IMG/VR virus record: IMGVR_UViG_3300043411_001575 | Coordinates: 32,001-96,000 of that record | Length of the DNA stretch: 64,000 nucleotides | Direction: 5' to 3' (one strand) | Source: a virus | Part shown: piece after piece, positions 1 to 64,000 of the stretch | Layout: every line of letters begins with the position of its first letter | Position numbering within the stretch: the stretch's first letter is position 1 | The notes under the pieces: generated by a model | The model's database searches: none | What the model saw: only the letters and a program-made list of their open reading frames with translations | Told to the model about the DNA's origin: nothing | Made by a program: the position numbers and the translations under genes

Positions 1-1
1 T

Positions 2-262
2 CCTGATGAACACGCTAAAAGCAAATGGAGAGATAGTAACAAAGAAAATGAAGAGTTAAAAAAAGCTCGTGAAAGAGCAGAAAAATTAAGTAAAACCAAA
101 GATGAAACAGTAAAAAACTCTACATCTATGGAAGATTTAGAAAAGTTGAAAAAAAACGAGCAAATTCAAAGGTTAAATCAAGCTAGATTTGCTAAATTAG
201 CAGCTATATTACTAGAAGGTAAATACGTTAGGACTTACCAAACAATTGACAAAGAAAAATAA
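2..262 (+). CDS. hypothetical protein, 5'-truncated by window edge
   Basis: Open frame from base 2 to TAA 260-262, directly upstream of next ORF. Confidence 0.6.
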   Translation, partial: PDEHAKSKWRDSNKENEELKKARERAEKLSKTKDETVKNSTSMEDLEKLKKNEQIQRLNQARFAKLAAILLEGKYVRTYQTIDKEK

Positions 263-265
263 TTT

Positions 266-697
266 ATGCAAGACAATTTAAACTATACCAAAATTAAAGA
301 AAGATTCCCTTTAGCATTTGAAAAATTAGAATCGGTTGGTAAAGATAAACATGGAGATGTAAATCTAAAAGTTCGTGACAATGGAACTTTGCAATTTATT
401 GATATAGAAGGATACATATCTGAAAACTATCGTTGGCATGAGAGAATGCTTTTTGATTTTTTTGATGAGTTTCAAATTTCAGTTGAGATACAACCTTCGT
501 TTGATAGTAAGGTTAGATTTGCTCATGTTGTTTCGTATATGAATGATAGTTGTGACAAAATAATTTTTAAATCAGAAGGAGTTTGGACTCATAGAGAAAC
601 AGCGGAAAAAGAAGCTTTTGAAGCTGCGTTCAAGTGTTTAAATATACTTTTGGAAAGAGGGAAATTCAAAGACTTAAAATTAAATAAATTAATATAA
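266..697 (+). CDS. hypothetical phage protein (paralogous to 10746 and 42998)
   Basis: ORF track; shared L(F/Y)DFFD and RxxAExxAF motifs. Confidence 0.75.
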   Translation: MQDNLNYTKIKERFPLAFEKLESVGKDKHGDVNLKVRDNGTLQFIDIEGYISENYRWHERMLFDFFDEFQISVEIQPSFDSKVRFAHVVSYMNDSCDKIIFKSEGVWTHRETAEKEAFEAAFKCLNILLERGKFKDLKLNKLI

Positions 698-706
698 GAA
701 AAGTCC

Positions 707-904
707 ATGACTAAAGAAGAAAAAATTTGGAATGATGCATGCAAGGCAACATTAAAGTCAATATCAGAAGTGTTTCAGGATGAAAAATACTTAGCTAAAG
801 TTCCTAGAGAACTTGATAGCGTTGTAATAAAAGCTGTTGGCAAACAAATAATTAACTTTCCGATTCCTGAATACAAAACTAAAAAAACTAAAACGAAAAA
901 ATGA
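707..904 (+). CDS. hypothetical protein
   Basis: ORF in tightly packed operon. Confidence 0.65.
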   Translation: MTKEEKIWNDACKATLKSISEVFQDEKYLAKVPRELDSVVIKAVGKQIINFPIPEYKTKKTKTKK

Positions 905-1116
905 GTAAAGATGTAATTTTAATATGTGCTTTAATTTGGAGTATTTTGTATCCAATCGCAGCTACTCTTAACGAGACTATGAATTCTTATAGAAGAGTTA
1001 AAATTGAAGGAAAAGAACCGTATTCCGATGAGATTCATGGTACATCTCAGATTATTAATATTGTTTTATATTTATTAGGATTATCTTTATTTATTTACCT
1101 GTTAAATTTGAAATAA
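901..1116 (+). CDS. small membrane protein
   Basis: Two hydrophobic segments; ATGA overlap. Confidence 0.65.
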   Translation: MSKDVILICALIWSILYPIAATLNETMNSYRRVKIEGKEPYSDEIHGTSQIINIVLYLLGLSLFIYLLNLK

Positions 1117-1397
1117 TGAATAATACTCACTCAGCTTTTATTTCAGGTGAAATTAATGGAAGTAAATTCACTGCCTTTGTAGATGGTATTCCTGATAAGT
1201 GCGAACATGATGATAATGGAGAAATTCTTTCATTTAATGATTTAGGGCAATATTTTAAAGATAGTGAAATGCCTAATCCCAAAACTGATTATGATGCTTG
1301 GGTGGAATTTCAAGAAAAACATAAAATTAATGGAGGATGTGTTTCATGCTCTAAATGCGGAAAACCTTTTGAACCTGACTTTTTTAATATGCCATGA
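1116..1397 (+). CDS. hypothetical protein with CxxC motif
   Basis: ORF; TAATG overlap; CSKCG. Confidence 0.7.
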   Translation: MNNTHSAFISGEINGSKFTAFVDGIPDKCEHDDNGEILSFNDLGQYFKDSEMPNPKTDYDAWVEFQEKHKINGGCVSCSKCGKPFEPDFFNMP

Positions 1398-1885
1398 GTA
1401 GAATATCAGAAACATTGGATGCCGACTTAAATGCTTTAGAAATATATCTTAAATTAGGTTACACTAAAAAGGAATATAAAATGGCTTTTGAAAATATTTT
1501 TAAGACAACTCCTGCTATTGTAAATAGAGAAAAAGGAACTATTGAAATATCAAAAAGTGTTTTTTTAAATAAAGAAACTAATAACTTTATACCTATAATA
1601 ACGGAGCATGAAATAGAGCATTTTGACTTTCACGTAAGAAATAAAAAATTAAGGAGAAAACTTAGTGGGAAAAGAGTACAGGAATTTATTGATTACCTTG
1701 AAAAAAGCACTCCGAAAATGGATGAAGTTTTTAATAAATTTCGGGCAAAAATTGAAAACAAAAACATATACTACGACTTTAAATTCAATTACTATATTGA
1801 TAGGTACAAGAAAATATTTTGGTTTAAATTATTAATAAATAAGTTAAAAAATAAAGCATGTTCAATTTTCTCAAGAAAAAAATAA
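1394..1885 (+). CDS. hypothetical protein
   Basis: ORF; ATGA overlap. Confidence 0.65.
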   Translation: MSRISETLDADLNALEIYLKLGYTKKEYKMAFENIFKTTPAIVNREKGTIEISKSVFLNKETNNFIPIITEHEIEHFDFHVRNKKLRRKLSGKRVQEFIDYLEKSTPKMDEVFNKFRAKIENKNIYYDFKFNYYIDRYKKIFWFKLLINKLKNKACSIFSRKK

Positions 1886-2244
1886 AAGTAAATAATCCTG
1901 ATAATAAATCAGTTTCAGGTGTAGGCTCTTATAATCAATTTTTAATTGATAGAGATTCATTTCGTTCTAAATTAGCTCAAAAAATTCAAGATGATAAAAT
2001 ATCTATTGACATAATAAAAGAAGCTAACAGGTGTTTTCAGGAATGGTTAAATACACCAACTACAAGAATAGCAGGGAAGGATTTGAGACTTTGGATAATT
2101 GTACCTAGAAACATTTATCCTGTGTATTATATACATGATTATGAATCTGCTAAATTTAGAAAAACAGGTATAAGTAAATTAATAAGTGAAGAGTTTCATA
2201 AGCTTATGATTAAACATGAAGAAAAACAATTAATAAACAAATAA
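1858..2244 (+). CDS. hypothetical protein
   Basis: ORF in operon. Confidence 0.65.
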   Translation: MFNFLKKKIKVNNPDNKSVSGVGSYNQFLIDRDSFRSKLAQKIQDDKISIDIIKEANRCFQEWLNTPTTRIAGKDLRLWIIVPRNIYPVYYIHDYESAKFRKTGISKLISEEFHKLMIKHEEKQLINK

Positions 2245-2256
2245 AAAAAAGAAAAC

Positions 2257-2703
2257 ATGAGAAGAATGACAGCAACAGGCAACATCGTAAAAGATGCTGA
2301 AGTAAAGAATGTAAATGGAAGCAACGTAATTCAATTTACAGTTTGCGTAAACGAAAAATTCAACGATAAACAAGGTAACAAGCAAGAGAACGCTTACTAC
2401 TATGATTGTTCTATTTGGCGTGATGACACAAATGTATCAAAGTACATGAAAAAAGGAGTAAAAATGCTTGTAGAAGGTACTCCCGAAGTAAATCAATGGA
2501 CTGATAAAGACGGAAAGCCAAGAGCAGGAATTAGAATACGTGTTTCTATGTGGGAATTTTTGAGTAGTTCAAATAACAATAATACTCAAGCAGCAGCAAC
2601 AACTACTAATGCACAATCTAGTAATGGTAATTCAGGAATGCAGCAAAACACAGGGTTTACAAATCAAGGTTCTGCACAAGACGGAAGCGATATGCCGTTT
2701 TAA
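2257..2703 (+). CDS. ssb: single-stranded DNA-binding protein
   Basis: OB-fold pattern (GNIVKDAE...YMKKGVKMLVEG), Q/N/G-rich linker, acidic DMPF tail. Confidence 0.95.
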   Translation: MRRMTATGNIVKDAEVKNVNGSNVIQFTVCVNEKFNDKQGNKQENAYYYDCSIWRDDTNVSKYMKKGVKMLVEGTPEVNQWTDKDGKPRAGIRIRVSMWEFLSSSNNNNTQAAATTTNAQSSNGNSGMQQNTGFTNQGSAQDGSDMPF

Positions 2704-2757
2704 AATGGTAGCGTTAAAATAAAACTACCTTTCTAAAAATAAATTAAATTAAAAAAA

Positions 2758-3231
2758 ATGGAAGCAACACACAAAAACATAAAATACAAATTATTTTGGA
2801 ATGGCTTATTTAGCAATTGGCACGAGTGCTACTTCACTGATAACAACATAATGTTTAATTGTGGTGAGCAATACATGATGTATCAAAAAGCAATTACATT
2901 CGGGGACAATGAAACGGCAAATAAAATACTAAAAGAACTATCTCCTAGAAAACAGAAAGAACTTGGGAGACAAGTGAAAAATTTCAATCCTAAAGTTTGG
3001 GACTCTTTAAAGTATATCATAGTTAAAAATGGATTAACCGAAAAGTTCAATCAAAATCCTGAATTTAAAGATTATCTTTTAAAATATAAAGGATATGTTT
3101 TAGTAGAGGCATCTCCTTATGATAGAATTTGGGGCATTGGTTTTTATGACTATGAAGCTATTCAAAACATAGATAATTGGGGAGAAAACTTACTTGGTAA
3201 AATACTAACTGAATTAGCAATGGAATTATGA
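2758..3231 (+). CDS. NADAR/YbiA family N-glycosidase
   Basis: FSNW, EQYMMYQKA, KELGRQV, LVEASPYDRIWGIG, GENLLGKIL motifs. Confidence 0.92.
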   Translation: MEATHKNIKYKLFWNGLFSNWHECYFTDNNIMFNCGEQYMMYQKAITFGDNETANKILKELSPRKQKELGRQVKNFNPKVWDSLKYIIVKNGLTEKFNQNPEFKDYLLKYKGYVLVEASPYDRIWGIGFYDYEAIQNIDNWGENLLGKILTELAMEL

Positions 3232-3605
3232 TTACAAAAATCTTAAAAAATATAACTAAGTTTTTAGATAAAGTAAATCAATGGTTTGATGAGCAACAGA
3301 AATGCGAAATAATGAATGTTGAATATAATTTGGAGACAGATTATATTCACTGCATAGGTTGGGATGGTAAAATTATTTATCCTTTTTGTGGCAAATTTTC
3401 TTTGGAACTTTGGAGCGAGATTACCAAGTGGTCTCGCTTAACCAAGTTTCCATACACATTGATTTATATCTATGCAGGAAATGATAGAAAACACTTGGCT
3501 TATAGAGAACCGATTGAAGATTATTTAAAAGATGTAAGCCTTTTAAAAACAGGAAATGGTTATCATTATGGTAGCGAAAAAGTCTATAAACACAACTTAA
3601 TGTAA
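3228..3605 (+). CDS. hypothetical protein
   Basis: ORF; ATGA overlap. Confidence 0.65.
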   Translation: MITKILKNITKFLDKVNQWFDEQQKCEIMNVEYNLETDYIHCIGWDGKIIYPFCGKFSLELWSEITKWSRLTKFPYTLIYIYAGNDRKHLAYREPIEDYLKDVSLLKTGNGYHYGSEKVYKHNLM

Positions 3606-3618
3606 CTATTTTTATCAT

Positions 3619-3690
3619 TGTTAATAAGTTTATTACTATTTTGTTGCATAGTAAAAACAGAGTTGTTATTTTTGCAACAATACGGTCAAA
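3619..3690 (+). promoter_or_regulatory. Bacteroidota-type promoter with TGTTAATAA upstream box and CGGTCAAA downstream box
   Basis: TGTTAATAA 3619, TATTTTTG 3667-3674, CGGTCA 3683; architecture recurs elsewhere. Confidence 0.7.
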
Positions 3691-3729
3691 TATTTTATTA
3701 ATGGAGCATTCAAAAACATTTTTATTTCA

Positions 3730-4113
3730 ATGGAAATAGCTATTCTTAAAAAAATAAGGGAGAAGCTACGCATTGATTTTCCTGATGAATGGATTGAAAA
3801 TTCTGAGATTAAGTTTTTGGAATATAAAGGCGGTCAGTATGTTTTAGTTTCAGAAAAGATTGTCCATATATATTACAAAATAAAGAGTGATGACCAATTT
3901 GAACAAGGTTACATAATAGCGGAACAAACAGATATTCCTGATGAACTGAAAGCTTTATTTTTAGAAGCTAGTAACGTTTTTGAAGAGAAAGAATTCGACC
4001 CATTAGAAGTTCCATGCAGAAGGTCATTTTTATACGAAGATATGGTTGATAGAGGCGAGTTATTAGGAGATGAACTTTTAGAAAAACACGGATTATCAAA
4101 AAAGCAAAAATAA
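3730..4113 (+). CDS. hypothetical protein
   Basis: ORF after promoter. Confidence 0.7.
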   Translation: MEIAILKKIREKLRIDFPDEWIENSEIKFLEYKGGQYVLVSEKIVHIYYKIKSDDQFEQGYIIAEQTDIPDELKALFLEASNVFEEKEFDPLEVPCRRSFLYEDMVDRGELLGDELLEKHGLSKKQK

Positions 4114-4117
4114 GAAA

Positions 4118-4843
4118 ATGAACTACAAGTTAATACATAACCAAGAGGAACTACAAAAGTTTGTTGACTTCCTACCTGAGCTTAATCCAAATGAAGGTTA
4201 CTTTATTATTCTTATTGCTCGTAAAAAATGGTTTCCTGAAAGTGGAATAGCTTCTGCGCATAAATTAAGAAGAGAAACTGTTGGCAGAAAAGATAAGATT
4301 ATCCCTACTATTAAACAATGGGAAATTGAAGAAAGTGGCTATGATAGTAATGGCACTCCTATTGATATTAAAAACTTAGGTGTTTATATTGGATTTAACC
4401 CTAAGAATCAACACAAAGCTTGTTTTGAGTTAATCAATCAATGCCTAGAGGCTATTAAGTCAAATAAAGAAAATATCAATGTTAAGTCAATGGCTAACGA
4501 TGTTATTCAAGGCTCTAATGGAACTAAAAACTTTATTGATGTAGACGTTGATATTAAAGAAGATGAAAATTACTTAGATATTGTTTCCTACATCAAAGAT
4601 TTGATTAATCCTAGCAGACTAACTTTTATCAAAACAAATGGAGGATTTCATGCCCTTATCAATTTAATTAAATGTGAAGGAGAAGGTAGAATGATGGAGC
4701 TATCTCCTAATCATGGGAATCAATGGTATCAAAAATTACAAAATCATCCTTTTAAAAGTGAATTAAATATCATGAGTAATGACTTAGTTCCTGTTGTAGG
4801 ATGCAATCAGGGTAAGTATATTCCGCATTTTTTAAACGATTAA
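4118..4843 (+). CDS. hypothetical protein, possible AEP/primpol-like fold
   Basis: FIDVDVD and KTNGGFH resemble AEP motifs I and II. Confidence 0.5.
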   Translation: MNYKLIHNQEELQKFVDFLPELNPNEGYFIILIARKKWFPESGIASAHKLRRETVGRKDKIIPTIKQWEIEESGYDSNGTPIDIKNLGVYIGFNPKNQHKACFELINQCLEAIKSNKENINVKSMANDVIQGSNGTKNFIDVDVDIKEDENYLDIVSYIKDLINPSRLTFIKTNGGFHALINLIKCEGEGRMMELSPNHGNQWYQKLQNHPFKSELNIMSNDLVPVVGCNQGKYIPHFLND

Positions 4844-4853
4844 AACAAATAAA

Positions 4854-5549
4854 ATGGAACAGAATTTAGATTTTTTAGAATTTCCAAAGATGGCTAGACT
4901 GTCGAGAGAAATGATTATTACAGAAAAAATAGATGGTACTAATTCTCAAATTTTCATTTGGGATGAAGAAAAAGATATTAAGATGCTAGATGGTACTATA
5001 CAAAAAAAAGGTAAAAGACCTGACAATATTCCTTTTATATACTCAGATGGTAATTTTCATATTGCAACAGGTAGTAGAACCCGTTGGATTACACCAAAGG
5101 ATGACAATTATGGTTTTTCAAAATGGGTATTTGAAAATTCAGGAAAATTAATTGAACTAAATGACGGGAGACATTTTGGTGAATGGTGGGGAAGCGGTGT
5201 ACAAAGAGGATACGGATTACAGAAAGGCGATAAAAGATTTTCACTATTTAATGTTAGTAGATGGGCATTGCATGGAACACAGCCTAAATTAATTCCAAAT
5301 TCTGACCCAACAATTGAAAAGTTTCAGGATGTACTCCCTGAAATTTGTTCACTCGTTCCTGAACTTTATAGAGGTCAATTTGATACTCAAAAGATTAATG
5401 AAGTGTTAGAAGACTTGAAGATTAATGGTAGTTATGCTTCAAAAGGGTTTATGAAGCCTGAAGGAATTATAACGTTCCATGTTGCTGCAAACATTGGATT
5501 TAAAAAGACTATTGAAAAAGATGAAATACCTAAATCATTAGTCAGATAA
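4854..5549 (+). CDS. ATP-dependent RNA ligase (Rnl2-like)
   Basis: Motif I TEKIDGTN, GEWWG, EGII, terminal KK. Confidence 0.85.
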   Translation: MEQNLDFLEFPKMARLSREMIITEKIDGTNSQIFIWDEEKDIKMLDGTIQKKGKRPDNIPFIYSDGNFHIATGSRTRWITPKDDNYGFSKWVFENSGKLIELNDGRHFGEWWGSGVQRGYGLQKGDKRFSLFNVSRWALHGTQPKLIPNSDPTIEKFQDVLPEICSLVPELYRGQFDTQKINEVLEDLKINGSYASKGFMKPEGIITFHVAANIGFKKTIEKDEIPKSLVR

Positions 5550-6149
5550 ATGAGTTTATTTGAAAAACATAAATCAATAATTGAAGGAAACGTACCTTTT
5601 GGAGTTGTTATTGAGAACAACACCAACAAGGATGCTTATGTTGATTTTTTTGGTGTAGAAGATACTTATGGGTCTTATAGATGGAATAATGAAAGGGAAT
5701 ACAATTCTCATGGAATAAAAGTTTATCCACTGTATAGAGATATGTATCTTTCAGATATGACAATGTTAATGAATTACATATCATCGAAGGGAGCTATTTT
5801 AGTTGATGTAACTAAATTTCAATCATCAACATCTTTTAATTTAGAAAAAAAATATAGTATTAATATTAGAAAACATGACGCATCAGGATTTATACATACT
5901 CTTCCTATGGAAATAGAGAGTAATGAAGATGGCTCATTGTATACTAAAAAACTTAATAAAAAAATTTTAATTGATATGCACACTTCATTTGGAATGACTA
6001 TCGATAAGTATACAGATATGATTATAAAATTTTATCCGCATAAAATGGAAGAAGTATTTTTTAGTAGTAGTTTTTACAATAATATTAAAAACGAAGATAT
6101 AGAAAAACTAAACAAAGAAAAGAGAAAAAGAATTCGAATAATAATTTAA
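5550..6149 (+). CDS. hypothetical protein
   Basis: ORF abutting ligase. Confidence 0.7.
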   Translation: MSLFEKHKSIIEGNVPFGVVIENNTNKDAYVDFFGVEDTYGSYRWNNEREYNSHGIKVYPLYRDMYLSDMTMLMNYISSKGAILVDVTKFQSSTSFNLEKKYSINIRKHDASGFIHTLPMEIESNEDGSLYTKKLNKKILIDMHTSFGMTIDKYTDMIIKFYPHKMEEVFFSSSFYNNIKNEDIEKLNKEKRKRIRIII

Positions 6150-6176
6150 AAATAACAAACCAAAAAAAACAGCAAA

Positions 6177-6524
6177 ATGTCAAAAACAGCAACAAAAAAA
6201 GCAAAAGGAAACGAGTTAACAACTATAGTTGATTTAAACCGTATCCAAAATTTATCTTTCGATAACATCTACAACATGGATGAGAAAGAATTATCAAAAC
6301 AAAACTCATATAACCAAAAGAAGATTGGTAAAATGGGGCAGTTGAAAGCGAAAATTATTGATATGCAAAACAGAATTGCAAAATGTGAGCAGCAATTCAC
6401 TGTTTCTTTAACTGACCCTACAATGGACAGTGTTGAATTGCGTATTCAAATTGAATGCTACCAAAAAGAAAAGGAAGTTGCAACTACCTTACTTAAATCT
6501 TTATTTCCTGAAGAATTTGCTTAA
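6177..6524 (+). CDS. hypothetical coiled-coil protein
   Basis: ORF with A-rich leader. Confidence 0.7.
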   Translation: MSKTATKKAKGNELTTIVDLNRIQNLSFDNIYNMDEKELSKQNSYNQKKIGKMGQLKAKIIDMQNRIAKCEQQFTVSLTDPTMDSVELRIQIECYQKEKEVATTLLKSLFPEEFA

Positions 6525-6621
6525 CTATTAAAATAATTAGTTATAAAAAAAATAACGTAAATAATTTTGTAAATAACATTATTTACGTTATTTTTACAAT
6601 CAGTAAATAAAACTAAAAAAA

Positions 6622-7317
6622 ATGCTGATATATAAAATAACAAATAAAATAAATGGTAAAATATACATTGGATTAACTTCAAAAAAAGATATTACTAATT
6701 ATTGGGGGAGTGGAAAAATAATTATGAAATCCATAAAAAAATATGGAATACATAATTTTACAAAGGAAATTTTAGAATTTTGTGATTCTCAAGAAAAATT
6801 AAACGAAAGAGAAATACATTGGATAGATAAATTAAAGAAGGATGGGTATTCTCTTTATAACATTTCAAATGGTGGAAATGGAGGTAATCTTGGGGAAGAG
6901 GTTAATAAACTAATAAGCGATGCTGTTAAAGGAGAAAAGCATCGATTGTTTGGTAAACAAAATCTTAGCAGAAAAGGTAAAGGAGCTTGGAATAAAGGTA
7001 AAAAGAATGTTTACTCAGATGAAACTATAAATAAAATGAAAAAACCAAAAACAGAAGAGCATAGAAAAGCTCTTTCAGTTTCACATTCAGGAAAAATAAT
7101 ATCCGAAGAGCATAAAAAATCTCTTTCAATAGCTTTTTCAGGTGAAAAAAATCCAAGATGTAAAAAAATTGAAGTAGAAACAATATTTGGCGAAAAAATT
7201 AATTTTGAATTTATTTCTCAATTTTTAAATGAACATAAAATTTCTTGGTATTTATTTAGAAATTTAGAAAAAGGGAAAATAGTTAAAATTTTTAAGTCTG
7301 TAAAATATTTAAAATGA
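6622..7317 (+). CDS. GIY-YIG homing endonuclease with NUMOD3 repeats
   Basis: LIYKITNKINGKIYIG, YWGSG, YNI..GG, S/TEEH(K/R)K repeats. Confidence 0.92.
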   Translation: MLIYKITNKINGKIYIGLTSKKDITNYWGSGKIIMKSIKKYGIHNFTKEILEFCDSQEKLNEREIHWIDKLKKDGYSLYNISNGGNGGNLGEEVNKLISDAVKGEKHRLFGKQNLSRKGKGAWNKGKKNVYSDETINKMKKPKTEEHRKALSVSHSGKIISEEHKKSLSIAFSGEKNPRCKKIEVETIFGEKINFEFISQFLNEHKISWYLFRNLEKGKIVKIFKSVKYLK

Positions 7318-7730
7318 AAAAAAACAAATATTCTTATTTTAAAATAGCACTTCCAATGTATTTATTTGGAGTATTTATTTCACTTATTATTTTTATATTA
7401 AATCAAAACTATTATTGTTTTTTGTTTTCCACAATTGGATTTATTTTTCACTTTATATTATTAGGATATAAAAGTCCATTTCAGAAAAAACTGCAAATAT
7501 TAAGTGATAGAATGAATATGTGTATAAATGAATCAGACCCTAAAAAAGAAGCAATAATGCTATCTATAGTGGCAATGAGAAATGCAAATACTTGTGCAGC
7601 AGAATCAAATATTGATAAAGAAAATAAACATCATTGGATGTTTTTGTGCTTATTTTACGATAAACTAAGTAAAATACATAGAGAAAGTTTTTACGAATTA
7701 AATAGCAAAAAACAATGCGAACAGTATTAA
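7314..7730 (+). CDS. membrane protein
   Basis: Two N-terminal hydrophobic helices. Confidence 0.65.
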   Translation: MKKNKYSYFKIALPMYLFGVFISLIIFILNQNYYCFLFSTIGFIFHFILLGYKSPFQKKLQILSDRMNMCINESDPKKEAIMLSIVAMRNANTCAAESNIDKENKHHWMFLCLFYDKLSKIHRESFYELNSKKQCEQY

Positions 7731-8203
7731 GAAACAGAACCGACTACTCTGAACTAGAACAAGAGGCTATACATAAGTACCATTATTGTAATGATGAAGT
7801 ATTTAAAGAGTTTTTCCATACACTTTCAAAAAAGGATTCACTCATAGTATCAAGAGTACTTAATATCGGTATTTATAATTTGAATTTTAGCAGCATTGAA
7901 TACACTATAAAATACATGCCATCAGAGATTATGTTTACAAAACAAACATCAGATGTAACAGTTAATCATCACTTTAAATTTGAAATTACTATTGAAGGGC
8001 ATCAAATGGTAATGGGCTATAAGCACTACTTATCAGAAATACCTGAAAATGAAATAGGAGGAACTACAGATATTTGGTGCAATCCATTCGAAGGGGATAA
8101 GATTTCTAATTACCTTATTTCAAAAAAGGTTTCAGCTATTGATTATAGAGATGGGCTGATTAGTATTTATGAGTTCTTAATTGAAAATAACATAATCAAA
8201 TAA
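7715..8203 (+). CDS. hypothetical protein
   Basis: ORF in operon. Confidence 0.7.
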   Translation: MRTVLRNRTDYSELEQEAIHKYHYCNDEVFKEFFHTLSKKDSLIVSRVLNIGIYNLNFSSIEYTIKYMPSEIMFTKQTSDVTVNHHFKFEITIEGHQMVMGYKHYLSEIPENEIGGTTDIWCNPFEGDKISNYLISKKVSAIDYRDGLISIYEFLIENNIIK

Positions 8204-8204
8204 A

Positions 8205-8537
8205 ATGAAGCCGAAATTTAGAATAATAGAAAAGACAACCTTATCAGGAAAAAAGATATTTGTTCCTCAAGTTGGAATATGGGAAGAGACTCATATTACA
8301 GGAATTCTTTGGTGGAAAGAGTCTAACTATGCATACGTTTATTATGGATTAAAACCTCAGCCTAGCTCTATAGTTATTGATTTTAACACTAAATACACAA
8401 CAAGAGGTCATGGTTTTGAATCTACTTCTGAAGCTATGATTTTTCTTAATGAATTTAAGGAAATATTATTAAATCAGTATGAGAAAGATAAAGACAGATT
8501 ATTTCAAGAAGAAATTAAAATAATTGACGTAGAATAA
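8205..8537 (+). CDS. hypothetical protein
   Basis: ORF in operon. Confidence 0.7.
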   Translation: MKPKFRIIEKTTLSGKKIFVPQVGIWEETHITGILWWKESNYAYVYYGLKPQPSSIVIDFNTKYTTRGHGFESTSEAMIFLNEFKEILLNQYEKDKDRLFQEEIKIIDVE

Positions 8538-9076
8538 TGAGCAATTCATTTATACATAGATTAAGATTAGCAGTAAAGGAGGCTTTAACTAATCCTAAAA
8601 AAATATCTTCAAGGGAGGCGGCAAAGCAAATGGATATTAGCGCAGCTACTTTTTGTAGGTTTCAAAAGGGAGATTTGAGCATGGATGCTTCTACTCTTAT
8701 TAAAATTTGTGTTTGGCTAAGCTCTAAAACTAAATCAGAATTATCTATTGATGATTTTACAGAAGAAAATAATCCAACATACATTGATGTTAAGTTTAAC
8801 GAATCCGAAGAAAGAGATATTTACAACACAATAGAAACTATAAATAAAGCTGTAAACACAGATAGTTTTTCAGGATTATTTTCAGTAAAAGAAAAAATAT
8901 ATTCATACGTTACTATTGAAGGAATTAAAACTAAAATACTAAAAGAGGTTTGCAGAAGACTTGAATTATATGGGAAATGGGAAACGAAATTAATTAGTTT
9001 AAACTCTGATTCTTTTCCTAATAATTCAAATGGAATATGCTTGTTTAAAGAAAAATTTAATACAGATTTAAAATGA
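8537..9076 (+). CDS. XRE-type helix-turn-helix protein
   Basis: SSREAAKQMDISAATFCRFQKG...TLIKIC. Confidence 0.75.
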   Translation: MSNSFIHRLRLAVKEALTNPKKISSREAAKQMDISAATFCRFQKGDLSMDASTLIKICVWLSSKTKSELSIDDFTEENNPTYIDVKFNESEERDIYNTIETINKAVNTDSFSGLFSVKEKIYSYVTIEGIKTKILKEVCRRLELYGKWETKLISLNSDSFPNNSNGICLFKEKFNTDLK

Positions 9077-9450
9077 AAAAAATTGAACTAATAGGAGTAA
9101 TGAATTTATCTTCAAACCTTGTTACTTGGCTCAGAGGAGATAAAAGAGATGTTCCATCAGAAACAATCGTTAGCGCATTAACAGGTGTAATGATTATTCA
9201 GAAAGGAAGCCATCCAACTACCTATGAAAATTTTGAATGCATATTCGATTTAATGGAAAAAGAGCCGCTTGTAAGAACTAACTTTCACTTATTGAAATTT
9301 TTAGATAGAAATTGGAAAGTAATATCTGAAAACATAAATCAGATTGAAGAAATGTTTAAAGAGTGTTATTCTTTAAAAGATATTAATCCGAATAGTTATC
9401 TACTTGAGGTTATAGAGTTTAATGAAATGATTAAAAAACTTTTAAAATAA
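9073..9450 (+). CDS. hypothetical protein
   Basis: ORF; ATGA overlap. Confidence 0.7.
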   Translation: MKKIELIGVMNLSSNLVTWLRGDKRDVPSETIVSALTGVMIIQKGSHPTTYENFECIFDLMEKEPLVRTNFHLLKFLDRNWKVISENINQIEEMFKECYSLKDINPNSYLLEVIEFNEMIKKLLK

Positions 9451-9455
9451 ACAAC

Positions 9456-9944
9456 ATGTTAAACAAAAGCAAAAAAGGATTACTTATTTTTGATAATTTT
9501 AGAGTAGACTACAATTTACCTAAATACAAGAAAAATAGTAAAGAAGAACAGGAATCAACGCCAAATGAAATTGGATTTATTAATATGGATTCTGATGAAT
9601 TTGATGCAGTTGCGGTTGGAGGATGGGGGTCATTTTTTTTCCAATATGTAACAAGAGATAATTATTCATTCTGTATGAAATGTACATACGCAGAATATGA
9701 AATAGACGGGGAGATTGTGGGTATAGACATATTCAAAGACCCTATTACCGATTCAGGAATGAAAAAATCAGCTCGTGGATTAACGGCAGTTTTTAAAGAT
9801 GAAAATGGTGAATACTACTTAAAAGACCAAGCCACTTGGGAAGAAATTAATAACTGTGAATTAAAAACGGTATTTAAAGATGGTAAAATCCTACATGAAA
9901 CTACACTAACTGAAATTCGTGAGCGAATCAAGCAAAACATGTAA
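9456..9944 (+). CDS. C-terminal fragment of nicotinamide phosphoribosyltransferase (NAMPT-like) on an unrelated N-terminus
   Basis: GSFFFQYVTRDNYSFCMKCT, IFKDPITDSGMKKSARG, VFKDGK...TLTEIRER match the NAMPT C-terminus; only 162 aa. Confidence 0.75.
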   Translation: MLNKSKKGLLIFDNFRVDYNLPKYKKNSKEEQESTPNEIGFINMDSDEFDAVAVGGWGSFFFQYVTRDNYSFCMKCTYAEYEIDGEIVGIDIFKDPITDSGMKKSARGLTAVFKDENGEYYLKDQATWEEINNCELKTVFKDGKILHETTLTEIRERIKQNM

Positions 9945-9947
9945 CCA

Positions 9948-10433
9948 ATGGCAGTTCAAAAACATAAAGATATTGACATCGGTGACGTGGTTCTACATAA
10001 AGACAAGGAGTTCTTGGTTGAGTATGTTTGGAATAACGTAATAGGTCAATGGTATTTCGATTTAAAAGCTTTAACTCCTGTATTAGAGGGATTAGATATT
10101 TATGCCAATGAAGTTAGTGTACCTAGTTACGATTGTATTCTAGTTAAAAAGAAAGAGGTTGATGTTCTTTTGTTTGCATTCAAACTAAGTGACTTGAAGC
10201 TAGGTGAAAAATTTAAGTTTAAAGAAGGACAAAAAGCATTTTACTATACTAATGGAACACAATCTCAAGAACTTGAAACAGAGGAACACATTGAGTTTAT
10301 TGTACTAAAACGAAATCCTACATCTGTTAAATGTAAGATGACTTGTGGTAGAATAGAATATACATTCAAGTTTTCAGGTTATTTCTCAGGTTACATACCT
10401 GTTGAAGATAATTTAATTATAGCTAAAACTTAG
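9948..10433 (+). CDS. hypothetical protein
   Basis: ORF in operon. Confidence 0.7.
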   Translation: MAVQKHKDIDIGDVVLHKDKEFLVEYVWNNVIGQWYFDLKALTPVLEGLDIYANEVSVPSYDCILVKKKEVDVLLFAFKLSDLKLGEKFKFKEGQKAFYYTNGTQSQELETEEHIEFIVLKRNPTSVKCKMTCGRIEYTFKFSGYFSGYIPVEDNLIIAKT

Positions 10434-10436
10434 TTC

Positions 10437-10745
10437 ATGATTATTGAAAATAAAAAATATACTCAGAATTACGATGGTTCTCATTCAATTATGGTTTCCG
10501 TAGATGATGAATGGTGGTGCGGTAAGGATTTATATGAAACAATTTTAGATTTGGATAATCCTAATTGTAAAAATCAACACTTCATGCATCATGAAAATAA
10601 AATTGTAAAAAAACTACATGAAGAAGGAATTATATTCAAAACTGAACATACTACATGTTTAATGATTGGAGATAATAAAGATAAAATAAAAAAGTTTAAA
10701 GTAGAATTAAAAAGTATTATACTACCAATTTTAATAAGTGAATAA
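10437..10745 (+). CDS. hypothetical protein
   Basis: ORF in operon. Confidence 0.7.
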   Translation: MIIENKKYTQNYDGSHSIMVSVDDEWWCGKDLYETILDLDNPNCKNQHFMHHENKIVKKLHEEGIIFKTEHTTCLMIGDNKDKIKKFKVELKSIILPILISE

Positions 10746-11276
10746 ATGCAAGACATAAATGAATTATTAATTCATGATGACTCTGAACTTCAAAAAGATG
10801 ATTGGTTCTCATATGGATTAAAACAACAACAAAAAGAAAAAGAAATGGAAAACACAGAAAATCAAAACGAAGAAAACCAATTAGAAAATATGAATATCAT
10901 TGATTGGTTTAAAATTAAGGAAGATTACCCTCTTTCAGTTCAAGCTGTACAAGATTGGTTTACGGCTAGATATGACCTTGCTGATGCTGAAGTTATAATA
11001 GACCAATACTCAATACTAATAACAAATGGTGTTGGAGGAATGTACTTAAATATTCGTGATTTGTATGACTTCTTTGATGTATATAACGTAAGACCATTTG
11101 TTGTTCCTGAAGGAAATTTCCCGAATGTCAAATATATTATTCAGTCTAAAAAATCTATCATTGAATCAGAAGTTATATTTGAAGAACGAGCTGCTGCTGA
11201 GATAGCAATGTTCATTGAAACTTTTCAGTATATTGAGATTACTATCGAGCATCAAATGAAAACTCAAAAAACATAA
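10746..11276 (+). CDS. hypothetical protein (paralog of 266)
   Basis: LYDFFD...RAAAE motif. Confidence 0.7.
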   Translation: MQDINELLIHDDSELQKDDWFSYGLKQQQKEKEMENTENQNEENQLENMNIIDWFKIKEDYPLSVQAVQDWFTARYDLADAEVIIDQYSILITNGVGGMYLNIRDLYDFFDVYNVRPFVVPEGNFPNVKYIIQSKKSIIESEVIFEERAAAEIAMFIETFQYIEITIEHQMKTQKT

Positions 11277-11277
11277 A

Positions 11278-11520
11278 ATGGCTAAATTAAAAGGAAAAAA
11301 ATTAGAATTCATTAGCTTCATTAAGAGAGATGGTACAGGCACAATAATGTGCGGTACTGAATGGAATGAAAAAATGAATCATCCAAAGGTAGATGACATG
11401 AGCTACGTTGATGAAGAGGTTTTTAACATACGTGCGCTTTCTTTAAGCAAAGGAACTTTTATTGCAAGTAATTTCAATTGTTTTGTTGTTAAATTGAAAA
11501 ATAAAAATGCGAAAGTATAA
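11278..11520 (+). CDS. hypothetical protein
   Basis: ORF in operon. Confidence 0.65.
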   Translation: MAKLKGKKLEFISFIKRDGTGTIMCGTEWNEKMNHPKVDDMSYVDEEVFNIRALSLSKGTFIASNFNCFVVKLKNKNAKV

Positions 11521-11869
11521 GCCAAGCAACGGAACAGAAGGAGAATGGTTCATCGATAAGTATTGTATGAATTGTTTCCACTGTGACCCTGACCCAAGAG
11601 GAAAGAAGCAATGTATGCTTTTATGTGCCTCCATGTGTTATGATGTGAATGAACCTGAATATCCGAAGGAATGGATTTACGATGATGAAAATAAACCAAC
11701 ATGCACTAAATGGCAAAAATGGGATTGGGATACGGATGGTAATCCTGATGACCCTGATAATCCAAATGCTCCTCAACCTGAAGACCCTAATCAATTAGTT
11801 ATGCCATTTATTTTGGATGAGATTGAAATGAAAATAAATGAAAAAAAACATGAAAAAATTGAATGTTGA
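11507..11869 (+). CDS. Cys-rich hypothetical phage protein
   Basis: PSNGTEG...CxxC...C...PxCT pattern. Confidence 0.7.
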   Translation: MRKYKPSNGTEGEWFIDKYCMNCFHCDPDPRGKKQCMLLCASMCYDVNEPEYPKEWIYDDENKPTCTKWQKWDWDTDGNPDDPDNPNAPQPEDPNQLVMPFILDEIEMKINEKKHEKIEC

Positions 11870-12128
11870 TTATTACGATGTTAAAAACAAATTACCTATA
11901 ATTGGTGAAATTGTAAGCGTGTTTTTTGAAAATAAAGCGTATTCAGGTCATGGTATTTGGTTGAAAGGAATAAGAGTTTCTGATACCACTTTTAAATTAA
12001 ATGAATTAATTGTTAAAATTGATAAAACTGATAGAAGCGAATCAGGAATAGGAGTAACGCATTGGTCTTATTTAGAAGCTAATCATTTACCGAATTTATG
12101 TAGATTGCATAATGGTAATTGTTTTTAA
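11838..12128 (+). CDS. hypothetical protein, DUF551-like (VTHW)
   Basis: VKNKLP...GVTHW. Confidence 0.55.
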   Translation: MKKNMKKLNVDYYDVKNKLPIIGEIVSVFFENKAYSGHGIWLKGIRVSDTTFKLNELIVKIDKTDRSESGIGVTHWSYLEANHLPNLCRLHNGNCF

Positions 12129-12149
12129 AAAAATATAAAATCAAACAAA

Positions 12150-12344
12150 ATGACGAAAGCAGAAATGTTAGTCGCCTTGAAAAAAGGCAAAAAAGTTACG
12201 CATAAAAACTTCATGGATGATGAATACATGTACCTGAAAGATGGCATGATTGTATTCGAAGATGGTATATCTGTAACTGAAGAAGAATTTTGGATAGGTA
12301 GGAGAGATTATGATTGGCTCACAGATTGGGAGCTTTACAAATAA
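12150..12344 (+). CDS. hypothetical protein
   Basis: ORF, last of + operon. Confidence 0.65.
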   Translation: MTKAEMLVALKKGKKVTHKNFMDDEYMYLKDGMIVFEDGISVTEEEFWIGRRDYDWLTDWELYK

Positions 12345-12568
12345 TTTTTCCAAGCTTCAACAGCAACCTTTTTATATTTTATATTAAATGGATACTCATC
12401 AATTGGTAAATCAAGAAAGCCTCTATATATTTGTCCATGACCATGATTAGAATACATCGTGAAATCATATTCCTTTCCTGTTACAGTAGAAACATAAAAT
12501 TCAGGGTTACTCACTGAATGTTCTTCTTTACATATTAACCTATTGGTTAATTCTTCGTTAGTTAGCAT
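12335..12568 (-). CDS. hypothetical protein
   Basis: ORF overlapping upstream DUF4406 gene. Confidence 0.6.
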   Translation of the reverse strand: MLTNEELTNRLICKEEHSVSNPEFYVSTVTGKEYDFTMYSNHGHGQIYRGFLDLPIDEYPFNIKYKKVAVEAWKNYL

Positions 12569-12860
12569 CTACATCAAAGTAAATTGAAAAACCAAGCTCT
12601 TTGGCAAGCTCTAATTCTATCATAGCTCCTTTGCTTGTTTTGTAATTTGATAACATAAATATAGCATCACACTCCATCATAGCAATAATATCTTCCTTCA
12701 TATAGGATAGCCAAGTCTTATCATGGGCATGATTTAGCTTAATTGGATTAACAGGGATGTATCCTAATTTTATACATTTAGATTCTGCTTCATTAAATAG
12801 CCATTCGGCATCGCATAATTCTAAACCTGTTATTTTACCACTAATATAAATCTTTTTCAT
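12558..12860 (-). CDS. DUF4406 / nucleoside deoxyribosyltransferase-like protein
   Basis: IYISGKITG...PVNP...CDAIFML...SKGAMIE. Confidence 0.85.
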   Translation of the reverse strand: MKKIYISGKITGLELCDAEWLFNEAESKCIKLGYIPVNPIKLNHAHDKTWLSYMKEDIIAMMECDAIFMLSNYKTSKGAMIELELAKELGFSIYFDVDAN

Positions 12861-12892
12861 TCAATTAATTTTGTTATTTTACCGTTAAACCG

Positions 12893-12965
12893 TTGAGCGA
12901 CTAGGAATCGAACCTAGAGTCTCTTGAATCAAAATCAAGCGTGTTGCCTGTTACACTATCGCACA
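12893..12965 (-). tRNA. tRNA-Gln(UUG)
   Basis: Cloverleaf; anticodon arm CTTGA-TT TTG AT-TCAAG; GGTTCGATTCC. Confidence 0.9.
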
Positions 12966-13009
12966 ATAAATATTTTATTTTCAGAAAACAAATATACAAA
13001 AAAAATTAG

Positions 13010-13081
13010 TGTGAGTAACAGGAATTGAACCTGTGCGGACGGATTTTCAGTCCGTTGCTCTACCTGCTGAGCTATACCCAC
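13010..13081 (-). tRNA. tRNA-Phe(GAA)
   Basis: ACGGA-CT GAA AA-TCCGT; TAGCTCAG D arm. Confidence 0.93.
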
Positions 13082-13120
13082 ATAAGGCTTTTCAGCCTAT
13101 TGTTTGTTGTTAAATTATTA

Positions 13121-13864
13121 TTACCAATTACCCTTACCTGAATGATAATCATTTAATCTGTTTTTTCTTTTTCCGTTACCTATATTCTTTCCGCAATAAG
13201 TAGGAGTCTGAGCATGGCAGTTAGGGCATATGTTTCTTATATTAGAAACTTTGTCATTTTCAGAATCTCCATCTATGTGGTCTAATTGTAATGGTATTTT
13301 ATTTCCCATCCAATCATGTAAACCGCAAACCATGCACTTGTGACCATTTTTATCAATTAGATATAATTTAAGTATTTTATTCTTACTCGTTCCTGATATG
13401 TTACTTTTAAATGTTCCATCTTCTATTTTTTTGAAATTATATAGTTTCCTGTGATAATAACTACATTCACGAGAGCAAAATTTAGCCACATGGTTTTTTA
13501 ATTTTTTTCCACATATTATACAATTTAATTTTTCCCTCCACATTGGATGACTATTTCCTGACATCAAATATTTATTATTACATTCTCTTGAACACGATTT
13601 AAAATCTTTGTTTTTAGAACCAATAGCCTTCTCGTACTCTTTTCCACAATGACATATACAAATTACTCTTTCATACTTTCTTTTATTAATATTTGAATTA
13701 AAATGCTCTATACTTAAATTAAATTTATCTAACAGTTTTTTAATTTTTTTCATGTTAGCTCCGTTAATACTTAATTTTAAAGCTCTACATAAATCACTTT
13801 TTGAATTTGAATTAATTAATATTTTTTCAAATTCTTCTTTTGTTATACTTTTAAAGTCTAGCAT
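13121..13864 (-). CDS. HNH endonuclease with Zn-ribbon repeats
   Basis: LQLDHIDGD..N..N...CPNCH. Confidence 0.9.
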   Translation of the reverse strand: MLDFKSITKEEFEKILINSNSKSDLCRALKLSINGANMKKIKKLLDKFNLSIEHFNSNINKRKYERVICICHCGKEYEKAIGSKNKDFKSCSRECNNKYLMSGNSHPMWREKLNCIICGKKLKNHVAKFCSRECSYYHRKLYNFKKIEDGTFKSNISGTSKNKILKLYLIDKNGHKCMVCGLHDWMGNKIPLQLDHIDGDSENDKVSNIRNICPNCHAQTPTYCGKNIGNGKRKNRLNDYHSGKGNW

Positions 13865-13930
13865 TTGGATGTCGATTTAATGTAAAGTTACAAATAAAAT
13901 TAAATAAAACAAACGTCATCTTATACTAAG

Positions 13931-14002
13931 TCGAAAGTATCGGACTTGAACCGCTCCTGATTACCCCAAATAACCTATGCTACCAATTACAACATACTCT
14001 CG
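13931..14002 (-). tRNA. tRNA-Pro(UGG)
   Basis: GGTTA-TT TGG GG-TAATC; C1-G72, A73. Confidence 0.85.
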
Positions 14003-14041
14003 ATATTATTAAATAAAATTAAAGAACGAATTTTTGAACAT

Positions 14042-14069
14042 AAAAAAACCCTGATGATTAGTCAGGGTC
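14042..14069 (-). terminator. attenuator terminator of Pro/Phe/Gln tRNA operon
   Basis: Minus strand ACCCTGA-loop-TCAGGGT followed by T run. Confidence 0.85.
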
Positions 14070-14097
14070 TCTTATTGTTTGTTTGTGATATATTTTT

Positions 14098-14190
14098 TCA
14101 CCCACACGGACAATACGCTCCTGACAACTGCAATCTAAACTGCGGTTGTTGAGGAAAAAATTGTTGAGTGTATGTGTTTGTTATTTTCAT
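14098..14190 (-). CDS. leader peptide MKITNTYTQQFFPQQPQFRLQLSGAYCPCG
   Basis: 30-codon ORF between TACTTTG promoter (~14195) and terminator; Q/F/P run matches downstream tRNAs. Confidence 0.85.
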   Translation of the reverse strand: MKITNTYTQQFFPQQPQFRLQLSGAYCPCG

Positions 14191-14270
14191 GATGCAAAGT
14201 AACGAAATGTTTTTTAATCTACCAAATTTATTTTGAATTATTTTTAAAAATATTTTATTAACTTCGTGAA

Positions 14271-14768
14271 ATGATAGTAATGAAAGGTGTTTGCGAAGTT
14301 TGTAATGATGGAAAAGAAAAGCAATTAGCTAAGAAAAGACCTCCTTTGTGTGGTTATCATTACTCAATTGAACAGCGAAAAAAATCTGCTGAGAAAAACA
14401 AAGACAAGCCAAAGAAAGTTCAAAAGCAATTAAAACGTACTCCATTGTCTTATAAAAGAAAAGCTACAGGAGAGCTTGAACTTATGAAGAGTATTTGGGA
14501 TAACATGGAAGAACATAAATCTTTCATTAGCGGAAATCCAATTTATGAATTCAATGTAAGTTGCATGGCACATGTATTAGCAAAAGCAAAAAATAAGTAT
14601 CCTAAATTTAAATTGAATCCTGATAATATAAAATTACTCACATACGAAGAACACTTCAAATGGGATAATGCTCCACGCTCTGAGTTAATAAAACTTCCTG
14701 AGTGGGACAAAATGTTTAAGTTAGAAGAAGAACTAAAACAAGAATATAAATTATTGTTTGGATTATAA
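14271..14768 (+). CDS. HNH-like nuclease domain protein
   Basis: N-terminal CxxC/CxxH; AHVLAK...NPDNI.LL...EH pattern. Confidence 0.55.
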   Translation: MIVMKGVCEVCNDGKEKQLAKKRPPLCGYHYSIEQRKKSAEKNKDKPKKVQKQLKRTPLSYKRKATGELELMKSIWDNMEEHKSFISGNPIYEFNVSCMAHVLAKAKNKYPKFKLNPDNIKLLTYEEHFKWDNAPRSELIKLPEWDKMFKLEEELKQEYKLLFGL

Positions 14769-14769
14769 A

Positions 14770-15264
14770 TTAATGCTTATTGTTATGCTTTTCCCGATGA
14801 TGCTTTCTACACAACCAATTTACTGTTAAAGGCTCATTGTAATCTTCATGATGCGCAAATGTATTTATGCTATCACATCCTTCAGTCTCGCATATTCCAC
14901 GAATTAATTTACCTGTCTTAACTGCGTAATATACCTTTTTTCTTGCTCTTATCTTTTCAGGATACCTTTCGCATTGGATTTTTTTATAGTGGTAATTGTT
15001 ATTTGATATGCCATCCTTCCAATTAGGATTATTTTCACCATCAAATTTATATTTTTCATGTATTATTTTAGCACTTTTTTTACCGTTCTCTATTCTAAGC
15101 TTACTAATTTGTGCAGTTGTTCTTTTAATATTATTCCTCATCATTATCCTTTCAATACCCCAATGAGTCATATTGAATTTTTCAGCGAGTACTGAATTAG
15201 ATAAATGTAAATTATTTGAAATAAATTCAAGCATTTCATTTTTTTGTTCCTTTGTTTTTCTCAT
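14770..15264 (-). CDS. HNH-like endonuclease (start at 15264; the longer ORF call runs through tRNAs)
   Basis: NPNWKDG, C..C..AHHEDY...WLCRKHH; own TATATTTG promoter near 15290. Confidence 0.8.
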   Translation of the reverse strand: MRKTKEQKNEMLEFISNNLHLSNSVLAEKFNMTHWGIERIMMRNNIKRTTAQISKLRIENGKKSAKIIHEKYKFDGENNPNWKDGISNNNYHYKKIQCERYPEKIRARKKVYYAVKTGKLIRGICETEGCDSINTFAHHEDYNEPLTVNWLCRKHHREKHNNKH

Positions 15265-15306
15265 AATACAAATATACATAAATCTTAGTAGTTGTACAAT
15301 AAAAAG

Positions 15307-15387
15307 TATCCCTAGCAGAACTCGAATCTGCAAGTCAAAGACAATGGTTTTTAAGACCATCCTGTTTACCAATTTCAGCATAGGGAT
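15307..15387 (-). tRNA. tRNA-Leu(UAA)
   Basis: ATGGT-CT TAA AA-ACCAT; variable arm. Confidence 0.9.
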
Positions 15388-15393
15388 ATTTTG

Positions 15394-15475
15394 TACAGAT
15401 AGAGGTATTCGAAACCTCATGCATTTCTGCGTATGATTCTAAATCATGTGCGTCTTCCAATTCCGCCATATCTGC
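15394..15475 (-). tRNA. tRNA-Leu(UAG)
   Basis: ATGA-TT TAG AA-TCAT; TGGCGGAATTGG D arm; variable arm. Confidence 0.9.
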
Positions 15476-15491
15476 ATTTGTTTTTTTATTG

Positions 15492-15564
15492 TTGGAACAC
15501 TAGGAGTCGAACCTAGATTAGCGGTTTTACAGACCGAATTCTTACCCTTAGAAATGATGCTCCA
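15492..15564 (-). tRNA. tRNA-Tyr(GUA), short variable loop
   Basis: CGGT-CT GTA AA-ACCG; CTAGGTTCGACTCCTAG T arm. Confidence 0.8.
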
Positions 15565-15570
15565 ATTTTG

Positions 15571-15656
15571 CGGAAACAGCAGGACTTCAACCTGCACGGG
15601 CTTTTATACCCCTAGCGTTTTTCAAGAACGTGTACCTCTGTCAATTGGGTGCTTCC
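15571..15656 (-). tRNA. tRNA-Ser(UGA)
   Basis: CGTT-CT TGA AA-AACG; long variable arm; G73. Confidence 0.8.
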
Positions 15657-15685
15657 AAATTATTTTATTTCAATGAACTGTTTTG

Positions 15686-15769
15686 CGGAGAGCAGTGGTC
15701 GTGACCCACACTCGTTTAACCGAGCCGACAACTTAGCAGGTTGCGCCTACCCTGATAGGTTTACTCTCC
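15686..15769 (-). tRNA. tRNA-Ser(GCU)
   Basis: CAAC-CT GCT AA-GTTG; GGAGAG acceptor; long variable arm. Confidence 0.85.
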
Positions 15770-15774
15770 TTTTG

Positions 15775-15847
15775 GGTAATATATCGGGATTGAACCGATG
15801 ACCTCTCGAATCACAATCGAGCGTTCTACCACTGAACTAATATCACC
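15775..15847 (-). tRNA. tRNA-His(GUG)
   Basis: CTCGA-TT GTG AT-TCGAG; G-1:C73. Confidence 0.92.
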
Positions 15848-15881
15848 ATGTATCTTTTTAAAGAACGAATTAATATAAAAC

Positions 15882-15912
15882 AAAAAACCCCAAACTTTTC
15901 AGTTCAGGGTTC
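15882..15912 (-). terminator. attenuator terminator of His/Ser/Tyr/Leu tRNA operon
   Basis: Minus strand AACCCTGAAC-loop-GTTTGGGGTT plus T run. Confidence 0.85.
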
Positions 15913-15933
15913 TTATCATGTAAACAAATATGT

Positions 15934-16011
15934 TTAACTACAATAGAGATTTTCCTGAACCGATTGCTTCGGATACAGCGACAAATAACTATGTAATGAT
16001 GTATTTTTCAT
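15934..16011 (-). CDS. leader peptide MKNTSLHSYLSLYPKQSVQENLYCS
   Basis: 25-codon ORF after TAATTTG promoter (~16020); S/L/H/Y run matches downstream tRNAs. Confidence 0.85.
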   Translation of the reverse strand: MKNTSLHSYLSLYPKQSVQENLYCS

Positions 16012-16099
16012 AATGGATGCAAATTAAAGGATTATTTATTTATCCGCAAAATTTATTTTTAATAAAAATCATATTGAATTGAAAATGAGTGAAATAAAA

Positions 16100-16321
16100 T
16101 TATTCGATGCAAATTAATTCTACTTTTTTGACTTTATCCCAAATCTTACCGAATGCAGTAGGATTCAACCCAACTTTTGCAGTCCAATTTGTAGGGGCAA
16201 TCCATTTCTGTCCATCGTGTAAATTACCCACAGAAGCTACAGAAGTACCTCCTCCTGATTTTTTCTTCCAATAAATACGGTACAAACCACATCTTAATTC
16301 TTTAACGTCTTCTTTTTTCAT
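16100..16321 (-). CDS. hypothetical protein
   Basis: ORF in minus operon. Confidence 0.65.
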   Translation of the reverse strand: MKKEDVKELRCGLYRIYWKKKSGGGTSVASVGNLHDGQKWIAPTNWTAKVGLNPTAFGKIWDKVKKVELICIE

Positions 16322-16331
16322 CTTATTTTTT

Positions 16332-16652
16332 TTAATTTAAAATACGTCTAACTTCAGGAAAACATTTGTCTAATTTATTCTCCCATTCTACTGAGTAACG
16401 TGAATAATAGTCCATGTTTCTATTTACTCTTTCAATAGCCTGCTCTCTTGTGAAATTGTTACATATCATACAGAATTCAATGTGAGTTTCATGAGCATCT
16501 TTAGCTAATTTAAATTTGTCTTTCATTAAAACATCTTTGAAAAACCAATCCATAAACCAATCATATACGATTGGTAATTCTTTTGTTGGATTAGCATTCC
16601 ATTCTTTTAATTCCTTTAATGATTTTATTCTTTTTTTCATTTTATAATACAT
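16332..16652 (-). CDS. hypothetical protein
   Basis: ORF in minus operon. Confidence 0.65.
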   Translation of the reverse strand: MYYKMKKRIKSLKELKEWNANPTKELPIVYDWFMDWFFKDVLMKDKFKLAKDAHETHIEFCMICNNFTREQAIERVNRNMDYYSRYSVEWENKLDKCFPEVRRILN

Positions 16653-17235
16653 TTAATTCTGAATATTCTGTACCCCAATTTTCAATAGCAGCTTCATTAT
16701 ATGCTTTAGCAGCATCTTCTTCACTTAAAAAATAACCTAAATGCTTTTTCTTGTAGTCTAATTTTATTGACGCAGACCACTTGTTAGCGAACTTATTCCA
16801 ACTGACTCCTTTATAAATACTGCTTGGAACATTACCATTAGCGGTTCTTTGTTTTTTCTCTTTATAGTGAGCTTTTTGATGGCTTATTAATTCAAGATTA
16901 TCTCTTCTTAAATTTAATGGATTCCTGTCTTTATAATGAATTACCGTTTTACCTTCTGCTTCAAGTAATAATTTAGCAAAAGGAGCTACAATTCTTTTTC
17001 CTTCTTTTGAAATCCAAAGTGCCATTACTGCTTGTCTCTGTTCATCAAACCAAATATCTTGTTGCCTGAGAACTTCATAATCAAAATCATCAAACTGAAT
17101 ATTTTTTCCGCAAGTGGTTTTTACCCATCTGAATTGGTCTGCAAAAATACGCATTGCCTTTACCACATCTTCAGATGTAAAACTATTATTCTCTTTCCCA
17201 AATAAATCTTTTATAACCTGTATCTCTGTTTTCAT
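16642..17235 (-). CDS. HNH-AP2 domain protein
   Basis: Degenerate HNH (HYKDRNPLNLRRDNL) plus AP2 (SIYKGVSW...W.A.I...HLGYF..EEDAAKAYN). Confidence 0.88.
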   Translation of the reverse strand: MKTEIQVIKDLFGKENNSFTSEDVVKAMRIFADQFRWVKTTCGKNIQFDDFDYEVLRQQDIWFDEQRQAVMALWISKEGKRIVAPFAKLLLEAEGKTVIHYKDRNPLNLRRDNLELISHQKAHYKEKKQRTANGNVPSSIYKGVSWNKFANKWSASIKLDYKKKHLGYFLSEEDAAKAYNEAAIENWGTEYSELNVL

Positions 17236-17579
17236 CTAGCATAAATATATTTACCGCCATCCCAAAATCTTTCTGATTTATTTTTAATACCTAACCACTC
17301 CCTAAATGAAAGACCACTATCATCACTAAGGAATTCACGGTATCTTATTTGTGAACGAGTTAGTTTTTTAATTGGTGGCTTATGATTAAATGTTTCCAAG
17401 TATTGTACTTCCCATGTTGGATGGCAAGGCAAAGGCTCTGCGGTTACATTATCATAAAAATTAACTCCGATATAGTTTCCCATATCTTTTGTTATTACCC
17501 CTTTTTTACCATTAACAATTACCTCTCTGTGTATTTCAGCAGGAACATTATATCTGTTTTTTATGTATTCGAATTCCAC
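17232..17579 (-). CDS. hypothetical phage protein
   Basis: ORF; YNVPA..., CHPTW. Confidence 0.7.
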   Translation of the reverse strand: MEFEYIKNRYNVPAEIHREVIVNGKKGVITKDMGNYIGVNFYDNVTAEPLPCHPTWEVQYLETFNHKPPIKKLTRSQIRYREFLSDDSGLSFREWLGIKNKSERFWDGGKYIYAR

Positions 17580-17582
17580 TTT

Positions 17583-17858
17583 TTATTTCGTTTTAAAATC
17601 TTCGTATTCTCCAATATAACAAACTCCATATTCAAGATAATCACCATCCTTAGTAAATTCTTTTTCCATAAATCTAGCTTCTTTATAGGCACTATCTTCT
17701 GTTTCAAATAACTTACTCTTACCAAAGTACTTTTTAAGTTCCTTTTTACGCTTTACACTTCCTTCAGGAAAGAAATAAATATTATCTATGCATTGCGTAT
17801 AAATAACTCTATATCCATCAGGAAACTTAGCTATGTATATCCCATTGTCTGCACTCAT
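17583..17858 (-). CDS. hypothetical protein
   Basis: ORF in operon. Confidence 0.7.
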   Translation of the reverse strand: MSADNGIYIAKFPDGYRVIYTQCIDNIYFFPEGSVKRKKELKKYFGKSKLFETEDSAYKEARFMEKEFTKDGDYLEYGVCYIGEYEDFKTK

Positions 17859-18139
17859 TAATTTGTATTTTTATAAAACCAATATAAATCTCCATCAGGC
17901 TCTAAAATCCATTCGCCTAAATAATCTTTTGCGTTATCACAGGTTAAGGTTATTTTACTCATACTATCAATCTTCAAAGTTTTAGTATCCATAATAGTAG
18001 CAGCTCTTATTGTTAACTGCCCATGAATTTCCTTTACAACCACATCAGTACTTCCGATGTGGCTCTTTAGGTCTTTTGGTACACAAATGATAACAGTATT
18101 GTGCCTGTATGTAGTATCTACAATTTTAACTTGAAACAT
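17858..18139 (-). CDS. hypothetical protein
   Basis: ORF in operon. Confidence 0.7.
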   Translation of the reverse strand: MFQVKIVDTTYRHNTVIICVPKDLKSHIGSTDVVVKEIHGQLTIRAATIMDTKTLKIDSMSKITLTCDNAKDYLGEWILEPDGDLYWFYKNTN

Positions 18140-18141
18140 AA

Positions 18142-19194
18142 TTACTCTTCGTTATTGTAAAACACTTTGTAAAACTTCATTCCTTTTTCTTCATCAAAAC
18201 CTTTTTGAACTAGGTCATGTCTTCCATGAATGTAAAGATGAAAGTTCTTGTCTAATTTGATGATTCCTTTAAAATATTTCTCTTGTTTCTTTACCGCTGT
18301 TGCTGAAATTTCGAAGTCTTCAACATCATTTTTTACGTGATTAACTTCTTCACTAATTGTTCGGTATTCTTTGAAGCTATCAATTAATTCAGGTTGAGAT
18401 AAAACTTCTGCTTGAAACTCTTCTATGTTAAATCTATCCTTATCTTTAAAGTAGTTTAGTGACCTGTCTTTAATCAACATTTGGTCAACAGGCTCAACAT
18501 TGTTTTCTTGTGTTAAAACCTCTTCACAGAAATTATTAATTGTAGCTAACATGTTGTTTGTATGAAAGAATCTATCTTCACAAAGTTTTACCCCTAAGAA
18601 ATCTTCTGTCCAATATAAAGCTGCCTGAGCTATTTTATGACTATTATCAATGATGCTGATTTTATAACCATCTTCATTGTTAACATTGAATATCAAACAT
18701 CCCTTGTCAAGTTTATTGATGTTTATTCCATTCTCTGCTTCTACCTCAAAATTATCAAGGTTTTGATTTAATTTTAAGTATGTTTCTTTATTCTCCGACT
18801 TGAAGATTCCAATAGCATCACAAAGTTCTCCATCTACAACACAATCTCTGATATATGTCATAAAGAAATCACCACCTTTAATTTTAGGATGATTACTTTG
18901 GTCATAAAGACGTTGAGCAATCTTCTTAGAGTTTTCAAACATAGTTGATGGGTTATCAAACACATCTCGTACATACGATTGAACATCATAAATTTTAATC
19001 GCATCAGGCTTTCTGAATTGGAAATACACATCAGATTTAAAGGTATTCAGGAAGAAATGGTAAATAGTTTCCTTAACCCATTCATCGCCTATTTTATTAG
19101 GCATGTTTGCGAAGACAATCTCTTCTCCTAATCCTTTGTTACCAACGTAGTGTATTGCGATTTCGTTGGATTCACTTCTTTTAAATTCAATCAT
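18142..19194 (-). CDS. nucleoid-associated protein, YejK/NdpA family (Bacteroidota type)
   Basis: IHYVGNK, LY.QSNHPKIKGG, GIFKSENK, GININKLDKGCLIFN, YW.EDFL, IKLDKNFHLYIHG. Confidence 0.85.
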   Translation of the reverse strand: MIEFKRSESNEIAIHYVGNKGLGEEIVFANMPNKIGDEWVKETIYHFFLNTFKSDVYFQFRKPDAIKIYDVQSYVRDVFDNPSTMFENSKKIAQRLYDQSNHPKIKGGDFFMTYIRDCVVDGELCDAIGIFKSENKETYLKLNQNLDNFEVEAENGININKLDKGCLIFNVNNEDGYKISIIDNSHKIAQAALYWTEDFLGVKLCEDRFFHTNNMLATINNFCEEVLTQENNVEPVDQMLIKDRSLNYFKDKDRFNIEEFQAEVLSQPELIDSFKEYRTISEEVNHVKNDVEDFEISATAVKKQEKYFKGIIKLDKNFHLYIHGRHDLVQKGFDEEKGMKFYKVFYNNEE

Positions 19195-19214
19195 TTTTTT
19201 CTGTTTTTTAATTA

Positions 19215-19433
19215 TTATTTATCTTCTACTTTTTTAATTATTTCACACCATTCAGCTATGAAATCAGTTTCTTCACCTGATTCTAAGCGAACATAAACAC
19301 GATTATTATCCAAGAAGCCATACCCAATAATTTCTCCTTTAGATGAAGTTCCAAATGCTTTTTGCTCGACAATATCACCTACTCTTAAACCATAGTAGCG
19401 ACTTCTGTTTTCGTTATCAAATTCTTTTTGCAT
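19215..19433 (-). CDS. hypothetical protein (SH3-like)
   Basis: ORF; LRVGDIV. Confidence 0.65.
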   Translation of the reverse strand: MQKEFDNENRSRYYGLRVGDIVEQKAFGTSSKGEIIGYGFLDNNRVYVRLESGEETDFIAEWCEIIKKVEDK

Positions 19434-19434
19434 T

Positions 19435-20301
19435 TTAATCCTCCTCAGATAAAACAGGTTCTAACTCTAATTCAAGAAGAGTAGCTAGTTTTTGTTTTTC
19501 TTCTTCTGTTACTTCAATTAATTCTTCTTCATCCCATTTTTCACACAATGTTTTAGTTGGAAGAGAAGTTGGAGAAAAGAACTTATGCTCAATACCATTT
19601 TCATCAATTACAGTAATGATAGTTGTTCCACCATCTCTGTATCTAGTAAAGTTTTTAACTTCAAATTCTTTTACAACTTCATTTTCAATGACAAAAAATC
19701 TGTGGTTTTTATATTGGGAATTGTAAGCAGGTGAATCAACTAAAAAATATTTAGGGTTTTCATCTTTTGTCTTGAAACAATATTGAATTTTTCTAACATC
19801 TTCAGGTATTTTCAAAAACGTCATAGATAAAGCTTTTTCTATCTGTTCGAAATTTACAAAAGTTTCATTTGGGTATGGATGATTAAATGGATTACCCTTG
19901 TCGTAACTAGCAGCTTTTTTCATGAAATTAAATTCAGGTGTCCAATCCATCCTACCAATTAAAAGTATTAAATTATCACCATGTGAATAAACTGTAAATT
20001 GTGATTTATGCACATCATACCAAACGTTTTTACCATCTGCTTGTTTCATATCTCCACGACCTGAACCAAATCCACCACCAATCATTTCAACAAAATAATC
20101 TGTTTTAGGAAATCTAATGTAAACTTGATGGTCTCCACCTTCTAAACCGAATCTTAACAACTCAAAATATTCTTGTGCCGTTTCTCTGTTTTCATCTTCA
20201 ACATCTGTGAAGTAAATAGCAGTATTTTTTAAATCAGAACTTCTAAAAAGTTCCACATCTCTTCCTTTGAATTGTGATAAATCACCGAATTGTTTTTCCA
20301 T
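19435..20301 (-). CDS. hypothetical protein
   Basis: 288-aa ORF. Confidence 0.8.
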   Translation of the reverse strand: MEKQFGDLSQFKGRDVELFRSSDLKNTAIYFTDVEDENRETAQEYFELLRFGLEGGDHQVYIRFPKTDYFVEMIGGGFGSGRGDMKQADGKNVWYDVHKSQFTVYSHGDNLILLIGRMDWTPEFNFMKKAASYDKGNPFNHPYPNETFVNFEQIEKALSMTFLKIPEDVRKIQYCFKTKDENPKYFLVDSPAYNSQYKNHRFFVIENEVVKEFEVKNFTRYRDGGTTIITVIDENGIEHKFFSPTSLPTKTLCEKWDEEELIEVTEEEKQKLATLLELELEPVLSEED

Positions 20302-20325
20302 TTTGTTTTCTTTTAATTTAAATTT

Positions 20326-20724
20326 TTAAATATTTTCAAGTTTTTTCAACTCTTTCAATTTTTCATCTCGAAGCTTTCTTACTTCAGATAAAATTAATTC
20401 TTTTGTTTCTTCTAAAGAATATAATTCAGAATGCGCACCTATACCTCCTACAAACATGAATTTATGTTTATACCTATCTCTTATGAATCTAACTGAAAAC
20501 AAAATTGCATCATTAATAAAATGTTCAACTGAATAAAGAGAGTCAATATGTTTATCATAATCTGAATAGTGAACATCCTGATAAGTTGAACTTTCTTTCC
20601 AATAGTGTCCTACTCTAAATCCGATAGAGCGAATCCACCTGTCGAACTCATTGTATTTATCCAAGAAAGCTTGTCTTTCTTCTCTTTCTTTAATTGCTGA
20701 TGTTTTGTATTTTTTCTTTGCCAT
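20326..20724 (-). CDS. hypothetical protein
   Basis: ORF in operon. Confidence 0.7.
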   Translation of the reverse strand: MAKKKYKTSAIKEREERQAFLDKYNEFDRWIRSIGFRVGHYWKESSTYQDVHYSDYDKHIDSLYSVEHFINDAILFSVRFIRDRYKHKFMFVGGIGAHSELYSLEETKELILSEVRKLRDEKLKELKKLENI

Positions 20725-20726
20725 AA

Positions 20727-21092
20727 TTATCCAATTTGATTTTTAATAATTTCTTGTTTTGTCATATACTCATCAAATGCATTCATGAAAGCTAATACAT
20801 CATCATCGTAATCTGAATCAGGGTCGTAATAATCAAAATCTAACTTATGTGATATTTCTTTTGAAAAAATCATATCATATTTATTCTTCCATGATAAATC
20901 AGATGCAGCAATTTTTTTAGCTCTTTCGTATATAGCAACTTTTTCACCATAAGTTAATTCAACTTCATTCATTGATTCTTTTGTAGACTCAATAACATCA
21001 TTAACTAAAGTTAATATTTCATCTGTGAACCATTCACTTTCGAAATCATAACCTAATTTCTTTTCTAATATTTTTTTTACTTTCTCATCCAT
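20727..21092 (-). CDS. hypothetical protein
   Basis: ORF in operon. Confidence 0.7.
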   Translation of the reverse strand: MDEKVKKILEKKLGYDFESEWFTDEILTLVNDVIESTKESMNEVELTYGEKVAIYERAKKIAASDLSWKNKYDMIFSKEISHKLDFDYYDPDSDYDDDVLAFMNAFDEYMTKQEIIKNQIG

Positions 21093-21094
21093 GA

Positions 21095-21646
21095 TTATTT
21101 ATTTTCAATTTTATACTCGGTTCTAATTTTTGATGGAGAATAACTAATAGCAGGTAAAGTTTTAATAAATTGATTTAACTCATCTAGTTTATCTTGTAGT
21201 TCTTTTGGTATATCTCCATCTTCAGGCAATTTATCCTCCCAAATACTACTATCAATATTATCCAAATAATTTGAATCGCAAATTACAAGCATAAGGTCTT
21301 TTGGGTCAACTTCTGAGTCTTCACAAAAATCATCAATCTCATCAATATTATAAAAATATTTACTATAGTTCTCAGAATAAACAGGCTGTTTACCATCCCA
21401 CTCTTGAAAAGTATAAGCTTTATATCTTTCTACAGCCGATTTACTTATACAAAAATCACATTTAGTCCAACCTTTAGTTACCTTGTTCCCACACTCACAT
21501 TTATTATGAGTAGAACCATCATGACGAGCAGTACGTTCATCAGAGCCATAAAATCTACCATTACGACTTACCCATCCTGTTACTGTCATTTTTTTTGCAG
21601 CAATTTCATCATCAGGGAATACTACTAATTCTTTTTCCTTTTCCAT
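21095..21646 (-). CDS. hypothetical phage protein with Zn ribbon
   Basis: TVTGWVSRNGRFYG..ERTAR...THNKCECG...CDFC. Confidence 0.75.
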   Translation of the reverse strand: MEKEKELVVFPDDEIAAKKMTVTGWVSRNGRFYGSDERTARHDGSTHNKCECGNKVTKGWTKCDFCISKSAVERYKAYTFQEWDGKQPVYSENYSKYFYNIDEIDDFCEDSEVDPKDLMLVICDSNYLDNIDSSIWEDKLPEDGDIPKELQDKLDELNQFIKTLPAISYSPSKIRTEYKIENK

Positions 21647-21660
21647 TCTTTTTTTTTTAA

Positions 21661-21867
21661 TTAAGATTGCTCAGGCAAATTATTAAATTCTTCTTCTGTC
21701 ATCATTACGGGAGTAACAGTGTATTGTAAATCATCAATCTCATATTTACCATCATCTGTTTCAACATCGAAATCTGCTAAAATTATTTCTTCTGCTCTTG
21801 AAATATCTTTAATAGTTACTGATAAATCTCCGTTGCTTTCTACAAGCCAATATAATTTCTTTTCCAT
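21661..21867 (-). CDS. hypothetical protein
   Basis: ORF in operon. Confidence 0.65.
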   Translation of the reverse strand: MEKKLYWLVESNGDLSVTIKDISRAEEIILADFDVETDDGKYEIDDLQYTVTPVMMTEEEFNNLPEQS

Positions 21868-21883
21868 TTTTAGTTTTTATAGT

Positions 21884-22081
21884 TTATAATAATGAAAGTA
21901 TTTCATGATATTTGTTAGTTAATCTTACAAGTTCTTCAAAATCTTTTTTTGAAAAATCTTTAAATTCATCTATATTATCAATGTTATCAAGAATTAATTC
22001 CATTTGATTCAAGACTTTAAGAACATCCATTTTATGTATAATTCCTAATTGGATTTTTGCTTCTGAAGTTAGTTTACCCAT
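21884..22081 (-). CDS. hypothetical protein
   Basis: ORF in operon. Confidence 0.6.
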   Translation of the reverse strand: MGKLTSEAKIQLGIIHKMDVLKVLNQMELILDNIDNIDEFKDFSKKDFEELVRLTNKYHEILSLL

Positions 22082-22091
22082 TTTTATTTTT

Positions 22092-22463
22092 TTAGCTAAC
22101 TAAAATTGTTTCTTCAATATAAACAGATGGTCTTCCTCCTGACATCTCTTCATTGTATACCTGAGACTTCTTTTTATCTTCAGCTTTTTCTTTATCAGTA
22201 GTGCATAAGATAAAACCATTATCTCTTGATAAAACGATATAAACTTTTGTATCTTCCATGTATTTATTTTTTAAAAAACTTCTATTAGGTTCTCTTCCAA
22301 ATATTTTTATATAATGTTTAACAGTCCATTTTCTCCACCTTGCGCTCTTTTTATGATGATTTGAAAACAAACAATCTCCACTAGTACATCCGTTTTCTCC
22401 GCCTTCACAAGTAGCACTATTACATAGTTTCACCATAACATATTTTTCTTCTTTACCTTTCAT
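22092..22463 (-). CDS. hypothetical protein
   Basis: ORF in operon. Confidence 0.6.
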   Translation of the reverse strand: MKGKEEKYVMVKLCNSATCEGGENGCTSGDCLFSNHHKKSARWRKWTVKHYIKIFGREPNRSFLKNKYMEDTKVYIVLSRDNGFILCTTDKEKAEDKKKSQVYNEEMSGGRPSVYIEETILVS

Positions 22464-22870
22464 TTTTTAAAAGTTTTTTTATCAATAAATCCATTTCCTT
22501 CTTTAAGTAGTAGTTTGTATTTATCTTCATTGAATATTTTAATGCAATTATTTTGTTCATCATCTAAAGCAACAAAACCTCTTTTTACTATCAAGTGATG
22601 GTGAAAGTTTTTATTCATGCATTCAAGAACTAATAGATTTTTACCATCACGTTTGGCTGAGTATTCAAACCATTCAAAAACATCATCCAAATGACCATTT
22701 CCAATTTCATCATTCATAACAGAAAGGATAAAATAGCTATCACCCGAATCACCCCATTGACCATGACAAGTACCTACTTTGAATAGCATATGTTTTTTAC
22801 CAACAACGCTGTAAGGACTTTGAGCAACTTGGAAGTCTAAGTTATGTTTTGTTTGAATTACGTTTTCCAT
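22460..22870 (-). CDS. GNAT-like protein
   Basis: GNGH motif-A-like segment, N...L..RGF motif-B-like segment. Confidence 0.5.
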   Translation of the reverse strand: MENVIQTKHNLDFQVAQSPYSVVGKKHMLFKVGTCHGQWGDSGDSYFILSVMNDEIGNGHLDDVFEWFEYSAKRDGKNLLVLECMNKNFHHHLIVKRGFVALDDEQNNCIKIFNEDKYKLLLKEGNGFIDKKTFKK

Positions 22871-22872
22871 AA

Positions 22873-23361
22873 TTAAATCAATTTATAAACTCCTAATTCA
22901 ACTAATTCTTCTACTGAGTAATCCAAGTAAGGTAGAGCGTAACCTTTTGATTGTAAAAACTGAAAGCAATAAGCATATTCTAATGGAGAAGTACTAACCG
23001 AGTCTACCGATTTACCAAAAAAAACTTTTGTTGATTCCTTTCCAACTATAACGTACATCTCTTTAAGGTCATCTATATTTTGGTCTTCCCTAATATCCCC
23101 ATCCAATCTTTTTTTGATAATATCACGACCCCAATTTAAATATTTAGCTACCTCAATGGCATCTTCATCAGAAATATTTTGTATTTCATTCAGAATAACC
23201 TGAATATTTGAAAACATATAATGGTCTTCTTGTATTTTAGAACAAGTTTCATATGTAACTTTGAATAAATCGCTAGGCTCAACAATAGCAGGAGTTAAAA
23301 ATCTTTGCCCTATATATTGAGCAAATATCTTAGCTTTTATTTCTTTCGTTATTTCTTTCAT
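22873..23361 (-). CDS. hypothetical protein
   Basis: ORF in operon. Confidence 0.7.
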   Translation of the reverse strand: MKEITKEIKAKIFAQYIGQRFLTPAIVEPSDLFKVTYETCSKIQEDHYMFSNIQVILNEIQNISDEDAIEVAKYLNWGRDIIKKRLDGDIREDQNIDDLKEMYVIVGKESTKVFFGKSVDSVSTSPLEYAYCFQFLQSKGYALPYLDYSVEELVELGVYKLI

Positions 23362-23378
23362 AATTATTTTTAGTTTAA

Positions 23379-23876
23379 CTAAACTTCAAAACAACATTTA
23401 GGATTCATTATTAAAACACTTTCACAATCCCAACCATATAGTGAAATAGGATACGTTAAATGAGTTTCCCCTTGTCCTTTTTCAGTTAACCAAATGGCAT
23501 CACACATTGTTGATAAAAATGAAAAATCAGGATACTCTCTTTTAATTGAACCTAAACCTATATCCAATAGAGGAAGTTCAATAAGGTCTTTTAGGCTATC
23601 AATAAGAATTATCTTAGTATCAGGATTAAACTTCAACTTAAAGCTATTTGATTCATGGCATTGTCTAAATTCAGCACCTTCACACCAATCTTTCCATCCC
23701 CAATTAGAATCAACAGGAGAAGTCCATAAGCCACCTTTAGGTTTAACCCAATTTTCATTTGAAATTGGCTTAATAGATGACTCTATGTATTTTTTTGCTC
23801 CGTAATGAATAACAGTTAGACTACTAACAGCATCAGGATTTGCGAAATTAAGCTTATATTTAGTTTGATTTTCCAT
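23379..23876 (-). CDS. hypothetical phage protein
   Basis: KPKGGLWTSP...YGWDCES. Confidence 0.75.
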   Translation of the reverse strand: MENQTKYKLNFANPDAVSSLTVIHYGAKKYIESSIKPISNENWVKPKGGLWTSPVDSNWGWKDWCEGAEFRQCHESNSFKLKFNPDTKIILIDSLKDLIELPLLDIGLGSIKREYPDFSFLSTMCDAIWLTEKGQGETHLTYPISLYGWDCESVLIMNPKCCFEV

Positions 23877-23882
23877 AACTAA

Positions 23883-24266
23883 TTAATCAATTAATTCAAA
23901 TTCAACAGACTCCGAATAGTAACCATTTGATGAGCCAAACCAACGAATATCTACATATCCTTTTATGGTAGCTAATTTATAGAAAGTCCAAGTGTAAGAA
24001 TCATAACTAGAAGAATTTTTACCTTCATCTGATTCAGCATATTTTTTTTCAAAATCTTCGTTGCTAACTTGTTCAGATAACAAAATTGGACTGCCAACTA
24101 AATCTTGTAAATCACCATTAATATCATCAATCATTACGTTTTCGCAACAATCCTGAGAGTGATACATTTTGTATTGTAAACCTTCTGACGTAACGAAAAT
24201 TATTTCATCATTCCCATCATTAATCACAGAGGTAAGTGTTTTACCAACTAGAACTGAAACATCCAT
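23883..24266 (-). CDS. conserved hypothetical phage protein
   Basis: HSQDCCE, TWTFYKLAT.KG.V.IRW.G.SNGYYSE. Confidence 0.8.
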   Translation of the reverse strand: MDVSVLVGKTLTSVINDGNDEIIFVTSEGLQYKMYHSQDCCENVMIDDINGDLQDLVGSPILLSEQVSNEDFEKKYAESDEGKNSSSYDSYTWTFYKLATIKGYVDIRWFGSSNGYYSESVEFELID

Positions 24267-24281
24267 AATTGTTTTTAGTAT

Positions 24282-24338
24282 TTGACCATTGCAAATATAA
24301 TAACATTTTTGATATTACAAGCAAAAAAGATATTAACA
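24282..24338 (-). promoter_or_regulatory. promoter of the 24.3-16.1 kb minus operon
   Basis: Minus strand TGTTAATA...TATATTTGCAATGGTCAAAT, near-identical to the + strand promoter at 44963-45020. Confidence 0.75.
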
Positions 24339-24349
24339 ATTTTATAGAG

Positions 24350-24423
24350 TGACTATACAAGGACTCCAACCTTGAATCTTCGAGTTCGTAGCCCGATATG
24401 TTATGCGATTACACTATATAGTC
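24350..24423 (-). tRNA. tRNA-Arg(ACG)
   Basis: TCGGG-CT ACG AA-CTCGA; GACTATA/TATAGTC acceptor. Confidence 0.85.
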
Positions 24424-25487
24424 ATTTGTTTTTTATATCTCCTTACCCAAGAAGTAGCTCCACTCTTAGTTAGTCCAAATAAATTCATTATTTTTTTAAC
24501 TATTTTTTTATCATTTATATTAATGTTGTTTTCAGTTAAAATTTGAATTCTATTCTTATTGAACTTAATTGATTCATCTTTCATATTGTCAAAGTATCCT
24601 GATTTAGAACCATATTTCCTAGCCCTTGACAATCCATTTCTATCAGTCTTTTTAAAACACTTTGATTCATAAAAGTCAGGCATAAATTTAGACATCCATC
24701 CTTTAACTTTTTGTGGTATTAAGTCTGTTATTTCACTAACTCTCTTTGCCCATCCAAACTTAGAAAAATCAATATCTGAATTACTTATTATTTCTATTCT
24801 TTTAGAATGTATATTTTTAAAATTAAACTCATTAATACAATCAGTATATTCTTTACGTGATTTACTTTTAAATACTTCTTTTTTCTGTTTAATATAAAAA
24901 GAATAGTCAATATTACCCATATAATATTCATTCTTTAATCCTGAAATTAAATCACTTACAAATGATTTTTTATATATATTTGAATAGTGTATATCAAATA
25001 ATTTCCATCCTAATTCCTCTATTTCTTCTTTTCTTTTTTGATAATATTCTTTTAGAGAACCATCTCTATTATAATGTTGATTTCCATTTACCTCTATACC
25101 TATTTTTTTATCAGGGAATGCAATATCAATACTAAAAAACCTATTATCTAATGGTTTATACTCTTCTACAAAACTAATATCATTTTCAATAAATAACTTT
25201 TTTAAAATTTCACATGGTACAGATTTTAATTTTTCACTTCGTTTCCAAACGCATTTTTCAGGATTTTCTCGTAGATATAAAGACATTTTCAAACTTAAAT
25301 GCTTTCTTAATTCATCACTATGTTTTATTTTATGTTTTATTTTTTTGATGAAACCTTCTCTTTCAGCTCTATTTAATACATTTTTACCAATACCAAATTT
25401 TTTTGTTATTTTAGTCCAAAGTAATCCATTCTCATGTTCTGATTTAATTAAATCCCAATCTATTTTTGTTAAATCTAATCTCTTCAT
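24414..25487 (-). CDS. DUF559/Vsr-like PD-(D/E)XK endonuclease; stop codon lies inside tRNA-Arg 5' end
   Basis: IDIAFPDKKIGIEVNGNQHY...LGWKL. Confidence 0.8.
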   Translation of the reverse strand: MKRLDLTKIDWDLIKSEHENGLLWTKITKKFGIGKNVLNRAEREGFIKKIKHKIKHSDELRKHLSLKMSLYLRENPEKCVWKRSEKLKSVPCEILKKLFIENDISFVEEYKPLDNRFFSIDIAFPDKKIGIEVNGNQHYNRDGSLKEYYQKRKEEIEELGWKLFDIHYSNIYKKSFVSDLISGLKNEYYMGNIDYSFYIKQKKEVFKSKSRKEYTDCINEFNFKNIHSKRIEIISNSDIDFSKFGWAKRVSEITDLIPQKVKGWMSKFMPDFYESKCFKKTDRNGLSRARKYGSKSGYFDNMKDESIKFNKNRIQILTENNININDKKIVKKIMNLFGLTKSGATSWVRRYKKQMTI

Positions 25488-25527
25488 AATATTTATTTTT
25501 ATACAAATATATGAATATTATTTTTAG

Positions 25528-25617
25528 AATCCCCGATAGGAGTCGAACCTACATTATTCTTTTAAAAAGAAAGCAAAATTAGAAGTTTTGTGCATTATCC
25601 ATTTATGCTACGGGGAC
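25528..25617 (-). tRNA. tRNA-Arg(UCU) with extended variable arm
   Basis: CAAAA-CT TCT AA-TTTTG; extra TTCTTT/AAAGAA stem. Confidence 0.85.
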
Positions 25618-25691
25618 ATATATTTATCTACCTCTTCGCAATCTGCGAGAAGTAAAAAAAGTTTTTATGTGCCTTGTAGTTAACATTGAAT

Positions 25692-26093
25692 TTAATTTTT
25701 GATATGTTTATTAAAGGATAACATTAATCCATTTATATTTTCTTTTCCAACAGGATTAGCACTTTGAATATTATACAATGGTAATTTTAATTTATTATCC
25801 AAACAATATTCTACTAACCATTTAGCGCAATCATATCCTGTTTTTTCTTCTTTCTTTAATAATCTTGATTTTCTTTTACTCATTCCTTTTGCCCTAGCTT
25901 CTAAAGCAACTTCCATTCCTAAATCATGGTCAAAACAAATAGCTTCAGGTAATCCATTTTGGTTAATCCAATCAACAAATTCATTATAAGATTTAACCCA
26001 AATACAATCAAAAGGTTTTTCAATCGGACTATATGAAAGCCAATCTCCTTCAAAAGGATTTCTCAAATCATCTAACCATAAAAGTTTTTTCAT
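25692..26093 (-). CDS. cyclic-phosphate-processing receiver-like domain protein
   Basis: LWLDDLRNP, FDHDLG, TGYDCAKWLVE, SANPVG. Confidence 0.8.
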   Translation of the reverse strand: MKKLLWLDDLRNPFEGDWLSYSPIEKPFDCIWVKSYNEFVDWINQNGLPEAICFDHDLGMEVALEARAKGMSKRKSRLLKKEEKTGYDCAKWLVEYCLDNKLKLPLYNIQSANPVGKENINGLMLSFNKHIKN

Positions 26094-26107
26094 TTTAAAA
26101 ATATTTG

Positions 26108-26180
26108 TGGCTCAGGGGGAACTCGAATCCCCAACCCTCGCATTAAAAGTGCGATGCTCTACCGATTAAGCTACTGAACC
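26108..26180 (-). tRNA. tRNA-Lys(UUU)
   Basis: TCGCA-CT TTT AA-TGCGA. Confidence 0.92.
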
Positions 26181-26270
26181 ATATTAATAATTACTTACTC
26201 TTTCGCTTTCGCAAAAAAGAAGATAAAGATTTTATGTTTCTCGTAACTAACATTGTTTTATTTTTTTATG

Positions 26271-26342
26271 TACCCGTTGATAGAATCGAACTACCGACAT
26301 AATCCATGTAAGGGATTCGCTCTACCCCTGAGCTAAACGGGC
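26271..26342 (-). tRNA. tRNA-Val(UAC)
   Basis: AATCC-CT TAC AT-GGATT. Confidence 0.92.
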
Positions 26343-26352
26343 ATTTATTTTG

Positions 26353-26426
26353 TGGAGCGTACAGGATTCAAACCTGTGTAATCTTTCGTGCAAGGAAAGT
26401 GCATAGTCGGACTCTGCCAACACCCC
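26353..26426 (-). tRNA. tRNA-Ala(UGC)
   Basis: CTTTC-CT TGC AC-GAAAG; G3-U70. Confidence 0.9.
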
Positions 26427-26432
26427 ATTTTG

Positions 26433-26505
26433 TGTTCCCTACTTGAATCGAACAAGTGACCTCTCGGTTATGAGCCGAATGCTTCTACCCCTGAGCTAAA
26501 GGAAC
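26433..26505 (-). tRNA. tRNA CAU, probably Ile2 (lysidine)
   Basis: TCGG-CT CAT AA-CCGA; third CAU tRNA; the operon's leader contains an ATA codon. Confidence 0.8.
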
Positions 26506-26514
26506 TAATTAATA

Positions 26515-26760
26515 TTATTCTCTCAATGCATCTCTTATAACTTTATTCTTCTGTGTACGTTTATATTTGTTATATCCGCTACATCCAAAACAATTACAAG
26601 GTCTGCTTGTTGTTTTCAAAAAAGTATAACCATTTCCTGTTAATGCTTTCTTAATTTCTTTTTCGTCATTCCAAGATGGATGAGCGAACCAATTTTTTAC
26701 TCTTCTTTTAAATTTTGTTTCTTGTTTATGCCTATTGTAGGCACGACTTAAATTTTTCAT
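26515..26760 (-). CDS. small basic protein with CxCxxC
   Basis: PCNCFGC; within tRNA operon. Confidence 0.65.
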   Translation of the reverse strand: MKNLSRAYNRHKQETKFKRRVKNWFAHPSWNDEKEIKKALTGNGYTFLKTTSRPCNCFGCSGYNKYKRTQKNKVIRDALRE

Positions 26761-26833
26761 AGCTTCAAGGTTATCACCACTAGCGTAGCTTGGCTAATGG
26801 CTTATAGTTTGAATCTATGTTCTTTTATTGTTT

Positions 26834-27355
26834 TCATTTTTTAGCCTCGATTGATTTTTTAATAATAAAACTTATAGTTCCTTTGCTTTTAATATTTAGT
26901 TTTTCAGCTATTTGCTTATACGAAAGTCCTTCAATATGTAATTTAATTATCTCTTCATGATTGTGCTTCTTTACAAATGAAGTAGCTCTTAAAGCCATTT
27001 TCATTCTAACATCAGAAGGTTTATCCATATTGTTTTCTGAAGCTGTTCCTATTAAAATATTGTCTTTTGAATTATCTTTTTTATTCCCATTTAAATGCCT
27101 AACATGTACACCTTTTTTAAATATTTCATCTCCATATTTTTGATAAGCTACAAGACGATGTACCGAAACTTGTTTTGAAACAGATTTACCATCTATCAAT
27201 ATTCTTCTTGAAATATAGTAATATTTAGTCGTTGTATTAGTGGATAAATTATGCTTTCTTTTTTTATAAAAAACATTCCCTTCTTCATCAACCTTATATC
27301 CTACTCTAACAGCCTCTAATAAAGCTAATGTAGATATTGATTCTTTTATTTTCAT
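26834..27355 (-). CDS. HNH endonuclease with C-terminal HTH
   Basis: VHRLVAY...VRHLNGNKKDN..DN...GTASEN. Confidence 0.9.
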   Translation of the reverse strand: MKIKESISTLALLEAVRVGYKVDEEGNVFYKKRKHNLSTNTTTKYYYISRRILIDGKSVSKQVSVHRLVAYQKYGDEIFKKGVHVRHLNGNKKDNSKDNILIGTASENNMDKPSDVRMKMALRATSFVKKHNHEEIIKLHIEGLSYKQIAEKLNIKSKGTISFIIKKSIEAKK

Positions 27356-27368
27356 TTTGTTATTTTTG

Positions 27369-27442
27369 AGATAATGACCTGAATCGAACAGGTATTTCAG
27401 GTTTTGCAGACCTGTGCCAAAGCCAATATTAGCTACATTATC
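27369..27442 (-). tRNA. tRNA-Cys(GCA)
   Basis: CAGGT-CT GCA AA-ACCTG; U73. Confidence 0.88.
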
Positions 27443-27451
27443 TTTTTATTG

Positions 27452-27524
27452 AGCGAGTAGAGTGAATCGAACACTCATTTCCTGATTGGAAGTCAGGAGT
27501 AATAACACATTATACTATACTCGC
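27452..27524 (-). tRNA. tRNA-Gly(UCC)
   Basis: CCTGA-CT TCC AA-TCAGG; GCG start; U73. Confidence 0.92.
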
Positions 27525-27528
27525 ATTT

Positions 27529-27693
27529 TTGTTATTGGATTCCGTGAGGACAACGTGTACGCAGGTCGTTACCTTCATTATTCTGTCGTTCACAAATGAG
27601 AATCAAATGTATTTACGGATAATTCTGACTACAAAAATTAATTTGCACAGCTTATCAATGGTTGCGCTTACAGGAGCGGATTACCAATAACAA
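27529..27693 (-). ncRNA. candidate structured RNA of about 165 nt in tRNA operon
   Basis: Closed by TTGTTATTGG/CCAATAACAA stem; non-coding; between tRNA-Glu and tRNA-Gly. Confidence 0.45.
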
Positions 27694-27726
27694 TATTTTT
27701 ATTTTCAAAGAACTTAATTTTGTTAG

Positions 27727-27801
27727 TCACCCGTAGCGTGGTCGAAACGCTTTTTAATGGTTGAAAACCATTTGTCCTAACCTACCGTAGACGAACGGGC
27801 G
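27727..27801 (-). tRNA. tRNA-Glu(UUC)
   Basis: AATGG-TT TTC AA-CCATT; TCGTCTA D arm. Confidence 0.88.
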
Positions 27802-28042
27802 TTTTTGAATACCTCAAATGCCTCGTCCGATTCTGTTTTTTCTAATTTTGTTTTCATAATGTTTTTATTTTTTTAATCCAATTATCAGTGGATGCTGTTT
27901 TAAATTTATTTTCAAATTCAACCTCTTTAATTTCTTTGTGAGGTTTTATTTCTGTGTACTTTAATTCTTCTTTTACTACTCTTCCTTTTCTCTTTTTAAC
28001 TAATGGTTTCTTTTCTTCGCTATGAATGTTTCCTTCGCATTT

Positions 28043-28273
28043 TTATTTTTTAGGAGATAGCCAAACTTTTAACCTATTTAAATACCAATCATCTGATTGT
28101 TTTAAGCTCCTATGAGATTCATGCCTATCAACGTCGTGCATCCATCTTTTAAAGATATTATACTTCGCTACTGGGAACTTTTTTTTAATTGAACTATCAA
28201 ATTCAATTTGAGCCATAATTCCTGTAAGTTTTAAATATTTTTTTCCGTAATCTAAATATTCTTCTTTTGTCAT
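28043..28273 (-). CDS. hypothetical protein
   Basis: ORF with A-rich leader. Confidence 0.6.
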   Translation of the reverse strand: MTKEEYLDYGKKYLKLTGIMAQIEFDSSIKKKFPVAKYNIFKRWMHDVDRHESHRSLKQSDDWYLNRLKVWLSPKK

Positions 28274-28292
28274 TTTTTTTGTTTTAAAATTG

Positions 28293-28490
28293 TTATTGCA
28301 AATATATGTAATTTAAACTAATCCGTACAAAATCCTGCTTGGCATCCGCTGCCTGTTCCAAAGTTAAAATCCTGTGCAACCCTATTTTTTTAAATTCAAA
28401 GTAACTACCTTCTTTTTTCCATTCACATTTTGTAGTGCCACATCTTTGCTTCTGACCTATTCTGCAAAATTCAATTTCATTTAACCCCAT
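28293..28490 (-). CDS. hypothetical protein
   Basis: ORF with A-rich leader. Confidence 0.45.
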   Translation of the reverse strand: MGLNEIEFCRIGQKQRCGTTKCEWKKEGSYFEFKKIGLHRILTLEQAADAKQDFVRISLNYIYLQ

Positions 28491-28691
28491 TGTATTTTTT
28501 TTATTTTAATACCACTGAGCAATGGAGAGCAATTCATTTCATTTATCTTCATTATTTGCAAATAACAAAGGACTACTTTACTCTGCTCTTTACCCACTAC
28601 TCAATATTTTAAGAGTACAATTCAAGCTAACTTCCTACACTGAACACCGCTTCAGCAAGGCTTTGAGCCTATTTTAAATTATACTCTTTTG

Positions 28692-28776
28692 CACAAGCGG
28701 TAGGAGTCGAACCTACACATCCCTTTCGGGCAACAGATTTGGAGTCTATCCATCTCTCCATTGTATTAGCACTTGC
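28692..28776 (-). tRNA. tRNA-Trp(CCA) with long variable arm
   Basis: ATAGA-CT CCA AA-TCTGT; CCC-GAAA-GGG variable arm; G73. Confidence 0.8.
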
Positions 28777-28786
28777 GTTTTTTTTG

Positions 28787-28861
28787 CAGTTATGATGGGA
28801 TTTGAACCCACGACCTCTACCGTGACAGGGTAGCATTCTAACCGAGCTGAACTACATAACT
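28787..28861 (-). tRNA. tRNA-Asp(GUC)
   Basis: CTACC-CT GTC AC-GGTAG; G73. Confidence 0.93.
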
Positions 28862-28886
28862 ATTTTTTATTTTAAAGAACTATTTG

Positions 28887-28958
28887 CGTATAGAAAAGGG
28901 TTCGAACCTCTGTAACCTTCATTAACAGTGAAGTGCTTAGCCACTCAGCCATCTATAC
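28887..28958 (-). tRNA. tRNA-Asn(GUU)
   Basis: CTTCA-CT GTT AA-TGAAG; G73. Confidence 0.92.
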
Positions 28959-28969
28959 TTTTTTTCAAT

Positions 28970-29044
28970 TGGTAGCGGAAGGGTGACTCTAACACCCGAC
29001 CTTTGGGATATGAACCCAACGAGCTAACCCTGCTCTATTCCGCA
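28970..29044 (-). tRNA. initiator tRNA-fMet(CAU)
   Basis: GGG/CCC anticodon stem, unpaired 1-72, encoded CCA. Confidence 0.9.
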
Positions 29045-29614
29045 CTGTTTCATTTCATAATGTAGTTCTCTATGACAATTAGAACAAACAATTATGCATT
29101 TATCAAGTTCTTTTTTTATCTTTTCCCAACACGTTGTAGAATATCTTGATATATTAAAATCTTTTTGTTTTGGTTCAATATGGTGGAAATCAAACGCCCA
29201 TATACATTTATCATATCCACATTTTTCACATTTACCACCTTTATATTTAACTGCTTTTTCTTTAATTTTTTGCCGTGCTGTTTTTACTCTCAAATAATTT
29301 CTTTTTTTTCTTTCTTGTGTACTTAAAATTACTTTTTTTACTATTAATTTTAAATATCTTTTTATTCCTGATACAGAAACATTAAATTTTTCTGCTGTTT
29401 GTTTTAATGTATGTGTTTTATAATACTCTTGAACTTTTAATATTTTTTCATCAGATAGTTTCCTTGTATCCATAAGACCTATATATGATAGATTATGGTT
29501 TTTGCAATGATAACTAATAGTAGATGAAGAGCATTTTAGCTTATTTTTTATTTTGCTATAACTCCACCCTTTCTCTCTTAAATTTAATATTTTATTCTTC
29601 AAACCTTTACCCAT
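29024..29614 (-). CDS. HTH-HNH endonuclease; ends inside tRNA-fMet (start 29614)
   Basis: KGGKCEKCGY...FDFHH...ELDKC..VCSNCHRELH; TATATTTG promoter near 29634. Confidence 0.85.
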   Translation of the reverse strand: MGKGLKNKILNLREKGWSYSKIKNKLKCSSSTISYHCKNHNLSYIGLMDTRKLSDEKILKVQEYYKTHTLKQTAEKFNVSVSGIKRYLKLIVKKVILSTQERKKRNYLRVKTARQKIKEKAVKYKGGKCEKCGYDKCIWAFDFHHIEPKQKDFNISRYSTTCWEKIKKELDKCIIVCSNCHRELHYEMKQCGIEQG

Positions 29615-29661
29615 ATAAAAATTATTAATGATACAAATATAGTTAAAAGTTCGATAAATAG

Positions 29662-29735
29662 TACGCAAAGATGGATTTGAACCACCGACCACATGATTAT
29701 CAGTCATGTATTCTAACCAACTGAACTATTTGCGT
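29662..29735 (-). tRNA. tRNA-Ile(GAU)
   Basis: CATGA-CT GAT AA-TCATG. Confidence 0.93.
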
Positions 29736-29749
29736 ATTTAATATTTAAA

Positions 29750-30053
29750 AATGAGAACGCATGTGTGCTTCTTTGCGTTTTTCTCCAACCGCACAGGAAG
29801 GATTTCCAAAAGTGTTTCTCCACTTCCAAAATAAAATCGTATAGCCTCCAATAAAGAAAAGGTTTTGCGCTTTTCGGTCTTGTACCGCCCTGAAACCTCT
29901 GCTCATCTAAGTTATAGACAATTTTAGTTTCATCCAAATTTGGAGCAGTCCTGTTTTTCAACTACATTCATTTATTTTTTTCATAGAGTTTCTATTTCAT
30001 CAGGTCAAGGCTCGAAGCCCCTTTTTCTCACTGACACTCACAGGTAACTCATT
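29750..30053 (-). ncRNA. candidate structured RNA of about 300 nt in tRNA operon
   Basis: AATGAG/CTCATT closing ends, several short GC-rich hairpins, GC-richer than intergenic background. Confidence 0.4.
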
Positions 30054-30109
30054 CTAATCAATTCAGAAAATTCTGAATGATATTTTAATATTTCAAAGAA
30101 CTAAAAACG

Positions 30110-30183
30110 TCCCGACAGCAAGATTTGAACTTGCGACACTTTGGATATGAACCAAATGCTCTACCGAACTGAGCTATGTCGGA
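30110..30183 (-). tRNA. tRNA-Met(CAU), elongator
   Basis: TTTGG-TT CAT AT-CCAAA. Confidence 0.88.
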
Positions 30184-30246
30184 ATATAAGATTCCTTGCT
30201 GCAAGTCCCCGCACTATATCTGCTTTTATGGGGAGGAATCTTTTTG

Positions 30247-30318
30247 AGCCGTGAGAAGGAATCGAACCCTCGTGCGTAGATTACAAATCTACTGCTTTAC
30301 CAACTAAGCTATTACGGC
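30247..30318 (-). tRNA. tRNA-Thr(UGU)
   Basis: GTAGA-TT TGT AA-TCTAC; GCC start. Confidence 0.92.
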
Positions 30319-31025
30319 TAAAATGACTTACCATCTCTTGCTCTTTGTCTCCTACTATGCCTTCCATTACCTTTATTTAAAGCTTTATAATTCAGTGTTA
30401 GTGAATGGCAATTTGGACAAATTAACTCGACATTATCAGAATTATTATTTTTAGAATTTCCATCTTTATGATTTAGTTCAATTGGAACTTTTTTTGTTGT
30501 TTCATTTATTTCGTTCCAACCACACTTCATACACTTTTCACCATACATCAATATCAATGTTCTCTTTAATACAAAATCACTTAATCCGTCCGTATCATTA
30601 TTATTTATCCTTTCAATTAATTTTTTATTTCTGTAATCAGAGCAGCAAACAATAGAACAATATTTTGTAAAATTAGTTTTACACTCACTCTCACAATTCA
30701 CGCATTTTGGCTTCTCTTTTTTTTTCTTTCTAATTCTAAATTTATTAGAAAATGAAGCTGAACATGAATTATTACAAAATTTAGTTCTTACAACACGTTT
30801 GCCATTAATAAAATCAATATTACTAATAGAATTTCCACAATTTAGACACTCAATAATTTTCCTTTTCAAGTTTTCAGAGTAGTATCCTTCTCTATTCAAA
30901 TGATTTTTTATCAATCCCCATGTAAGATTTAATTCTTCCGATATTTGCATATACGTAAATCCTTCTTTAATCATTTTTTTAGCAAAATTTGATTGCTCAA
31001 TTGTTATTTTTCTATTAACACCCAT
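30318..31025 (-). CDS. HNH endonuclease; TAG overlaps first base of tRNA-Thr
   Basis: IELNHKDGNSKNN...N...CPNCHS; paralog of 13121. Confidence 0.9.
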   Translation of the reverse strand: MGVNRKITIEQSNFAKKMIKEGFTYMQISEELNLTWGLIKNHLNREGYYSENLKRKIIECLNCGNSISNIDFINGKRVVRTKFCNNSCSASFSNKFRIRKKKKEKPKCVNCESECKTNFTKYCSIVCCSDYRNKKLIERINNNDTDGLSDFVLKRTLILMYGEKCMKCGWNEINETTKKVPIELNHKDGNSKNNNSDNVELICPNCHSLTLNYKALNKGNGRHSRRQRARDGKSF

Positions 31026-31132
31026 TTGTTTTTAATAATTAGTTGAAATACAAATTTAACAAAAAAAATAAACAAAGTCAATAATTCAAATAAAACTATT
31101 GGCTCAATACATATTTTCAAAGAACGTAAAAC

Positions 31133-31162
31133 AAAAAGCCCCAACTTTTTAGGTTGAGGCTT
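31133..31162 (-). terminator. attenuator terminator of the 16-tRNA operon
   Basis: Minus strand AAGCCTCAAC-loop-GTTGGGGCTT plus T run. Confidence 0.85.
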
Positions 31163-31186
31163 CTGTGTTTGTATTTTTATGTTTTA

Positions 31187-31297
31187 TTACACTCCCATTG
31201 TCGTAATTAAACAATACACAGATGCCCCTTGAGTACACGCCTTATCGCCCGTATTCTCTGACCACATATTTTCCACTATAATATTTCTGCGTTTCAT
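31187..31297 (-). CDS. leader peptide MKRRNIIVENMWSENTGDKACTQGASVYCLITTMGV
   Basis: 36-codon ORF after TATATTTG promoter (~31340); first 22 codons include all 13 amino acids of the downstream tRNAs. Confidence 0.85.
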   Translation of the reverse strand: MKRRNIIVENMWSENTGDKACTQGASVYCLITTMGV

Positions 31298-31401
31298 TAT
31301 TTTTATTATTTATTACCACACCATGTAGTAATGAGCTGCAAATATACAACTATTGTTTTTTTAAATGCAAATTTATTTTCAATTATTTTTTCATTTTACA
31401 T

Positions 31402-31716
31402 TTAAAACATTGTAAATCTGATGATTAAAATTACATAGACCATCAAACTTATTATCCATCTATTAATTATTTTTCGATTAAAGCTTCTCCAATTAGCTAC
31501 AAATTTATCATCATACGACTGATAAAAAATAAAACGTGCAACACTCATTTTATCTTGATTTAATTTTAATTCAATGAGTACTTTTTCCTTGTATTTCAAT
31601 GCACTCAAGATACCTATAGTATATCGAATAACAAAAGAAAGTATTTTATATGGAAGCAGTATTACGAAGAAAATTAATCTGAAAATGGCTTCAATGAACA
31701 TTAAGTAGAGATACAT
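31402..31716 (-). CDS. membrane protein
   Basis: Hydrophobic termini. Confidence 0.55.
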   Translation of the reverse strand: MYLYLMFIEAIFRLIFFVILLPYKILSFVIRYTIGILSALKYKEKVLIELKLNQDKMSVARFIFYQSYDDKFVANWRSFNRKIINRWIISLMVYVILIIRFTMF

Positions 31717-31759
31717 AGTTTTTATTTTTTGCTGTTATTAATTATTTTATTTTAAATTA

Positions 31760-32044
31760 TTAAACGAAATTAGCGATTCCATTGGTAATAATGTAGTGAC
31801 TCCTACATTCAAATAACTGTTGTAATGATGGCTTCACTGTTAATTTACCATTTTCATTATCAATAGACCACTCGCCTTGTTTAATTGGTATTGGAGCTTT
31901 TACACCACATCCACATAGGCATAAATGATTTGCAACTCCGTATTCTTTTGAATAGTATAGTTTTCCAAATTCTAATTCATCAGGCATAAACTCATCATCA
32001 TTCAATTCTATAAGTTCTATTGGAACTCTTTTTAGCGTTTTCAT
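31760..32044 (-). CDS. DUF6527-like Cys/His protein
   Basis: HLCLCGCG...LTVKPSL....CRSHY. Confidence 0.75.
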   Translation of the reverse strand: MKTLKRVPIELIELNDDEFMPDELEFGKLYYSKEYGVANHLCLCGCGVKAPIPIKQGEWSIDNENGKLTVKPSLQQLFECRSHYIITNGIANFV

Positions 32045-32713
32045 TTACACGATTTCGTTTTTAAATTTATCGAAGAAATATTTTGGAATTTCAGAATGTC
32101 TTAACTTAACTTTTTCAGCTACTCCTCCTGATGATTCAATCTTCGAATCAAGTTTCGGTAATGCTGATTTTATTGCAGGGTATCCTCCCCAATTCGAATC
32201 ATTATAAACCATTTTTGTTTTTGAATTAAATGGTAAAGACAAGTACCTTTCGTTTGTAGAAGGGTCTATTAAACCAACGAATTTAAAATTATTGTTATAA
32301 GCCTTTTGTACGTTTGTTCCTCCTGCTGAATATCCTATAAGAGATGACGAACTTGTTTTATAATTATTATCAGAAAGATATTTTAAAGCTTCTGATTTTA
32401 CTGATTCAAAAGATGATGTGTATGGAGCGAAAACAACAATTGCTTTAGATAATACTTCAATAGGAACTTGTTGCAACATCCAATCAGGAGTAGCAAAATC
32501 AATACCTCCAAAAACATATATAAGTGGATAAGATTCTTTTTTTGATTTAGGAATTGAGATTAAAAGTTTACCGATTTTTTTTGTAGTATTACCTAATTCC
32601 TGATTTTCTAAGTTGGAGTCATCTGATTTTTTTCTGAAAAATATTTTGTAAATACCATAGATACTAGCAAATGCAAAAGAACCAATTAATATATTTTTAC
32701 CTGTCTTATTCAT
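32045..32713 (-). CDS. membrane-anchored alpha/beta hydrolase
   Basis: N-terminal TM helix; GYSAGG nucleophile elbow; LIDP; C-terminal His. Confidence 0.75.
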   Translation of the reverse strand: MNKTGKNILIGSFAFASIYGIYKIFFRKKSDDSNLENQELGNTTKKIGKLLISIPKSKKESYPLIYVFGGIDFATPDWMLQQVPIEVLSKAIVVFAPYTSSFESVKSEALKYLSDNNYKTSSSSLIGYSAGGTNVQKAYNNNFKFVGLIDPSTNERYLSLPFNSKTKMVYNDSNWGGYPAIKSALPKLDSKIESSGGVAEKVKLRHSEIPKYFFDKFKNEIV

Positions 32714-32728
32714 GCATCAAATATAAAC

Positions 32729-32760
32729 AAAAAACCTGAAACAATTAAGCTTCAGGTTTC
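32729..32760 (-). terminator. intrinsic terminator after tmRNA
   Basis: AAACCTGAA-loop-TTCAGGTTT plus T run on minus strand. Confidence 0.75.
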
Positions 32761-32764
32761 TTTT

Positions 32765-32985
32765 GAACCTCTTTCGAGGGCTGAGAATGTTCCCCACTAG
32801 GGAAGATTAAGCAGCTAATTTTACTTCGCCATTTAAGACTTGTGAGTTTCTAATTTAGTTTTCCTTACGCTGTCAAAACCGTGCGCACCCATGTGTAATA
32901 CTCATCATTGGTGGAAGCGGAGAGATTCGAACTCTCGTCCAAACATAACTATTAAAAAATTTCATGTATAAATACAAACGAAACT
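32765..32985 (-). ncRNA. ssrA: tmRNA, circularly permuted two-piece gene; tag (A)GEVKLAA
   Basis: T arm/acceptor GAGAGTTCGAATCTCTCCGCTTCCACCA ends at 32909; 18-nt spacer; 5' piece GGGTGCGCACGGTTTTGACAGC starts at 32890; G3-U70; tag at 32830-32807. Confidence 0.88.
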
Positions 32986-33210
32986 CGATGCAAATATACA
33001 AAATTATTTGATTAGTAAAAAAAGAAAACCCCGCAATGGAGTGAGCGGGGCTTTCAAAGGCAAACCATCTAATTTTATACGGTCAAATACTAGAGAAGAT
33101 GATGTGGTTGCGGTACAAATGTAGTAACATGATTCTAATCATTAAAAAATAAAATCAGTGCTTTATCAACATGGTTTTTAACATTCGTATTTATTGAATG
33201 CTTTTGTAAA

Positions 33211-33280
33211 TGTTAATAATTATTTTTAAGTTCTATTTGAATATTAAAACTAACAACTTATTTTTGTTTTTCGGTCATAT
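33211..33280 (+). promoter_or_regulatory. promoter with TGTTAATAA and CGGTCA boxes
   Basis: TGTTAATAA 33211, TATTTTTG 33259, CGGTCA 33272. Confidence 0.7.
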
Positions 33281-33297
33281 ACAATTACAAAAAAAAC

Positions 33298-33780
33298 ATG
33301 GTGAAGAACAAAAATATTTATATGAATAAGCTGACCGCTATTGACAAGTCATTATTATACGGAAAGCCCGCTACAGTAAGAGAACTACTTGAAGGATTAC
33401 AAAGTAAAGTTTTTTCTAAATCTAGTAAAGAAGCTCCTATTACTATTTCAACAACAGGAGAAGTTACAGAATTATTAACAGTAGTATACAAGTGTACAGA
33501 CTGCGAATGCCTTCACTTAGATAGTGGATACAACATAAGTAATCATTATAGTGCGGGAGATGTTGTTTACATTGATAAATCAGATGAAGAAGATTGTGTA
33601 TCGATTGGAGAAATGATTTCTCTTATTGAAGAAGGAGATATTGATTTAGATAGCCCAATTATCATTTCATGCTCTATTGATAATAACAGCTTTCCAATGA
33701 CTATGCTTATTAAGTGTAGTGAATCGTGTCCATCTGCACATATAACATTTCATGTTAGTAACGAAATCATAATGAATTAA
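33298..33780 (+). CDS. hypothetical protein with two internal CxxC..H repeats
   Basis: KCTDCECLH / KCSESCPSAH. Confidence 0.7.
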   Translation: MVKNKNIYMNKLTAIDKSLLYGKPATVRELLEGLQSKVFSKSSKEAPITISTTGEVTELLTVVYKCTDCECLHLDSGYNISNHYSAGDVVYIDKSDEEDCVSIGEMISLIEEGDIDLDSPIIISCSIDNNSFPMTMLIKCSESCPSAHITFHVSNEIIMN

Positions 33781-33781
33781 A

Positions 33782-33973
33782 ATGAAAGAAATTAAAGAAG
33801 TCCTTCAACTCGAATCAATAGAAGAGTTGGAAAGTCAAATTAAAGAAAGACGAGAGCTTGGCACTAAGACACCAAGCTTTATACACACCTGTATTTTAAT
33901 GAATGAAATAATTAAAATAGAGCAAAGAGTTTTAGAAGTTAAAAGCAAATTAAACATCAAAAAAACAACATAA
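33782..33973 (+). CDS. hypothetical protein
   Basis: ORF in operon. Confidence 0.6.
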   Translation: MKEIKEVLQLESIEELESQIKERRELGTKTPSFIHTCILMNEIIKIEQRVLEVKSKLNIKKTT

Positions 33974-34386
33974 TGGAGAGTAGAGAAATTTTACCTGCAC
34001 AAAGAAGATTAAGTATTGAGAAAGCAGTTGAGCTTTACGGCACATTTGGAGATGGAGACCAATTTGAATCATTGGTAAATATTATTACAAATTATGAAAG
34101 AGCATTAAAGTCAGTTGAGGACAACTTCTACAAATGGAGGCTAGATAATACTAAATACTTTACAACTTACTTTAAATGGAATAGAGTAAAAGATGGAGAA
34201 TATGTTTCATTTGGTAAGTTTACTCATTTCAGTTTTTATGATAGACTGAAAAAGTATATCGATATACTACCAAAGGCAGAAGCGTTCTATGAAGAAAACA
34301 GAATAAGTAAGATTGAAGACATGAAAAAGCGAAACGAAAGAAGTGCTGACAATGGACAAAAAAATGAATTAGAAAAAAAAGATTAG
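33973..34386 (+). CDS. hypothetical protein
   Basis: ORF; TAATG overlap. Confidence 0.7.
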   Translation: MESREILPAQRRLSIEKAVELYGTFGDGDQFESLVNIITNYERALKSVEDNFYKWRLDNTKYFTTYFKWNRVKDGEYVSFGKFTHFSFYDRLKKYIDILPKAEAFYEENRISKIEDMKKRNERSADNGQKNELEKKD

Positions 34387-34406
34387 TTTTACCAAAAATT
34401 AAAAAC

Positions 34407-34691
34407 ATGTTTATAGTAGAAGAAAAAGTTTATTTTAAGGGTACTGAAGATTACATAGTACCATTCGTTCAGGAAGAAAACTCAGAAGAACTAAAAAAAG
34501 TTCATTTCAAACCACAAACAACAAACATCCTTGCATTAGTTCAAGAAGATATAAAAATGGCTTTGATAAAGCATGAAGGAGGTTACGATATAAATACTTT
34601 CGTAGATTTAGAAATAGTTCCTGAGAGCTATCGTGATAGCGGATTAACTGCCATTTTAGTTGAAGAAGCTTTTTTAGAGAAAATAATGTAG
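34407..34691 (+). CDS. hypothetical protein
   Basis: ORF in operon. Confidence 0.7.
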   Translation: MFIVEEKVYFKGTEDYIVPFVQEENSEELKKVHFKPQTTNILALVQEDIKMALIKHEGGYDINTFVDLEIVPESYRDSGLTAILVEEAFLEKIM

Positions 34692-34709
34692 AAAAAAATA
34701 ATGGAGTAA

Positions 34710-35180
34710 ATGAAAAAAGAACAACAAGAAAAATTTGAACTGATTGCTAAAGAAGCTTTCAAAACATTTGGAGTTAAGTTTCAAAGAAACATGCTCGTAG
34801 AAGAATGTAGTGAACTTATAATGGCTATTCAAAAACTAAAAAGAGCTGAATATACAAATTGCAGTCCTATTGCATCTCAAAGAAAAAACAATCAAGCTAA
34901 TCTTATATCAAGAAAAGATAATCTAGTTGAAGAAATGGTAGATGTTTCAATCATCATTATGCAGTTTCATCTCTGTTCTTCTGACGCAGTAAAAAAGCGA
35001 TTCGATGATATTTTCGCTAGTAAAATGGAGCGATTAGATAAACGAACTAAAGAACATAAAAAGACTTTAACTTCAACAGTTAAATCAAAGAAAAAGAAGT
35101 CTCCCGCTAAAAAAGTCGCTTTAAAACCAAAGGACAAATTACCTAGAACTAAATTCAAAAAGGTAGCAATCAAAAAATAA
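34710..35180 (+). CDS. MazG-like NTP pyrophosphohydrolase with Lys-rich tail
   Basis: LVEECSEL...LVEEMVDV.I. Confidence 0.8.
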   Translation: MKKEQQEKFELIAKEAFKTFGVKFQRNMLVEECSELIMAIQKLKRAEYTNCSPIASQRKNNQANLISRKDNLVEEMVDVSIIIMQFHLCSSDAVKKRFDDIFASKMERLDKRTKEHKKTLTSTVKSKKKKSPAKKVALKPKDKLPRTKFKKVAIKK

Positions 35181-35251
35181 TAAAAACTGTTAATAACTTA
35201 TTTTTGTTATTAGTTGCATTATAACTATATTTGCATTTCATTAGCGGTCAA

Positions 35252-36307
35252 ATGAATCAAACTTTTAATAGTATTACATCAGAGGAACTTTGTAAAAAGC
35301 TTAGTATTAAAGATACTAGGTCTCTATTAACTACAGAAGGATTTCCTAAACCTTTATTCAATGAAGGCGAAATGCTATTTAGTAAAGAAGAAGTTTCGAA
35401 ATATTTTAACATTGAAAATATTGATGAGGCTTTTATAACTACTAAAGAAGCTGCTAAATATGTTAACTTAGGGACAGAACACCTTAAAAATTTAGCTTCT
35501 CAAAATAAAGTTCCTAGTTATAGGATGAAATCTGTAAAAGGGAGCGGTTATTTATTTAGAAAATCAGAACTAGACATTTTTTTGAAAACTGATGTTAAAG
35601 GTAATACCGAGTTCGTAAATTATTTTGTTGGCAATGAAATAATGAAAAACATTTTTTTAAATTACATTGAACTATACAGAAACGTAGTGACAATAAGGGA
35701 ACACGAGGTCGTTTATGAATATTTTTTTAACAGAAAAACATTTGTTGAAATAGGGAAACATTTTGATTTAACTCCAATTAGAGTACGTTCAATTTTTTAT
35801 AAAGCCATGAATAGGTTTAATAGAAAATTAACTACTCAAAACATGCTCGATATAGGTGAATTAGAAAGAAAAATAATTCAAAAGGACATTGAAATAAAAT
35901 ATTTGAGAGAATTGATATACGAAAAAAAATTGGCAAGTTCAGATGCCAAGCAGACTGAATTTAACGAGTATCAAAAAACGAAAACATGTGTTGATTTCCT
36001 ATCTAGGAATATTTTAGATGAAGACATAAGTGTTAGAGCATTAAACATATTAAGAGGTATTGACAAAATTAATATTTATGATATATTGGTCAACTTCAAT
36101 ACATTTAATAAAACAGCTAGACACCTTATTAAATTAAGAAATATGGGTAAAAGAACATGTAACGAATTAACTGAATTTATTATAGATAAAGAAAAAGAGT
36201 TTGAAATAGTAACAGGAGTGAGTTCTGAAGAGTTTTTTTCAGATAGACCAAAAACTCCTGAAAATCTATCTTTATTTTCAAAAATACACGCAAATTTTAA
36301 AAATTAA
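35252..36307 (+). CDS. multi-domain regulator: excisionase-type HTH + sigma region-4-like HTH + RNA polymerase alpha-CTD-like domain
   Basis: ITTKEAAKYV...YLFRKSELD; TIREHEVV...TFVEIGKHFDLTPIRVRSI; ISVRALNILR...LIKLRNMGKRTCNEL; promoter TATATTTG 35226. Confidence 0.75.
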   Translation: MNQTFNSITSEELCKKLSIKDTRSLLTTEGFPKPLFNEGEMLFSKEEVSKYFNIENIDEAFITTKEAAKYVNLGTEHLKNLASQNKVPSYRMKSVKGSGYLFRKSELDIFLKTDVKGNTEFVNYFVGNEIMKNIFLNYIELYRNVVTIREHEVVYEYFFNRKTFVEIGKHFDLTPIRVRSIFYKAMNRFNRKLTTQNMLDIGELERKIIQKDIEIKYLRELIYEKKLASSDAKQTEFNEYQKTKTCVDFLSRNILDEDISVRALNILRGIDKINIYDILVNFNTFNKTARHLIKLRNMGKRTCNELTEFIIDKEKEFEIVTGVSSEEFFSDRPKTPENLSLFSKIHANFKN

Positions 36308-36310
36308 TTT

Positions 36311-36589
36311 ATGACTGAAGAAGAAAAAACAATTTTATTTAATTTATTAGGGATAATTATTGTATTCGTAATATTAGGCTATTTTGCATTATGGATGGCA
36401 CGGAAGTCTTGGGACATATACGAGAATTTAGATAAATTAGAAAAAAGAGTATCTGTAGCGAAAAGCATTATAGAACTTGAAGAGTGTATTTCAGATATAG
36501 AAAAACTTAACTTGTTTCATCCTTCACATCACCAAGAGGTTCAAAAAATAAAGGATATGATAAAAGTTAAAATGCAATACTTAAATTAG
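36311..36589 (+). CDS. membrane-anchored hypothetical protein
   Basis: N-terminal TM helix. Confidence 0.65.
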   Translation: MTEEEKTILFNLLGIIIVFVILGYFALWMARKSWDIYENLDKLEKRVSVAKSIIELEECISDIEKLNLFHPSHHQEVQKIKDMIKVKMQYLN

Positions 36590-36592
36590 AAT

Positions 36593-37225
36593 ATGAAAGA
36601 AATCATTTACTACATCGTGATATTTGGAGTGTTCGCAGTAAATATTGCTGAACTTTATTTATCAAGAAAAGAAGATAATAATTGCTACAAATTAGTTTAT
36701 TTAAGAAGACCATTAGATTGGCTTTTAGCATTACTAGTTATCATTTGCCTTATTACATCTGTTGGATTATTATACCCATACATCCCTGAATTTCTTAAAT
36801 TCAGTTTATTTTCACTATTAGATAAAGATGGTACAAATGCAAATATTGAAATCATTAATAAATCAAATGATATATCGGTATATTTGACTATAATTATTTT
36901 CTTATTTTTCGCTTTACTATTACCTAAAGCAGCTTATTGGGAAGAACAAAAATTCAGGCAAGGTGATGAGAAATTCAGTCAATCTATTTTATCAAATATT
37001 AAATTTGGAATGATTCATTGCTTAATAGGTATTCCTGTTTACATTGGAATATTTTTGATAATCATTGGGTTTGTTTTAACTCTAAAATATTTAAGTACAT
37101 ACAGAAAAACAAATTCACACAAACTAGCTGTTGAATCAAGCACTAGTCTTCATGGAAAGTATAATATAATTCTAGTTTCAATATTAGCACTATCACTTAT
37201 ACTCAAAGAAGTTTATTCAAAATAA
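36593..37225 (+). CDS. CPBP/CAAX-family intramembrane metalloprotease
   Basis: EExxFR, FGxxH, HxxYN motifs with multiple TM helices. Confidence 0.8.
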   Translation: MKEIIYYIVIFGVFAVNIAELYLSRKEDNNCYKLVYLRRPLDWLLALLVIICLITSVGLLYPYIPEFLKFSLFSLLDKDGTNANIEIINKSNDISVYLTIIIFLFFALLLPKAAYWEEQKFRQGDEKFSQSILSNIKFGMIHCLIGIPVYIGIFLIIIGFVLTLKYLSTYRKTNSHKLAVESSTSLHGKYNIILVSILALSLILKEVYSK

Positions 37226-37231
37226 AAAAAT

Positions 37232-37435
37232 ATGGAATACGAGAAAGTTAAATTTAAAGAGTTAAAAATTGGAGATAAATTTGAGTGCTATGGTGATTCA
37301 TTAATAAATTATGATTACCCTAAGATTTGTAAATGTATAAAAACAGGATTAGATACAGCAGAAGAAATAAATGGCGTTTCATTTTATGTAGATGATTCAT
37401 CAGAAGTTTTTACACCGTCAAAAGACAAAAAATAA
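37232..37435 (+). CDS. hypothetical protein
   Basis: ORF in operon. Confidence 0.65.
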   Translation: MEYEKVKFKELKIGDKFECYGDSLINYDYPKICKCIKTGLDTAEEINGVSFYVDDSSEVFTPSKDKK

Positions 37436-37449
37436 TTAAAAAAAATATA

Positions 37450-38202
37450 ATGGAGCAGTTTAAATTAAAATTAGAAAGACCAATTTGCTTTTATGATTTG
37501 GAAACCACAGGAATTAAACCGAGTGATAGAATAGTTTCTATAACGGTACTTAAAGTTTTTCCAAGCGGTGAAAAAGAAGTAAAATCTGCATTAGTTAATC
37601 CTGAGATGCCAATTCCGAAAGAAGCTAGTGATGTACATGGGATTCATGATGCAGACGTGGCAGATAAACCTACGTTTTCGAAAATATCAAAAAACTTAAA
37701 TAAGTTTATTGAAGGATGTGATATTGGAGGTTTCAATAACCGACAATTTGATGATATTATTCTTTGTGAAGAATTTGGTAGAGCTAATATTGTTTTTCCT
37801 GCTGTAGATGTGAGAAGTGTTGATGCTTGTACCATATTTAAAAAAATGGAACAAAGAACTCTTACCGCTGCTTACAAATTTTACTGTGATAAAACACTTG
37901 AAGATGCTCATAGTAGTGAAGCAGATACATTAGCTACATACGAAGTGTTCTTAGCTCAATTACAAAAGTATGAAGAGCTACAAGGTAAAACTATTGATGA
38001 AATTTCTAACTTCTGCAAACTTGATAATAGAGTTGATTTAGCAGGTAAAATAATCAAAAATGAAAATGGAGATTACCTGTATAACTTTGGGAAACACCAA
38101 AACCAAAAAGTTTTAGAAAATACTAGTTATGCAAATTGGATGCTAGACAACGACTTTTCAGGGAACACAAAAGCAGTTTTAAGAATGATTTTAAATAAAT
38201 AA
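37450..38202 (+). CDS. DEDDh 3'-5' exonuclease (DnaQ-like, Bacteroidota type)
   Basis: YDLETTG, VHGI, GFN..QFD, AHS.EAD, NFGKH. Confidence 0.92.
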   Translation: MEQFKLKLERPICFYDLETTGIKPSDRIVSITVLKVFPSGEKEVKSALVNPEMPIPKEASDVHGIHDADVADKPTFSKISKNLNKFIEGCDIGGFNNRQFDDIILCEEFGRANIVFPAVDVRSVDACTIFKKMEQRTLTAAYKFYCDKTLEDAHSSEADTLATYEVFLAQLQKYEELQGKTIDEISNFCKLDNRVDLAGKIIKNENGDYLYNFGKHQNQKVLENTSYANWMLDNDFSGNTKAVLRMILNK

Positions 38203-38205
38203 AAA

Positions 38206-38547
38206 ATGACAAAAACAAAAATTATAGCACTCCTTGACGAAAGAGATGCTTTATACAAAAAAGATAGTAATAGTAAACGAGTAGATGAAATACAAAAAGA
38301 AATTTCAAATGCTATTAAAAAGAATTTCGATAAATATGAAGTTGATTTCATTTTGGAAACGTGGACACGATTTGGTTCAGCCCCTTGTTTGATTTACGAT
38401 GACAATGGGATGTTTGCTGTTACAGGAGAGGGATACCAACCAATAGTGACAGGTAAAGAAAGAATTGAAGGTAATTTTACTGTTTTTGTAGAAAAAAAGC
38501 AATGGAAGAAAACAATAAGACAAGCACTTAAACACTTTATAAATTAA
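38206..38547 (+). CDS. hypothetical protein
   Basis: ORF in operon. Confidence 0.7.
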   Translation: MTKTKIIALLDERDALYKKDSNSKRVDEIQKEISNAIKKNFDKYEVDFILETWTRFGSAPCLIYDDNGMFAVTGEGYQPIVTGKERIEGNFTVFVEKKQWKKTIRQALKHFIN

Positions 38548-38557
38548 AAACAGAAAA

Positions 38558-39526
38558 ATGGAGAAAATAGATTTTACAAAAGAAGAGAGAACGATTATTG
38601 CTGATTTCATTCATGCAGTTAGTTCTGACACGTTAATTAAAACAGAAGCAATTGACTTAATCAATATTTTACATGCTCATGATTTAATTGAAGATAAATC
38701 AGATTTAGTTAAAAAAGTTGAAGCTCAAGATGATGGTATTGTTTCTGAATTAAAAACAATATTAACTACAAAGGTATCTAGCGAACAGGGTGGAGCTATT
38801 ATGGATGAATACTATGGTAGAGAGCCAAGACCTAATCAGGAAGAGTCTAAAGAAAAAGAACCTAAAAAACCACAACACTATAATTGGGGAGTGGGAAAAG
38901 AAGCGAACTCAAAAGCATGGAGAGACGTTAAAGTTCGTGGCGAAGATTACGAGTTGATTCATGGTGAGTTTCCGCACTCAAGACAGGATAATAATACTTA
39001 CGCAAGGAGCAAGGAAAATCCTGAAGAAATTTATGAATTTGATGGGCATAGACTTCCTTTTAAAATTGAAATAGAAGAAAGTAATTATATCAAACGCTCT
39101 GACCTAAGTGGAAATGAAATCAGAAAAGCTTGTAAAGGAAAATTATTTTTAAATGGAGTTCAAATTTATGAGTGTGGCGGACGTACATATGAATATACAT
39201 TCAAAAATATCGATAGATTCATTAATAGTATGGAAGAACAATGGTCTTGGTTTCCAAATAATTTGAATGAATACTTGGGTAAGTTAATTAAATATGAAGG
39301 TCAAATTTTTAAGATAGAAAGTTTCGTTGTCTCTCAAGCCTGTATGATTCTAGTTACTCCTGATGGAAAAGAAAGACAACCATTCGCTTCAGAAGTAGAA
39401 GATTTAGAAAATGGTAATTTTGACGGAGTAGATACATTGAAAGTGGAGATTAATAGCCCACATATTTGGTGGTTTTTAACCGAAAAAGAACTTGCGCAGT
39501 TTGAAGTTGGAGAGAAAGCGAATTAA
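38558..39526 (+). CDS. hypothetical protein
   Basis: 322-aa ORF. Confidence 0.8.
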   Translation: MEKIDFTKEERTIIADFIHAVSSDTLIKTEAIDLINILHAHDLIEDKSDLVKKVEAQDDGIVSELKTILTTKVSSEQGGAIMDEYYGREPRPNQEESKEKEPKKPQHYNWGVGKEANSKAWRDVKVRGEDYELIHGEFPHSRQDNNTYARSKENPEEIYEFDGHRLPFKIEIEESNYIKRSDLSGNEIRKACKGKLFLNGVQIYECGGRTYEYTFKNIDRFINSMEEQWSWFPNNLNEYLGKLIKYEGQIFKIESFVVSQACMILVTPDGKERQPFASEVEDLENGNFDGVDTLKVEINSPHIWWFLTEKELAQFEVGEKAN

Positions 39527-39598
39527 TTATGTTTTGTAAAAAATAATCACTAAATTTAATGATGTTTTTTTCATTTTTATAATCTTAAAAAAATAAAC

Positions 39599-40045
39599 AT
39601 GTTATCTAAAATATTTAAGTCAGAAAAGTCCAAAGAAGATATAGTTCAAGAACATTATATCAACAAGATAAAGACTATCACAGAGCATTACAATGGGGTT
39701 AGAATAAATGAGACTCTAGTTGGTAAAATAAGTGTCATGAAAAAGATGAGTGATATATTTGAAAGTAACAAAGATTACTTAATGATTTCAAAATCTCTTC
39801 CAAGACCTAAAATATACACAACAGATGAGAATGGTGTTAAAAAGGAATTCTTTTTTAATAACCCATCTGAATGGCTAATTTATATCCATAAGGAGTACAA
39901 AGATGTTATTGAAAAGTTAAAAAAATATGAAGACGAAGAAAAAGAAAGGTATGAATATCTAAAAAACAAAATGAACGAAGATGCACTAGGAAAAAAACGT
40001 GAGTTTTTAATGGAATATGGTCTTTTACCTAAAAATACAAATTAG
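39599..40045 (+). CDS. hypothetical protein
   Basis: ORF. Confidence 0.7.
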   Translation: MLSKIFKSEKSKEDIVQEHYINKIKTITEHYNGVRINETLVGKISVMKKMSDIFESNKDYLMISKSLPRPKIYTTDENGVKKEFFFNNPSEWLIYIHKEYKDVIEKLKKYEDEEKERYEYLKNKMNEDALGKKREFLMEYGLLPKNTN

Positions 40046-40078
40046 AAATTATTATTAAAAAGCAATAAAAAAATAATT

Positions 40079-41056
40079 ATGAATAACGCTACAAAGATTG
40101 AAATAATCATGGATAAGCTTTCGAAAGAAAGACAAAACCACATTAACGCCTTAATAGAGGGAGCTATTAACAAAATTAAAAATAATTCTAATCAAAATAC
40201 GACTTATAATTTAGAAATAACAGAACGATTTGATAAAGAAGAACCTTTTCAATTTGTTTGGTTATCACTAAGTTTTTCAATTCAAAATTTGGGGTTTGCA
40301 ATACCTACTCCTAATGGAATGGCTAATGCAATAGGTACTAATTTAGTAATAACAGATATTGAAATATATCCTCAATCAGATATTGATGGATGGCTAGACC
40401 ACGTTAAAAGAATTAAAGAACAAGAAGCAACTAATCTACTGAAAGAAGCTGAAGTTAAAAATAACGCTTCTAATAATAAAAACATAGATAACAAAGTAGA
40501 AGTTGACACGGATGACGAAGATGATAGAATGGATGAACAAAAAGCTGTTGAAGAATTAGAATGGCTATTCACTCCTCTTTTTTCTTCTCCATTCCCTAAA
40601 GAATATTCTACTGACGAATACATTAAAATATTCCAAAGATATTCCTCTATTTTTGCTAATAGAATTATAAGTGGATTCATAAATATTCAAGACGAACCAA
40701 TTCAATCGATAAAAAATAAAATTGATGAAGCCTTAATTATGCTCACTTCTGAATTCGACAAATGCGACTTTACTAAATTCAGTAAAGAACAATTAGAGCA
40801 ATTAGGTTTTGTTAATTGGAGAAATAAAACTTTAATGATTCCTATTTGGGCTTATCCAATAATTCTAAAAAACAATAATGGTTTAATTGTAATAGATGTG
40901 CAAGGAGAAGAATGGGTAATTGGTAAGGAATATATTTTCACTGAAGACAAGAATGGAGCTATGATGGTGGGAATTCCTTTCAAAAAAGTTAAATCAGAAG
41001 TTTTTGATTCTACAATTGATACTTACGAAATTATCGCTGAATATAAAAGGAATTAA
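40079..41056 (+). CDS. hypothetical protein
   Basis: 325-aa ORF. Confidence 0.8.
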   Translation: MNNATKIEIIMDKLSKERQNHINALIEGAINKIKNNSNQNTTYNLEITERFDKEEPFQFVWLSLSFSIQNLGFAIPTPNGMANAIGTNLVITDIEIYPQSDIDGWLDHVKRIKEQEATNLLKEAEVKNNASNNKNIDNKVEVDTDDEDDRMDEQKAVEELEWLFTPLFSSPFPKEYSTDEYIKIFQRYSSIFANRIISGFINIQDEPIQSIKNKIDEALIMLTSEFDKCDFTKFSKEQLEQLGFVNWRNKTLMIPIWAYPIILKNNNGLIVIDVQGEEWVIGKEYIFTEDKNGAMMVGIPFKKVKSEVFDSTIDTYEIIAEYKRN

Positions 41057-41137
41057 TTTAATTGTTAAAATTATACTTATTATTGATATTAATCTCAATT
41101 TTATTGTTATATTTGTAGTTCAAAATACGGTCAAATT

Positions 41138-41599
41138 ATGCAGGGTGAAATAGAAGATTCTGAAAAAGAAAGAGGAATTACGATTACAACTAAGGAAAAG
41201 CAGTACGCATTAGAGAAAGCCGCTAAAAATTACGCTAAGGAATTGATTCAAAGTGGTGCAATTAAAAGCTTTGATTCATCTTGGATGGAGTCCGTTTTCA
41301 TGTATGTTGTAAAATCAGATGCCTCCAAAGAATACCATTCTAAACCTAAAATTGAAAATCCATCAGGAACAGAAAGACTGAAGGTAGCATACAGATATTT
41401 AAACAAGTTTATTATTGAAAATGATTTAGATGGAGCTATTGAGTTTTTAAAAGTATTTATGTTTCCTGAGTATGATTTTGGTGTATTAAGAATGCTTTTA
41501 GATTGTATAGGTAAGGTTGCTGATGAAGAAAAAATAATTCCGATTAGAAAAGAATTAATAAAATTGTGTGAACAAAAATTAGGTGAAAAATTATACTAA
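41138..41599 (+). CDS. hypothetical protein with N-terminal EKERGITI (translational GTPase switch-I) motif
   Basis: MQGEIEDSEKERGITITTK; no P-loop; promoter at 41063-41135. Confidence 0.7.
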   Translation: MQGEIEDSEKERGITITTKEKQYALEKAAKNYAKELIQSGAIKSFDSSWMESVFMYVVKSDASKEYHSKPKIENPSGTERLKVAYRYLNKFIIENDLDGAIEFLKVFMFPEYDFGVLRMLLDCIGKVADEEKIIPIRKELIKLCEQKLGEKLY

Positions 41600-41608
41600 A
41601 AAAACAAT

Positions 41609-42484
41609 ATGAGCCAAGAAGGATTACAAGAACAAAAAATAATTTTAGTACCTGTTACTGAAGTTAGAGAGATTGAAGATACAATCGAAATTGATGGTAA
41701 AGAATTCTCCAAGAACGTTAGAACTGATATGGGGGATATTCCATTGTTAGCAAAACAAATCCAAGAGAATGGAGTTTTAATGCCTTGTAAGGGTTTAAAA
41801 AAGGACGGGATAGTTTATCTTACTGATGGACACAGAAGATTTCAAGCTTGTAGTCTGATATTAGAAGAAACAGGTGATGTTACTTTTATGCCATTCATAT
41901 TAGAAAATGGAATTACAGAAGAAAAAAGAATTATGGAAATGATTCTTTGTAACGAAGGTAAGCCTCTTAATCCTGTTGAACAAGCAGAAGCCGTATTCAG
42001 ATTAGTAGATTGCGGAATGAATGAAGAAGAAATTAGAAATAAGACAGGTTTTAGTCACACATACATGTCTAACCTGAAAATGCTATACAATGCTCCTACC
42101 AAAATAAAAAATATGGTTAGAGACAATGTTATAACAGGAACACTTGCAATGGATGTCATGAGAAAAGAAAAAAACTATGATAAAGCCATCGAAACAATAG
42201 AGCAAACAATAGCTTTCAAAAAAGCAAATTCATCAGGGACATCAGAAGCACCTAAAATTACACTAAGGGATATTGGAAAGGCAAAAGACAAAGTTAATTC
42301 CTTCTCCGCTGTAAAAAAAGCTTACAGGCACTACGAAAAAGAAGGTCTCGTTATTCGTCAAGATAAACTAGAACTATTCACATTCATATCTAGTTTAATT
42401 GAAGGAGATTATTCTTATGATGAATTAATGGCTATCCTGTATGAACCAAAAATAAAAATTGACGGAAGAAGAAAGACTAACTAA
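41609..42484 (+). CDS. ParB/Srx-like protein with HTH
   Basis: NVR, LA.QI.ENGVL.P, LTDGHRRFQA, N...LNPVEQAEA. Confidence 0.88.
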   Translation: MSQEGLQEQKIILVPVTEVREIEDTIEIDGKEFSKNVRTDMGDIPLLAKQIQENGVLMPCKGLKKDGIVYLTDGHRRFQACSLILEETGDVTFMPFILENGITEEKRIMEMILCNEGKPLNPVEQAEAVFRLVDCGMNEEEIRNKTGFSHTYMSNLKMLYNAPTKIKNMVRDNVITGTLAMDVMRKEKNYDKAIETIEQTIAFKKANSSGTSEAPKITLRDIGKAKDKVNSFSAVKKAYRHYEKEGLVIRQDKLELFTFISSLIEGDYSYDELMAILYEPKIKIDGRRKTN

Positions 42485-42501
42485 AATTTTAAATAAACGT
42501 A

Positions 42502-42753
42502 ATGGCAGCAGCAGAAACAGAAAAAAAAGAAAATAATATTATTACATTATTTAATGTTGGAACTAAGTTTGGACATTTAACAAATGGAGTAATTAAACCA
42601 TATTATCAAGCAGAAGTTTTTAAACCTTTCACTCCTTCTGATATTCAAAATTTATCAGACAAAGGATTTGAAATCCAAATTAGACCTGCAACTAAACAGG
42701 AAATGAATTGGACTTACATGGAACTAGGAAAATATCACTTTAATAATTCATAA
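42502..42753 (+). CDS. hypothetical protein
   Basis: ORF in operon. Confidence 0.65.
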   Translation: MAAAETEKKENNIITLFNVGTKFGHLTNGVIKPYYQAEVFKPFTPSDIQNLSDKGFEIQIRPATKQEMNWTYMELGKYHFNNS

Positions 42754-42757
42754 AAAA

Positions 42758-42970
42758 ATGAACTCAAAAATAATAACAGCAGTTTTCAAAGGACAAAATG
42801 GTTCTTGTCGTTATAATACAAATAAAAGATACGCTTTAAAAGTATATCGTAATTCAATAAATGGTAACATACGAATAGAACTCGCAGGAAAAGATGATGG
42901 AATTGTAGAATATGGAGACATTACTAATTTTCTTAGCAATTGGGATAGTATTAGAGTAATGAATCAATAA
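42758..42970 (+). CDS. hypothetical protein
   Basis: ORF in operon. Confidence 0.65.
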   Translation: MNSKIITAVFKGQNGSCRYNTNKRYALKVYRNSINGNIRIELAGKDDGIVEYGDITNFLSNWDSIRVMNQ

Positions 42971-42997
42971 TTAATTGTTTAACTAAAATAACGAAAA

Positions 42998-43369
42998 GTG
43001 GATTGGAGCAGAATATTTTACAACTACAAATTAGCATCTTACGAGATGTACATGTGGATAATTGGAAGCAAATCAGTTAATTACAAGTTTTTTACCGAAG
43101 AATTATTCAAAGAATCCTTGAAAGAAAAGGGATATTTTGAAAATGAAGAAAAAGCTTTGGAGTTTTTTGATGCTGCCTTCATTTGGTGTCATATAATGCC
43201 AATGGGAATCAGTAAGTTTAAATCTGTTGCAGAAAGCGAGTATAGACAGATTTTAAGCTCAGATTGGACATCAAGGAGGGAAACTAGCTTGAAGACGCTA
43301 GAAAGTGCTTTTGAACTCCTAGAAGAGCGAAAAATCAAAGAAACACAGTGGCACAATGTAACAAAGTAA
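42998..43369 (+). CDS. hypothetical protein (paralog of 266)
   Basis: LEFFD...AFELL; GTG start. Confidence 0.65.
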   Translation: MDWSRIFYNYKLASYEMYMWIIGSKSVNYKFFTEELFKESLKEKGYFENEEKALEFFDAAFIWCHIMPMGISKFKSVAESEYRQILSSDWTSRRETSLKTLESAFELLEERKIKETQWHNVTK

Positions 43370-43460
43370 CATCAAAAACAGGTTAATAAAACAGAACAAT
43401 TTTTTAAACAAAAAACCAAAGTAAGGACTATATTTGTAGTCCCTACCTAAATTCAAACAA

Positions 43461-43763
43461 ATGGCAAAAAAAGTAACAGCAAAAAAAGCAAAGAAGACTG
43501 TTTCAGTAGAAACAGAAGTGAAAAAGAAAAAAGAGATTCAGGGGGTAACTAAATTCAAAATTTGGTGCATTAAACAGAATCTTACACAAAGACAAATTAG
43601 AAAAGATACTGAACTTTCAATCGGTACAATTCATTCTACTTGGTACAAAGGAACAGCTAATGCTAGTGTAGTTAAATTGCTATCATTAGTGTACAAAATA
43701 GATGAAAAAAAGGTTGAGAAGATGATTCAAACTTTTGACAACTCTAATCCAATTGAGGATTAA
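43461..43763 (+). CDS. XRE-type HTH protein
   Basis: NLTQRQIRKDTELSIGTIH; promoter TATATTTG 43429. Confidence 0.7.
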   Translation: MAKKVTAKKAKKTVSVETEVKKKKEIQGVTKFKIWCIKQNLTQRQIRKDTELSIGTIHSTWYKGTANASVVKLLSLVYKIDEKKVEKMIQTFDNSNPIED

Positions 43764-43786
43764 TATTATTGGATTGAGCATGTTCA

Positions 43787-44956
43787 ATGGCAAAGAAAAA
43801 AGGAAAAATACTACCGAAAAATAGTACGGATGATAATTCAAAAAAGTCAGCCAAAAAAAGTCCTATTTCTAAAAACGCCAAAGAGAAAACTAAATCTACT
43901 TCTTCAAGTAAAGTAAAAAAAAAACCGACAACTAAATCGGTAGGAAAATCCTCTAAAAAAAGTAAGGAAAAACCTAAAGTTGGCGGGTTTTCAAAAAACA
44001 ATTTCAATTTCATAAGGTCACTTCTTTGGAAAAACAATAGAAGTGACTTTATTTCTTATTTCGACCCTTCATTCATAAGGTTAGTACGAGAGATTTTCAA
44101 TGACTGCAAGGCAGCAGGTGTAAATTGTACTGAAGAAATAATACAAAAAAAGTATGAGCAGCTAAAGTCTGATGACAAAAGACCCAAACCATACATACTT
44201 CCTAAGTTCCAAAACCCAAATGTTTATTACGAAATAAAGGATGTTCCATTTGAAACATTATCACCATACCTATACGTAATAAGCCCAATGATAATTCCTT
44301 ATCCTCATGAATTTAGGATAACTGAGTATTTCAAAAAAACCATCCGTGATACCCCAACGGGGATAGTAGAATCAATCGAATCAAAAGGATACGACAAGTT
44401 CTTTGCTAAATGGGTTAATTGGTGTAATGCCTCTATGAGAAGCGAATACGGTAGCACTATAGGCTCTGAAGACTTAGACATCTATTTTAAAATGACAGAT
44501 GCAGAGTACAATGAATCCAAAAAAAGATGGGAAACATATATTTACACCTGTACTTCTATGGGGAAAGTATATGACTTTGGATTCAAACCTGAAGGAGAAT
44601 TAGAACGAGATGAAGAACCCGAATATAGACTTCCAACTGAATCTCAGGCATCAGAAAAACCAATTTCTGAAAAAGAAAAAAGCAAAATTAAGAGGATTAT
44701 CAAAAAACAAAAAATAAATGACTCCCTAAACTCTTGGAACAACTTCTTCTCATCAGTAAAAAAATCTTCCGAAAAAGAAGAAATGGAGAAATATGCCCAA
44801 GAACTATCCGATTTACAAAGCTTAAGAAAGGAACTAGAAAAGCTTATCCGTAAATATAAAAAAGAAAAAAACACTAAGAAATTAAAGCAAGTTAACAAGG
44901 AATACGACTTATTGACTGATAAATATTTAAAATTAGTTAAGAGGAAATTAAAATAA
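43787..44956 (+). CDS. hypothetical protein with Lys/Ser-rich N-terminus and coiled-coil C-terminus
   Basis: 389-aa ORF. Confidence 0.8.
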   Translation: MAKKKGKILPKNSTDDNSKKSAKKSPISKNAKEKTKSTSSSKVKKKPTTKSVGKSSKKSKEKPKVGGFSKNNFNFIRSLLWKNNRSDFISYFDPSFIRLVREIFNDCKAAGVNCTEEIIQKKYEQLKSDDKRPKPYILPKFQNPNVYYEIKDVPFETLSPYLYVISPMIIPYPHEFRITEYFKKTIRDTPTGIVESIESKGYDKFFAKWVNWCNASMRSEYGSTIGSEDLDIYFKMTDAEYNESKKRWETYIYTCTSMGKVYDFGFKPEGELERDEEPEYRLPTESQASEKPISEKEKSKIKRIIKKQKINDSLNSWNNFFSSVKKSSEKEEMEKYAQELSDLQSLRKELEKLIRKYKKEKNTKKLKQVNKEYDLLTDKYLKLVKRKLK

Positions 44957-44962
44957 TCATCC

Positions 44963-45020
44963 TGTTAGTAACTTTTATGTAATTAGTATTAAATTTGTTA
45001 TTATATTTGCAATGGTCAAG
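44963..45020 (+). promoter_or_regulatory. promoter at the head of the cassette array
   Basis: TGTTAGTAA 44963, TATATTTG 45002, TGGTCAAG 45013. Confidence 0.7.
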
Positions 45021-45043
45021 TACTAATAATAAATTTTTTAACA

Positions 45044-45253
45044 ATGGAAAGCAAAATAGTTATTGAAATTACAAATGAATATGAGGCATCAAGACTTTTG
45101 AATCTCATAGAGGATGGTATGAAGATACTTAACAAACAAGGTCGTTCACAAAGAGGTATTGATGGATATACATATTCAGAATTACAAAAATGGCATGATA
45201 AGCTATCTAAATTTACAACTGTGAAATGCAATTTTGCAGATGGGGAAATCTAA
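45044..45253 (+). CDS. hypothetical protein
   Basis: ORF after promoter. Confidence 0.65.
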   Translation: MESKIVIEITNEYEASRLLNLIEDGMKILNKQGRSQRGIDGYTYSELQKWHDKLSKFTTVKCNFADGEI

Positions 45254-45383
45254 GCGATGGTAGGTAAATCGAAGCCGAAATTTGAATTTATTACAAATGT
45301 TTAATCAAGGCACTAATATTGAATTTTGCACGTCAGCCCCACTATTGCAAAACCGATGTTATAAGCCGTTTTTATTTTAAATT

Positions 45384-45758
45384 ATGGAAGTTACATATTA
45401 TCAATTCTGTAAAACAATAGCTGATGATTTAAAAATTGAGTTAAATCAAAAGCATAAAACTAAATTAAGTCAATTTCCAATAAAAAATGGAAAAAGAAAA
45501 ATCAATTCTTTTCACGATGCTATAATTGTAGATTCTAATGGAAATGAATATCCATATATGCTGGGGCAAACAATTAGGAACGAAGAAAAATTAATTGATT
45601 TTGATTACATATACATTACACTACCAAAAGGATTAGAACAAATATTAAAAGAAACTGGAATTAATTTAAAGTCAGAAAAATGCAAAATTTGTGAAGGTGG
45701 TGGATGGTACAGTCAAGGAACAAGGTATTTTTATAAAGATATTTCTTGTGAAGTGTAG
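45384..45758 (+). CDS. cassette hypothetical protein (cassette 45358-45780)
   Basis: Flanked by GTTATAAGCCGTTTT / AAAATGGCTTATAAC. Confidence 0.75.
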   Translation: MEVTYYQFCKTIADDLKIELNQKHKTKLSQFPIKNGKRKINSFHDAIIVDSNGNEYPYMLGQTIRNEEKLIDFDYIYITLPKGLEQILKETGINLKSEKCKICEGGGWYSQGTRYFYKDISCEV

Positions 45759-45773
45759 TCGTTCTAAAATGGC

Positions 45774-45896
45774 TTATAACGTATGGTGCTATACTTAGTG
45801 CCGATTTATGAAAACGAATGTTAATTATTAAAAACAAAAAGATGTTAAAAAACGAAATAACCGAGAATGAGGCATTGAGTATAGCACGTGTTAGTG
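45774..45896 (+). repeat. attC-like hairpin 1 (contains MTase start codon)
   Basis: TAAC..GTGCTATACTTAGTGCC/GGCATTGAGTATAGCAC..GTTA. Confidence 0.85.
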
Positions 45897-46882
45897 GCAG
45901 TACTTTTGTGAATGCTGATTGCTTCGATGTTTTTCCTTTTATTGAGGATAAATCAATTGATGCTATTATTTGCGATTTACCTTATGGAACTACTGCTTGT
46001 GCTTGGGATATAATAATACCTTTTGAGAAATTATGGAAAGAATATGATAGAGTTTTAAAAGACAAAGGAAGTATTATTTTGACAGCATCACAACCATTTA
46101 CAAGTATTTTACTTATGAGTAATTTAAAATGGTTTTCTCACGAATGGATTTGGGAAAAAGAAATGGGTAGCAATTTTATGTTAGCAAACAAGCAACCACT
46201 AAAAATACACGAAAGTATATTGGTTTTTAATAGACCAATAAATGAAGTGAAAAATGATTTTGGCAAATACTCGGATATTAGGGATTATTTTCAAGAAGAA
46301 AGAAAAAAAACAAATTTATCGTATAAAGAAATAAACGAAAAATGTTTTGGTAGTGCTTCAAATGGTGGTGGTATGGCTTCAAATATTTTAACGAGTTATA
46401 AGAAAGGTTGGAGTTTTCCAAGTAAAGAAAAATATGAAGCATTGCAAAAAATAGGTATTTGTAAAACTCCTTATAATGAATTGAAAAATGAATATTTAAA
46501 AGCATTTGAGATTGATAGAACATACAACCCTATAAAAACCGATGGTAAACCTTATGTAATTAAACAAGGTGGCGTTTCTGATGTTTACGGAAATAAAGAA
46601 AACAATATCACAACTGAAAATAACGGAGATAGATTTCCAACTTCAATTTTAAAAATCAAACGTGATAAAGAAAAAATACACCCAACAGCTAAACCGCTTG
46701 AACTTATGGAATACCTTGTTAAAACATATACCAACGAGGGCGACACGGTTTTAGATAATACAATGGGTTCAGGTACAACAAACTTAGCCTGTATCAAATT
46801 AAATCGCAAATCAATTGGAATAGAAAAGGAAAAACAATATTACGATGTGGCTGTTCGGAGGGCTTCGGAGTATTGCCACTAA
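45818..46882 (+). CDS. N6/N4 DNA methyltransferase (beta class) with internal HTH-like insertion
   Basis: DLPYG motif IV, HPTAKP, VLDNTMGSGTT motif I. Confidence 0.92.
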   Translation: MLIIKNKKMLKNEITENEALSIARVSGSTFVNADCFDVFPFIEDKSIDAIICDLPYGTTACAWDIIIPFEKLWKEYDRVLKDKGSIILTASQPFTSILLMSNLKWFSHEWIWEKEMGSNFMLANKQPLKIHESILVFNRPINEVKNDFGKYSDIRDYFQEERKKTNLSYKEINEKCFGSASNGGGMASNILTSYKKGWSFPSKEKYEALQKIGICKTPYNELKNEYLKAFEIDRTYNPIKTDGKPYVIKQGGVSDVYGNKENNITTENNGDRFPTSILKIKRDKEKIHPTAKPLELMEYLVKTYTNEGDTVLDNTMGSGTTNLACIKLNRKSIGIEKEKQYYDVAVRRASEYCH

Positions 46883-47007
46883 CGTATGGTGCTATACGAA
46901 GGAGGCGATTATTAGCACTAAAGTTGATGCGGAGTACAAATGTTTGTTTAACCACAAATGTTTCTACGGAGTACCAAACCGCCTCTTTTGTATAGCACGT
47001 GTTACCT
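46877..47007 (+). repeat. attC-like hairpin 2
   Basis: GTGCTATACGAAGGAGGCG/CGCCTCTTTTGTATAGCAC. Confidence 0.85.
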
Positions 47008-47073
47008 GCTGGTGTGGTTTATTTAGCAGGATTTTGATTTGAAAACGAATAGAAAATTTAAAAAGTTTTAGAA

Positions 47074-47319
47074 ATGGGAACACAAAAAATGTATGCAGTA
47101 GAATATAAAACGGATAGTAGTTCTACTTATGAAATATTTGAAAATTATGATGATGCCTTAGCGTTTGCTAATAGTAATGAAAATGCTATGTTTTTATTTA
47201 CGGCAGACTTTAATAAGGATAGAATTTATTTAGATGGCGAAACTTGGAATTATGATGATTTTGCCGACACTTTTATTAACCAAGAAACAATTGAAACTTA
47301 TGAAATATATGGGAAGTAA
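47074..47319 (+). CDS. cassette hypothetical protein
   Basis: ORF in cassette 47001-48095. Confidence 0.7.
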   Translation: MGTQKMYAVEYKTDSSSTYEIFENYDDALAFANSNENAMFLFTADFNKDRIYLDGETWNYDDFADTFINQETIETYEIYGK

Positions 47320-48067
47320 GGCAAGATTTAGTAAAGATATTTTGCCGATAATATTAAAAGATAGAACAGTCGAACAATGGTATGTTGAACCATTTGCAGG
47401 AGGAATGAACGCTATTTGCGAAGTAGGTGGTAATAGACTTGCTAACGATAAAAACTATCACTTAATTGAAATGTGGAAAGGATTAGCAAACGGAATTAAA
47501 TATCCAACGGACATACCAAAAGAATTGTATAACCTTGCAAGAGATGTGTATAATGGCAGAGAAACAAGGTTTGAACATAAAATGAATATGGCTGACGATA
47601 TGGTAGGATGGATTGGTTGGATGGGTTCTGCAAATGGAAGATTTTTTGATGGTGGATATAGTGGGAAATCAAACACAAAAATTGGAACTGTCCGTGATTA
47701 CATTAAGGAAGCAATAAGTAATATTGAAAAGCAATTACCAAAGATGGCAGGTGTTAAATTTGAAAATAAAGATTATACCAAATTGGAAATTCCTAATTGC
47801 AGTATTATTTATTGCGACATTCCATATCAAGGAACAAAACAATATTCAACATCAAAAGATTTTAACCATTCTAATTTTTGGAATTGGTGTAGAGAAAAAG
47901 CAAAGCAAGGACATACGATTTTTGTAAGTGAATACAATGCACCTGATGACTTTGAATGTGTTTGGCAAAAAGAGGCAAAATCTTCTTTATCGGCAAACGG
48001 CAAAATCGGTGGCAATAAGTTGAGCGTGGAAAAACTTTTTAAATTTTCTCCCACAAATGTTCAATAG
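47300..48067 (+). CDS. Dam/D12-class N6-adenine DNA methyltransferase
   Basis: MKYMGSK, YVEPFAGG, AND, YCDIPY, FVSEY. Confidence 0.92.
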   Translation: MKYMGSKARFSKDILPIILKDRTVEQWYVEPFAGGMNAICEVGGNRLANDKNYHLIEMWKGLANGIKYPTDIPKELYNLARDVYNGRETRFEHKMNMADDMVGWIGWMGSANGRFFDGGYSGKSNTKIGTVRDYIKEAISNIEKQLPKMAGVKFENKDYTKLEIPNCSIIYCDIPYQGTKQYSTSKDFNHSNFWNWCREKAKQGHTIFVSEYNAPDDFECVWQKEAKSSLSANGKIGGNKLSVEKLFKFSPTNVQ

Positions 48068-48088
48068 TAGCACTATCGTAGCACTTGC

Positions 48089-48154
48089 AGGTAACAGACA
48101 AGGCTATATTCTCGTGCCGTTTTTCACGGCATGGAATTATAGCCGATGTTATGC
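48089..48154 (+). repeat. attC-like hairpin 3 (same stem as hairpin 16)
   Basis: GGCTATATTCTCGTGCCG/CGGCATGGAATTATAGCC. Confidence 0.85.
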
Positions 48155-48233
48155 AAGTGGGTTGGGTTGTGGGTGGCTCGTTTCAAAACTCTTTTTCTTA
48201 TTTTTTTAGGGAGGGATTTTTTATTTTCTTTTT

Positions 48234-48266
48234 TACTTGCCAATTGACAATTTATGTTTATCTTTG
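48234..48266 (+). promoter_or_regulatory. cassette promoter/operator, repeated at 51771, 56831, 61529, 62489
   Basis: TACTTGCYAATTGACAATTTATGTTTATCTTTG: TTG -33 and TATCTTTG -7 around a near-palindrome. Confidence 0.85.
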
Positions 48267-48308
48267 TAGCAGATAATTTAATACTAACAATTTAAAAACA
48301 AAAACAAA

Positions 48309-48524
48309 ATGAGCAAAATCACAGACTTTTGGGTGGTTACTAAACCAACGAAAAATTCAACATTGGCAGATATTCTGTTTAGTGCAGATATGAAACGAAT
48401 GGAATTGCAGTTCAAAGGAGGATTGACTGGAAAGGAAATTGTTGGAACATTTACCACAAAAGACCAAGCTACAAAGGTTGCTAAAATGGCACTTTTAAAA
48501 GCTGGTGCAAATGTAAAATTTTAA
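48309..48524 (+). CDS. cassette hypothetical protein
   Basis: First ORF after cassette promoter. Confidence 0.75.
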   Translation: MSKITDFWVVTKPTKNSTLADILFSADMKRMELQFKGGLTGKEIVGTFTTKDQATKVAKMALLKAGANVKF

Positions 48525-48542
48525 CATCTAAAACGAAACAAA

Positions 48543-48734
48543 ATGGGAATTTCAAAAACACTTGACCAAAGCAGAACCATTGTTTACGAAAACAAACTCG
48601 TTACTTGGGTTGATTGGGCATCTAAGGATGTTCACAAAGGAACAATTAAAATAAAAATACTCGGCAGGAAAACTTACATAACTGTTGATTACAACGACTT
48701 GAAAAATGTAAGTGTTACTAAAATTAAAAAATAA
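48543..48734 (+). CDS. cassette hypothetical protein
   Basis: ORF with A-rich leader. Confidence 0.7.
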   Translation: MGISKTLDQSRTIVYENKLVTWVDWASKDVHKGTIKIKILGRKTYITVDYNDLKNVSVTKIKK

Positions 48735-48739
48735 AAACT

Positions 48740-48907
48740 ATGGCAACTAAACCTAAAGCACCGTTTCAGGTAGGCGGTTACAAAGTAAAATGGTCTACAT
48801 CAAATAAAACTTGGCAGATTTGGAAAGGCAGTAAATTGATTGACGATTTTACAACTAAAGAAAGTGCAAGAACAAAAGCCGAAAGACTAACAAGAGGCTC
48901 TTACTAA
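48740..48907 (+). CDS. cassette hypothetical protein (55 aa, below ORF-track cutoff)
   Basis: MATKPKAPFQ...RLTRGSY. Confidence 0.7.
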   Translation: MATKPKAPFQVGGYKVKWSTSNKTWQIWKGSKLIDDFTTKESARTKAERLTRGSY

Positions 48908-48917
48908 AAACAAAACA

Positions 48918-49070
48918 ATGAAACTATCTGTAACAGAATATGCAAAACAGCTTGGTGTAACTCGTCAGGCTGTTTTGTTACAGATTAAAGAAAAAAGGCT
49001 ACCAAAAAATGTTATAGTTGAAAAAATTGGTAATACTTATCTCTTATCTGTGCGTGGGCAAAAAAAATAA
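48918..49070 (+). CDS. small HTH DNA-binding protein, copy 1
   Basis: MKLSVTEYAKQLGVTRQAVLLQIKEKRLP. Confidence 0.85.
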   Translation: MKLSVTEYAKQLGVTRQAVLLQIKEKRLPKNVIVEKIGNTYLLSVRGQKK

Positions 49071-49091
49071 GAAAAAGAGTTTTGAAATGTT

Positions 49092-49213
49092 GCATAACGT
49101 TATCTCGCTTGGCGAGGTTTGGGGTTGAAACCCTATAATTTCTAATTTAAAACAAAATATAATGAACACCGATATAAACGAAAATCCCAAATCTTGCCAA
49201 ACGAGTGTTATGG
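49092..49213 (+). repeat. attC-like hairpin 4 (contains MTase start)
   Basis: CTCGCTTGGCGAGGTTTGGG/CCCAAATCTTGCCAAACGAG. Confidence 0.85.
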
Positions 49214-49998
49214 TTAGTGCGGATTTGATTAACAAAATTCATAATGAAAACTGCCTTGAAACAATGGCGAAAATGCCTGATAATTTTATTGATTTAACTG
49301 TTACCTCACCGCCTTATGATGGATTAAGAACGTACAACGGTTATAGTTTTGATTTTGAAAGTGTCGCAAAAGAATTATACCGAGTTACTAAAGAGGGTGG
49401 TGTTGTAGTGTGGGTTGTGGGCGATGCAACAGTAAAAGGCAGTGAAAGTTTAACATCATTTAAACAAGCTATTTATTTCAAAGATATTGGGTTTTCTGTA
49501 GAAACTATGATTTATGAAAAGGCGCAATCTTGCTTTGGTAGTAACACCTATTATTTGCAGGCGTTTGAATATATGTTTGTTTTAACTAAAGGCACTAAAC
49601 CAAAAGCAATTAATCATTTACGTGACCGCAGAAATGAGCGTAGTGGCGTTGAGAGTATGGGAAAAGGAGGCTTAAATAAAAACGGCACTAAAACAGACAG
49701 GCATAAAAAAGAAATGCTCGAATATGGTAAGCGAAAAAATATATGGAAATACGGAGTGGGTGGAGGCAAGACGGGACATCCTGCGGTATTTCCTGAACAG
49801 CTCGCAAACGACCATATAATTTCGTGGAGCAATGAAAACGATATTGTTTACGATTGCTTTAGCGGAAGCGGAACAACTGCTAAAATGAGTATAATTAATA
49901 GCAGGCGATGGATAGCGTCTGAAATGAGTGCTGAATATTGCGATATTATAAAAGAACGTATTAAAGTAGATAAAGGTCTTTTTGAAAACGTATCGTAG
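49162..49998 (+). CDS. N4-cytosine/N6 DNA methyltransferase
   Basis: TSPPY, HPAVFP, YDCFSGSGTT. Confidence 0.92.
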   Translation: MNTDINENPKSCQTSVMVSADLINKIHNENCLETMAKMPDNFIDLTVTSPPYDGLRTYNGYSFDFESVAKELYRVTKEGGVVVWVVGDATVKGSESLTSFKQAIYFKDIGFSVETMIYEKAQSCFGSNTYYLQAFEYMFVLTKGTKPKAINHLRDRRNERSGVESMGKGGLNKNGTKTDRHKKEMLEYGKRKNIWKYGVGGGKTGHPAVFPEQLANDHIISWSNENDIVYDCFSGSGTTAKMSIINSRRWIASEMSAEYCDIIKERIKVDKGLFENVS

Positions 49999-50004
49999 CA
50001 TTAA

Positions 50005-50099
50005 CCATAACGGATGGTGCTATGAGCAGGTTTGCCTTGTAGAAATGTTCAAGTTACCGAAAATGTTATTGGCAAACTTGCTTATAGCACGTGTTATAC
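50005..50099 (+). repeat. attC-like hairpin 5
   Basis: GTGCTATGAGCAGGTTTGCC/GGCAAACTTGCTTATAGCAC. Confidence 0.85.
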
Positions 50100-50156
50100 G
50101 CTGGCACGGTAAATTCAGCAGAAACTTAATTTGAAAAACTAAAAGAAAAAATAAAA

Positions 50157-50735
50157 ATGAGCAAAGGAGATTTTACAACATTAGGAGCATCAGCACACTC
50201 AAAAGAAGAGCGTGAAGAAAATGACTTTTATGCAACAGACCCAAAAGCATTAGAGATATTCCTTGAACAAACAGGGATTGAATTGCGAAACGTATGGGAA
50301 TGTGCTTGTGGAGAAGGGCATTTGGCAAAAGTATTAGATGCAAGAGGATTGCTTGGAAGAGCAAGTGATTTGATTGATAGAGGTTATGGAATAACGGAGA
50401 GTAATTTCTACTACTTTTCTGAAATATGGGAAGGAGATATATTAACAAATCCACCATACGGAGATGCTATGAAATTTTGCCAACACGCTCTTGATTGTGT
50501 GGATGAAGGAAGTAAAGTAGTGATGCTTATGCGTATTCAATTCTTAGAAGGGCAAAGACGTAAACCTTTTCTTTTGAAAAACCCGCCAAAGTATGTTTAT
50601 GTTAGCAGTAGCCGATTGTTACTCGCTAAAAACGCAGACTTTGTAAAGTACAACACACCTTCCGCTAATTGCTATGCGTGGTATGTTTGGGAAAAAGGAT
50701 TTAAAGGCGAAACTACTTTACGTTGGTTTAATTAA
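50157..50735 (+). CDS. compact N6-adenine DNA methyltransferase
   Basis: DFYATDP, WECACGEG, ILTNPPY, YAWYVW. Confidence 0.9.
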   Translation: MSKGDFTTLGASAHSKEEREENDFYATDPKALEIFLEQTGIELRNVWECACGEGHLAKVLDARGLLGRASDLIDRGYGITESNFYYFSEIWEGDILTNPPYGDAMKFCQHALDCVDEGSKVVMLMRIQFLEGQRRKPFLLKNPPKYVYVSSSRLLLAKNADFVKYNTPSANCYAWYVWEKGFKGETTLRWFN

Positions 50736-50804
50736 AAAGTGCGTGGGAAGATTTTTATTTTTTCTCTCACAAATGTTGAATCGAAGAACGAATGTAGTGC
50801 TTGC

Positions 50805-50937
50805 GTATAACGGCATCGGGCTTTGTGTCCGTTGGCGACTTAACCCACCAATGTTAAATTAAAAAACGAAACTTGATATGAGTACAAATGATGAATTGAA
50901 AAACGAAACCGCCAATGGCACAAAACCCGTGTTATCG
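50805..50937 (+). repeat. attC-like hairpin 6 (contains ORF start)
   Basis: CGGGCTTTGTGTCCGTTGGCG/CGCCAATGGCACAAAACCCG. Confidence 0.85.
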
Positions 50938-51150
50938 GCTGGTTGGATTTCTGTAAAAGAGCAATTACCTGAATATTGGAGTCAACACCGAAATGATTAT
51001 GGAAGTGGTTACGTTCTTGGTTATACTAAATATGGTGAATGGGAAATAACTCAACTTTGGAATAATAAAGATTGGGAAGGTGATGATGACAATGAAGGTG
51101 ATTATATTACTCATTGGATGCCGTTGACCGTTCCACCAACTTGCCGATAA
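50878..51150 (+). CDS. DUF551 family protein
   Basis: WISVKEQLP...ITHWMPL..PP. Confidence 0.85.
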   Translation: MSTNDELKNETANGTKPVLSAGWISVKEQLPEYWSQHRNDYGSGYVLGYTKYGEWEITQLWNNKDWEGDDDNEGDYITHWMPLTVPPTCR

Positions 51151-51280
51151 CGTATCGTGGCTTTGTTGTCGTTGTGGCTATTTAAGACCAAACTTAACAA
51201 ATAATAACTAAAAATTAAATTTATGACTGAACTTTCAAAAAATGCCCAAGTGCCACAATGCGACAAAACCGCTGTTAGTG
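51145..51280 (+). repeat. attC-like hairpin 7 (contains ORF start)
   Basis: GGCTTTGTTGTCGTTGTGGC/GCCACAATGCGACAAAACC. Confidence 0.85.
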
Positions 51281-51621
51281 GCTGTGTTTTAGGATTACCT
51301 GAAATTGGAAAAACATATAATTGCTTTGATGATGGGAAAATAAGTAAAAGTAGAATGTATCAAGTTACAATAAGTGAAATAATCCCATTTGAAAAAGCCG
51401 ATAATGAATTGTTAGAATTATGGGAAGAAGAAGGATTACCGAGTTATTGGTTGTTTGAAAAAACAGATTATTTCATAAAATTTAAAAGTACAGAATTTAA
51501 AGACGAACCAAACGGAGTTTTTGCAAGAACTAAAAACGGTGGTTGGTTTGGTTTAGGGAACTATTGGAATAGTGGTAGATTAGATGTTGACGGCTCTTTA
51601 ACGCAAAGCTTGTCAACATAG
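51223..51621 (+). CDS. cassette hypothetical protein
   Basis: ORF crossing GTT junction at 51274. Confidence 0.75.
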   Translation: MTELSKNAQVPQCDKTAVSGCVLGLPEIGKTYNCFDDGKISKSRMYQVTISEIIPFEKADNELLELWEEEGLPSYWLFEKTDYFIKFKSTEFKDEPNGVFARTKNGGWFGLGNYWNSGRLDVDGSLTQSLST

Positions 51622-51622
51622 C

Positions 51623-51685
51623 CACTAACGGCATCCGTATAAGGGAAGTGCGAGGAACGAGCATTTACTTTATACGGTGTTAGCA
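51623..51685 (+). repeat. attC-like hairpin 8
   Basis: CCGTATAAGG/TTTATACGG. Confidence 0.8.
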
Positions 51686-51850
51686 AAGTGCGTTGGGCTG
51701 TGTGTTGGCTCGTTCCAAAACCATTTATTTTCTTTTTTTTGGGGAGGTTTTGAAAACTTTTTTACTAAAATACTTGCTAAATGACAATTTATATTTATCT
51801 TTGAACCATATTAACAATTAAAAAATAAAAACAATTAAAAAATAAAAACA

Positions 51851-52036
51851 ATGACAAAATTCGGAACAACAACTTGCCAATTTTACAACGGAACAGATTC
51901 AGTAACCGTAAATTCATCACTATTCAGAACCATTAGAGGTTGGGCTTCTACTGGTATTCCAAAAGATGCTATTAAAGGGGGAAGAAAGGTTTACGTTGCT
52001 AAAACAACTCTTGAACGCATTAAAAAAATTGCTTAA
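51851..52036 (+). CDS. cassette hypothetical protein
   Basis: ORF after cassette promoter 51771. Confidence 0.7.
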   Translation: MTKFGTTTCQFYNGTDSVTVNSSLFRTIRGWASTGIPKDAIKGGRKVYVAKTTLERIKKIA

Positions 52037-52221
52037 TGAGAATTTCTGTAACTGATTATGCAAAACAGCTTGGTGTAACTCGTCAAGCTGTTTTGTTACA
52101 GATTAAAGAAAAAAGGTTGCCTAATAATGTTAAGTCTGAAAAAATTGGCAACACTTACTCTTTAACTGTGGGTGGGCAAAAAAAGAATAAAAATGCTTCC
52201 AATAAACTACAATCGAAGTAG
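52036..52221 (+). CDS. small HTH DNA-binding protein, copy 2
   Basis: SVTDYAKQLGVTRQAV. Confidence 0.85.
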   Translation: MRISVTDYAKQLGVTRQAVLLQIKEKRLPNNVKSEKIGNTYSLTVGGQKKNKNASNKLQSK

Positions 52222-52236
52222 TATCGTAGCAATGGG

Positions 52237-52362
52237 GCATAACGGTTTCGGGCTTGGCGAAGTGGCTGAACTCGAAGCTAAATAGGATTACTAAACTTTA
52301 AAATTAAAAACGAATGTTAGATAGAATTACTGAACAGCCATTTTGCCAAACCCGTGTTATGT
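52237..52362 (+). repeat. attC-like hairpin 9 (near-identical to 12; contains MTase start)
   Basis: GGGCTTGGCGAAGTGGCTG/CAGCCATTTTGCCAAACCC. Confidence 0.85.
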
Positions 52363-53135
52363 GCAGGGCGGTTGATAATCTTGAACTCCTTTTGTCGCAG
52401 CCTGATGAAAGTGTAGATTTGATTTATTGCGATATACTTTACGGAACAGGTAGAAATTTCAGTGAATATCAGGACTTGAAACCAATTAGAAGTGAGATTG
52501 AAAGCCACTACCTACCACGTTTTATCGAAATGAAACGAGTCTTAAAACAAAGCGGCACTATATACATTCATACGGGAGTAAACACTTCCCATTGGATTAG
52601 AAGTTTAATGGATGATGTTTTTGGGTATAATAATTTTCAAAATGAAATTATATGGTACTACAAAAATTCCGCATTGAAAGCTAAGTCAAATAAATTTAGG
52701 CAGAATACAGATACTATACTTTACTATGTAAAAGAAAAGGGTAAACATATTTGGAATGATGTTTACGAAAAGTGTAAACCTTATAAAAACTCAAAGCATA
52801 AATTTAATCCAATAACAAAAAAAGCTGAAAGGCAGAGAAATGAAAGTGGTAGAATTGAATACTTTATGGTAGATGAAAGGAAGTGCGATAACCTAATTCA
52901 GATAAATGCTTTAAATAGTAGTGAAAAGGTTGGTTACCCTACTCAAAAACCAAAGGAACTAATAAGCCGTTTTGTTTTAGCTTCTACGAATGAAGGGGAT
53001 GTAGTGGCTGATTATTATTTAGGTAGTGGCACAACCGCAGTAGTTTGTAAAGAACTAAACCGAAATTTTATAGGTTGCGACATTAATCCAAAGGCTATTG
53101 AAATAACAAATGCTCGTTTAGATGCAGTTTCGTAG
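52314..53135 (+). CDS. N6/N4 DNA methyltransferase (atypical DILY motif IV)
   Basis: VDLIYCDILY, FQNEIIW, YPTQKP, DYYLGSGTT. Confidence 0.88.
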   Translation: MLDRITEQPFCQTRVMCRAVDNLELLLSQPDESVDLIYCDILYGTGRNFSEYQDLKPIRSEIESHYLPRFIEMKRVLKQSGTIYIHTGVNTSHWIRSLMDDVFGYNNFQNEIIWYYKNSALKAKSNKFRQNTDTILYYVKEKGKHIWNDVYEKCKPYKNSKHKFNPITKKAERQRNESGRIEYFMVDERKCDNLIQINALNSSEKVGYPTQKPKELISRFVLASTNEGDVVADYYLGSGTTAVVCKELNRNFIGCDINPKAIEITNARLDAVS

Positions 53136-53141
53136 CCTTGC

Positions 53142-53272
53142 GCATAACGGTCGAGTATTGGCGAAGAAGCGGATTTATACCACCAAAGCCGATACGAAGC
53201 ACTACACTTGATTGACCTACAAATGTTCATACGAAGCACCGAAACCGCTTTTTTGCCAATACTTTGTTAGTG
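53142..53272 (+). repeat. attC-like hairpin 10
   Basis: AGTATTGGCGAAGAAGCGG/CCGCTTTTTTGCCAATACT. Confidence 0.85.
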
Positions 53273-53412
53273 GCTGATGCGGATTTTTAGCACTCATTTT
53301 TAGTCAGTTAGAAAATATTTTGAAAATAGTTGAAAATAAATTTGGTTTGTATTGTTTTTGTATATACATTTGCATTACAATAATTAAGTAAAACAATTTA
53401 AAAACAAACAAA

Positions 53413-53820
53413 ATGGAAAAGCAAGTAAAAACAAACACATTGATAGCTGAATTTATGGGCTATGAAACTATCCCTTATAATGGAAACAAAAATGTTCCAA
53501 TTTATAATGGCAATAAGTATGCTAAAACAGTAGGTGAACAAAAAGCCTTATGGGGTGGATTAGATTTACAATTCACTGGAAGGTTTACGGAAAGAGTAAA
53601 CTACCCATTTGATACAGACTTTAATTATTTAATACCTGTTATTAAAAGAATAGAAGAGCAAGGGTATGTAGTAGCTATTAAAGGTATAAGCTACCAAGTT
53701 TATAAAGTTATGGATGAACAAAACCCTATTATAAGTTTAGTTTGTGGGGATTTATCTAAAAAAACAGAAATGACTTGTGATTTAGTTACATCGTTTATTG
53801 AACAACTTAATAATAACTAA
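53413..53820 (+). CDS. cassette hypothetical phage protein
   Basis: NTLIAEFMG...L.PV..RIE; own TACATTTG promoter. Confidence 0.75.
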   Translation: MEKQVKTNTLIAEFMGYETIPYNGNKNVPIYNGNKYAKTVGEQKALWGGLDLQFTGRFTERVNYPFDTDFNYLIPVIKRIEEQGYVVAIKGISYQVYKVMDEQNPIISLVCGDLSKKTEMTCDLVTSFIEQLNNN

Positions 53821-53822
53821 TT

Positions 53823-54038
53823 ATGACTATCAAAAAATTTGACTACTCGAAAAGCACGGAGGATATATTTTACAAAATAATTTATCCTATTTATGCAAAG
53901 GAATTTTTATATGGCAATAGCTATGAAAACTTTGCTTTTACTGTATCAGCCAACTTTATATTAAACGCTCCGCAATGGGAATACATTTTGGAACATTGGG
54001 AACAAAAGGAAAGCATTTTAACATACGAAACCAAGTAA
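53823..54038 (+). CDS. cassette hypothetical protein
   Basis: ORF in cassette 53266-54226. Confidence 0.65.
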   Translation: MTIKKFDYSKSTEDIFYKIIYPIYAKEFLYGNSYENFAFTVSANFILNAPQWEYILEHWEQKESILTYETK

Positions 54039-54039
54039 T

Positions 54040-54207
54040 ATGGAAAAGAAAAAACGAGATATAAGCCTACCTAAAAGGTTTAATTCAGAAGATGTAAAGA
54101 AGTGGCAAGAACAAGCCAATTTAACAACTGGTGGTAATCTTACCCTATGGATGGAAAACGCTTTAAATAACGCTGTAAAGAAGCAGAATGTCAAATCGAA
54201 GCAGTAA
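54040..54207 (+). CDS. small ribbon-helix-helix-like protein (55 aa)
   Basis: RF.SED..KW.EQA....GGNLT.WMENALN; last gene of a promoter-bearing cassette. Confidence 0.6.
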   Translation: MEKKKRDISLPKRFNSEDVKKWQEQANLTTGGNLTLWMENALNNAVKKQNVKSKQ

Positions 54208-54219
54208 TGTAGCATTTGC

Positions 54220-54313
54220 CACTAACGGTTTGGTGTATGAGAAGGTTTGCTTAACTGAACTTTCAAATTACCACTAAACTTTATAACAAACTTTCTTATA
54301 CACCTTGTTATAC
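54220..54313 (+). repeat. attC-like hairpin 11
   Basis: GGTGTATGAGAAGGTTTG/CAAACTTTCTTATACACC. Confidence 0.85.
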
Positions 54314-54422
54314 ACAGTACGGTTTATTAAGGTAAAATGTTAATACGAAGAACAGATAAAAACTTTTTAAAAATGTGCGATGGAAAAATTAATTTCAAAT
54401 ATTTATATATAAAGATAAAACT

Positions 54423-54728
54423 ATGAGCAAAGAAATGAGAAAATACATAGACACATTCAAAGGTAGAATGTTAAAAGAAAATGTTGAAGTTAATCAACAG
54501 AAATCAATTCAACATATCATCAATAATGAAATAGTTGATAGATTTGATACTGGCAATGTTTCAATTACAACTGCTATTGAAGCAGTTAAAATAGCATATC
54601 AAGAAATTATTGATATGATTGAATTGAACTTTGAAACTGCTGGTGAATTAGGTGGTGGAATAACAGAAGCACAATCTATAATTAACAGAATTGAAGAATT
54701 TAAAAAAAGAGCGAAGGAGAATTTTTAA
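54423..54728 (+). CDS. cassette hypothetical protein
   Basis: ORF in cassette 54307-54781. Confidence 0.75.
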   Translation: MSKEMRKYIDTFKGRMLKENVEVNQQKSIQHIINNEIVDRFDTGNVSITTAIEAVKIAYQEIIDMIELNFETAGELGGGITEAQSIINRIEEFKKRAKENF

Positions 54729-54774
54729 AAGGTTTTTACACAGAACTATGATTGAAACATGAATGTAGTATTGT

Positions 54775-54900
54775 GTATAACGGTTTTGGGCTTGGCGAAG
54801 TGGCTGAACCCGATGCTAAATAGAATTACTAAACTTTAAAATTAAAAACGAATGATTGATAGAATTACCGAACAGCCATTTTGCCAAACCCGTGTTAGTG
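54775..54900 (+). repeat. attC-like hairpin 12 (contains MTase start)
   Basis: Same stem and loop as hairpin 9. Confidence 0.85.
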
Positions 54901-55619
54901 GCAGTACTTTTGTGAACGCTGATTGCTTTGATGTTTTTCCTTTTATTGAGGATAAATCAATAGATGCTATTATTTGCGACCTGCCTTATGGAACGACTAT
55001 TTTGAATTGGGATAAAATTTTACCTATTACAGAATTATGGAAACATTATAATCGTATTTTAAAAGATAATGGAGTGGTAGTTTTGTTTGGTGCTGAACCA
55101 TTTTCGACTATGTTAAGAAGTAGTAATATTTTGAATTATAAATATGATTGGATTTGGCAAAAAACAAGACCTTCATTATTCCAACACGCAAACAAAAGAC
55201 CAATGAAAGACCACGAAAATATTATGGTATTTTATAAAAAGCAGCCGACTTACAACCAAGAACTAAAAGAACTTGAAAAGCCAAATAAAAGATGGCGAAA
55301 AAATAAAATGGGTGCTTTTTTAGAAAATGGTTGCAATGATATTGAAAGCAAACAAACCAAGACAGGATTTAATAGGCAAATTTTAACCTATGCAATGCAC
55401 AATGTAGGAATGGAACATAAAACACAAAAGCCGATTGAACTTTTGGAATACCTTGTAAAAACATACACCAACGAAAACGATATGGTTTTAGACAATACAA
55501 TGGGTTCTGGAACAACAAATTTGGCTTGTATCAAATTAAATCGCAAGTCAATAGGAATAGAAAAGGAAAAACAATATTACGATGTCGCTGTTCGGCGTGC
55601 TTTGGAGTATTGCCACTAA
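54852..55619 (+). CDS. N6/N4 DNA methyltransferase, paralog of 45818
   Basis: DLPYG, HKTQKP, VLDNTMGSGTT; ends nearly identical to 45818. Confidence 0.92.
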   Translation: MIDRITEQPFCQTRVSGSTFVNADCFDVFPFIEDKSIDAIICDLPYGTTILNWDKILPITELWKHYNRILKDNGVVVLFGAEPFSTMLRSSNILNYKYDWIWQKTRPSLFQHANKRPMKDHENIMVFYKKQPTYNQELKELEKPNKRWRKNKMGAFLENGCNDIESKQTKTGFNRQILTYAMHNVGMEHKTQKPIELLEYLVKTYTNENDMVLDNTMGSGTTNLACIKLNRKSIGIEKEKQYYDVAVRRALEYCH

Positions 55620-56005
55620 CGGTGTGGGCTATGAGAAGTAAAACCCCTTTTTGTGCGGTGGATTTTGTAAATTTGTAATTATTAACTAAAACCTTTCGGA
55701 GTATAGGCAACCGAGTAAATGTTATGGCAAAAAAATATCTTATCAAATCGTGGAAAACAAATTCTGCATTTACAAAAACAGGAAAGTTTTATCAAAAACC
55801 ATTGGAAACAGATAGTAAATCAGAAGCTAATGAAATAGCCAAAGATTTGATTAAAAAACACAAAGTATATGCTGTTGAAATAGCAGTTTTTGATGAAAAA
55901 GCTAATGGATATACAAGAGCCGAATTGATTGGCAACTTTCCAAACAAAAAGTAGTTTTTACAGGTGCTGTGGCAGGGGTTTTATTTCTTATAGCCCCTGT
56001 TATGG
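55614..56005 (+). repeat. attC-like hairpin 13 with a gene in its loop
   Basis: GGGCTATGAGAAGTAAAACCCC...GGGGTTTTATTTCTTATAGCCC. Confidence 0.8.
55724..55954 (+). CDS. hypothetical protein nested in attC-like loop
   Basis: ORF with TAAATTTG promoter-like box upstream. Confidence 0.75.
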   Translation: MAKKYLIKSWKTNSAFTKTGKFYQKPLETDSKSEANEIAKDLIKKHKVYAVEIAVFDEKANGYTRAELIGNFPNKK

Positions 56006-56020
56006 CATCGTTTTAATGTG

Positions 56021-56116
56021 CCATAACGGCTCTAATAAACACAGTGCAGCGACCTACTGCACTTTAATAGCAGACGAAACGCCAACTCGCTGCATTGGGT
56101 TTATTTATTGTTGGCA
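56021..56116 (+). repeat. attC-like hairpin 14
   Basis: ATAAACACAGTGCAGCGA/TCGCTGCATTGGGTTTAT. Confidence 0.8.
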
Positions 56117-56129
56117 AATTCGTTCATAA

Positions 56130-56312
56130 ATGGAATTAACAGTAAAACAGATTCAAGAAAAGCAAAAGCAGCTTAAACGAGAGCTGCGTGACAAACTCAA
56201 CCAATTTGAGCAAGAAACAGGATTGAAAGTAACGGGCGAAATTCATTATGGATATACAGAAGAAAAAGACCAACATTGGTTGAGTTTAAAGTACTCGAAC
56301 CCATTTATGTAA
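56130..56312 (+). CDS. cassette hypothetical protein
   Basis: Flanked by GTTGGCAAA/TTTGCCAAC. Confidence 0.75.
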   Translation: MELTVKQIQEKQKQLKRELRDKLNQFEQETGLKVTGEIHYGYTEEKDQHWLSLKYSNPFM

Positions 56313-56316
56313 TGTT

Positions 56317-56449
56317 TGCCAACGGTTGAGGCTAACCGCACGTAGCGGAATTTGAAACACTTAATTATCAAAATATGACAGACTTAAATACAAGCACCGA
56401 AGTAACGCAACCCACTGAACCCGCTATTGCGGTTGAGCCTGTGTTAGCA
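56317..56449 (+). repeat. attC-like hairpin 15 (contains ORF start)
   Basis: AGGCTAACCGCACGTAGCGG/CCGCTATTGCGGTTGAGCCT. Confidence 0.85.
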
Positions 56450-56677
56450 CCAGTATTTGTTTATGAATTTCTTTATAATTCTGATTGTTGCGAAGGTGCA
56501 GCATCAACTGTAAGCATTCACAAAACAAAGAAAGGTGCTGAAATGGCAATGGAGTTTCATAAAAACGAAAAACTAAAAGAGTGGGAAAAAGAATGCAAAG
56601 AATATCCACCTACAAAAGAATATCCGTTTGATTTTGACCAATGGTGGGGAGTTCGTGAATGCGAGTTGCTTCCTTAA
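56375..56677 (+). CDS. cassette hypothetical protein
   Basis: ORF crossing GTT junction at 56443. Confidence 0.75.
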   Translation: MTDLNTSTEVTQPTEPAIAVEPVLAPVFVYEFLYNSDCCEGAASTVSIHKTKKGAEMAMEFHKNEKLKEWEKECKEYPPTKEYPFDFDQWWGVRECELLP

Positions 56678-56683
56678 TATTGG

Positions 56684-56749
56684 TGCTAACGTTTACGGCT
56701 ATATTCTCGTGCCGTTTTTCACGGCATGGAATTATAGCCGATGTTATGC
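56684..56749 (+). repeat. attC-like hairpin 16
   Basis: Identical stem to hairpin 3. Confidence 0.85.
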
Positions 56750-56903
56750 AAGTGCGTTGGCTTGTGGGTGGCACGTTTCAAAACTCTTTTTCTTATTTTT
56801 TTTAGAGAGGGATTTTTTTATTTTCTTTATTACTTGCTAATTGACAATTTATGTTTATCTTTGTAGCAGATAATTAATACTAACAATTTAAAATCAAAAC
56901 AAA

Positions 56904-57188
56904 ATGAGCAAAGCAGGATTAACAAAATTTTTAGCAAAGTTCCCAGATGACACTAAAAGCTGGGCTAAAGCAACAGATGAAGTTCGTGATATTGCACGAA
57001 CAGCAAAAGAATATTACAATGAAATAGAAGGCAAAGATATTCAACCTTGCGATTTCCGTTCAATGAAAACGCCTTCCGAATGGAACACAAAAGGTAAAAG
57101 CTACATTTTTAAAGTGTATGATAAAATGAGTGCAAAAACAAAAACAGAGTTTAACGGCTATTTGAAAAGCCACTTTAATATTAAATAA
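56904..57188 (+). CDS. cassette hypothetical protein
   Basis: ORF after cassette promoter 56831. Confidence 0.75.
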   Translation: MSKAGLTKFLAKFPDDTKSWAKATDEVRDIARTAKEYYNEIEGKDIQPCDFRSMKTPSEWNTKGKSYIFKVYDKMSAKTKTEFNGYLKSHFNIK

Positions 57189-57189
57189 A

Positions 57190-57348
57190 ATGGAGCAACT
57201 ATCTGTAACCGATTATGCAAAATTGCTTGGCGTAACTCGTCAGGCGATTTTGTTACAGATTAAAGAAAAAAGGTTGCCGAAAAATGTTACAGCAAAAAAA
57301 ATCGGGAACACTTATCTACTATCTGTGCGTAGGCAAAAAAGAAAATAA
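57190..57348 (+). CDS. small HTH DNA-binding protein, copy 3 (52 aa)
   Basis: MEQLSVTDYAKLLGVTRQAIL. Confidence 0.85.
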   Translation: MEQLSVTDYAKLLGVTRQAILLQIKEKRLPKNVTAKKIGNTYLLSVRRQKRK

Positions 57349-57474
57349 ATGGTTTTGGAATGTTTGCTAACGGTGTGGGCTATGAGAAGTAAAACCCCTT
57401 TTTGTGCGGTGGATTTTGTAAATTTGTAATTATTAACTAAAACCTTTCGGAGTATAGGAAACCGAAATAAAGTT

Positions 57475-57720
57475 ATGGCAAAATCAGTAGCAATTTTTCA
57501 AGAAAAATCATCTAAAACAGGAAGTTTTATTGGTGATAAAATTTATTATTACAAAACAAAAAATCCTAATTGGTGGTTTGTTTCAGTTGGCAAAGCATAT
57601 TTAGGGACTGTGCCTGAATACGGAAGCGGAACAGGGCAATTTAAAAACAAGAAACAATACCCGACTATTGCTTCATTGGAAAAATACCACAAAGAAGATA
57701 ATATTCACAGAGTAGATTAA
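57475..57720 (+). CDS. hypothetical protein
   Basis: ORF followed by terminator. Confidence 0.75.
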   Translation: MAKSVAIFQEKSSKTGSFIGDKIYYYKTKNPNWWFVSVGKAYLGTVPEYGSGTGQFKNKKQYPTIASLEKYHKEDNIHRVD

Positions 57721-57730
57721 TGTTATTTAT

Positions 57731-57765
57731 GTAGTGGCTATGCCTTATTGTAGCCACTACTTTTT
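57731..57765 (+). terminator. intrinsic terminator
   Basis: GTAGTGGCTA-loop-TAGCCACTAC TTTTT. Confidence 0.8.
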
Positions 57766-57833
57766 AATCTTTTCACAGTTTTGAAAAAACTGAAAGAGTG
57801 CGTGGGCTTTTTCTTTTTTAATAATTTAATTGC

Positions 57834-57926
57834 CACTAACGTTGAAGGGCTTGGCGAAGGTGGGCTTGTAGGATGCTCAATTTTAGCAGAATGTTTCTGC
57901 CCACTTTTGCCAAACCCGTGTTATAT
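57834..57926 (+). repeat. attC-like hairpin 18
   Basis: GGGCTTGGCGAAGGTGGGC/GCCCACTTTTGCCAAACCC. Confidence 0.85.
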
Positions 57927-57996
57927 GAAGTGCCGACTTATTTACGTTGAAGCCAAATTGGAACACTAAACAGAAAAACAAAAAGAAAAAAAAGGG

Positions 57997-58809
57997 ATGG
58001 AATTAAATAAAATACATTTAGGAGATTGTTTAGAAGTAATGAAAACTTTGCCAAATGAAAGCATTGATTGTATTGTTACTTCACCGCCATATTGGTTACA
58101 AAGAGATTACGGATGGGATGGACAATGGGGTATGGAAGAAACGTTTTATGAGTATTTGGATAAATTGTTTTTAATGATGGATGAAGCAAAACGAATATTG
58201 AAAAACGATGGAACTATTTTTGTAAATATTGGCGATGGCTATGCAAGAACAGGTGGAAAATCATTAGGTAAAAAACAACCAAACGCTTTATTGTATGCAA
58301 CACAAGAAGGGATAAGGGGCGGAAATAACAAGGGAGTTGCAGGAATACAAGATAAAACATTACTACAAATACCATATCGTTTTTCTATTGGCTGTATTGA
58401 TAGAGGATGGATTTTGCGAAACAATATAATTTGGTTTAAAAGAAACGCAATGCCCGAAAGTGTAAAGGACAGATTTACAAAATCACACGAAGTAATATTT
58501 ATGTTTTCTAAAAACAAAGAATACTTTTTTGACGAAAAATTTGTAACACAAGATGTTTGGGATATTCCTTTAACTCCTAACGGCACAAAACATATAGCAT
58601 CTTACAATACTGATTTAATTGGCAGACCTATTGTTTGCGGTTGCAGAAAGGGTGGAATAGTATTAGATATGTTTTGCGGAGCAGGAACAACAGGAATAAG
58701 AGCATTAGAACTTGGGAGAAACTTTATAGGGATAGATGGTAAAAAGGAATACGTTGATATGGCACAACAAAGAATTAATGATATTGTATCACAACCACAA
58801 TTATTTTAA
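57997..58809 (+). CDS. N4-cytosine DNA methyltransferase
   Basis: TSPPY, NIGD.Y, W.K.NAMPESVKDR, VLDMFCGAGTT. Confidence 0.92.
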   Translation: MELNKIHLGDCLEVMKTLPNESIDCIVTSPPYWLQRDYGWDGQWGMEETFYEYLDKLFLMMDEAKRILKNDGTIFVNIGDGYARTGGKSLGKKQPNALLYATQEGIRGGNNKGVAGIQDKTLLQIPYRFSIGCIDRGWILRNNIIWFKRNAMPESVKDRFTKSHEVIFMFSKNKEYFFDEKFVTQDVWDIPLTPNGTKHIASYNTDLIGRPIVCGCRKGGIVLDMFCGAGTTGIRALELGRNFIGIDGKKEYVDMAQQRINDIVSQPQLF

Positions 58810-58881
58810 AAGTGCGGTGGCTTTTTTCTTTTTGTTTTTCCTTCACGGAACTTCAATTGGAAACGGTCAGCAAGGCATTTC

Positions 58882-58949
58882 ATATAACGACCGTGTGTTT
58901 ATGTCAGGTTTTGCTTTTCGCAAAACTTGCATTAAACACAATGTTAGCA
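58882..58949 (+). repeat. attC-like hairpin 19
   Basis: TGTGTTTATGTCAGGTTTTGC/GCAAAACTTGCATTAAACACA. Confidence 0.85.
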
Positions 58950-59059
58950 AAGTGCGTTGGCTTGTGGGTGGCTCGTTGTATTTAATAAAAAAGAAAAAAA
59001 GGAAGGCGTGTGTTGGCTATTTTAATTTGTAAATTTGTATAAACATAAATCATATAAAA

Positions 59060-59896
59060 ATGAGTAGATATAATAATAGTGGAGATATTGAAGAAGTTTT
59101 ACCGAAAGAGGTATTACAGAAAATAAAAGACAAATTCAAAGCAAAGAGTTTTAAAAAACTTGGTTCAGGTAGATATGGAAGTGCTTTTAAAATAAGTCCA
59201 AAAAAGGTTTTGAAAATCACAAAAGATTTGAAAGAGTATGAATATGCTAAAAAAATTGAAGGACTGAAAAATAAACATATTGCTGATGTTTATGAAACAT
59301 ATCACTTTGAATATGGCGACACAAAGTATGCTGTAATAATTAAAGAATATTGCAATATTGGAGAAGCATATTTTGATAAACTAATAGATAGTTTTGCTGA
59401 ATACACGGGAAACGAAATGTCATTATCATTTGTTTCATCTGAATTTTTGCACGGAGATTTATCAAAGGCGGTTTTTGATAACTACTTTAAAAAGTATAAG
59501 CAAAATCAAGGTTACGCAACAGGATTTGCAGATGATTGGCAAGAAATGATAATGGAATTAAAGAACAAAAAAATCTATGTTAAAGATTTTAACGGTGCTA
59601 ATATTGGAACGAAGCCGAGTAATAATAACATCTGCATCATTGAACTTGGATTAGGTTATTGGGAAACCATAAAATTACCTGATGCAGACAAAATAATATT
59701 AAAGGAAGGTGGAACTATAATTGGAAATTTTGAACCGCTTGGCTCTGCAAAAGAATTAGGAATTAAACCGAAGATTGAGGGACACGATATGATTGCCATT
59801 TGTGATTGTGGAGAAAAATTTAGTTACCAAAACTCAAAGAAGAATATTGTTTGGGAATGTCCTGAATGTAAAAGAAGAAATAAGATTGTAGAATGA
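59060..59896 (+). CDS. protein-kinase-like enzyme with C-terminal Zn ribbon
   Basis: LGSGRYGSAF, VLKIT, KDFNGANIG, IELG; CDCG...CPEC. Confidence 0.8.
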   Translation: MSRYNNSGDIEEVLPKEVLQKIKDKFKAKSFKKLGSGRYGSAFKISPKKVLKITKDLKEYEYAKKIEGLKNKHIADVYETYHFEYGDTKYAVIIKEYCNIGEAYFDKLIDSFAEYTGNEMSLSFVSSEFLHGDLSKAVFDNYFKKYKQNQGYATGFADDWQEMIMELKNKKIYVKDFNGANIGTKPSNNNICIIELGLGYWETIKLPDADKIILKEGGTIIGNFEPLGSAKELGIKPKIEGHDMIAICDCGEKFSYQNSKKNIVWECPECKRRNKIVE

Positions 59897-59969
59897 TTTT
59901 AAACCTTTTCACAATTTTGAAAAAATTGAAGGGAGCGTGGGCTTTTTCTTTTTTATTAAATACAATGTT

Positions 59970-60299
59970 TGCTAACGCATATCGGCTAAACGCAGTATTT
60001 AAAAACTTTTGCGAGGGAAATTCGTAAATTTGACAATTATAAACAATTAAAAAACAAAACAAAATGGCAACAGAAAAAAAGTATGCGGTTTTCGCTACAT
60101 TCAAAACAACAGGTAGAGAAAGTGAAATGACACTACCTATGACAAAAAAAGAAGCTGAAAAGGCTTTATCTGCTTTAAAGGAAAAATCAGCCGAGTTCAA
60201 AAAATTGAACTTTAAAGGATTTAAGATAAAGGCAGTTTAATTATCTCATTAGTGCGGTGGGAAAGTTTTTAAATATTGTCGTTTTAGCCGTTGTTATGC
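59970..60299 (+). repeat. attC-like hairpin 20 with gene in loop
   Basis: CGGCTAAACGCAGTATTTAAAAACTTT...AAAGTTTTTAAATATTGTCGTTTTAGCCG. Confidence 0.8.
60064..60240 (+). CDS. hypothetical protein nested in attC-like loop (58 aa)
   Basis: MATEKKYAVF...KIKAV; TAAATTTG upstream. Confidence 0.7.
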   Translation: MATEKKYAVFATFKTTGRESEMTLPMTKKEAEKALSALKEKSAEFKKLNFKGFKIKAV

Positions 60300-60357
60300 G
60301 AAGGTGTGGCAATTCCAAAATTTCAAATTATAGACAAAACTTTCTTGCCACACTTTT

Positions 60358-60488
60358 GCATAACGTTCCGAGTATTGGAGCAGTGCGGATTTAAACCACA
60401 AATGTTGATATAAAAAATGAAACTTAAATAAACCGATAACCTTTATTAGAAGCACTAAACCCGCATTGCTTACAATACTGTGTTATAG
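60358..60488 (+). repeat. attC-like hairpin 21
   Basis: AGTATTGGAGCAGTGCGG/CCGCATTGCTTACAATACT. Confidence 0.85.
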
Positions 60489-60540
60489 GGAGTGTTTTTA
60501 AAATTTTAGCGGGGATAATTACTAAATTTACAATAAAAAA

Positions 60541-60930
60541 ATGTCAGCAAAATCATATCAAGCACCTGCCAATAAAAAAGTTTATAGAGCAGAAAAAAAA
60601 GGAGTAAAAGGAAACTGGTTTGCATTAAGTAAAGATGATGCAATAGGTTACGGAAATTTTGGTTACAAAATTGTTTCAAAATCAATAGGAGGCAAGAAGT
60701 TTTTATATGCTTCTGAATTAGAAGATGGCGGAACTTATTTTGATACCATAATCAAAAAATTCCCTAAACTTTTCAAAATAAATAAAGGTATTTTATGGAA
60801 TGACTATGAATTGAAAGTATCTCCAAGTGAACTATGGAGAGAGTGTGAAGCATTTTTAAAAAAAGAAGGTTATTCTGGAATATTTACAGGGAAGAAACTT
60901 TCTATTGATTATGAACTTTTTTTGTTTTAG
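60541..60930 (+). CDS. cassette hypothetical protein, possibly ADP-ribosyltransferase-like
   Basis: VYR...GNWFA.....A..Y...GYSGI pattern; weak. Confidence 0.55.
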   Translation: MSAKSYQAPANKKVYRAEKKGVKGNWFALSKDDAIGYGNFGYKIVSKSIGGKKFLYASELEDGGTYFDTIIKKFPKLFKINKGILWNDYELKVSPSELWRECEAFLKKEGYSGIFTGKKLSIDYELFLF

Positions 60931-60959
60931 GTGCGTGGGAAAAATTTTAAAAACATTTG

Positions 60960-61306
60960 CTATAACGTATATCGGCTAAATGCAGTATTTAAAAACTTTT
61001 GCGTGGGAATTTAATTCGTAAATTTGATAATTATAAACCAATAAAAAACAAAATAAAATGGCACAAACAAAAAAAGAGAAACGAGTAATTGCAAGAGCAA
61101 GATACATCGTTGAAGTATTCGCAAAAAGTCATTATGATTCAAGAGATTTGTTTAAGAAAATGACTAAAGAAGAAAAGAAAATAACCATTGATTACATCGA
61201 GAGAATTGGCGAAAGTGCCGTTAGTAGGTATTTATATCAATGGTATTAATTCTCTCATTAGTGCGGTGGGAAAGTTTTTAAATATTGAGTTTAGCCGTTG
61301 TTATGC
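60960..61306 (+). repeat. attC-like hairpin 22 with gene in loop
   Basis: Same arms as hairpin 20, different gene. Confidence 0.8.
61058..61249 (+). CDS. hypothetical protein nested in attC-like loop
   Basis: ORF. Confidence 0.7.
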   Translation: MAQTKKEKRVIARARYIVEVFAKSHYDSRDLFKKMTKEEKKITIDYIERIGESAVSRYLYQWY

Positions 61307-61364
61307 GAAGGTGTGGCAACTGCAAAATTTCAAATTATAGACAAAACTTTCTTGCCACACTTTT

Positions 61365-61432
61365 GCATAACGTTTTGCAGCTAAACGCTGATTTTGTTCT
61401 TCACAAAATTTGCGATTTAGGTGCTGTTACCT
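61365..61432 (+). repeat. attC-like hairpin 23
   Basis: GCAGCTAAACGCTGATTTTGT/ACAAAATTTGCGATTTAGGTGC. Confidence 0.8.
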
Positions 61433-61602
61433 GCTGATGCGGTTTCATAGTACAAATGCTGATTTGGAACATAAAACTAAGGGTTTAATTTTTTTCTTTT
61501 TTTTAGTGGAGGAAAACTTTTTCTTTTTTACTTGCTAATTGACAATTTATGTTTATCTTTGTAGCATATAATTTAACAATAACAATTTAAAACAAAAACA
61601 AA

Positions 61603-61896
61603 ATGGCTGACATCGCATTACCAAAATCAAACCTTTACCTTGAAGGTAGCGGACTTGACACAAACGGAAACAAAGTTGTAAAACTTGGAATTTCAAGTTT
61701 ACCGAAAAACTTTAGTATTCAAACTAATGGCAATTTGCCGAAAACTGGAAGTATCCTTCGTGGCTTGAAAACCAAAAAGGATATGGAAAGCGTGAGTAAA
61801 TCCGATTTGCAAATAATTTCAAAAGAAGTTGTTGCATACATTAAGGAGTTTGGCTCAAAACTGCAAAGAGAAAAATTAAGAACTTACAACTCTTAA
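61603..61896 (+). CDS. cassette hypothetical protein
   Basis: ORF after cassette promoter 61529. Confidence 0.75.
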   Translation: MADIALPKSNLYLEGSGLDTNGNKVVKLGISSLPKNFSIQTNGNLPKTGSILRGLKTKKDMESVSKSDLQIISKEVVAYIKEFGSKLQREKLRTYNS

Positions 61897-61898
61897 TT

Positions 61899-62063
61899 AT
61901 GGAGCAACTATCTGTAACCGATTATGCAAAATTGCTTGGTGTAACTCGCCAAGCAATTTTGTTACAGATAAAAGAAAAAAGGTTGCCGAAAAATGTTACA
62001 GTTAAAAAAATTGGTAATACTTACTCCTTATCTGTGCGTGGGCAAAAAAAAGAAAAAAAATAA
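61899..62063 (+). CDS. small HTH DNA-binding protein, copy 4 (54 aa)
   Basis: MEQLSVTDYAKLLGVTRQAIL. Confidence 0.85.
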   Translation: MEQLSVTDYAKLLGVTRQAILLQIKEKRLPKNVTVKKIGNTYSLSVRGQKKEKK

Positions 62064-62113
62064 ACCCGACTTCTACCACAAATGTTCATTCGGAGCAACA
62101 AAGTAGCATTTGC

Positions 62114-62188
62114 AGGTAACGGACGAGGCTATGAGCAGTTGAGCGTAGCCTGTGCGATGGAAAGAATTGCTTATAGCCTGTGTTATGC
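62114..62188 (+). repeat. attC-like hairpin 24 (loop holds an empty GTGCGATGG site)
   Basis: AGGCTATGAGCAGTT/AATTGCTTATAGCCT. Confidence 0.85.
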
Positions 62189-62277
62189 AAGTGCGTTGGC
62201 TTGTGGGTGGCTCGTTTCAAAACTCTTTTTCTTATTTTTTAGGGAGGGATTTTTATTTTCTTTTTTAACAACAAAAA

Positions 62278-62484
62278 ATGGCTGATTCAATCGGTGGCTT
62301 AGAAGGCACAAAAACTAAATTTTTCATAGATGTAAAAGTTCCTATCAGAGCAGGGATGGAGTTTGGCACAAAGAATTATAAAATAAGAACAATCGGATAT
62401 GAGGTTTTTCGACAATACTTTGATACTAAAGAAAAGGATATGCAAGTAGGTAGGCAAAGAATTGAAAGAAAAATAAATAACTAA
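62278..62484 (+). CDS. cassette hypothetical protein
   Basis: ORF inserted ahead of cassette promoter. Confidence 0.6.
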   Translation: MADSIGGLEGTKTKFFIDVKVPIRAGMEFGTKNYKIRTIGYEVFRQYFDTKEKDMQVGRQRIERKINN

Positions 62485-62562
62485 CTTTTACTTGCTAATT
62501 GACAAATTATGTTTATCTTTGTAGCAGATAATTTAATATTAACAATTTAAAAACAAAACAAA

Positions 62563-62733
62563 ATGGCAAAAAGTAGTTATTACAAGTACGCAGTTGTAGC
62601 GGTAAACACAAAAACAGGTGAAGAAAGTTTAGTATGCAAAGTTCGTGCTGCTGGGGACTTAAACAACATTTTACACGGATTAGAAAAAGCAGTAGGAAGC
62701 TCTCCTATTAAATACAAATCTAAAAAACTGTAA
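62563..62733 (+). CDS. cassette hypothetical protein (56 aa)
   Basis: MAKSSYYKYAVV...; after promoter 62489. Confidence 0.7.
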   Translation: MAKSSYYKYAVVAVNTKTGEESLVCKVRAAGDLNNILHGLEKAVGSSPIKYKSKKL

Positions 62734-62735
62734 AA

Positions 62736-62957
62736 ATGGAACTATCTGTAACAGAATATGCAAAATCGCTTGGCGTAACTCGTCAGGCGATTTTGTTACA
62801 GATTAAGGAAAAAAGGTTGCCTAAAAATGTTACGGTTAAAAAAATTGGTAATACTTATTCTTTATCTGTGCGAGGGCAAAAAAAAAATAAGAAAAAGAGT
62901 TTTGAAATGTTGCATAACGTTATCAGGCTTGGCGAAGTGCCGCTACTCGAAACTTAA
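62736..62957 (+). CDS. small HTH DNA-binding protein, copy 5 (reads through into next hairpin)
   Basis: MELSVTEYAKSLGVTRQAIL; longer A tract shifts the stop out of frame. Confidence 0.85.
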   Translation: MELSVTEYAKSLGVTRQAILLQIKEKRLPKNVTVKKIGNTYSLSVRGQKKNKKKSFEMLHNVIRLGEVPLLET

Positions 62958-63006
62958 ATTTTAGCACTAAACTATCCTGCGGCATTTTGCCAAACCCGTG
63001 TTATGG
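62912..63006 (+). repeat. attC-like hairpin 25
   Basis: GGCTTGGCGAAGTGCCGC/GCGGCATTTTGCCAAACC. Confidence 0.85.
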
Positions 63007-63051
63007 GATAGTTTTAAAAACCTTTTAGGGTGGGCATTAAAAAACGAAATA

Positions 63052-63510
63052 ATGATAATAGCAATTGATTTTGACGGAACTTGCGTAACACACGAATTTC
63101 CCAAAGTGGGCAAAGACATTGGTGCTGTGCCTGTATTGAAAGAGTTGGTTAAAAATAACCACCAATTAGTTTTGTTTACAATGAGAAGTGATATAGTTAA
63201 TCCAACTGGCGAGGATAACGAATTGCACCTTGAAAGTGGGAACTATTTAACTGATGCAATTGAATGGTTTAAACAAAACGAAATACCGCTTTATGGAATA
63301 CAAACCAACCCGACACAGCACACTTGGACTACAAGCCCAAAAGCATACGCACAACTTTACATTGATGATGCTGCTTTAGGTTGCCCACTTTTGGTTGACA
63401 TTGTAAAAGATGGTGACGAAAGCATTAAGCAAGTTGGACGACCTTATGTTAATTGGGAGAAGGTAAAAGAAATGCTAATTGATAAAGGAATTATTGATGA
63501 TGAGGACTAA
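63052..63510 (+). CDS. HAD-superfamily phosphatase
   Basis: IAIDFDGT, LFTMR, K..A.LYIDD. Confidence 0.88.
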   Translation: MIIAIDFDGTCVTHEFPKVGKDIGAVPVLKELVKNNHQLVLFTMRSDIVNPTGEDNELHLESGNYLTDAIEWFKQNEIPLYGIQTNPTQHTWTTSPKAYAQLYIDDAALGCPLLVDIVKDGDESIKQVGRPYVNWEKVKEMLIDKGIIDDED

Positions 63511-63542
63511 CCCGTGCGGTGGGAAAAGGTTTTTAAAATTTC

Positions 63543-63908
63543 CCATAACGGTTCGTGGCTATAAGAAGTAAAACCCATTTTTGAGCGGTGGAAAATTTCG
63601 TATCTTTGTAACGCAATATTGCAAATAAATATAATACTTTAAAAAATGGGAAAAAAAATTGCTTACGTTATTATGGGTGGCGATGATTATGTAACAGAAT
63701 CTTCATCATCAAGGAACAATGGATATGCTTTTACGCATAATCTACAAGGTGCAACTTTTTTTGATTCCAAAGAAAAAGCAGATAATTGTATTAAAAACAA
63801 AAATCTCGAATTTCATCTTGGAAGAAAAGTAAAAGCAAAAAAAGTTTCATTGGTTTAATCTAAGCGGTGCGTTGGCAGGGGTTTTATTTCTTATAGCCCC
63901 TGTTATAG
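63543..63908 (+). repeat. attC-like hairpin 26 with gene in loop
   Basis: Same arms as hairpin 13, different gene. Confidence 0.8.
63646..63858 (+). CDS. hypothetical protein nested in attC-like loop
   Basis: ORF; TATCTTTG upstream. Confidence 0.7.
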   Translation: MGKKIAYVIMGGDDYVTESSSSRNNGYAFTHNLQGATFFDSKEKADNCIKNKNLEFHLGRKVKAKKVSLV

Positions 63909-63923
63909 CATCGTTTTAATGTG

Positions 63924-64000
63924 CTATAACGGTTTGCGTATATGAGAAGTGGCACTTGCACGAACTTAAAATTTAGCACAAATGTTTCTGTGCCATTTCT
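63924..64000 (+). repeat. attC-like hairpin 27, truncated by window end
   Basis: AGAAGTGGCAC/GTGCCATTTCT. Confidence 0.75.

Follow-up and report, generated by a model that had tools for sequence, protein, structure and literature searches.

Between positions 45,254 and 64,000 of the window analysed here, a stretch of 64,000 nucleotides (positions 32,001 to 96,000) of IMG/VR record IMGVR_UViG_3300043411_001575 (G000), lies part of an array of gene cassettes that carries at least 17 orphan methyltransferases and is probably an integron-like gene-capture platform. The record, a linear contig from a metagenome, is 169.7 kb long, and the carrier is a phage of at least 170 kb infecting Bacteroidota. 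An initial annotation of this DNA had interpreted the array as a structure-specific platform for gene capture in a large phage; its integron-like R''/R' logic, its hairpins, its methyltransferase load and the junction variants found in relatives support that interpretation. The array, described there as longer than 18 kb, is larger than was visible: it continues for 19.7 kb past the end of the window, to genome position 115,656 (window coordinate 83,656), and in full (genome 77,254-115,656) spans 38 kb and about 50 units, or 23% of the record.

Position weight matrices trained on 38 clear cassettes, together with a hairpin scan, recovered 27 YAAC ends and 26 GTTR starts within 45,254-64,000, the same counts as in the initial annotation, and starts and ends alternate almost perfectly across genome 77,358-115,656. 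Over the whole 169.7-kb record, 57 of the 67 end matches of at least 9 bits and 53 of the 62 start matches fall in the array, and no hairpin context was found around the few such matches outside it. The start of the array had been placed correctly at 45,254, where the 5' boundary of the leftmost hairpin is degenerate, reading TAA/G in place of AAC/G (the slash marks the junction). Because this is a metagenomic assembly with repeated modules, the order of cassettes could be partly chimeric. That the array as a whole is an artefact, repeated hairpins and methyltransferase ends having let the assembler join cassettes from several phage genotypes, is very improbable. The nature of the record, the recurrence of near-identical modules within it and the relatives' contigs, which break right at the array, would fit such an origin; however, the array is anchored at each edge by unique sequence, the same unit architecture is seen in cultured phages with finished genomes (Freya, P12002L) as well as in bacterial chromosomes, and chimerism could alter how many cassettes there are, or their order, without changing what kind of array this is.

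A mobile unit comprises a hairpin segment (B) and the GTTR...YAAC segment downstream of it (A), and the recombination junction is AAC/G, on the YAAC side only, with GTTR internal. The junction is assigned to this side because of the linkage among hairpin pairs, the 65 upstream ends of a single hairpin and the breakpoints in Freya phages. Among 30 pairs of hairpins at least 80% identical within the array, the start of the downstream A segment was shared in 14 and the end of the upstream A segment in one; similar A ends were followed by similar hairpins in none of 17 cases. An exact 22-mer of the methyltransferase-leader hairpin is present in 114 IMG/VR viral contigs. At 71 distinct junctions of this hairpin the 12-mer upstream of the AAC motif occurs in 65 variants, while after AAC/G most positions of the 5' arm are 93-100% conserved; conservation sets in exactly at AAC. 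The hairpins, which the initial annotation had taken to separate cassettes, are not separators: each travels with its downstream body. In 16 of the 30 pairs similar hairpins precede unrelated bodies; this is compatible with a shared attC type, and exchange at GTTR may be another source.

Precise insertion or deletion of whole units at AAC/, at the DNA level and beside the recombinase, is seen in natural isolates. The Polaribacter phages Freya_9 and Freya_10 differ by one clean 307-bp unit at ...CCAAC/, with flanks that are 100% identical over 3,793 and 446 nt, and Freya_5 and Freya_6 show the same kind of difference, a clean 472-bp unit at AAC/. The breakpoints lie exactly at AAC with no shared flanking homology beyond, and immediately downstream of both insertions lies a homologue, 31% identical, of the recombinase found next to the array. 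The inserted unit consists of B and A together, and its ORF starts in the hairpin and crosses GTTR. Identical cassette order in all relatives without junction variants, the outcome that the initial annotation had set against gene capture, is the opposite of what was found: relatives differ in cassettes at the same junction.

The complementarity between the GTTR side of each cassette and its own YAAC end, noticed at the outset and likened to the R''/R' logic of integron attC sites, held up under testing. In 45-47 of 49 cassettes, among which 34 different arm hexamers occur, positions 4-8 after GTT form Watson-Crick pairs with the 3' end of the same cassette; for non-own pairings, Watson-Crick pairs made up 32% of the positions from 4 to 15. 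Each of the 44 short segments between cassettes folds into a hairpin of one and the same geometry, leaving 5-6 bases unpaired after AAC and 1-2 before GTT (median z-score against shuffles, -4), and an alignment of 16 hairpins revealed compensatory changes at 14 of 17 stem pairs, which bears out the earlier description of conserved geometry in divergent sequence. The + strand hairpin is more stable than its - strand counterpart in 41 of 44 cases (p = 2e-8), and G.T wobbles are kept at fixed positions, for example R stem position 10 in 36 of 49. This asymmetry suggests that the substrate is folded single-stranded DNA and that the + strand is used; it is explained equally by RNA structure on the coding strand.

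The stems might accordingly be RNA or regulatory structures in a long polycistronic transcript, serving for example in processing, termination or translational control, with the recombinase an unrelated lysogeny integrase and the differences between phages due to homologous or illegitimate recombination at repeated hairpins. The G.T wobbles favour the transcribed-sense strand, and translation could be gated by folding, since hairpin loops often hold a ribosome-binding site (RBS), ATG and first codons. The Freya enzyme has been interpreted as a lysogeny integrase (Bartlau et al., 2021; PMC8776804), and Polaribacter phage P12002L keeps an array of the same architecture (YAAC/G...T/GTTR units) around methyltransferase genes without any integrase. 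None of this accounts for Freya isolates that differ by whole units at exact AAC breakpoints, for the one hairpin found behind many upstream ends, or for the different cassettes that abut a conserved site at the start of the recombinase gene; moreover, no Rfam family matched. We regard this explanation as quite unlikely, and RNA roles of the stems may be secondary functions.

The initial annotation had found no integrase in view, which is true of the window but not of the record. A gene for an Xer-like tyrosine recombinase (genome 115,676-116,572, 19.7 kb beyond the window) follows an attI-like site, likewise outside the window, and starts about 20-55 nt past the last cassette end on the same strand as the array (+). 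It is the only recombinase of the whole record, in which searches for an HUH nuclease, a reverse transcriptase and a serine recombinase were negative. The catalytic residues R, K, H, R, H and Y are invariant across the alignment of the recombinase family. The best profile is NCBIfam NF040815 (XerA / integron integrase), at 206 bits, just below its 220-bit cut-off; XerD, XerC and IntI models also match, and the best solved relative is P. abyssi XerA. The IntI-specific insertion, which contacts extrahelical bases in classical attC recombination, was sought in the recombinase and is absent. A single-strand mechanism can therefore not be assumed from homology, and, this insertion being the defining test of IntI, the system is integron-like in its working rather than a strict member of the integron family. 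An 'Integron-like' subgroup of simple tyrosine recombinases has been described (Smyshlyaev et al., 2021; PMC8138268) and, together with NF040815, is among the closest known counterparts of the present enzyme; neither a function nor a cassette array for insertion-less members of this subgroup was found in the literature searched.

The attI-like site upstream of the recombinase ATG is conserved in G000 and six relatives (seven recombinase genes), namely four at 77-79% and 58% amino-acid identity and two, L217 and L219, found only through the site. Five or more different cassette ends adjoin the site at AAC/, and L217 and L219 have identical attI-like sites and different cassette ends; such arrangements occur in phages and in bacterial chromosomes. 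This adjacency and co-occurrence are circumstantial and suggest that the recombinase catalyses cassette exchange.

An Xer-like enzyme also brings to mind the pdif modules of Acinetobacter plasmids, which are Xer-dependent and have conserved 28-bp duplex sites, both module borders being junctions. In a double-stranded Xer/dif-type exchange of this kind, every boundary would be a duplex site for a phage or host Xer, and A and B would be modules in their own right, each lying between inverted sites. The relationship to XerA would suit this, as would the many cassette ends that resemble Xer half-sites (...GCGCATAA-C), the alternation of A and B segments, either of which can be empty or gene-loaded, and the recurrence of one hairpin before different bodies. 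A duplex Xer site, however, needs conserved arms, and here the arms vary from site to site; the boundaries of the hairpin segment are not mirror images (spacers of 5 nt versus 2 nt), the linkage and junction data put the breakpoints at one border alone, and Freya units were inserted as B and A jointly. Exchange of the Xer/dif type is thus unlikely.

Read on the + strand, a unit runs from the C/G junction through hairpin B, whose two L arms form a long stem around a loop and are preceded by 4-5 and followed by 1-2 unpaired bases, to GTTR with an R arm of 10-15 nt and then into body A, which closes with the complementary R arm and YAA(C). The array ends at the attI-like site, immediately before the recombinase gene. 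Under the integron-like interpretation, the R arms and L arms of an excised circle would pair into a single long, imperfect rod composed of an R box, an asymmetric internal loop and an L box, as attC sites do. Strand exchange by the recombinase would take place at AAC or beside it, in the 5' arm of the + strand when folded, and units would be inserted at the attI-like site adjoining the recombinase's own gene. If the + strand here corresponds to what is called the 'bottom strand' in classical integrons, attI and integrase would occupy canonical positions, but the cassette genes would lie on the opposite strand; they are directed toward the integrase and use their own promoters and hairpin-loop start codons.

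Classical integrons (IntI, attI, attC; for example class 1 and Vibrio chromosomal) likewise have cassette arrays with imperfect inverted-repeat sites and AAC and GTT cores, bases after GTT complementary to the cassette's own far end, a site structure conserved over diverging sequence, and a tyrosine recombinase adjoining the insertion site with the newest cassette beside it; with the + strand taken as bottom strand, the order of unit, AAC, attI and integrase in sense is also shared. The phage system differs in its recombinase, which lacks the IntI-specific insertion, in R stems of 10-15 bp rather than 7, in an asymmetric internal loop of 4-5 by 1-2 bases, in the orientation of its genes toward the integrase, in the many units that bring their own promoter or an RBS and ATG from the hairpin loop, in genes carried in either loop, and in its replicon, a phage. 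Phage CALINs, above all that of P12002L, are the same type of element, with YAAC/G...T/GTTR units and methyltransferases. Two attC sites were predicted in P12002L, one of which was recombined by IntI1 in E. coli (Qi et al., 2023; PMC9892861); we liken these sites to the present hairpins by phage and architecture, not site by site. In that report there were two predicted sites and no integrase, and they were treated as stray integron parts, whereas here about 50 units adjoin a candidate cognate non-IntI recombinase, the attI-like site is defined and insertion variants occur in nature. In the promoter-stem-loop cassettes (PeSLs) of T4-type phages, small accessory genes are also bracketed by stem-loops in a hyperplastic region. 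To our knowledge PeSLs have no dedicated recombinase, invariant AAC/GTT core or defined insertion site.

All units in the window are on the + strand. Upstream of them, a Bacteroidota -7 motif (TAnnTTTG) read at 44,986-45,006 (+) coincides with the promoter proposed at 45,002 and, its -33/-7 spacing not being ideal, is weak evidence for it; a 69-aa ORF follows (45,044-45,253, +), whose TAA stop abuts the first hairpin. An N6_N4 DNA methyltransferase ORF (45,818-46,882) reads through GTTR in unit 2 (45,781-46,883; 109-nt hairpin with RBS and ATG in the loop, A 45,890-46,883). Further N6_N4 methyltransferases are encoded by units 5 (49,099-50,011; 108-nt hairpin with ATG in the loop, A 49,207-50,011), 10 (52,244-53,148; 112-nt methyltransferase-leader hairpin, A 52,356-53,148), 13 (54,782-55,620; 112-nt methyltransferase-leader hairpin, source of the 22-mer, A 54,894-55,620) and 19 (57,841-58,888; 79-nt hairpin, A 57,920-58,888). 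Unit 3 (46,884-48,095; 117-nt hairpin, A 47,001-48,095) has an 81-aa ORF and a D12-class adenine methyltransferase, and unit 6 (50,012-50,811; 81-nt hairpin, A 50,093-50,811) a 192-aa ORF with a weak Dam-like match.

Several units contain promoters. Unit 4 (48,096-49,098; 52-nt hairpin, A 48,148-49,098) has its own, TTG-N-TAnnTTTG at 48,237, and four small ORFs, the last helix-turn-helix-like by eye and with no Pfam match. Helix-turn-helix-like ORFs accompany promoters in units 17 (56,691-57,371; 52-nt hairpin, A 56,743-57,371; also a 94-aa ORF), 24 (61,372-62,120; 54-nt hairpin, A 61,426-62,120; also a 97-aa ORF) and 25 (62,121-62,918; 61-nt hairpin, A 62,182-62,918; also two small ORFs). Unit 9 (51,630-52,243; 49-nt hairpin, A 51,679-52,243) contains two small ORFs besides a promoter; its two arms do not match, which suggests a hybrid cassette. 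Irregular unit 18 (57,372-57,840), with a hairpin-like start, no GTTR partner, an 81-aa ORF and a normal CTAAC end, is probably a rearranged cassette. In four units the hairpin is gene-loaded and the A hairpin empty: 14 (55,621-56,027; 76-aa ORF in the loop, 29-nt A at 55,999-56,027), 21 (59,977-60,364; 58-aa ORF, 72-nt A at 60,293-60,364), 23 (60,967-61,371; 63-aa ORF, 72-nt A at 61,300-61,371) and 27 (63,550-63,930; 70-aa ORF, 29-nt A at 63,902-63,930).

Functions are unassigned for the ORFs of units 1 (45,254-45,780; leftmost hairpin, A 45,358-45,780; 124 aa), 8 (51,152-51,629; 122-nt hairpin with ATG in the loop, A 51,274-51,629; 132 aa) and 20 (58,889-59,976; 54-nt hairpin, A 58,943-59,976; 278 aa). 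Unit 7 (50,812-51,151; 119-nt hairpin with ATG in the loop, A 50,931-51,151) encodes a DUF551 protein and unit 11 (53,149-54,226; 117-nt hairpin, A 53,266-54,226) three small ORFs. Single ORFs occur in units 12 (54,227-54,781; 80-nt hairpin, A 54,307-54,781; 101 aa), 15 (56,028-56,323; 82-nt hairpin, A 56,110-56,323; 60 aa), 16 (56,324-56,690; 119-nt hairpin with ATG in the loop, A 56,443-56,690; 100 aa), 22 (60,365-60,966; 117-nt hairpin, A 60,482-60,966; 129 aa) and 26 (62,919-63,549; 81-nt hairpin, A 63,000-63,549; 170 aa). The next hairpin begins at 63,931 and runs to the window's end at 64,000; about 22 further units lie outside.

Bacteroidota-type promoter motifs number 21 on the + strand versus 3 on the - strand. 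The array stocks at least 17 orphan DNA methyltransferases plus many small uncharacterised genes, the cargo that the initial annotation had recognised: all 16 N6_N4 matches of the record and its single D12 match are inside it, on the + strand. These methyltransferases would act against restriction, and the array would constitute an exchangeable store of anti-restriction and accessory genes shared among phages.

The window spans bases 32,001-96,000 of a linear IMG/VR virus record of 169,658 bp, about 82% complete according to CheckV, with a GC content of about 30% and promoter motifs of the Bacteroidota type. A search for matching GTTR starts and YAAC ends showed that such pairs tile continuously from record position 77,358 to 115,656, the end of the final cassette, with scattered AT-rich chance pairs only elsewhere; the frequency of TAACG goes up at 75 kb and drops again at about 116 kb. 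Weight matrices trained on 38 clear cassettes, and then run over the entire record, gave a 3' end consensus of A-T-K-G-C-N-N-M-T-A-A-C/G and a 5' end consensus of A-N-C-C-N-N-T/G-T-T-A-K-N-N-G-C-N-G (slashes mark the boundaries). The array held 57 of the 67 end matches and 53 of the 62 start matches in the record, in nearly perfect alternation; strong motifs beyond it, at record positions 19833, 62397, 156128 and 167013, stand without hairpin context and were judged to be chance matches. The initial annotation had counted 27 YAAC ends and 26 GTTR starts between window positions 45,254 and 64,000, and the same count was recovered. The cassette array is confirmed, lies far beyond chance expectation and extends well past the window. 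The order of the cassettes may be partly chimeric, because this is a metagenomic assembly with repeated modules.

The TAAC and GTTA motifs are about 94-96% conserved. The 49 cassettes compared carry 34 different arm hexamers, and in 45-47 of them positions 4-8 form pairs with the far end of the same cassette, in line with the earlier claim that each cassette start is complementary to its own YAAC end; in pairings with ends other than their own, 32% of positions 4-15 pair. Position 10 of the R stem is a conserved G.T in 36 of 49 cassettes. All 44 short inter-cassette segments fold alike as hairpins, leaving 5-6 bases free after AAC and 1-2 before GTT; an alignment of 16 of these revealed compensatory changes at 14 of 17 pairs of the L stem, in agreement with the constant geometry and divergent sequence that had been described for them. 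These sites share with integron attC sites the imperfect inverted repeats, an R box (..YAAC / GTTR..), an unpaired spacer, an L box and a structure that is kept while the sequence varies, but differ from the canonical form in their dimensions. In 41 of 44 hairpins (p = 2e-8) the + strand, which has AAC in the 5' arm, folds more stably than the - strand because of the conserved G.T wobbles. A search against Rfam, which has no attC family, matched no family; the stems may have a role at the RNA level alongside that at the DNA level. Two units are irregular, one at window 57372-57840 with a hairpin start that lacks a GTTR partner, the other at 51679-52243 with non-matching R arms, and both resemble the traces that deletions or recombination between non-cognate sites would leave. 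A G-rich element (GTGCGTKGG...) with a T-rich run after it recurs at the start of promoter-bearing cassettes (window 48150-48215, 51685-51745, 56745-56810, 58945-58985 and 62185-62245) and just before several cassette 3' ends (for example 50738-50770, 57795-57825 and 59930-59960); it may be a terminator or an insulator.

Many ORFs begin within a hairpin loop and cross GTTR into the cassette body, which makes GTTR an odd place for a recombination junction. Linkage within the array was used to compare the two borders. Among 30 pairs of hairpins with at least 80% identity, the start of the downstream body is common to 14 and the end of the upstream body to one; similar body ends are followed by similar hairpins in none of 17 cases, and in 11 of 25 cases similar body starts have similar hairpins in front of them. 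A 22-mer from the hairpin that leads into methyltransferase cassettes has exact matches in 114 IMG/VR contigs (L018-L131), and at the 71 distinct junctions among these the 12-mer before the AAC motif takes 65 variants, with the sequence nearly invariant from AAC/G onwards. The mobile unit is best described from these sequence contexts as a hairpin plus the GTTR...YAAC body downstream of it, with recombination placed at or within AAC, because linkage in the array, the contexts of the 22-mer and the site adjacent to the recombinase gene all locate the junction on the YAAC side only. The alternative in which GTTR and YAAC both serve as junctions was rejected on the basis of the linkage within the array and of insertions in the Polaribacter phage Freya isolates. 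A gene may sit in either loop, and four units in the window have a gene in the hairpin loop together with an 'empty' body hairpin of 29 or 72 nt, an arrangement that a rod-like circular intermediate would permit. Over 100 viral contigs, which differ widely in size, carry the methyltransferase-leader hairpin in nearly identical form; it encodes an N-terminal peptide, ..EQPFCQTRV.., and gives the impression of a standard adaptor that supplies methyltransferase cassettes with a translation start.

No close relatives of the phage backbone were found: a megablast search of window positions 30000-50000 against isolate phages returned a single unrelated short match, and no relative of the 389-aa gene to the left of the array was found in IMG/VR; the Freya isolates were thus used for comparison instead of near-identical genomes of this phage. 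Homologues of the recombinase encoded just after the last cassette are present in cultured flavobacterial phages, as detected with tblastn. Ten Freya isolates, obtained on one host strain from the North Sea, differ in length and in the position of the recombinase gene. A 307-bp insertion, bounded by ...CCAAC and ...CTAAC, distinguishes Freya_9 from Freya_10, and the two are identical over 3,793 nt on one side of it and 446 nt on the other; Freya_5 and Freya_6 likewise differ by a 472-bp unit. Each insertion sits immediately upstream of the recombinase gene and consists of a hairpin with a ribosome binding site and an ATG, followed by a GTTR...YAAC body. These isolates therefore differ by whole units, in keeping with the suggestion that cassettes are shuffled. 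In the description of these phages the gene was read as a sign of lysogeny, and cassettes and integrons are unmentioned (PMC8776804).

The initial annotation saw an array with no integrase in view. This holds within the window, but a tyrosine recombinase gene lies directly past the last cassette, outside it, on the same strand as the cassettes; its open frame begins about 20 nt after the last cassette end, with a probable ATG at about 55 nt. The product matches PF00589 (E 2e-43 to 5e-45) and is the sole recombinase found in the record. Searches of the record, which is about 82% complete, for an HUH Y1 transposase, a reverse transcriptase or a serine recombinase found none. The highest-scoring model is NF040815 (XerA / 'integron integrase'; 206 bits against a cut-off of 220), followed by XerD and XerC; the match to the IntI model TIGR02249 is split in two and reaches 155 bits against a cut-off of 265, and the best solved relative is P. 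abyssi XerA. Residues R122, K147, H211, R214, H237 and Y246 are invariant in an alignment of 16 family members, leaving the catalytic set intact. In alignment with the integrase VchIntIA (2a3v), residues 167-191 of the recombinase (25 residues) stand opposite IntIA 180-247 (68 residues), so the IntI-specific insertion, the additional part of the catalytic domain with the I2 helix, is absent. This insertion is not fully conserved within the 'integron-like' subgroup of these enzymes (Smyshlyaev et al. 2021, PMC8138268). The 253-aa ORF that follows the recombinase gene has neither a Pfam or NCBIfam match nor a homologue in the relatives.

A stretch of about 50 bp upstream of the ATG is conserved between this record and four relatives found via the enzyme, which is 77-79% identical in L004, L005 and L006 and 58% identical in L017. 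The cassette ends that abut this site at AAC differ in all but one pair, the present record and L005 having the same end motif. A wider search for the pattern yielded only two informative metagenome loci, L217 and L219, which have identical sites and different cassette ends. Comparison of this record with these six relatives, together with the Freya insertions, thus points to a putative attI site beside the integrase gene. A comparison of this record with its closest relatives (L003:3600-4520 against L004, L005 and L006) shows conservation (about 75% nucleotide identity) of the recombinase gene and the site upstream of it alone, and the downstream DNA is unrelated; the module of site plus recombinase may itself be mobile between phage backbones.

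Bacterial loci with homologues of the recombinase (36-52% identity) carry tiling arrays in 18 of 80 cases, and the array adjoins the recombinase gene at every one of the 18 that was inspected. Judged from ungapped match lengths, none of the bacterial homologues shows an IntI insertion. In Flagellimonas, Ferruginibacter, Chryseobacterium, Maribacter and others the array lies upstream with the same AAC/G geometry and with the cassette ORFs on the opposite strand (L150, L153, L184, L187, L190 and L206), as in a canonical integron; in Aureibaculum, Roseivirga, a Bacteroidales MAG and Desulfitobacterium it lies downstream and mirrored (L145, L156, L175 and L182). L015 is likewise among the bacterial loci with a GTTR...YAAC array beside an insertion-less homologue. 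The last cassette in a Flavobacterium chromosome, 4.2 kb long with SulP and NhaA transporter genes, abuts the recombinase gene. Surveys with IntegronFinder report essentially no complete integrons in Flavobacteriia (10.1101/2022.02.28.482270).

Phage clusters of at least two attC sites without an integrase, including that of Polaribacter phage P12002L, have been reported; two sites in this phage were predicted with HattCI and Infernal, and IntI1 recombines one of them (Qi et al. 2023, PMC9892861). The P12002L array (L132, positions 32300-29150, minus strand) contains at least four units and three methyltransferase genes in the same unit architecture, and ends in ...GTGCCTAAC at the AAC boundary, followed by a AAAATCAATTA motif that resembles the attI-like site and appears as its remnant. 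The recombinase gene was not found in P12002L. This published CALIN, an attC cluster without an integrase, now has the present recombinase family as a candidate source of its cognate enzyme.

In a classical integron the mostly promoterless cassettes face away from the integrase and are expressed from Pc at attI or intI. This arrangement was not found here: the cassette ORFs all lie on the integrase strand and are directed toward the integrase gene, and promoter motifs in the array number 21 on the + strand against three on the - strand. The cassette genes would be expressed from promoters of their own or use start codons that the hairpin loop provides. Cleavage on the bottom strand of classical integrons reportedly falls at AA/C in the 5' arm (Bouvier 2005; MacDonald 2006). 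If the + strand is the one that folds, it would read 5'-..YAA/C, hairpin, GTTR..-3', with the insertion site and then the sense-oriented recombinase gene downstream, which is exactly the bottom-strand layout of the classical system; the main difference would be that the genes of the array lie on the folding strand and face the recombinase. The junction at AAC, and the better folding of the strand that has AAC in its 5' arm, are indirect signs of such a reaction. Folding as single-stranded DNA, use of the + strand and catalysis by this recombinase, whose link to the cassettes is circumstantial, are inferences. Xer/dif sites and pdif modules, which would also suit an Xer-like enzyme, have a conserved duplex site with two arms of about 11 bp, a fixed spacer of 6-8 bp and junctions at both borders; the variable arms, unequal spacers (5 and 2 nt) and one-sided junction of the array argue against them. 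The best reading of the array is a capture platform that resembles an integron but has an Xer-like recombinase in place of IntI.

The initial annotation had the array loaded with methyltransferases, and all 16 N6_N4 matches and the single D12 match in the record lie inside it; a search for C5 methylases found none. The part within the window also encodes a weakly Dam-like ORF, a DUF551 protein and many small ORFs without a family. None of 401 Bacteroidia genomes sampled contained the methyltransferase-leader 22-mer, which suggests a pool of cassettes circulating among phages. Five paralogous small ORFs of 50-73 aa (window 48918-49070, 52036-52221, 57190-57348, 61899-62063 and 62736-62957) are each the last gene of a promoter-bearing cassette and by eye resemble excisionase-like helix-turn-helix proteins; they have no Pfam match, and could be recombination directionality factors or regulators. 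Two sub-threshold Rfam matches to STnc390 fall inside these repeated ORFs and were dismissed.

Integrons are the textbook bacterial gene-capture system and are defined by IntI; to our knowledge, phage integrons are known only as stray attC clusters. Full-text searches of the literature yielded no account of a cassette platform that runs on an insertion-less Xer-like enzyme, nor of a large phage-borne array. We put at about even the chances that these loci represent a second, so far unrecognised class of integron, with a plain Xer-like recombinase without the IntI domain, widespread both in Bacteroidota chromosomes, where the layout is canonical, and in the phages of these bacteria, where the genes are inverted, and serving the phages in the exchange of a common stock of anti-restriction methyltransferases and other accessory genes. 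Such a class could be the form from which integrons descend, or its recombination on folded hairpins could have arisen independently; the compact recombinase and the long, programmable hairpin sites could serve as a genetic tool. A capture platform of this kind would explain the small gene-block differences beside the 'integrase' among flavobacterial phage isolates of one host and site, the breaks of metagenomic phage contigs at this point and the presence of at least 17 orphan methyltransferases in a single phage. If this reading is true, an attC-style cassette system would be possible without the IntI-specific domain, and phages would own a complete gene-capture platform.

Follow-up and report, generated by a model that had tools for sequence, protein, structure and literature searches.

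Our analysis of a 64,000-nucleotide stretch of viral DNA (the window) revealed a single family of hairpin sites, an asymmetry in the folding of their two strands, complementary ends specific to each cassette, junctions at defined positions and, in cultured phages, a natural cassette indel. We propose the following model, which we regard as probable though not secured: the hairpins act as attC-like sites for recombination in a cassette platform that resembles an integron, is carried by the phage and run by an Xer-type recombinase, and exchanges the coding strand. The inferred catalyst at the 47 sites, spread over ~38 kb, is a short tyrosine recombinase of the Xer type, whose gene lies immediately downstream of the array. 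Within a mobile unit the hairpin site would precede the gene or genes it travels with (C, 5-nt spacer, stem ... stem, 1-2 nt, GTTA xxxx, ORF, xxxx' TAA), with new units entering at an attI-like site (xxxx'TAA|C and a conserved stretch of ~45 nt; the bar marks the crossover) just upstream of the recombinase gene. The coding (+) strand, whose folding in vivo is an inference, would be cut at the TAAC on its 5' arm, the exact bond likewise being inferred, and excision and insertion through folded single-stranded DNA would involve a single-strand exchange and then replication, as in integrons. Two position-fixed G·T wobbles may serve to keep the + strand helix continuous over ~20 bp, the complementary strand having A·C mismatches at these places. 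In this inferred role they would, together with 3-4 extra spacer bases on the cut arm, set the choice of strand and replace the classical extrahelical bases and the extra domain of IntI.

The site family and its array

The site scan scored G·T and A·C equally; window coordinates are genome coordinates minus 32000. All 47 sites, spanning genome 77778 to 114893, are built alike on the + strand (5'-TAAC, 4-7 nt, stem ... stem, 1-3 nt, GTTA-3'), and the rest of the 169,658-bp record holds no site scoring at least 10. The full array, ~38 kb long, extends past the window end to the genome's sole tyrosine recombinase. Orphan DNA methyltransferases make up most of its cargo, at least seven of the genes lying in the window part. 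On the left the array ends in a decayed site without a clean boundary, where GTTATAAGCC at 45358 pairs with GGCTTATAAC at 45771-45780 (read by eye). The features are listed here in window coordinates unless marked as genome coordinates.

45217..45361, +, decayed left-most site; 3' arm and GTTA intact, 5' base replaced; read by eye
45358..64000, +, cassette array, in-window part; every cargo ORF on the + strand
45777..45893, +, site 1; methyltransferase ORF start in loop, 45818
46880..47004, +, site 2; the earlier note's ATACGAAGG/CTTTTGTAT example
48092..48151, +, site 3, short
49095..49210, +, site 4; ORF start in loop, 49162
50008..50096, +, site 5; + strand an unbroken 20-bp helix, - strand helix twice broken
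50808..50934, +, site 6; ORF start in loop, 50878
51148..51277, +, site 7, weak stem; ORF start in loop, 51223
51626..51682, +, site 8, short
52240..52359, +, site 9, GGCGAAG/TTTTGCC family; methyltransferase ORF start in loop, 52314
53145..53269, +, site 10
54223..54310, +, site 11
54778..54897, +, site 12; hairpin matching site 9, different downstream methyltransferase; ORF start 54852
55617..56002, +, site 13, long; loop holds a promoter and a 76-aa ORF
55999-56027, mini-cassette of 29 nt after site 13
56024..56113, +, variant site with GTTG end
56687..56746, +, site 14, short
57364..57400, +, half site; 5' arm shares 96% identity with the 5' arm of site 13, 3' arm missing
57837..57923, +, site 15
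58885..58946, +, site 16
59973..60296, +, site 17, long; ORF in loop
60361..60485, +, site 18; stem weak by ungapped score
60963..61303, +, site 19, long; ORF in loop
61368..61429, +, variant site, sub-threshold score; 95% identical to part of a 642-kb uncultured phage
62117..62185, +, site 20
62915..63003, +, site 21
63546..63905, +, site 22, long; ORF in loop; then a mini-cassette
63927..64000, +, site 23; extends 14 nt beyond the window end
genome 115656 (window-equivalent 83656), right end of the array, beyond the window
genome 115653-115702 (L003:3653-3702), attI-like junction GCACATAAC|GTGTATTTAATGG..., beyond the window
genome 115703-116572 (L003:3703-4572), +, Xer-like tyrosine recombinase, 289 aa, beyond the window

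Twenty-three strict TAAC…GTTA hairpins begin within the window; with the variant or decayed sites there, at least four in number, the total comes to about 27, the number given in an earlier note on this DNA. Most sites are 55-130 nt long, the longest reaching ~390 nt, with loops from 11 nt to more than 300 nt. The spacer following AAC measures 5 nt in 31 of the 47 sites, 6 in 12, 7 in 3 and 4 in 1, and the spacer preceding GTT measures 1 nt in 17, 2 in 26 and 3 in 4; a surplus of 3-4 nt on the AAC side in 46/47 sites agrees with the note's description of a long spacer after AAC and a short one before GTT. Stem positions comprise 772 Watson-Crick pairs, 85 G·T, 25 A·C and 15 others, so that the excess of G opposite T claimed for the + strand also holds, within the window (39 versus 12) as well as among the 39 distinct stems alone (69 versus 21; binomial p 4e-7). 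Watson-Crick pairing amounts to 85% in these 39 stems, compared with 36% when arms are matched to shuffled partners; because the stems differ from one another, it is the structure that is conserved, not the sequence. All 47 sites meet the attC criterion of an imperfect palindrome with AAC...GTT ends, co-varying arms and a variable terminal loop.

Strand asymmetry and the fixed wobbles

A comparison of the folding energies of both strands, proposed as a check in the earlier note, favors the + strand. With DNA parameters it is the more stable strand in 44/47 sites (mean ΔΔG −2.25 kcal/mol, Wilcoxon 5e-9) and in 22 of the 23 window sites; with RNA parameters, in 41/47 (mean -5.6 kcal/mol). Its helix is continuous for ~20 bp, while that of the - strand is interrupted by two 1x1 mismatches. 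The asymmetry has a precise origin: a G·T pair lies exactly 15 nt before GTT in 39/47 sites and a second one at position 10 or 12, and these two places account for 81 of the 85 G·T pairs, with the G on the 5' arm in 74. Outside positions 10-16, G·T is found 4 times versus 25 for A·C, 14 of the latter being a fixed C·A at position 6. The bias is thus a two-position motif and not a diffuse one. Being so limited, it is by itself no proof of strand usage, and one may just as well regard the wobbles as unpaired features designed into the - strand. The same wobble positions, 10/12 and 15, recur in eight further elements of flavobacterial phages or hosts (31 sites; 46 G·T versus 12 A·C), the + strand folding better in 27/31. 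For the 4-bp TAAC/GTTA box, no pairing is predicted in the array context.

Could the G·U pairs be kept because the structure of the mRNA matters, the polarity of DNA recombination being a separate matter? Hairpins in the transcript could display an A-rich leader and a start codon in the loop, stabilize the transcript or guide its processing. All cargo being on the + strand, every site is present in sense RNA; the energy gain is larger with RNA parameters, 14 sites have a start codon in the loop, and Bacteroidota-type promoters lie inside some loops and cassettes. A diffuse need for pairing would, however, scatter the G·U pairs, and this is not what the fixed placement, the uniform orientation and the excess of A·C elsewhere indicate; moreover, the wobble positions are kept in sites without an ORF start and in distant phages. 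The hairpins lack a trailing U-tract and are therefore not intrinsic terminators, and no Rfam family matches them: in the window the gathering score was reached only by tRNAs and one tmRNA-like hit, none of them at a site. Selection at the RNA level is, in our judgment, an unlikely explanation. It is compatible with the proposed cassette platform, for which an RNA role is neither needed nor excluded.

Crossover position and recombinase

Four independent lines, namely the attI-like junction, the linkage of hairpins to downstream genes, the ORFs that start in loops and an indel in Freya phages, locate the crossover at the TAAC on the 5' side of the + strand hairpin; that recombination occurs is itself inferred from these sequence comparisons. 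Bases after the GTT of one site pair with bases before the AAC of the next over at least 5 consecutive bp in 38/46 cases, versus 4-5% for the same site or any other site, and the integron trait of R''/R' pairing extended past the core within one cassette is met. In classical cassettes such an extension spans 9-11 nt (PMC2727003). Among 30 site pairs with cores at least 80% identical, the downstream 60 nt are common to 14 and the upstream 60 nt to 1; identical cores retain the spacer, and the upstream flank differs right up to AAC. An ORF start codon lies within 14/47 sites, the ORF continuing across the 3' arm and GTTA to the segment beyond.

A TAAC is also found ~40-50 nt upstream of the recombinase ATG in seven other loci that encode such an enzyme (recombinase identity 76-80% in four, 57-60% in three). 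To its left the sequence differs and ends a cassette, to its right it is conserved in the four close loci (L004, L005, L006, L013), and the first base of one contig falls exactly at this TAAC. An attI beside the integrase gene, as preferred insertion point, is thus supported by eight loci, on comparative evidence only. The cultured Polaribacter phages Freya_10 and Freya_1 differ by a block of ~4.9 kb with 12 ORFs, which is bordered exactly by ...GTTTACAAC| on one side and |ACCCC...(49 nt)...ATG of the integrase on the other, has a hairpin at its start and ends in ...GCTAAC. Tyrosine recombinases cut the strand whose binding arm is 5' of the central region; given this polarity rule, a crossover at xxxxTAA|C with the spacer on its right points to the + strand. 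The cut in classical sites separates A from C of AAC within the R' box of the bottom strand (PMC2727003). As a counterpoint, the long spacer lies on the coding-strand 5' arm, which relative to the ORFs is the layout of the classical R''-L'' arm and, by the rule in PMC2727003, would fit classical bottom-strand use.

The recombinase gene, which starts ~45 nt past the last TAAC, encodes the only tyrosine recombinase in the record, with the catalytic R, HxxR and H...Y motifs present. The protein aligns continuously, end to end, with archaeal XerA (4A8E) and is 43 residues shorter than VchIntIA at the IntI-specific domain, where 25 of its residues stand opposite 68 of IntI. We rejected an IntI-clade integrase with the additional domain, given this gap and scores below cut-off for TIGR02249 (154.8 bits in two stretches, cut-off 265) and NF011946 (107.8, cut-off 435). 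As judged from its sequence, the enzyme is Xer-like and lacks the IntI extra domain, as would be expected from the earlier suggestion of a different recombinase. No HUH or serine recombinase is present in the genome; since the record is ~82% complete, another enzyme is not strictly excluded.

The normal substrate of Xer-type enzymes is a duplex site, and the enzyme here lacks the IntI domain that binds extrahelical bases. Ordinary double-stranded recombination, with the palindromes as two inverted binding arms and the G·T pairs incidental, might therefore be considered. We find it improbable: the arms co-vary, pairing being kept while sequence differs among the 39 stems; the loops vary from 11 nt to more than 300 nt; the mismatches are strand-asymmetric; and partner sites have unlike spacers, which is at odds with the homology in the central region that a two-strand exchange requires.

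Folding of the non-coding (-) strand with classical polarity deserves similar scrutiny. Its unpaired recognition features would then be the fixed A·C oppositions and, on the 3' arm, the 5-nt spacer; such features are essential in classical attC (PMC2727003). The cassette would be an ORF with its downstream hairpin. The extra bases on the 3' arm of the - strand do resemble the classical extrahelical bases on the bottom strand. To this arrangement we nevertheless give very little credence. The attI-like junction and the Freya indel place the crossover on the TAAC side, hairpins are linked with downstream and not upstream cargo, 14 ORFs would span a cassette boundary, and the last cassette, beside the recombinase gene, would be without its site; in addition, IntI1 gave no verified recombinants with P12002L_attC1, the sole tested site of the family (PMC9892861). 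A mutational origin, in which strand-biased deamination made functionless G·T pairs, would accord with the positive GC skew of the + strand across the array, but we discount it almost entirely because the pairs are specific in position and orientation (39/47 at 15 nt from GTT, G on the 5' arm in 74/85) and persist in elements that have no recombinase or one only 31% identical.

Relation to known systems

How does the proposed platform compare with classical integrons (class 1, V. cholerae chromosomal; VchIntIA, PDB 2A3V)? Both have imperfect hairpins of 55-130 nt with invariant AAC/GTT and co-varying stems, a cassette-specific R box extension, an attI that adjoins a recombinase gene directed away from the array, and a crossover in AAC, on the strand that has it in the 5' arm. 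In classical attC, too, a bias toward the straight hairpin marks the strand that recombines (PMC6393395), as it does the strand presumed to be exchanged here. Unlike classical integrons, the phage array is carried by a virus, is associated with an Xer-like recombinase without the IntI-specific domain, has two fixed G·T wobbles in its sites, and lacks a common Pc promoter, promoters and start codons being located in cassettes or hairpin loops. Classical sites bear single extrahelical bases on the uncut arm, R''-L'' (PMC2727003); this trait is not met by the phage sites, where 3-4 surplus spacer bases lie on the crossover arm. The cargo genes are directed toward attI and the recombinase, so that each gene lies behind its site and the coding strand corresponds to the bottom strand of classical integrons. 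By linkage, loop starts, gene direction and folding, the trait of a recombined bottom strand with ORF then attC, outward from attI/Pc, is likewise not met.

The earlier claim that strand use is opposite to that of classical attC consequently stands relative to the cargo genes (linkage 14 versus 1, loop starts, folding) and fails relative to the recombinase gene and attI, where polarity is classical. The inversion concerns the direction of the cargo genes and which arm bears the extra bases. If our reading is true, the array would be an integron-like cassette store with mirror-image strand use relative to classical integrons.

In CTX-phi, XerCD recombines the folded single-stranded attP(+) with a duplex site by one strand exchange, and replication resolves the product. 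An Xer-type enzyme acting on a folded single strand would be common to both systems; CTX-phi differs in having one integration site, host enzymes and no cassette array. Membership in rAID-1 of Bacteroidales (Ross et al. 2019, preprint 10.1101/471110), defined by an XerD-like recombinase 5' of low-GC genes, repetitive intergenic sequences and immunity cargo, was rejected: there the recombinase is 5' of co-directional genes and the immunity genes lie on bacterial chromosomes, whereas the phage array has its recombinase on the 3' side and methyltransferases as cargo.

The CALIN label (attC cluster, no nearby integrase) does not apply to this array either, with a recombinase gene ~45 nt after the last TAAC. 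It does fit Polaribacter phage P12002L, whose sites were treated as classical attC without integrase and assayed with IntI1 (Qi et al. 2023, PMC9892861). That phage differs from ours, which has an adjacent dedicated non-IntI recombinase and attI, but sites of this same family lie between its methyltransferase genes, on the coding strand of these, and have their G·T pairs at 10 and 15.

Geometry and strand asymmetry of the sites

The record, an IMG/VR virus entry of 169,658 bp of which the window spans bases 32001-96000, was scanned in full for complementary arms enclosed by AAC and GTT. G·T and A·C scored equally so that neither strand was favoured. The scan revealed 47 sites that share a single geometry (5'-TAAC, 4-7 nt, stem ... 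stem, 1-3 nt, GTTA-3'). Every one of them lies on the + strand, between genome positions 77778 and 114893, and no site of similar score was found elsewhere in the record. The array extends over about 38 kb, twice the stretch visible to the earlier note, which had placed 27 sites at window 45774-63930; 23 sites start within the window, and 4-5 variant or decayed ones bring the number to that count. The cargo ORFs are likewise all on the + strand. At least nine DNA methyltransferase genes are confirmed in the array, seven of them in the window and two further ones immediately ahead of the recombinase gene, and the methyltransferase genes of the record resemble those of Flavobacterium phages. The array closes with a half site, GCACATAAC/GTGTATTT, and the record's only tyrosine recombinase gene starts some 45 nt further on. 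Its left-most site is decayed and uninformative on the boundary, and no relatives that could define this boundary were found with the 389-aa upstream protein as query. No Rfam family matches the sites.

From its shorter view, the earlier note had described unequal spacers and an excess of G·T on the + strand, and had inferred that the coding strand folds better. Both features hold across the full array. The spacer after AAC measures 5-6 nt in 43 of the 47 sites and that before GTT 1-3 nt in every site, with a surplus of 3-4 nt on the AAC side in 46. Stem pairs comprise 772 Watson-Crick, 85 G·T, 25 A·C and 15 others, a G·T excess far beyond chance that is also present among the 39 unique stems (69 versus 21 A·C) and among the window sites alone (39 versus 12). 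Pairing between arms reaches 85%, versus 36% with shuffled partners, and it is therefore the structure, not the sequence, that is conserved. Minimum free energies were compared for both strands, as the note had proposed as a check. With DNA parameters the + strand is the more stable one at 44 of the 47 sites (mean -2.25 kcal/mol, Wilcoxon 5e-9), and RNA parameters give 41 of 47 (mean -5.6); of the 23 window sites, 22 follow this rule. In the output of the folding tool, the + strand forms a continuous 20-bp helix, whereas the same helix on the - strand is broken by two 1x1 mismatches. The recombined strand of classical attC sites is likewise the one biased toward a straight hairpin (PMC6393395), which supports the logic of this comparison.

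The G·T excess is not diffuse but a motif of two positions. A G·T pair lies exactly 15 nt before the 3' GTT in 39 of 47 sites, and a second lies at 10 or 12; the G is on the 5' arm in 74 of the 85 pairs, within GAAG, GAGAAG or GAGCAG opposite TTTT, TTTCTT or TTGCTT. Outside positions 10-16 the balance is 4 G·T versus 25 A·C, 14 of the latter at one fixed position. Wobbles at the same two positions are seen again in eight other elements, over 31 further sites (46 G·T versus 12 A·C, coding strand more stable in 27 of 31); these elements include the cultured Polaribacter phages Freya_10 and P12002L, in which the recombinase is only 31% identical or absent. The wobbles are a conserved structural motif, and reflect neither mutational drift nor a general tolerance of wobble pairs. 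The motif alone does not reveal the strand in use, as a fixed A·C bubble might equally be a device designed for the other strand. GC skew, considered as a guide to the lagging-strand template, was dropped since it tracks the direction of transcription and gives no origin.

Inferred crossover position and exchanged strand

Bases that follow the GTT of one site pair with those preceding the AAC of the next over at least 5 consecutive bp in 38 of 46 cases, compared with 4-5% in controls. Paired cassette ends are a known signature of integron cassettes (PMC2727003), and they fit equally with a hairpin owned by the upstream or by the downstream gene. At the array end, a TAAC is found about 40-50 nt upstream of the recombinase start codon in this record and in seven further recombinase-bearing loci, four with enzymes 76-80% identical to that of the record and three with enzymes 57-60% identical. 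To its left the sequence varies among loci, matching the end of the last cassette; to its right it is conserved in the four close loci (L004, L005, L006 and L013), and the first bases of one contig are exactly this TAAC.

Linkage between sites and their flanks favours the downstream side. Of 30 site pairs with cores at least 80% identical, the 60 nt downstream of GTTA are common to both members in 14, and the 60 nt upstream of TAAC in only 1; where cores are identical, the 5-nt spacer is retained and the upstream flank diverges as far as the AAC itself. In addition, 14 of the 47 sites contain a start codon, from which ORFs of 90-354 aa read through the 3' arm and GTTA, and the peptide MIDRITEQPFCQTRV encoded by such loop-start ORFs heads two different methyltransferase bodies. 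Were the hairpin owned by the upstream gene, these ORFs would straddle a cassette boundary.

Cultured phages provide a natural insertion. About 4.9 kb with 12 small ORFs are present in Polaribacter phage Freya_10 and missing in Freya_1. The block sits exactly between ...GTTTACAAC and ACCCCTATAAC..., the latter followed by 49 nt and the integrase ATG. A hairpin opens the block, and ...GTTGCTAAC closes it. Across Freya_1 to Freya_10 (MT732463-MT732472), genome sizes range from 43,978 to 48,920 bp and the position of the integrase gene shifts from 50 to 4147 of the records. This suggests a series graded in its cassette contents upstream of the integrase, the comparison itself covering Freya_1 and Freya_10 alone. 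In the published description of these isolates, the integrase was taken as a sign of temperate potential and cassettes were not mentioned (PMC8776804).

Taken together, cassette ends, junction, linkage, loop ORFs and the Freya indel place the putative crossover at the TAAC side, as far as can be inferred from sequence comparison, in which case the mobile unit would be the hairpin together with its downstream gene. One may instead consider a crossover after the 5-nt spacer, with a stem-bound monomer cutting the - strand; this is ruled out by the cores that keep their spacer next to a changing upstream flank, and by the ACCCC of attI, which both Freya phages retain. MITE- or transposon-like units with terminal inverted repeats are excluded, as the stems differ between sites and pair within a site, and as a dedicated recombinase and attI lie at the array end.

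A tyrosine recombinase cuts that strand on which its binding arm is situated 5' of the central region. For integrons this means the bottom strand, which is cleaved within the AAC of the R' box, between A and C (PMC2727003). In the present sites the xxxxTAA arm lies 5' of the spacer on the + strand, and thus the coding strand would be the counterpart of the classical bottom strand. With these refinements, the inference of opposite strand use is supported by the junction, linkage, loop ORFs, Freya indel and folding.

The recombinase and a model for strand choice

The 289-aa protein (genome 115703-116572, +) contains the catalytic motifs R, HxxR and H...Y. Among family models, an archaeal XerA-type model matches it best (206 bits, just below the cut-off), and the protein falls far below the cut-offs of both IntI models. 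The alignment with Pyrococcus XerA is continuous, and that with VchIntIA of Vibrio cholerae is split, with 25 residues opposite 68 that include the IntI-specific domain. A non-standard recombinase had been suspected from the sites alone, and an XerA-like enzyme without the IntI-specific domain agrees with that suspicion. Neither an HUH Y1 transposase nor a serine recombinase, searched for as other possible catalysts, was detected in the record. Metagenomes are rich in homologues of about 270 aa, which also occur in a Flavobacterium genome, and no homologue above 38% identity was found in isolated phages; the family is known mainly from these metagenomic contigs and the Flavobacterium genome. 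In Flavobacterium sp. GCA_046293665.1 (contig JBKBOL010000002.1), a chromosomally encoded recombinase shares 48% identity with the phage enzyme. Sites with the geometry described here are found 4-9 kb upstream of this gene, but transporter genes intervene, and no TAAC is present at the usual distance from its start codon.

As in classical integrons, the recombinase gene points away from the array and adjoins attI, and the putative crossover falls in AAC of the folded strand's 5' arm. Unlike in those systems, the enzyme is of a different class; the cargo is directed toward attI, so that each site comes before its gene and a common Pc is absent; the cut arm, rather than the other arm, carries the 3-4 surplus bases; and two fixed wobbles are present. 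The rAID-1 arrays of Bacteroidales combine an XerD-like recombinase with integron-like repeats (Ross et al., preprint 10.1101/471110), but their recombinase is at the 5' end, not the 3' end as here. CALINs have been described in phages, including P12002L with its methyltransferases, by Qi et al. (PMC9892861); of the two P12002L sites tested there with IntI1, attC1 was the only one of six sites without verified recombinants, and it is attC1 that belongs to the present family.

We have shown that a structure-conserved, strand-asymmetric family of sites bounds the cassettes and that the array varies at a fixed junction beside an Xer-like recombinase gene. By inference from these data, we propose the following model. 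The + strand would fold when single-stranded, the recombinase would bind the R box and first helix and cut at TAA/C, and one strand would be exchanged with duplex attI or another folded site, with replication resolving the product. What might the two wobbles contribute? They could keep the + helix continuous while the - helix is broken, or alternatively supply easily flipped bases; either way, we hypothesize that they settle the choice of strand, for which IntI relies on extrahelical bases. A further role at the RNA level, such as display of a leader and start codon in the loop, is possible and not needed for the data.

Integrons are viewed as depending on the IntI-specific domain and extrahelical bases for folded-strand cassette recombination, with cassettes read outward from attI. 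We speculate that the wobbles and the cut-arm spacer surplus are a second, independent solution to strand choice, letting a plain Xer-type enzyme do without that domain and those bases, and that flavobacterial phages stockpile and shuffle anti-restriction methyltransferases with such a mirror-image integron; we hold this combined proposal tentatively, as somewhat more doubtful than probable. The system inferred here brings integron logic into viruses, where the enzyme is simpler, the cargo is inverted and the structural mark is another one. This bears on the origin of integrons from Xer-like ancestors, on the encoding of strand choice in DNA structure, and on the changeable anti-restriction arsenal of phages. 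Such cassettes already distinguish cultured Polaribacter phages (Freya_1 to Freya_10, P12002L), in which the question can be tested directly, together with the long-standing association of bottom-strand recombination with the IntI domain and extrahelical bases. The sites could also serve as structure-specific recombination tools orthogonal to IntI and attC.

Unusual sites and cassettes

Additional features of the array and record (window coordinates unless stated)
55617-56002, 59973-60296, 60963-61303, 63546-63905: long-loop sites, with a promoter-like stretch and a whole small ORF in the loop
56008-56018, 63911-63921; 347-357 and 1236-1246 of locus L006; upstream of 10001 in L014, another compared stretch; P12002L 30026-30056 (-): 11-nt loop TCGTTTTAATG
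60296-60365, 61303-61372: ORF-less "inverse" hairpins GTTATGCGAAGGTGTGGCAA...TTGCCACACTTTTGCATAAC
48136-48182, 51667-51713, 56731-56777, 58931-58977, 62170-62216: motif GTGCG(G/T)TGGG
50738, 57797, 58811, 59934, 63513 (examples): the same motif after many stop codons
48224-48308, 51761-51845, 56821-56905, 61519-61603, 62479-62563: 85-nt promoter module (TTG...TAnnTTTG, Bacteroidota type)
48914-49079 and four further copies: helix-turn-helix ORF of about 50 aa, 81-86% identical between copies
12893-30318 (-) and 32807-32961: about 20 tRNA genes in three groups, plus a tmRNA-model match

The arms of the four long-loop sites are 320-390 nt apart, and two of these sites are followed by a 29-nt mini-cassette without an ORF, GTTAnnGCA-TCGTTTTAATG-TGCnnTAAC. 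This loop is found again in unrelated phages, in short sites and mini-cassettes that include the published P12002L_attC1 oligonucleotide, and looks like a minimal terminal loop of the family. The "inverse" hairpins are gene-less cassettes with some 17 bp of pairing between their two ends, and here too the G·T pairs are on the + strand. The GTGCG(G/T)TGGG motif, found just after GTTA at cassette starts or after stop codons and often followed by a T-rich run, could be a terminator-like or binding signal. Five cassettes have the 85-nt promoter module in common and the helix-turn-helix ORF at their end; their end boxes are partly exchanged, a pattern that homologous recombination between copies would give.

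The G+C content of the record is about 30%, its promoters are of Bacteroidota type, and the match to a permuted-tmRNA model scores 51.9 bits (gathering score 47). Finally, a 65-nt site (window 61366-61430) is 95% identical in two uncultured phages of 634-642 kb (LR756502.1 and LR745206.1), in which about 1.1 kb of cassette (window 47001-48116) also matches at 86% identity; cassettes or sites of this family therefore occur in huge phages as well.

Follow-up and report, generated by a model that had tools for sequence, protein, structure and literature searches.

How can a coding sequence that has no translation start of its own be expressed when it lies deep in a cassette array? This is an old question; classical integron cassettes rely on their own ribosome-binding site or on an attI leader. 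The locus considered here lies in a window of 64,000 nucleotides (positions 32,001 to 96,000 of the 170-kb record IMGVR_UViG_3300043411_001575) from a large, Flavobacterium-type phage; cultured relatives exist, the Flavobacterium Muminvirus phages. The initial annotation of this window had proposed that attC-like loops donate start codons and N-termini to the cassettes downstream of them.

Organization of the cassette array

The TAAC...GTTA hairpins of the window are part of an integron-like array that spans 38 kb and has about 50 units, in which gene ‘bodies’ alternate with folded sites of 57-130 nt reading TAACG ... GTTA. The swappable small genes are mostly DNA methyltransferases. About 45 of these hairpins, all on one strand, lie between contig positions 77,777 and 114,894, and the array ends at window-equivalent 83,695 (contig 115,695). 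The following features of the window are referred to below:

45358..64000, +, window part of the array, delimited by TAAC/GTTA motif distribution, hairpins, terminal inverted repeats of the bodies and the recombinase
45777..45893, +, start-bearing hairpin of 117 nt; loop ATGs 45818 and 45842; frame GTT
45818..46882, +, N6_N4 methyltransferase, body SGSTFVNADCF; likelier start 45842
48224..48308, +, promoter-like module (TTG-N19-TATCTTTG), one of five repeats, the others at 51761, 56821, 61519 and 62479
49095..49210, +, start-bearing hairpin; loop ATG 49162; frame GTT; second ATG directly after GTT (49210)
49162..49998, +, N6_N4 methyltransferase read through the junction
50008..50096, +, short hairpin, loop without a start; the body behind it brings an A-rich leader and ATG of its own (50157)
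50808..50934, +, start-bearing hairpin; loop ATG 50878; frame GTG-TTA
50878..51150, +, DUF551 protein; profile 1-68 of 68 from residue 22, junction at residues 18-19
51148..51277, +, start-bearing hairpin; loop ATG 51223; frame GTT
51223..51621, +, 132-aa ORF read through the junction; no Pfam match; next internal ATG at +81 nt
52240..52359, +, start-bearing hairpin, ‘M’ family (present six times in the array); loop ATG 52314; frame GTT
52314..53135, +, N6_N4 methyltransferase, body MCRAVDNLELLL; also an ATG directly after GTT
54778..54897, +, start-bearing hairpin, ‘M’ family; 94% identity with 52240-52359; flanks differ on both sides
54852..55619, +, N6_N4 methyltransferase, body SGSTFVNADCF, of the same body family as 45890-46880
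55721..56027, +, contrast body that starts GTT-ATG and uses that ATG (ORF 55724-55954)
56318..56446, +, start-bearing hairpin, core variant CAAC; loop ATG 56375; frame GTG-TTA
56375..56677, +, 100-aa ORF read through the junction; next internal ATG at +100 nt

The bodies carry 10-nt terminal inverted repeats. Indeed, the 6-7 nt that follow each GTTA match, as reverse complement, those that precede the next TAAC (mean match 5.0/7 at body ends, versus 2.3/7 across the same hairpin), GTTA/TAAC pairs with complementary adjacent hexamers number 73 in the array versus 21-24 in equal-sized control regions, and in one pair the core itself has changed in a compensatory way (GTTG with CAAC). Discrete cassettes, complementary ends and exchange at a conserved core (see below) are all features of integrons. 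The sites themselves have TAAC(G)/GTTA cores and long stems, with 4 nt bulging out of the 5' arm. In 44 of 47 of them, it is the gene-sense strand that folds better of the two, with 116 G.T pairs. The classical pattern of extrahelical bases was not seen, in a pairing scored by script as the loop lengths are too unequal for a clean alignment, and an Rfam search of 44-64 kb returned no attC-like family. We describe the sites as attC-like, their attC identity being unproven. The same Rfam search gave only sub-threshold STnc390 matches, which come from a palindrome within small helix-turn-helix genes.

The array is closed on its downstream side, immediately behind the last body, by the gene of an Xer-like tyrosine recombinase (start at contig 115,704), towards which the genes of the array point. 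This protein lacks the IntI-specific insertion and falls below the cut-offs of both IntI models (TIGR02249: 154.8 bits, cut-off 265; NF011946: 107.8 bits, cut-off 435), each match being split in two and skipping roughly profile positions 192-239, so that it lies outside the IntI clade as defined by these models. Its best match is archaeal XerA (206 bits, cut-off 220), and the nearest solved structure is that of P. abyssi XerA (4a8e), VchIntIA (2a3v) matching in two stretches. A recombinase at the array end was also found in two other phage contigs (three genomes in all). Most small phages with such cassettes had no recombinase homologue within the flanks examined, and among about 116 IMG/VR loci with cassettes, whose flanks are short, only 2 had one; a second Xer-like recombinase near other cassette copies was rejected on this count.

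Exchange between hairpins and bodies

Seven ORFs of the window start, as first annotated, at an ATG in the apical loop of a TAAC...GTTA hairpin, and their frame stays open across GTTA. The two reading frames reported were both recovered: five ORFs read ...GTT-nnn, whereas ORFs 50878 and 56375 read GTG-TTA. The A-rich leader said to precede these starts is generally present, except before ATG 45818. There, the leader precedes a second in-frame ATG at 45842, which is for this reason the likelier start of the first ORF and still lies within the loop.

The junction had also been put forward as a point of exchange, and the comparison of leaders and bodies bears this out. Like leaders (MLDRITEQPFCQTRV at 52314 and MIDRITEQPFCQTRV at 54852) precede two unrelated N6_N4 methyltransferase bodies; conversely, the body SGSTFVNADCFDVFPF stands behind two unrelated leaders (45818 and 54852), with the similarity beginning exactly at GTTA. 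Among public proteins, at least nine different leaders, all ending at the Val codon, were found before V|SGS(T/A), in a search that favours matches sharing words with the query, and one swapped leader was verified at the DNA level, in a different hairpin. When the array was compared with itself by BLAST, 44 block ends fell at GTTA (ending or starting at its A) and 67 exactly at TAAC.

The same re-pairing is seen across genomes, where the frame compatibility of hairpins and cassettes, suggested as a check in the initial annotation, was examined. In a set of 98 non-redundant IMG/VR sites that have this 3' arm, a head with its ATG at -42 is fused in frame to 46 long ORFs of 15 body families, and a variant that lacks 1 nt immediately behind its ATG (ATG at -41) to 11 long ORFs of 4 body families, which use the other frame. 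Out-of-frame pairs of head and long ORF are rare (2-3 of about 60). Overall, the leader is fused in frame to a long ORF in 15 of 15 cases in the array and at 57 of the 73 head-bearing IMG/VR sites, while 13 of the 98 IMG/VR heads form a short upstream ORF, the body behind them having its own start.

These swaps could alternatively result from homologous recombination or gene conversion in the conserved arms and core, the head always remaining part of its own cassette and no recombinase acting at GTT. Such a process fits the predominance of TAAC breakpoints and the link between hairpin similarity and the downstream body, which is common to 13 of 31 pairs of similar hairpins, whereas the upstream body is common to about 0 of 16. 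It also fits the hybrid hairpins with mismatched arms found among natural variants (L007, L087) and the comparison of L006 with L007, in which the replaced block has its right boundary exactly at TAAC and its left boundary inside a hairpin arm. However, it would scatter breakpoints through the arms rather than place them at a 4-nt core, and 28 of 36 block ends at right junctions coincide at a single base, the A of GTTA, although the core is universal and exact ends there are partly forced. Moreover, the hairpins at 67306 and 70937 are 100% identical, yet neither flank of one is related to that of the other. We thus regard homologous recombination as an unlikely explanation of the whole pattern. 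Since the hybrid hairpins L007 and L087 exist, however, recombination of this kind within conserved arms does contribute to the shuffling of heads, and some of the exchanges may not be site-specific.

The classical polarity, in which the hairpin is the tail of the upstream cassette and crossover occurs only at G|TT, was rejected as the main mode, as similar hairpins never have the upstream body in common. Accordingly, the proposal that hairpins donate starts to downstream cassettes holds in that the loop contains the start codon and N-terminus, but not in that the hairpin would belong to the cassette upstream. The linkage to the downstream body, the commoner breakpoint at TAAC and the downstream position of the recombinase indicate instead that most hairpins form the 5' portion of the very cassette that they start, re-pairing of head and body at GTT being a second, less frequent event. 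By analogy with classical attC, the 4-nt bulge beside TAACG would predict crossover at GTTA rather than at TAAC, which is the commoner breakpoint; any assignment of strand and cleavage site is consequently tentative.

Probable translation starts in the hairpin loops

Start-bearing long hairpins (115-130 nt) make up 15 of the 47 complete sites of the array, seven of them in the stretch first reported. They fall into 10 distinct families, and all 15 give ORFs that read from the loop through GTTA. Where a frame is open for at least 60 codons at GTTA, an ATG inside the hairpin is connected to it without interruption at 15 of 19 junctions, versus 30 of 122 other combinations of site and frame (Fisher odds ratio 11.5, p = 8e-6), counts that are not fully independent since one hairpin family occurs six times; many other counts likewise involve related copies.

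These ORFs could nonetheless be incidental longest-ORF extensions, with the real starts inside the bodies: at the ATG after GTT, at the GTG of codon 7 in the SGSTF methyltransferases or at the GTG of GTGTTA, which is in frame at the junction itself. An ATG does stand directly after GTT in three of the 15 bodies (49207, 52356 and window-equivalent 82891), and the loop ATG may be redundant for them, since body 55721 uses such an ATG without any loop start, its upstream site (55617-55724) being degenerate, with an unpaired 3' arm. In SGSTF-type bodies, the codon-7 Val (+18) is GTG in 18 of 23 relatives (78%) and a second, internal start is possible there; a quarter (25%) of arbitrary hairpin frames, in addition, are open back to an ATG. 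Other bodies argue against internal initiation. DUF551 (profile 1-68 of 68) and DUF4326 (profile 3-82 of 82) begin 3-4 residues past the junction, with no other start before the domain and the next start codon 186-187 nt further on (187 nt 3' of the junction in ORF 50878); ORFs 51223 and 56375 also lack a start near the beginning of the body. One copy of the SGSTF body has neither ATG, GTG nor TTG in its first 29 codons, and 5 of the 23 SGSTF bodies have no start codon at +18. Internal starts would also leave unexplained why two head variants 1 nt apart are each frame-matched, over 19 body families, and why the loop leaders are as rich in A (0.57) as the regions upstream of 162 ordinary long genes (0.545; genome average 0.37). 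Taken together, this makes internal initiation a distinctly improbable account of the set. In relatives without such a leader, the initial M stands 5-8 residues ahead of the GDC motif, at the point where the cassette body starts.

From the domain starts, the A-rich leaders and the in-frame fusions of heads and bodies across IMG/VR, the loop ATGs are very likely real translation starts. Shuffling between the two frames had further been suggested to switch translation on or off; both frames are indeed used, but the array holds no start-less body behind an ATG-less or out-of-frame hairpin, and such switching is possible only as a prediction from the frames.

That the hairpins act at the RNA level only, as intercistronic stabilizers, terminators or translational regulators, would suit the better folding of the gene-sense strand, its G.T pairs and a start codon in an open loop, but is extremely improbable given terminal inverted repeats with compensatory changes, units shuffled with exact breakpoints within and between genomes, a tyrosine recombinase at the array end in three genomes, and the recombination of a related Polaribacter-phage site by IntI1 in a published assay (PMC9892861).

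A proposed portable start in an integron-like phage array

Building on the anatomy, breakpoints, frame matching and absence of alternative starts established here, we consider that the locus as a whole is probably best explained by loop-start heads and separable bodies in an integron-like phage array. The unpaired apical loop of a long hairpin would carry a Bacteroidota-style A-rich leader and an ATG, from which translation would run for 14-24 codons through the 3' arm and the GTTA core and continue in frame into a body without initiation region, so that the recombination site would double as a portable translation-initiation head that provides the first 15-25 amino acids. With the commoner crossover at TAAC, 5' of the hairpin, the head would normally travel with the gene that it starts, a layout that mirrors the classical cassette by placing the site at the gene's 5' end. 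Exchange takes place at GTTA as well, in frame at a Val codon; it has re-paired heads and bodies many times and swapped N-termini. The neighbouring Xer-like recombinase would presumably catalyse these exchanges, on a DNA strand that can likewise only be proposed.

In its most general form, this proposal is more tentative, and we hold it with slightly less than even confidence: the recombination site would be a portable start, site-specific exchange at the in-frame Val building expressed genes from a head (leader, ATG and 14-24 codons) and a start-less body, with head variants differing by 1 nt serving different frames. One enzyme system could then move genes, capture promoter-less and start-less coding fragments, and silence or activate them by the choice of head.

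Several known systems resemble parts of this arrangement. Like class 1 integrons and the Vibrio cholerae chromosomal integron, the array is one-stranded and made of single-gene cassettes and imperfect hairpins with AAC...GTT cores; its cassette ends are complementary, so that an excised circle would have a complete, extended site; and a tyrosine recombinase lies at one end, its 5' end facing the array, beside a non-palindromic site. In integrons, however, a common Pc promoter drives transcription away from the integrase, and attC lies 3' of each gene. Here, the genes face an Xer-like recombinase without the IntI-specific insertion, the site lies at the gene's 5' end, and in place of Pc there are repeated internal modules (TTG-N19-TATCTTTG), putative promoters by the published Bacteroidota consensus. 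Breakpoints fall at both hairpin ends, a 4-nt bulge takes the place of the classical extrahelical bases as the element of asymmetry, and a phage carries the array.

CALINs (clusters of attC sites that lack an integron integrase) have been described in virulent phages, among them the Flavobacteriia phage P12002L of Polaribacter, in which attC-like sites flank two DNA methyltransferase cassettes (Qi et al. 2023, PMC9892861); IntI1 recombined one such site at G|TT. Those phages are reported to have 2-4 sites each and no cognate recombinase (PMC9892861), versus about 50 units over 38 kb here, where IntI is also absent but a non-IntI recombinase adjoins. A term search of that article found no mention of start codons.

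In attI1, ORF-11 and ORF-18, as well as short ORFs in attC sites, help cassettes that lack a translation initiation region (PMC8876359). The sites described here similarly contain an initiation region and a short ORF, which extends across the crossover point and serves bodies without initiation of their own, and the 13 IMG/VR heads that form short upstream ORFs are of just this type. ORF-11, however, acts by termination and re-initiation, with a stop provided by the cassette core, whereas the leader here is usually fused in frame, and in hairpin sites rather than in attI. Fused integron cassettes and N-terminal fusions of aac(6')-Ib, finally, are known (PMC4670013, PMC8876359), in which a cassette gene borrows a start codon and first residues from upstream sequence; these arise by loss of attC or by chance context, whereas the donor here is an intact, recurrent site with frame variants. 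Our literature searches found no description of start codons in attC loops.

For cassettes deep in an array, a hairpin with an initiation region and a start codon would allow any in-frame coding fragment placed behind it to be expressed wherever it lies, and the recombination hairpin would be a natural point for the swapping of N-terminal domains. Integron-like gene capture would thereby extend to phages with a minimal Xer-like recombinase, which suggests a way in which such phages maintain and reshuffle their large repertoires of anti-restriction methyltransferases.

Hairpins of the array and their relatives

The window comprises bases 32,001–96,000 of the IMG/VR virus record carrying the array (169,658 bp, estimated to be 82% complete); it has a G + C content of about 30% and numerous small, co-directional genes. 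Parts of the stretch reported here have 86–89% identical counterparts in the methyltransferase regions of Flavobacterium siphophages and in those of a 635-kb uncultured phage. The TAACG and YGTGTTA motifs occur on one strand only, limited to contig positions 77,777–114,894, and 47 complete hairpins of 57–130 nt were found, plus a few half sites. These hairpins share a common plan: TAACG, a bulge on the 5' arm only (most often 4 nt), a 3–4-bp stem, one mismatch, a long stem, a variable loop and GTTA. One start-bearing hairpin departs from it in its core:

56318–56446: seventh start-bearing hairpin, with CAAC in place of TAAC

With DNA parameters, the gene-sense strand gave a better fold than its complement at 44 of the 47 sites (mean folding energy −15.0 versus −12.8 kcal/mol; Wilcoxon p = 7e-9), and the folded sites contain 116 G.T pairs. 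Qi et al. 2023 (PMC9892861) describe attC clusters with methyltransferase cassettes in phages; IntI1 recombined one such site, of a Polaribacter phage, at G|TT. Our literature search found no paper on a phage array this large with a non-IntI recombinase.

Probable translation starts within hairpin loops

Seven ORFs (starting at 45818, 49162, 50878, 51223, 52314, 54852 and 56375) had been described in the initial annotation as beginning inside a loop and reading through the GTT junction into the gene body. All are present in our ORF list with the quoted N-termini, every ATG lies within a TAAC(G)...GTTA hairpin, and two frames are indeed used across the core, GTT-nnn in five ORFs and GTG-TTA in 50878 and 56375. 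The two cases of exchange put forward there were also recovered: the leader M(L/I)DRITEQPFCQTRV is common to two unrelated N6_N4 methyltransferase bodies (52314 and 54852), and the methyltransferase body SGSTFVNADCF (hereafter SGSTF) stands behind two unrelated leaders (45818 and 54852). In alignments of the shared leader and of the shared body alike, GTTA marks the exact point where identity begins or ends. For the first ORF, 45842 is a likelier start than 45818, because the A-rich leader belongs to this second in-frame ATG.

Five lines of sequence evidence indicate that the loop ATG is very probably a real start. Where a long frame is open at GTTA, 15 of 19 junctions have an ATG inside the hairpin with no interruption; among the other combinations of site and frame, the figure is 30 of 122 (p = 8e-6). 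These counts cover ten distinct hairpin families and are not independent, since copies are related. ORF 50878 holds a complete DUF551 domain (profile 1–68 of 68) from residue 22, the junction being residues 18–19, and the ORF at L002:17589–17945 holds DUF4326 (profile 3–82 of 82) from residue 25, its junction falling at residue 21. The closest following ATG, GTG or TTG is 186–187 nt away in each case. The first 29 codons of one SGSTF methyltransferase copy include no start codon. An internal start might lie at a Val codon (GTG), yet 5 of 23 relatives have GTA, ATA or TAT at that position. The A fraction in the 20 nt before the ATG is 0.57 for loop ATGs, 0.545 for 162 ordinary long genes of this phage and 0.37 for the genome average, and the predicted fold leaves the loop ATG region largely unpaired. 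A further line is that SGSTF relatives lacking such a leader begin, with Met, 5–8 residues ahead of the GDC motif, at the point corresponding to the cassette body's beginning. As limits to this reading, an ATG directly following GTT is also present in three bodies, one neighbouring body starting from such an ATG, and in the GTG-TTA frame the junction itself includes a GTG in frame. GenBank entries for the cultured phage tooticki6-1 place the starts of gp005 and gp004 at loop ATGs; gp006 has a leader of its own, located past the hairpin.

In IMG/VR, the 3' arm of the 'M' head (the start-bearing hairpin family of 52240–52359 and 54778–54897) matched 98 non-redundant sites. The head with its ATG at −42 continues in frame into 46 long ORFs belonging to 15 unrelated body families; a variant one nucleotide shorter just past the ATG (ATG at −41) is fused to 11 long ORFs of four families, each of which uses the other frame. 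In this check of frame compatibility across genomes, of the kind suggested earlier, just 2–3 head/long-ORF pairs are out of frame; the frame matching is the fifth line of evidence for loop starts. In the same scan, 13 heads before own-start bodies make a short upstream ORF, and 23 own-start bodies are preceded by ATG-less hairpins. In public protein sets, searched in a word-biased manner, the SGS(T/A) body carries at least nine different leaders, each ending at the GTT-encoded Val; one of them, MLNLPPNPQFCQTDV from a 40-kb phage contig, is encoded in a different hairpin's loop, ahead of GTTAGTGGCA. No start-less body stands behind a non-matching hairpin in this array, and the on/off switching of translation that had been envisaged is therefore not documented here.

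The attI1 leaders ORF-11 and ORF-18, as well as short ORFs in attC, are described as an aid to cassettes without initiation regions (PMC8876359). Our literature search found no paper on start codons and in-frame leaders within attC-like loops.

Promoter-like modules, half sites and mosaic genes

Other elements are interspersed in the array (window positions):

48224–48308, 51761–51845, 56821–56905, 61519–61603 and 62479–62563: five repeated promoter-like modules
48914–49079 and four further copies: sequence adjoining the promoter-like modules
55617–55724, 57367–57475, 59973–60100 and 63546–63700: half sites
55999–56027 and 63903–63930: 'empty' mini-units, 29 nt
46880–47004, 53145–53269 and 60361–60485, and window-equivalent 69320, 71950 and 81789 (beyond the window): long-hairpin family, about 125 nt, lacking a fused start
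45870–46123 / 54874–55127 and 46684–46901 / 55421–55638: paired ends of the SGSTF methyltransferases

Each promoter-like module comprises a TTG-N19-TATCTTTG element, a small ORF and a 50-aa helix-turn-helix-like ORF, whose coding sequence contains a 16-bp palindrome giving sub-threshold matches to Rfam STnc390. The five modules look like promoter cassettes driving blocks of the array. Half sites have TAACG and a normal 5' arm, the 3' arm being replaced by a T-run, a promoter-like TAAATTTG or TATCTTTG box and an A-rich leader; those at 55617–55724 and 57367–57475 are 96% identical. Mini-units (GTTA, 5 nt, an 11-nt spacer, the complementary 5 nt, TAAC) lie at a body's end and copy that same body's own start.

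The long hairpins repeat ACAAATGTT and ATACGAAGCAC in their loops, and in five of six copies (not 60361) carry a third-frame short ORF, which recalls attI1 ORF-11 in stopping at the GTTA core or a few codons past it (e.g. the TAG of GTTAG).

SGSTF methyltransferases are themselves mosaics: among the compared proteins (P0001–P0120), the first 45 or so residues are nearly identical in homologues just 60–65% identical overall. The pair in this genome has conserved gene ends (76–85% nucleotide identity) around a centre, presumably the target-recognition part, that differs (354 versus 255 aa). This mosaicism suggests a second layer of shuffling inside these genes.

Points of exchange, recombinase and body ends

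We compared the hairpin interior, the upstream body end and the downstream body start for all pairs of sites. The downstream body was common to 13 of 31 pairs with similar hairpins, and the hairpin to essentially none of 16 pairs with similar upstream bodies; the hairpin thus tends to stay with its downstream gene. Breakpoints in the alignments are sharp at both cores; hairpins 67306 and 70937, for instance, share 100% identity over the whole TAAC–GTTA interval, yet the sequences flanking them are unrelated on either side. When the array was aligned to itself by BLAST, 67 block ends fell at TAAC and 44 at GTTA, 28 of the latter on its final A. Both cores are accordingly exchange points, TAAC being the more frequently used; by analogy with attC, the bulge position would favour GTTA as the cleavage point. 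The earlier proposal that loops donate starts to downstream cassettes at an exchange junction stands as to the exchange point and, very probably, the start, but for the most part the head is the front end of the cassette itself.

A tyrosine recombinase of 288 aa, encoded at contig 115,704–116,579, adjoins the last body, its 5' end toward the array, across a spacer of about 45 nt that is AT-rich, non-palindromic and has TAAC at its start. The enzyme is Xer-like, the top-scoring model being archaeal XerA (206 bits, for a cut-off of 220); both IntI models score far under their cut-offs, with matches that skip the IntI-specific insertion region. A 39–43% identical recombinase is placed and oriented alike in two further phage contigs that share the head family. 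Because both cores are exchanged (TAAC more), the hairpin follows its downstream gene and the recombinase 5' end faces the array, these observations suggest that the unit, unlike a classical integron cassette, bears its site 5' of its gene, as a mirror image.

The site between last cassette and recombinase (contig 115,654–115,706, beyond the window; 4128–4190 and 1552–1600 in phage contigs L060 and L022) consists of TAAC and then about 45 nt of AT-rich sequence that forms no hairpin; in two of the three genomes, GTTA closes it immediately ahead of the recombinase ATG. It is a candidate attI-like site. At the array's left end (window 45250–45361), only 3' arm-like sequence ending in GATGTTA precedes the first body (45358–45777), a matching 5' arm being absent there.

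Two phage contigs 99.7–99.9% identical differ by the replacement of one cassette block (L006 2150–5414 versus L007 5024–5414), whose right boundary is exactly TAAC and whose left boundary falls in the 5' arm of a hairpin, so that L007 retains a hybrid hairpin. Such hybrids show that homologous recombination within hairpin arms happens too.

The 6–7 nt following GTTA are the reverse complement of the 6–7 nt preceding the next TAAC: complementarity averages 5.0/7 at body ends versus 2.3/7 for both flanks of one hairpin. A hairpin-free search, pairing GTTA-plus-hexamer with complementary-hexamer-plus-TAAC, gave 73 matches in the array versus 21–24 in control regions of equal size. The body at window 56100–56320 is bounded by GTTG...CAAC rather than GTTA...TAAC, a compensatory change in an otherwise invariant core. 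Every gene body therefore has 10-nt terminal inverted repeats, as required for an excised circle to carry a complete, extended site.
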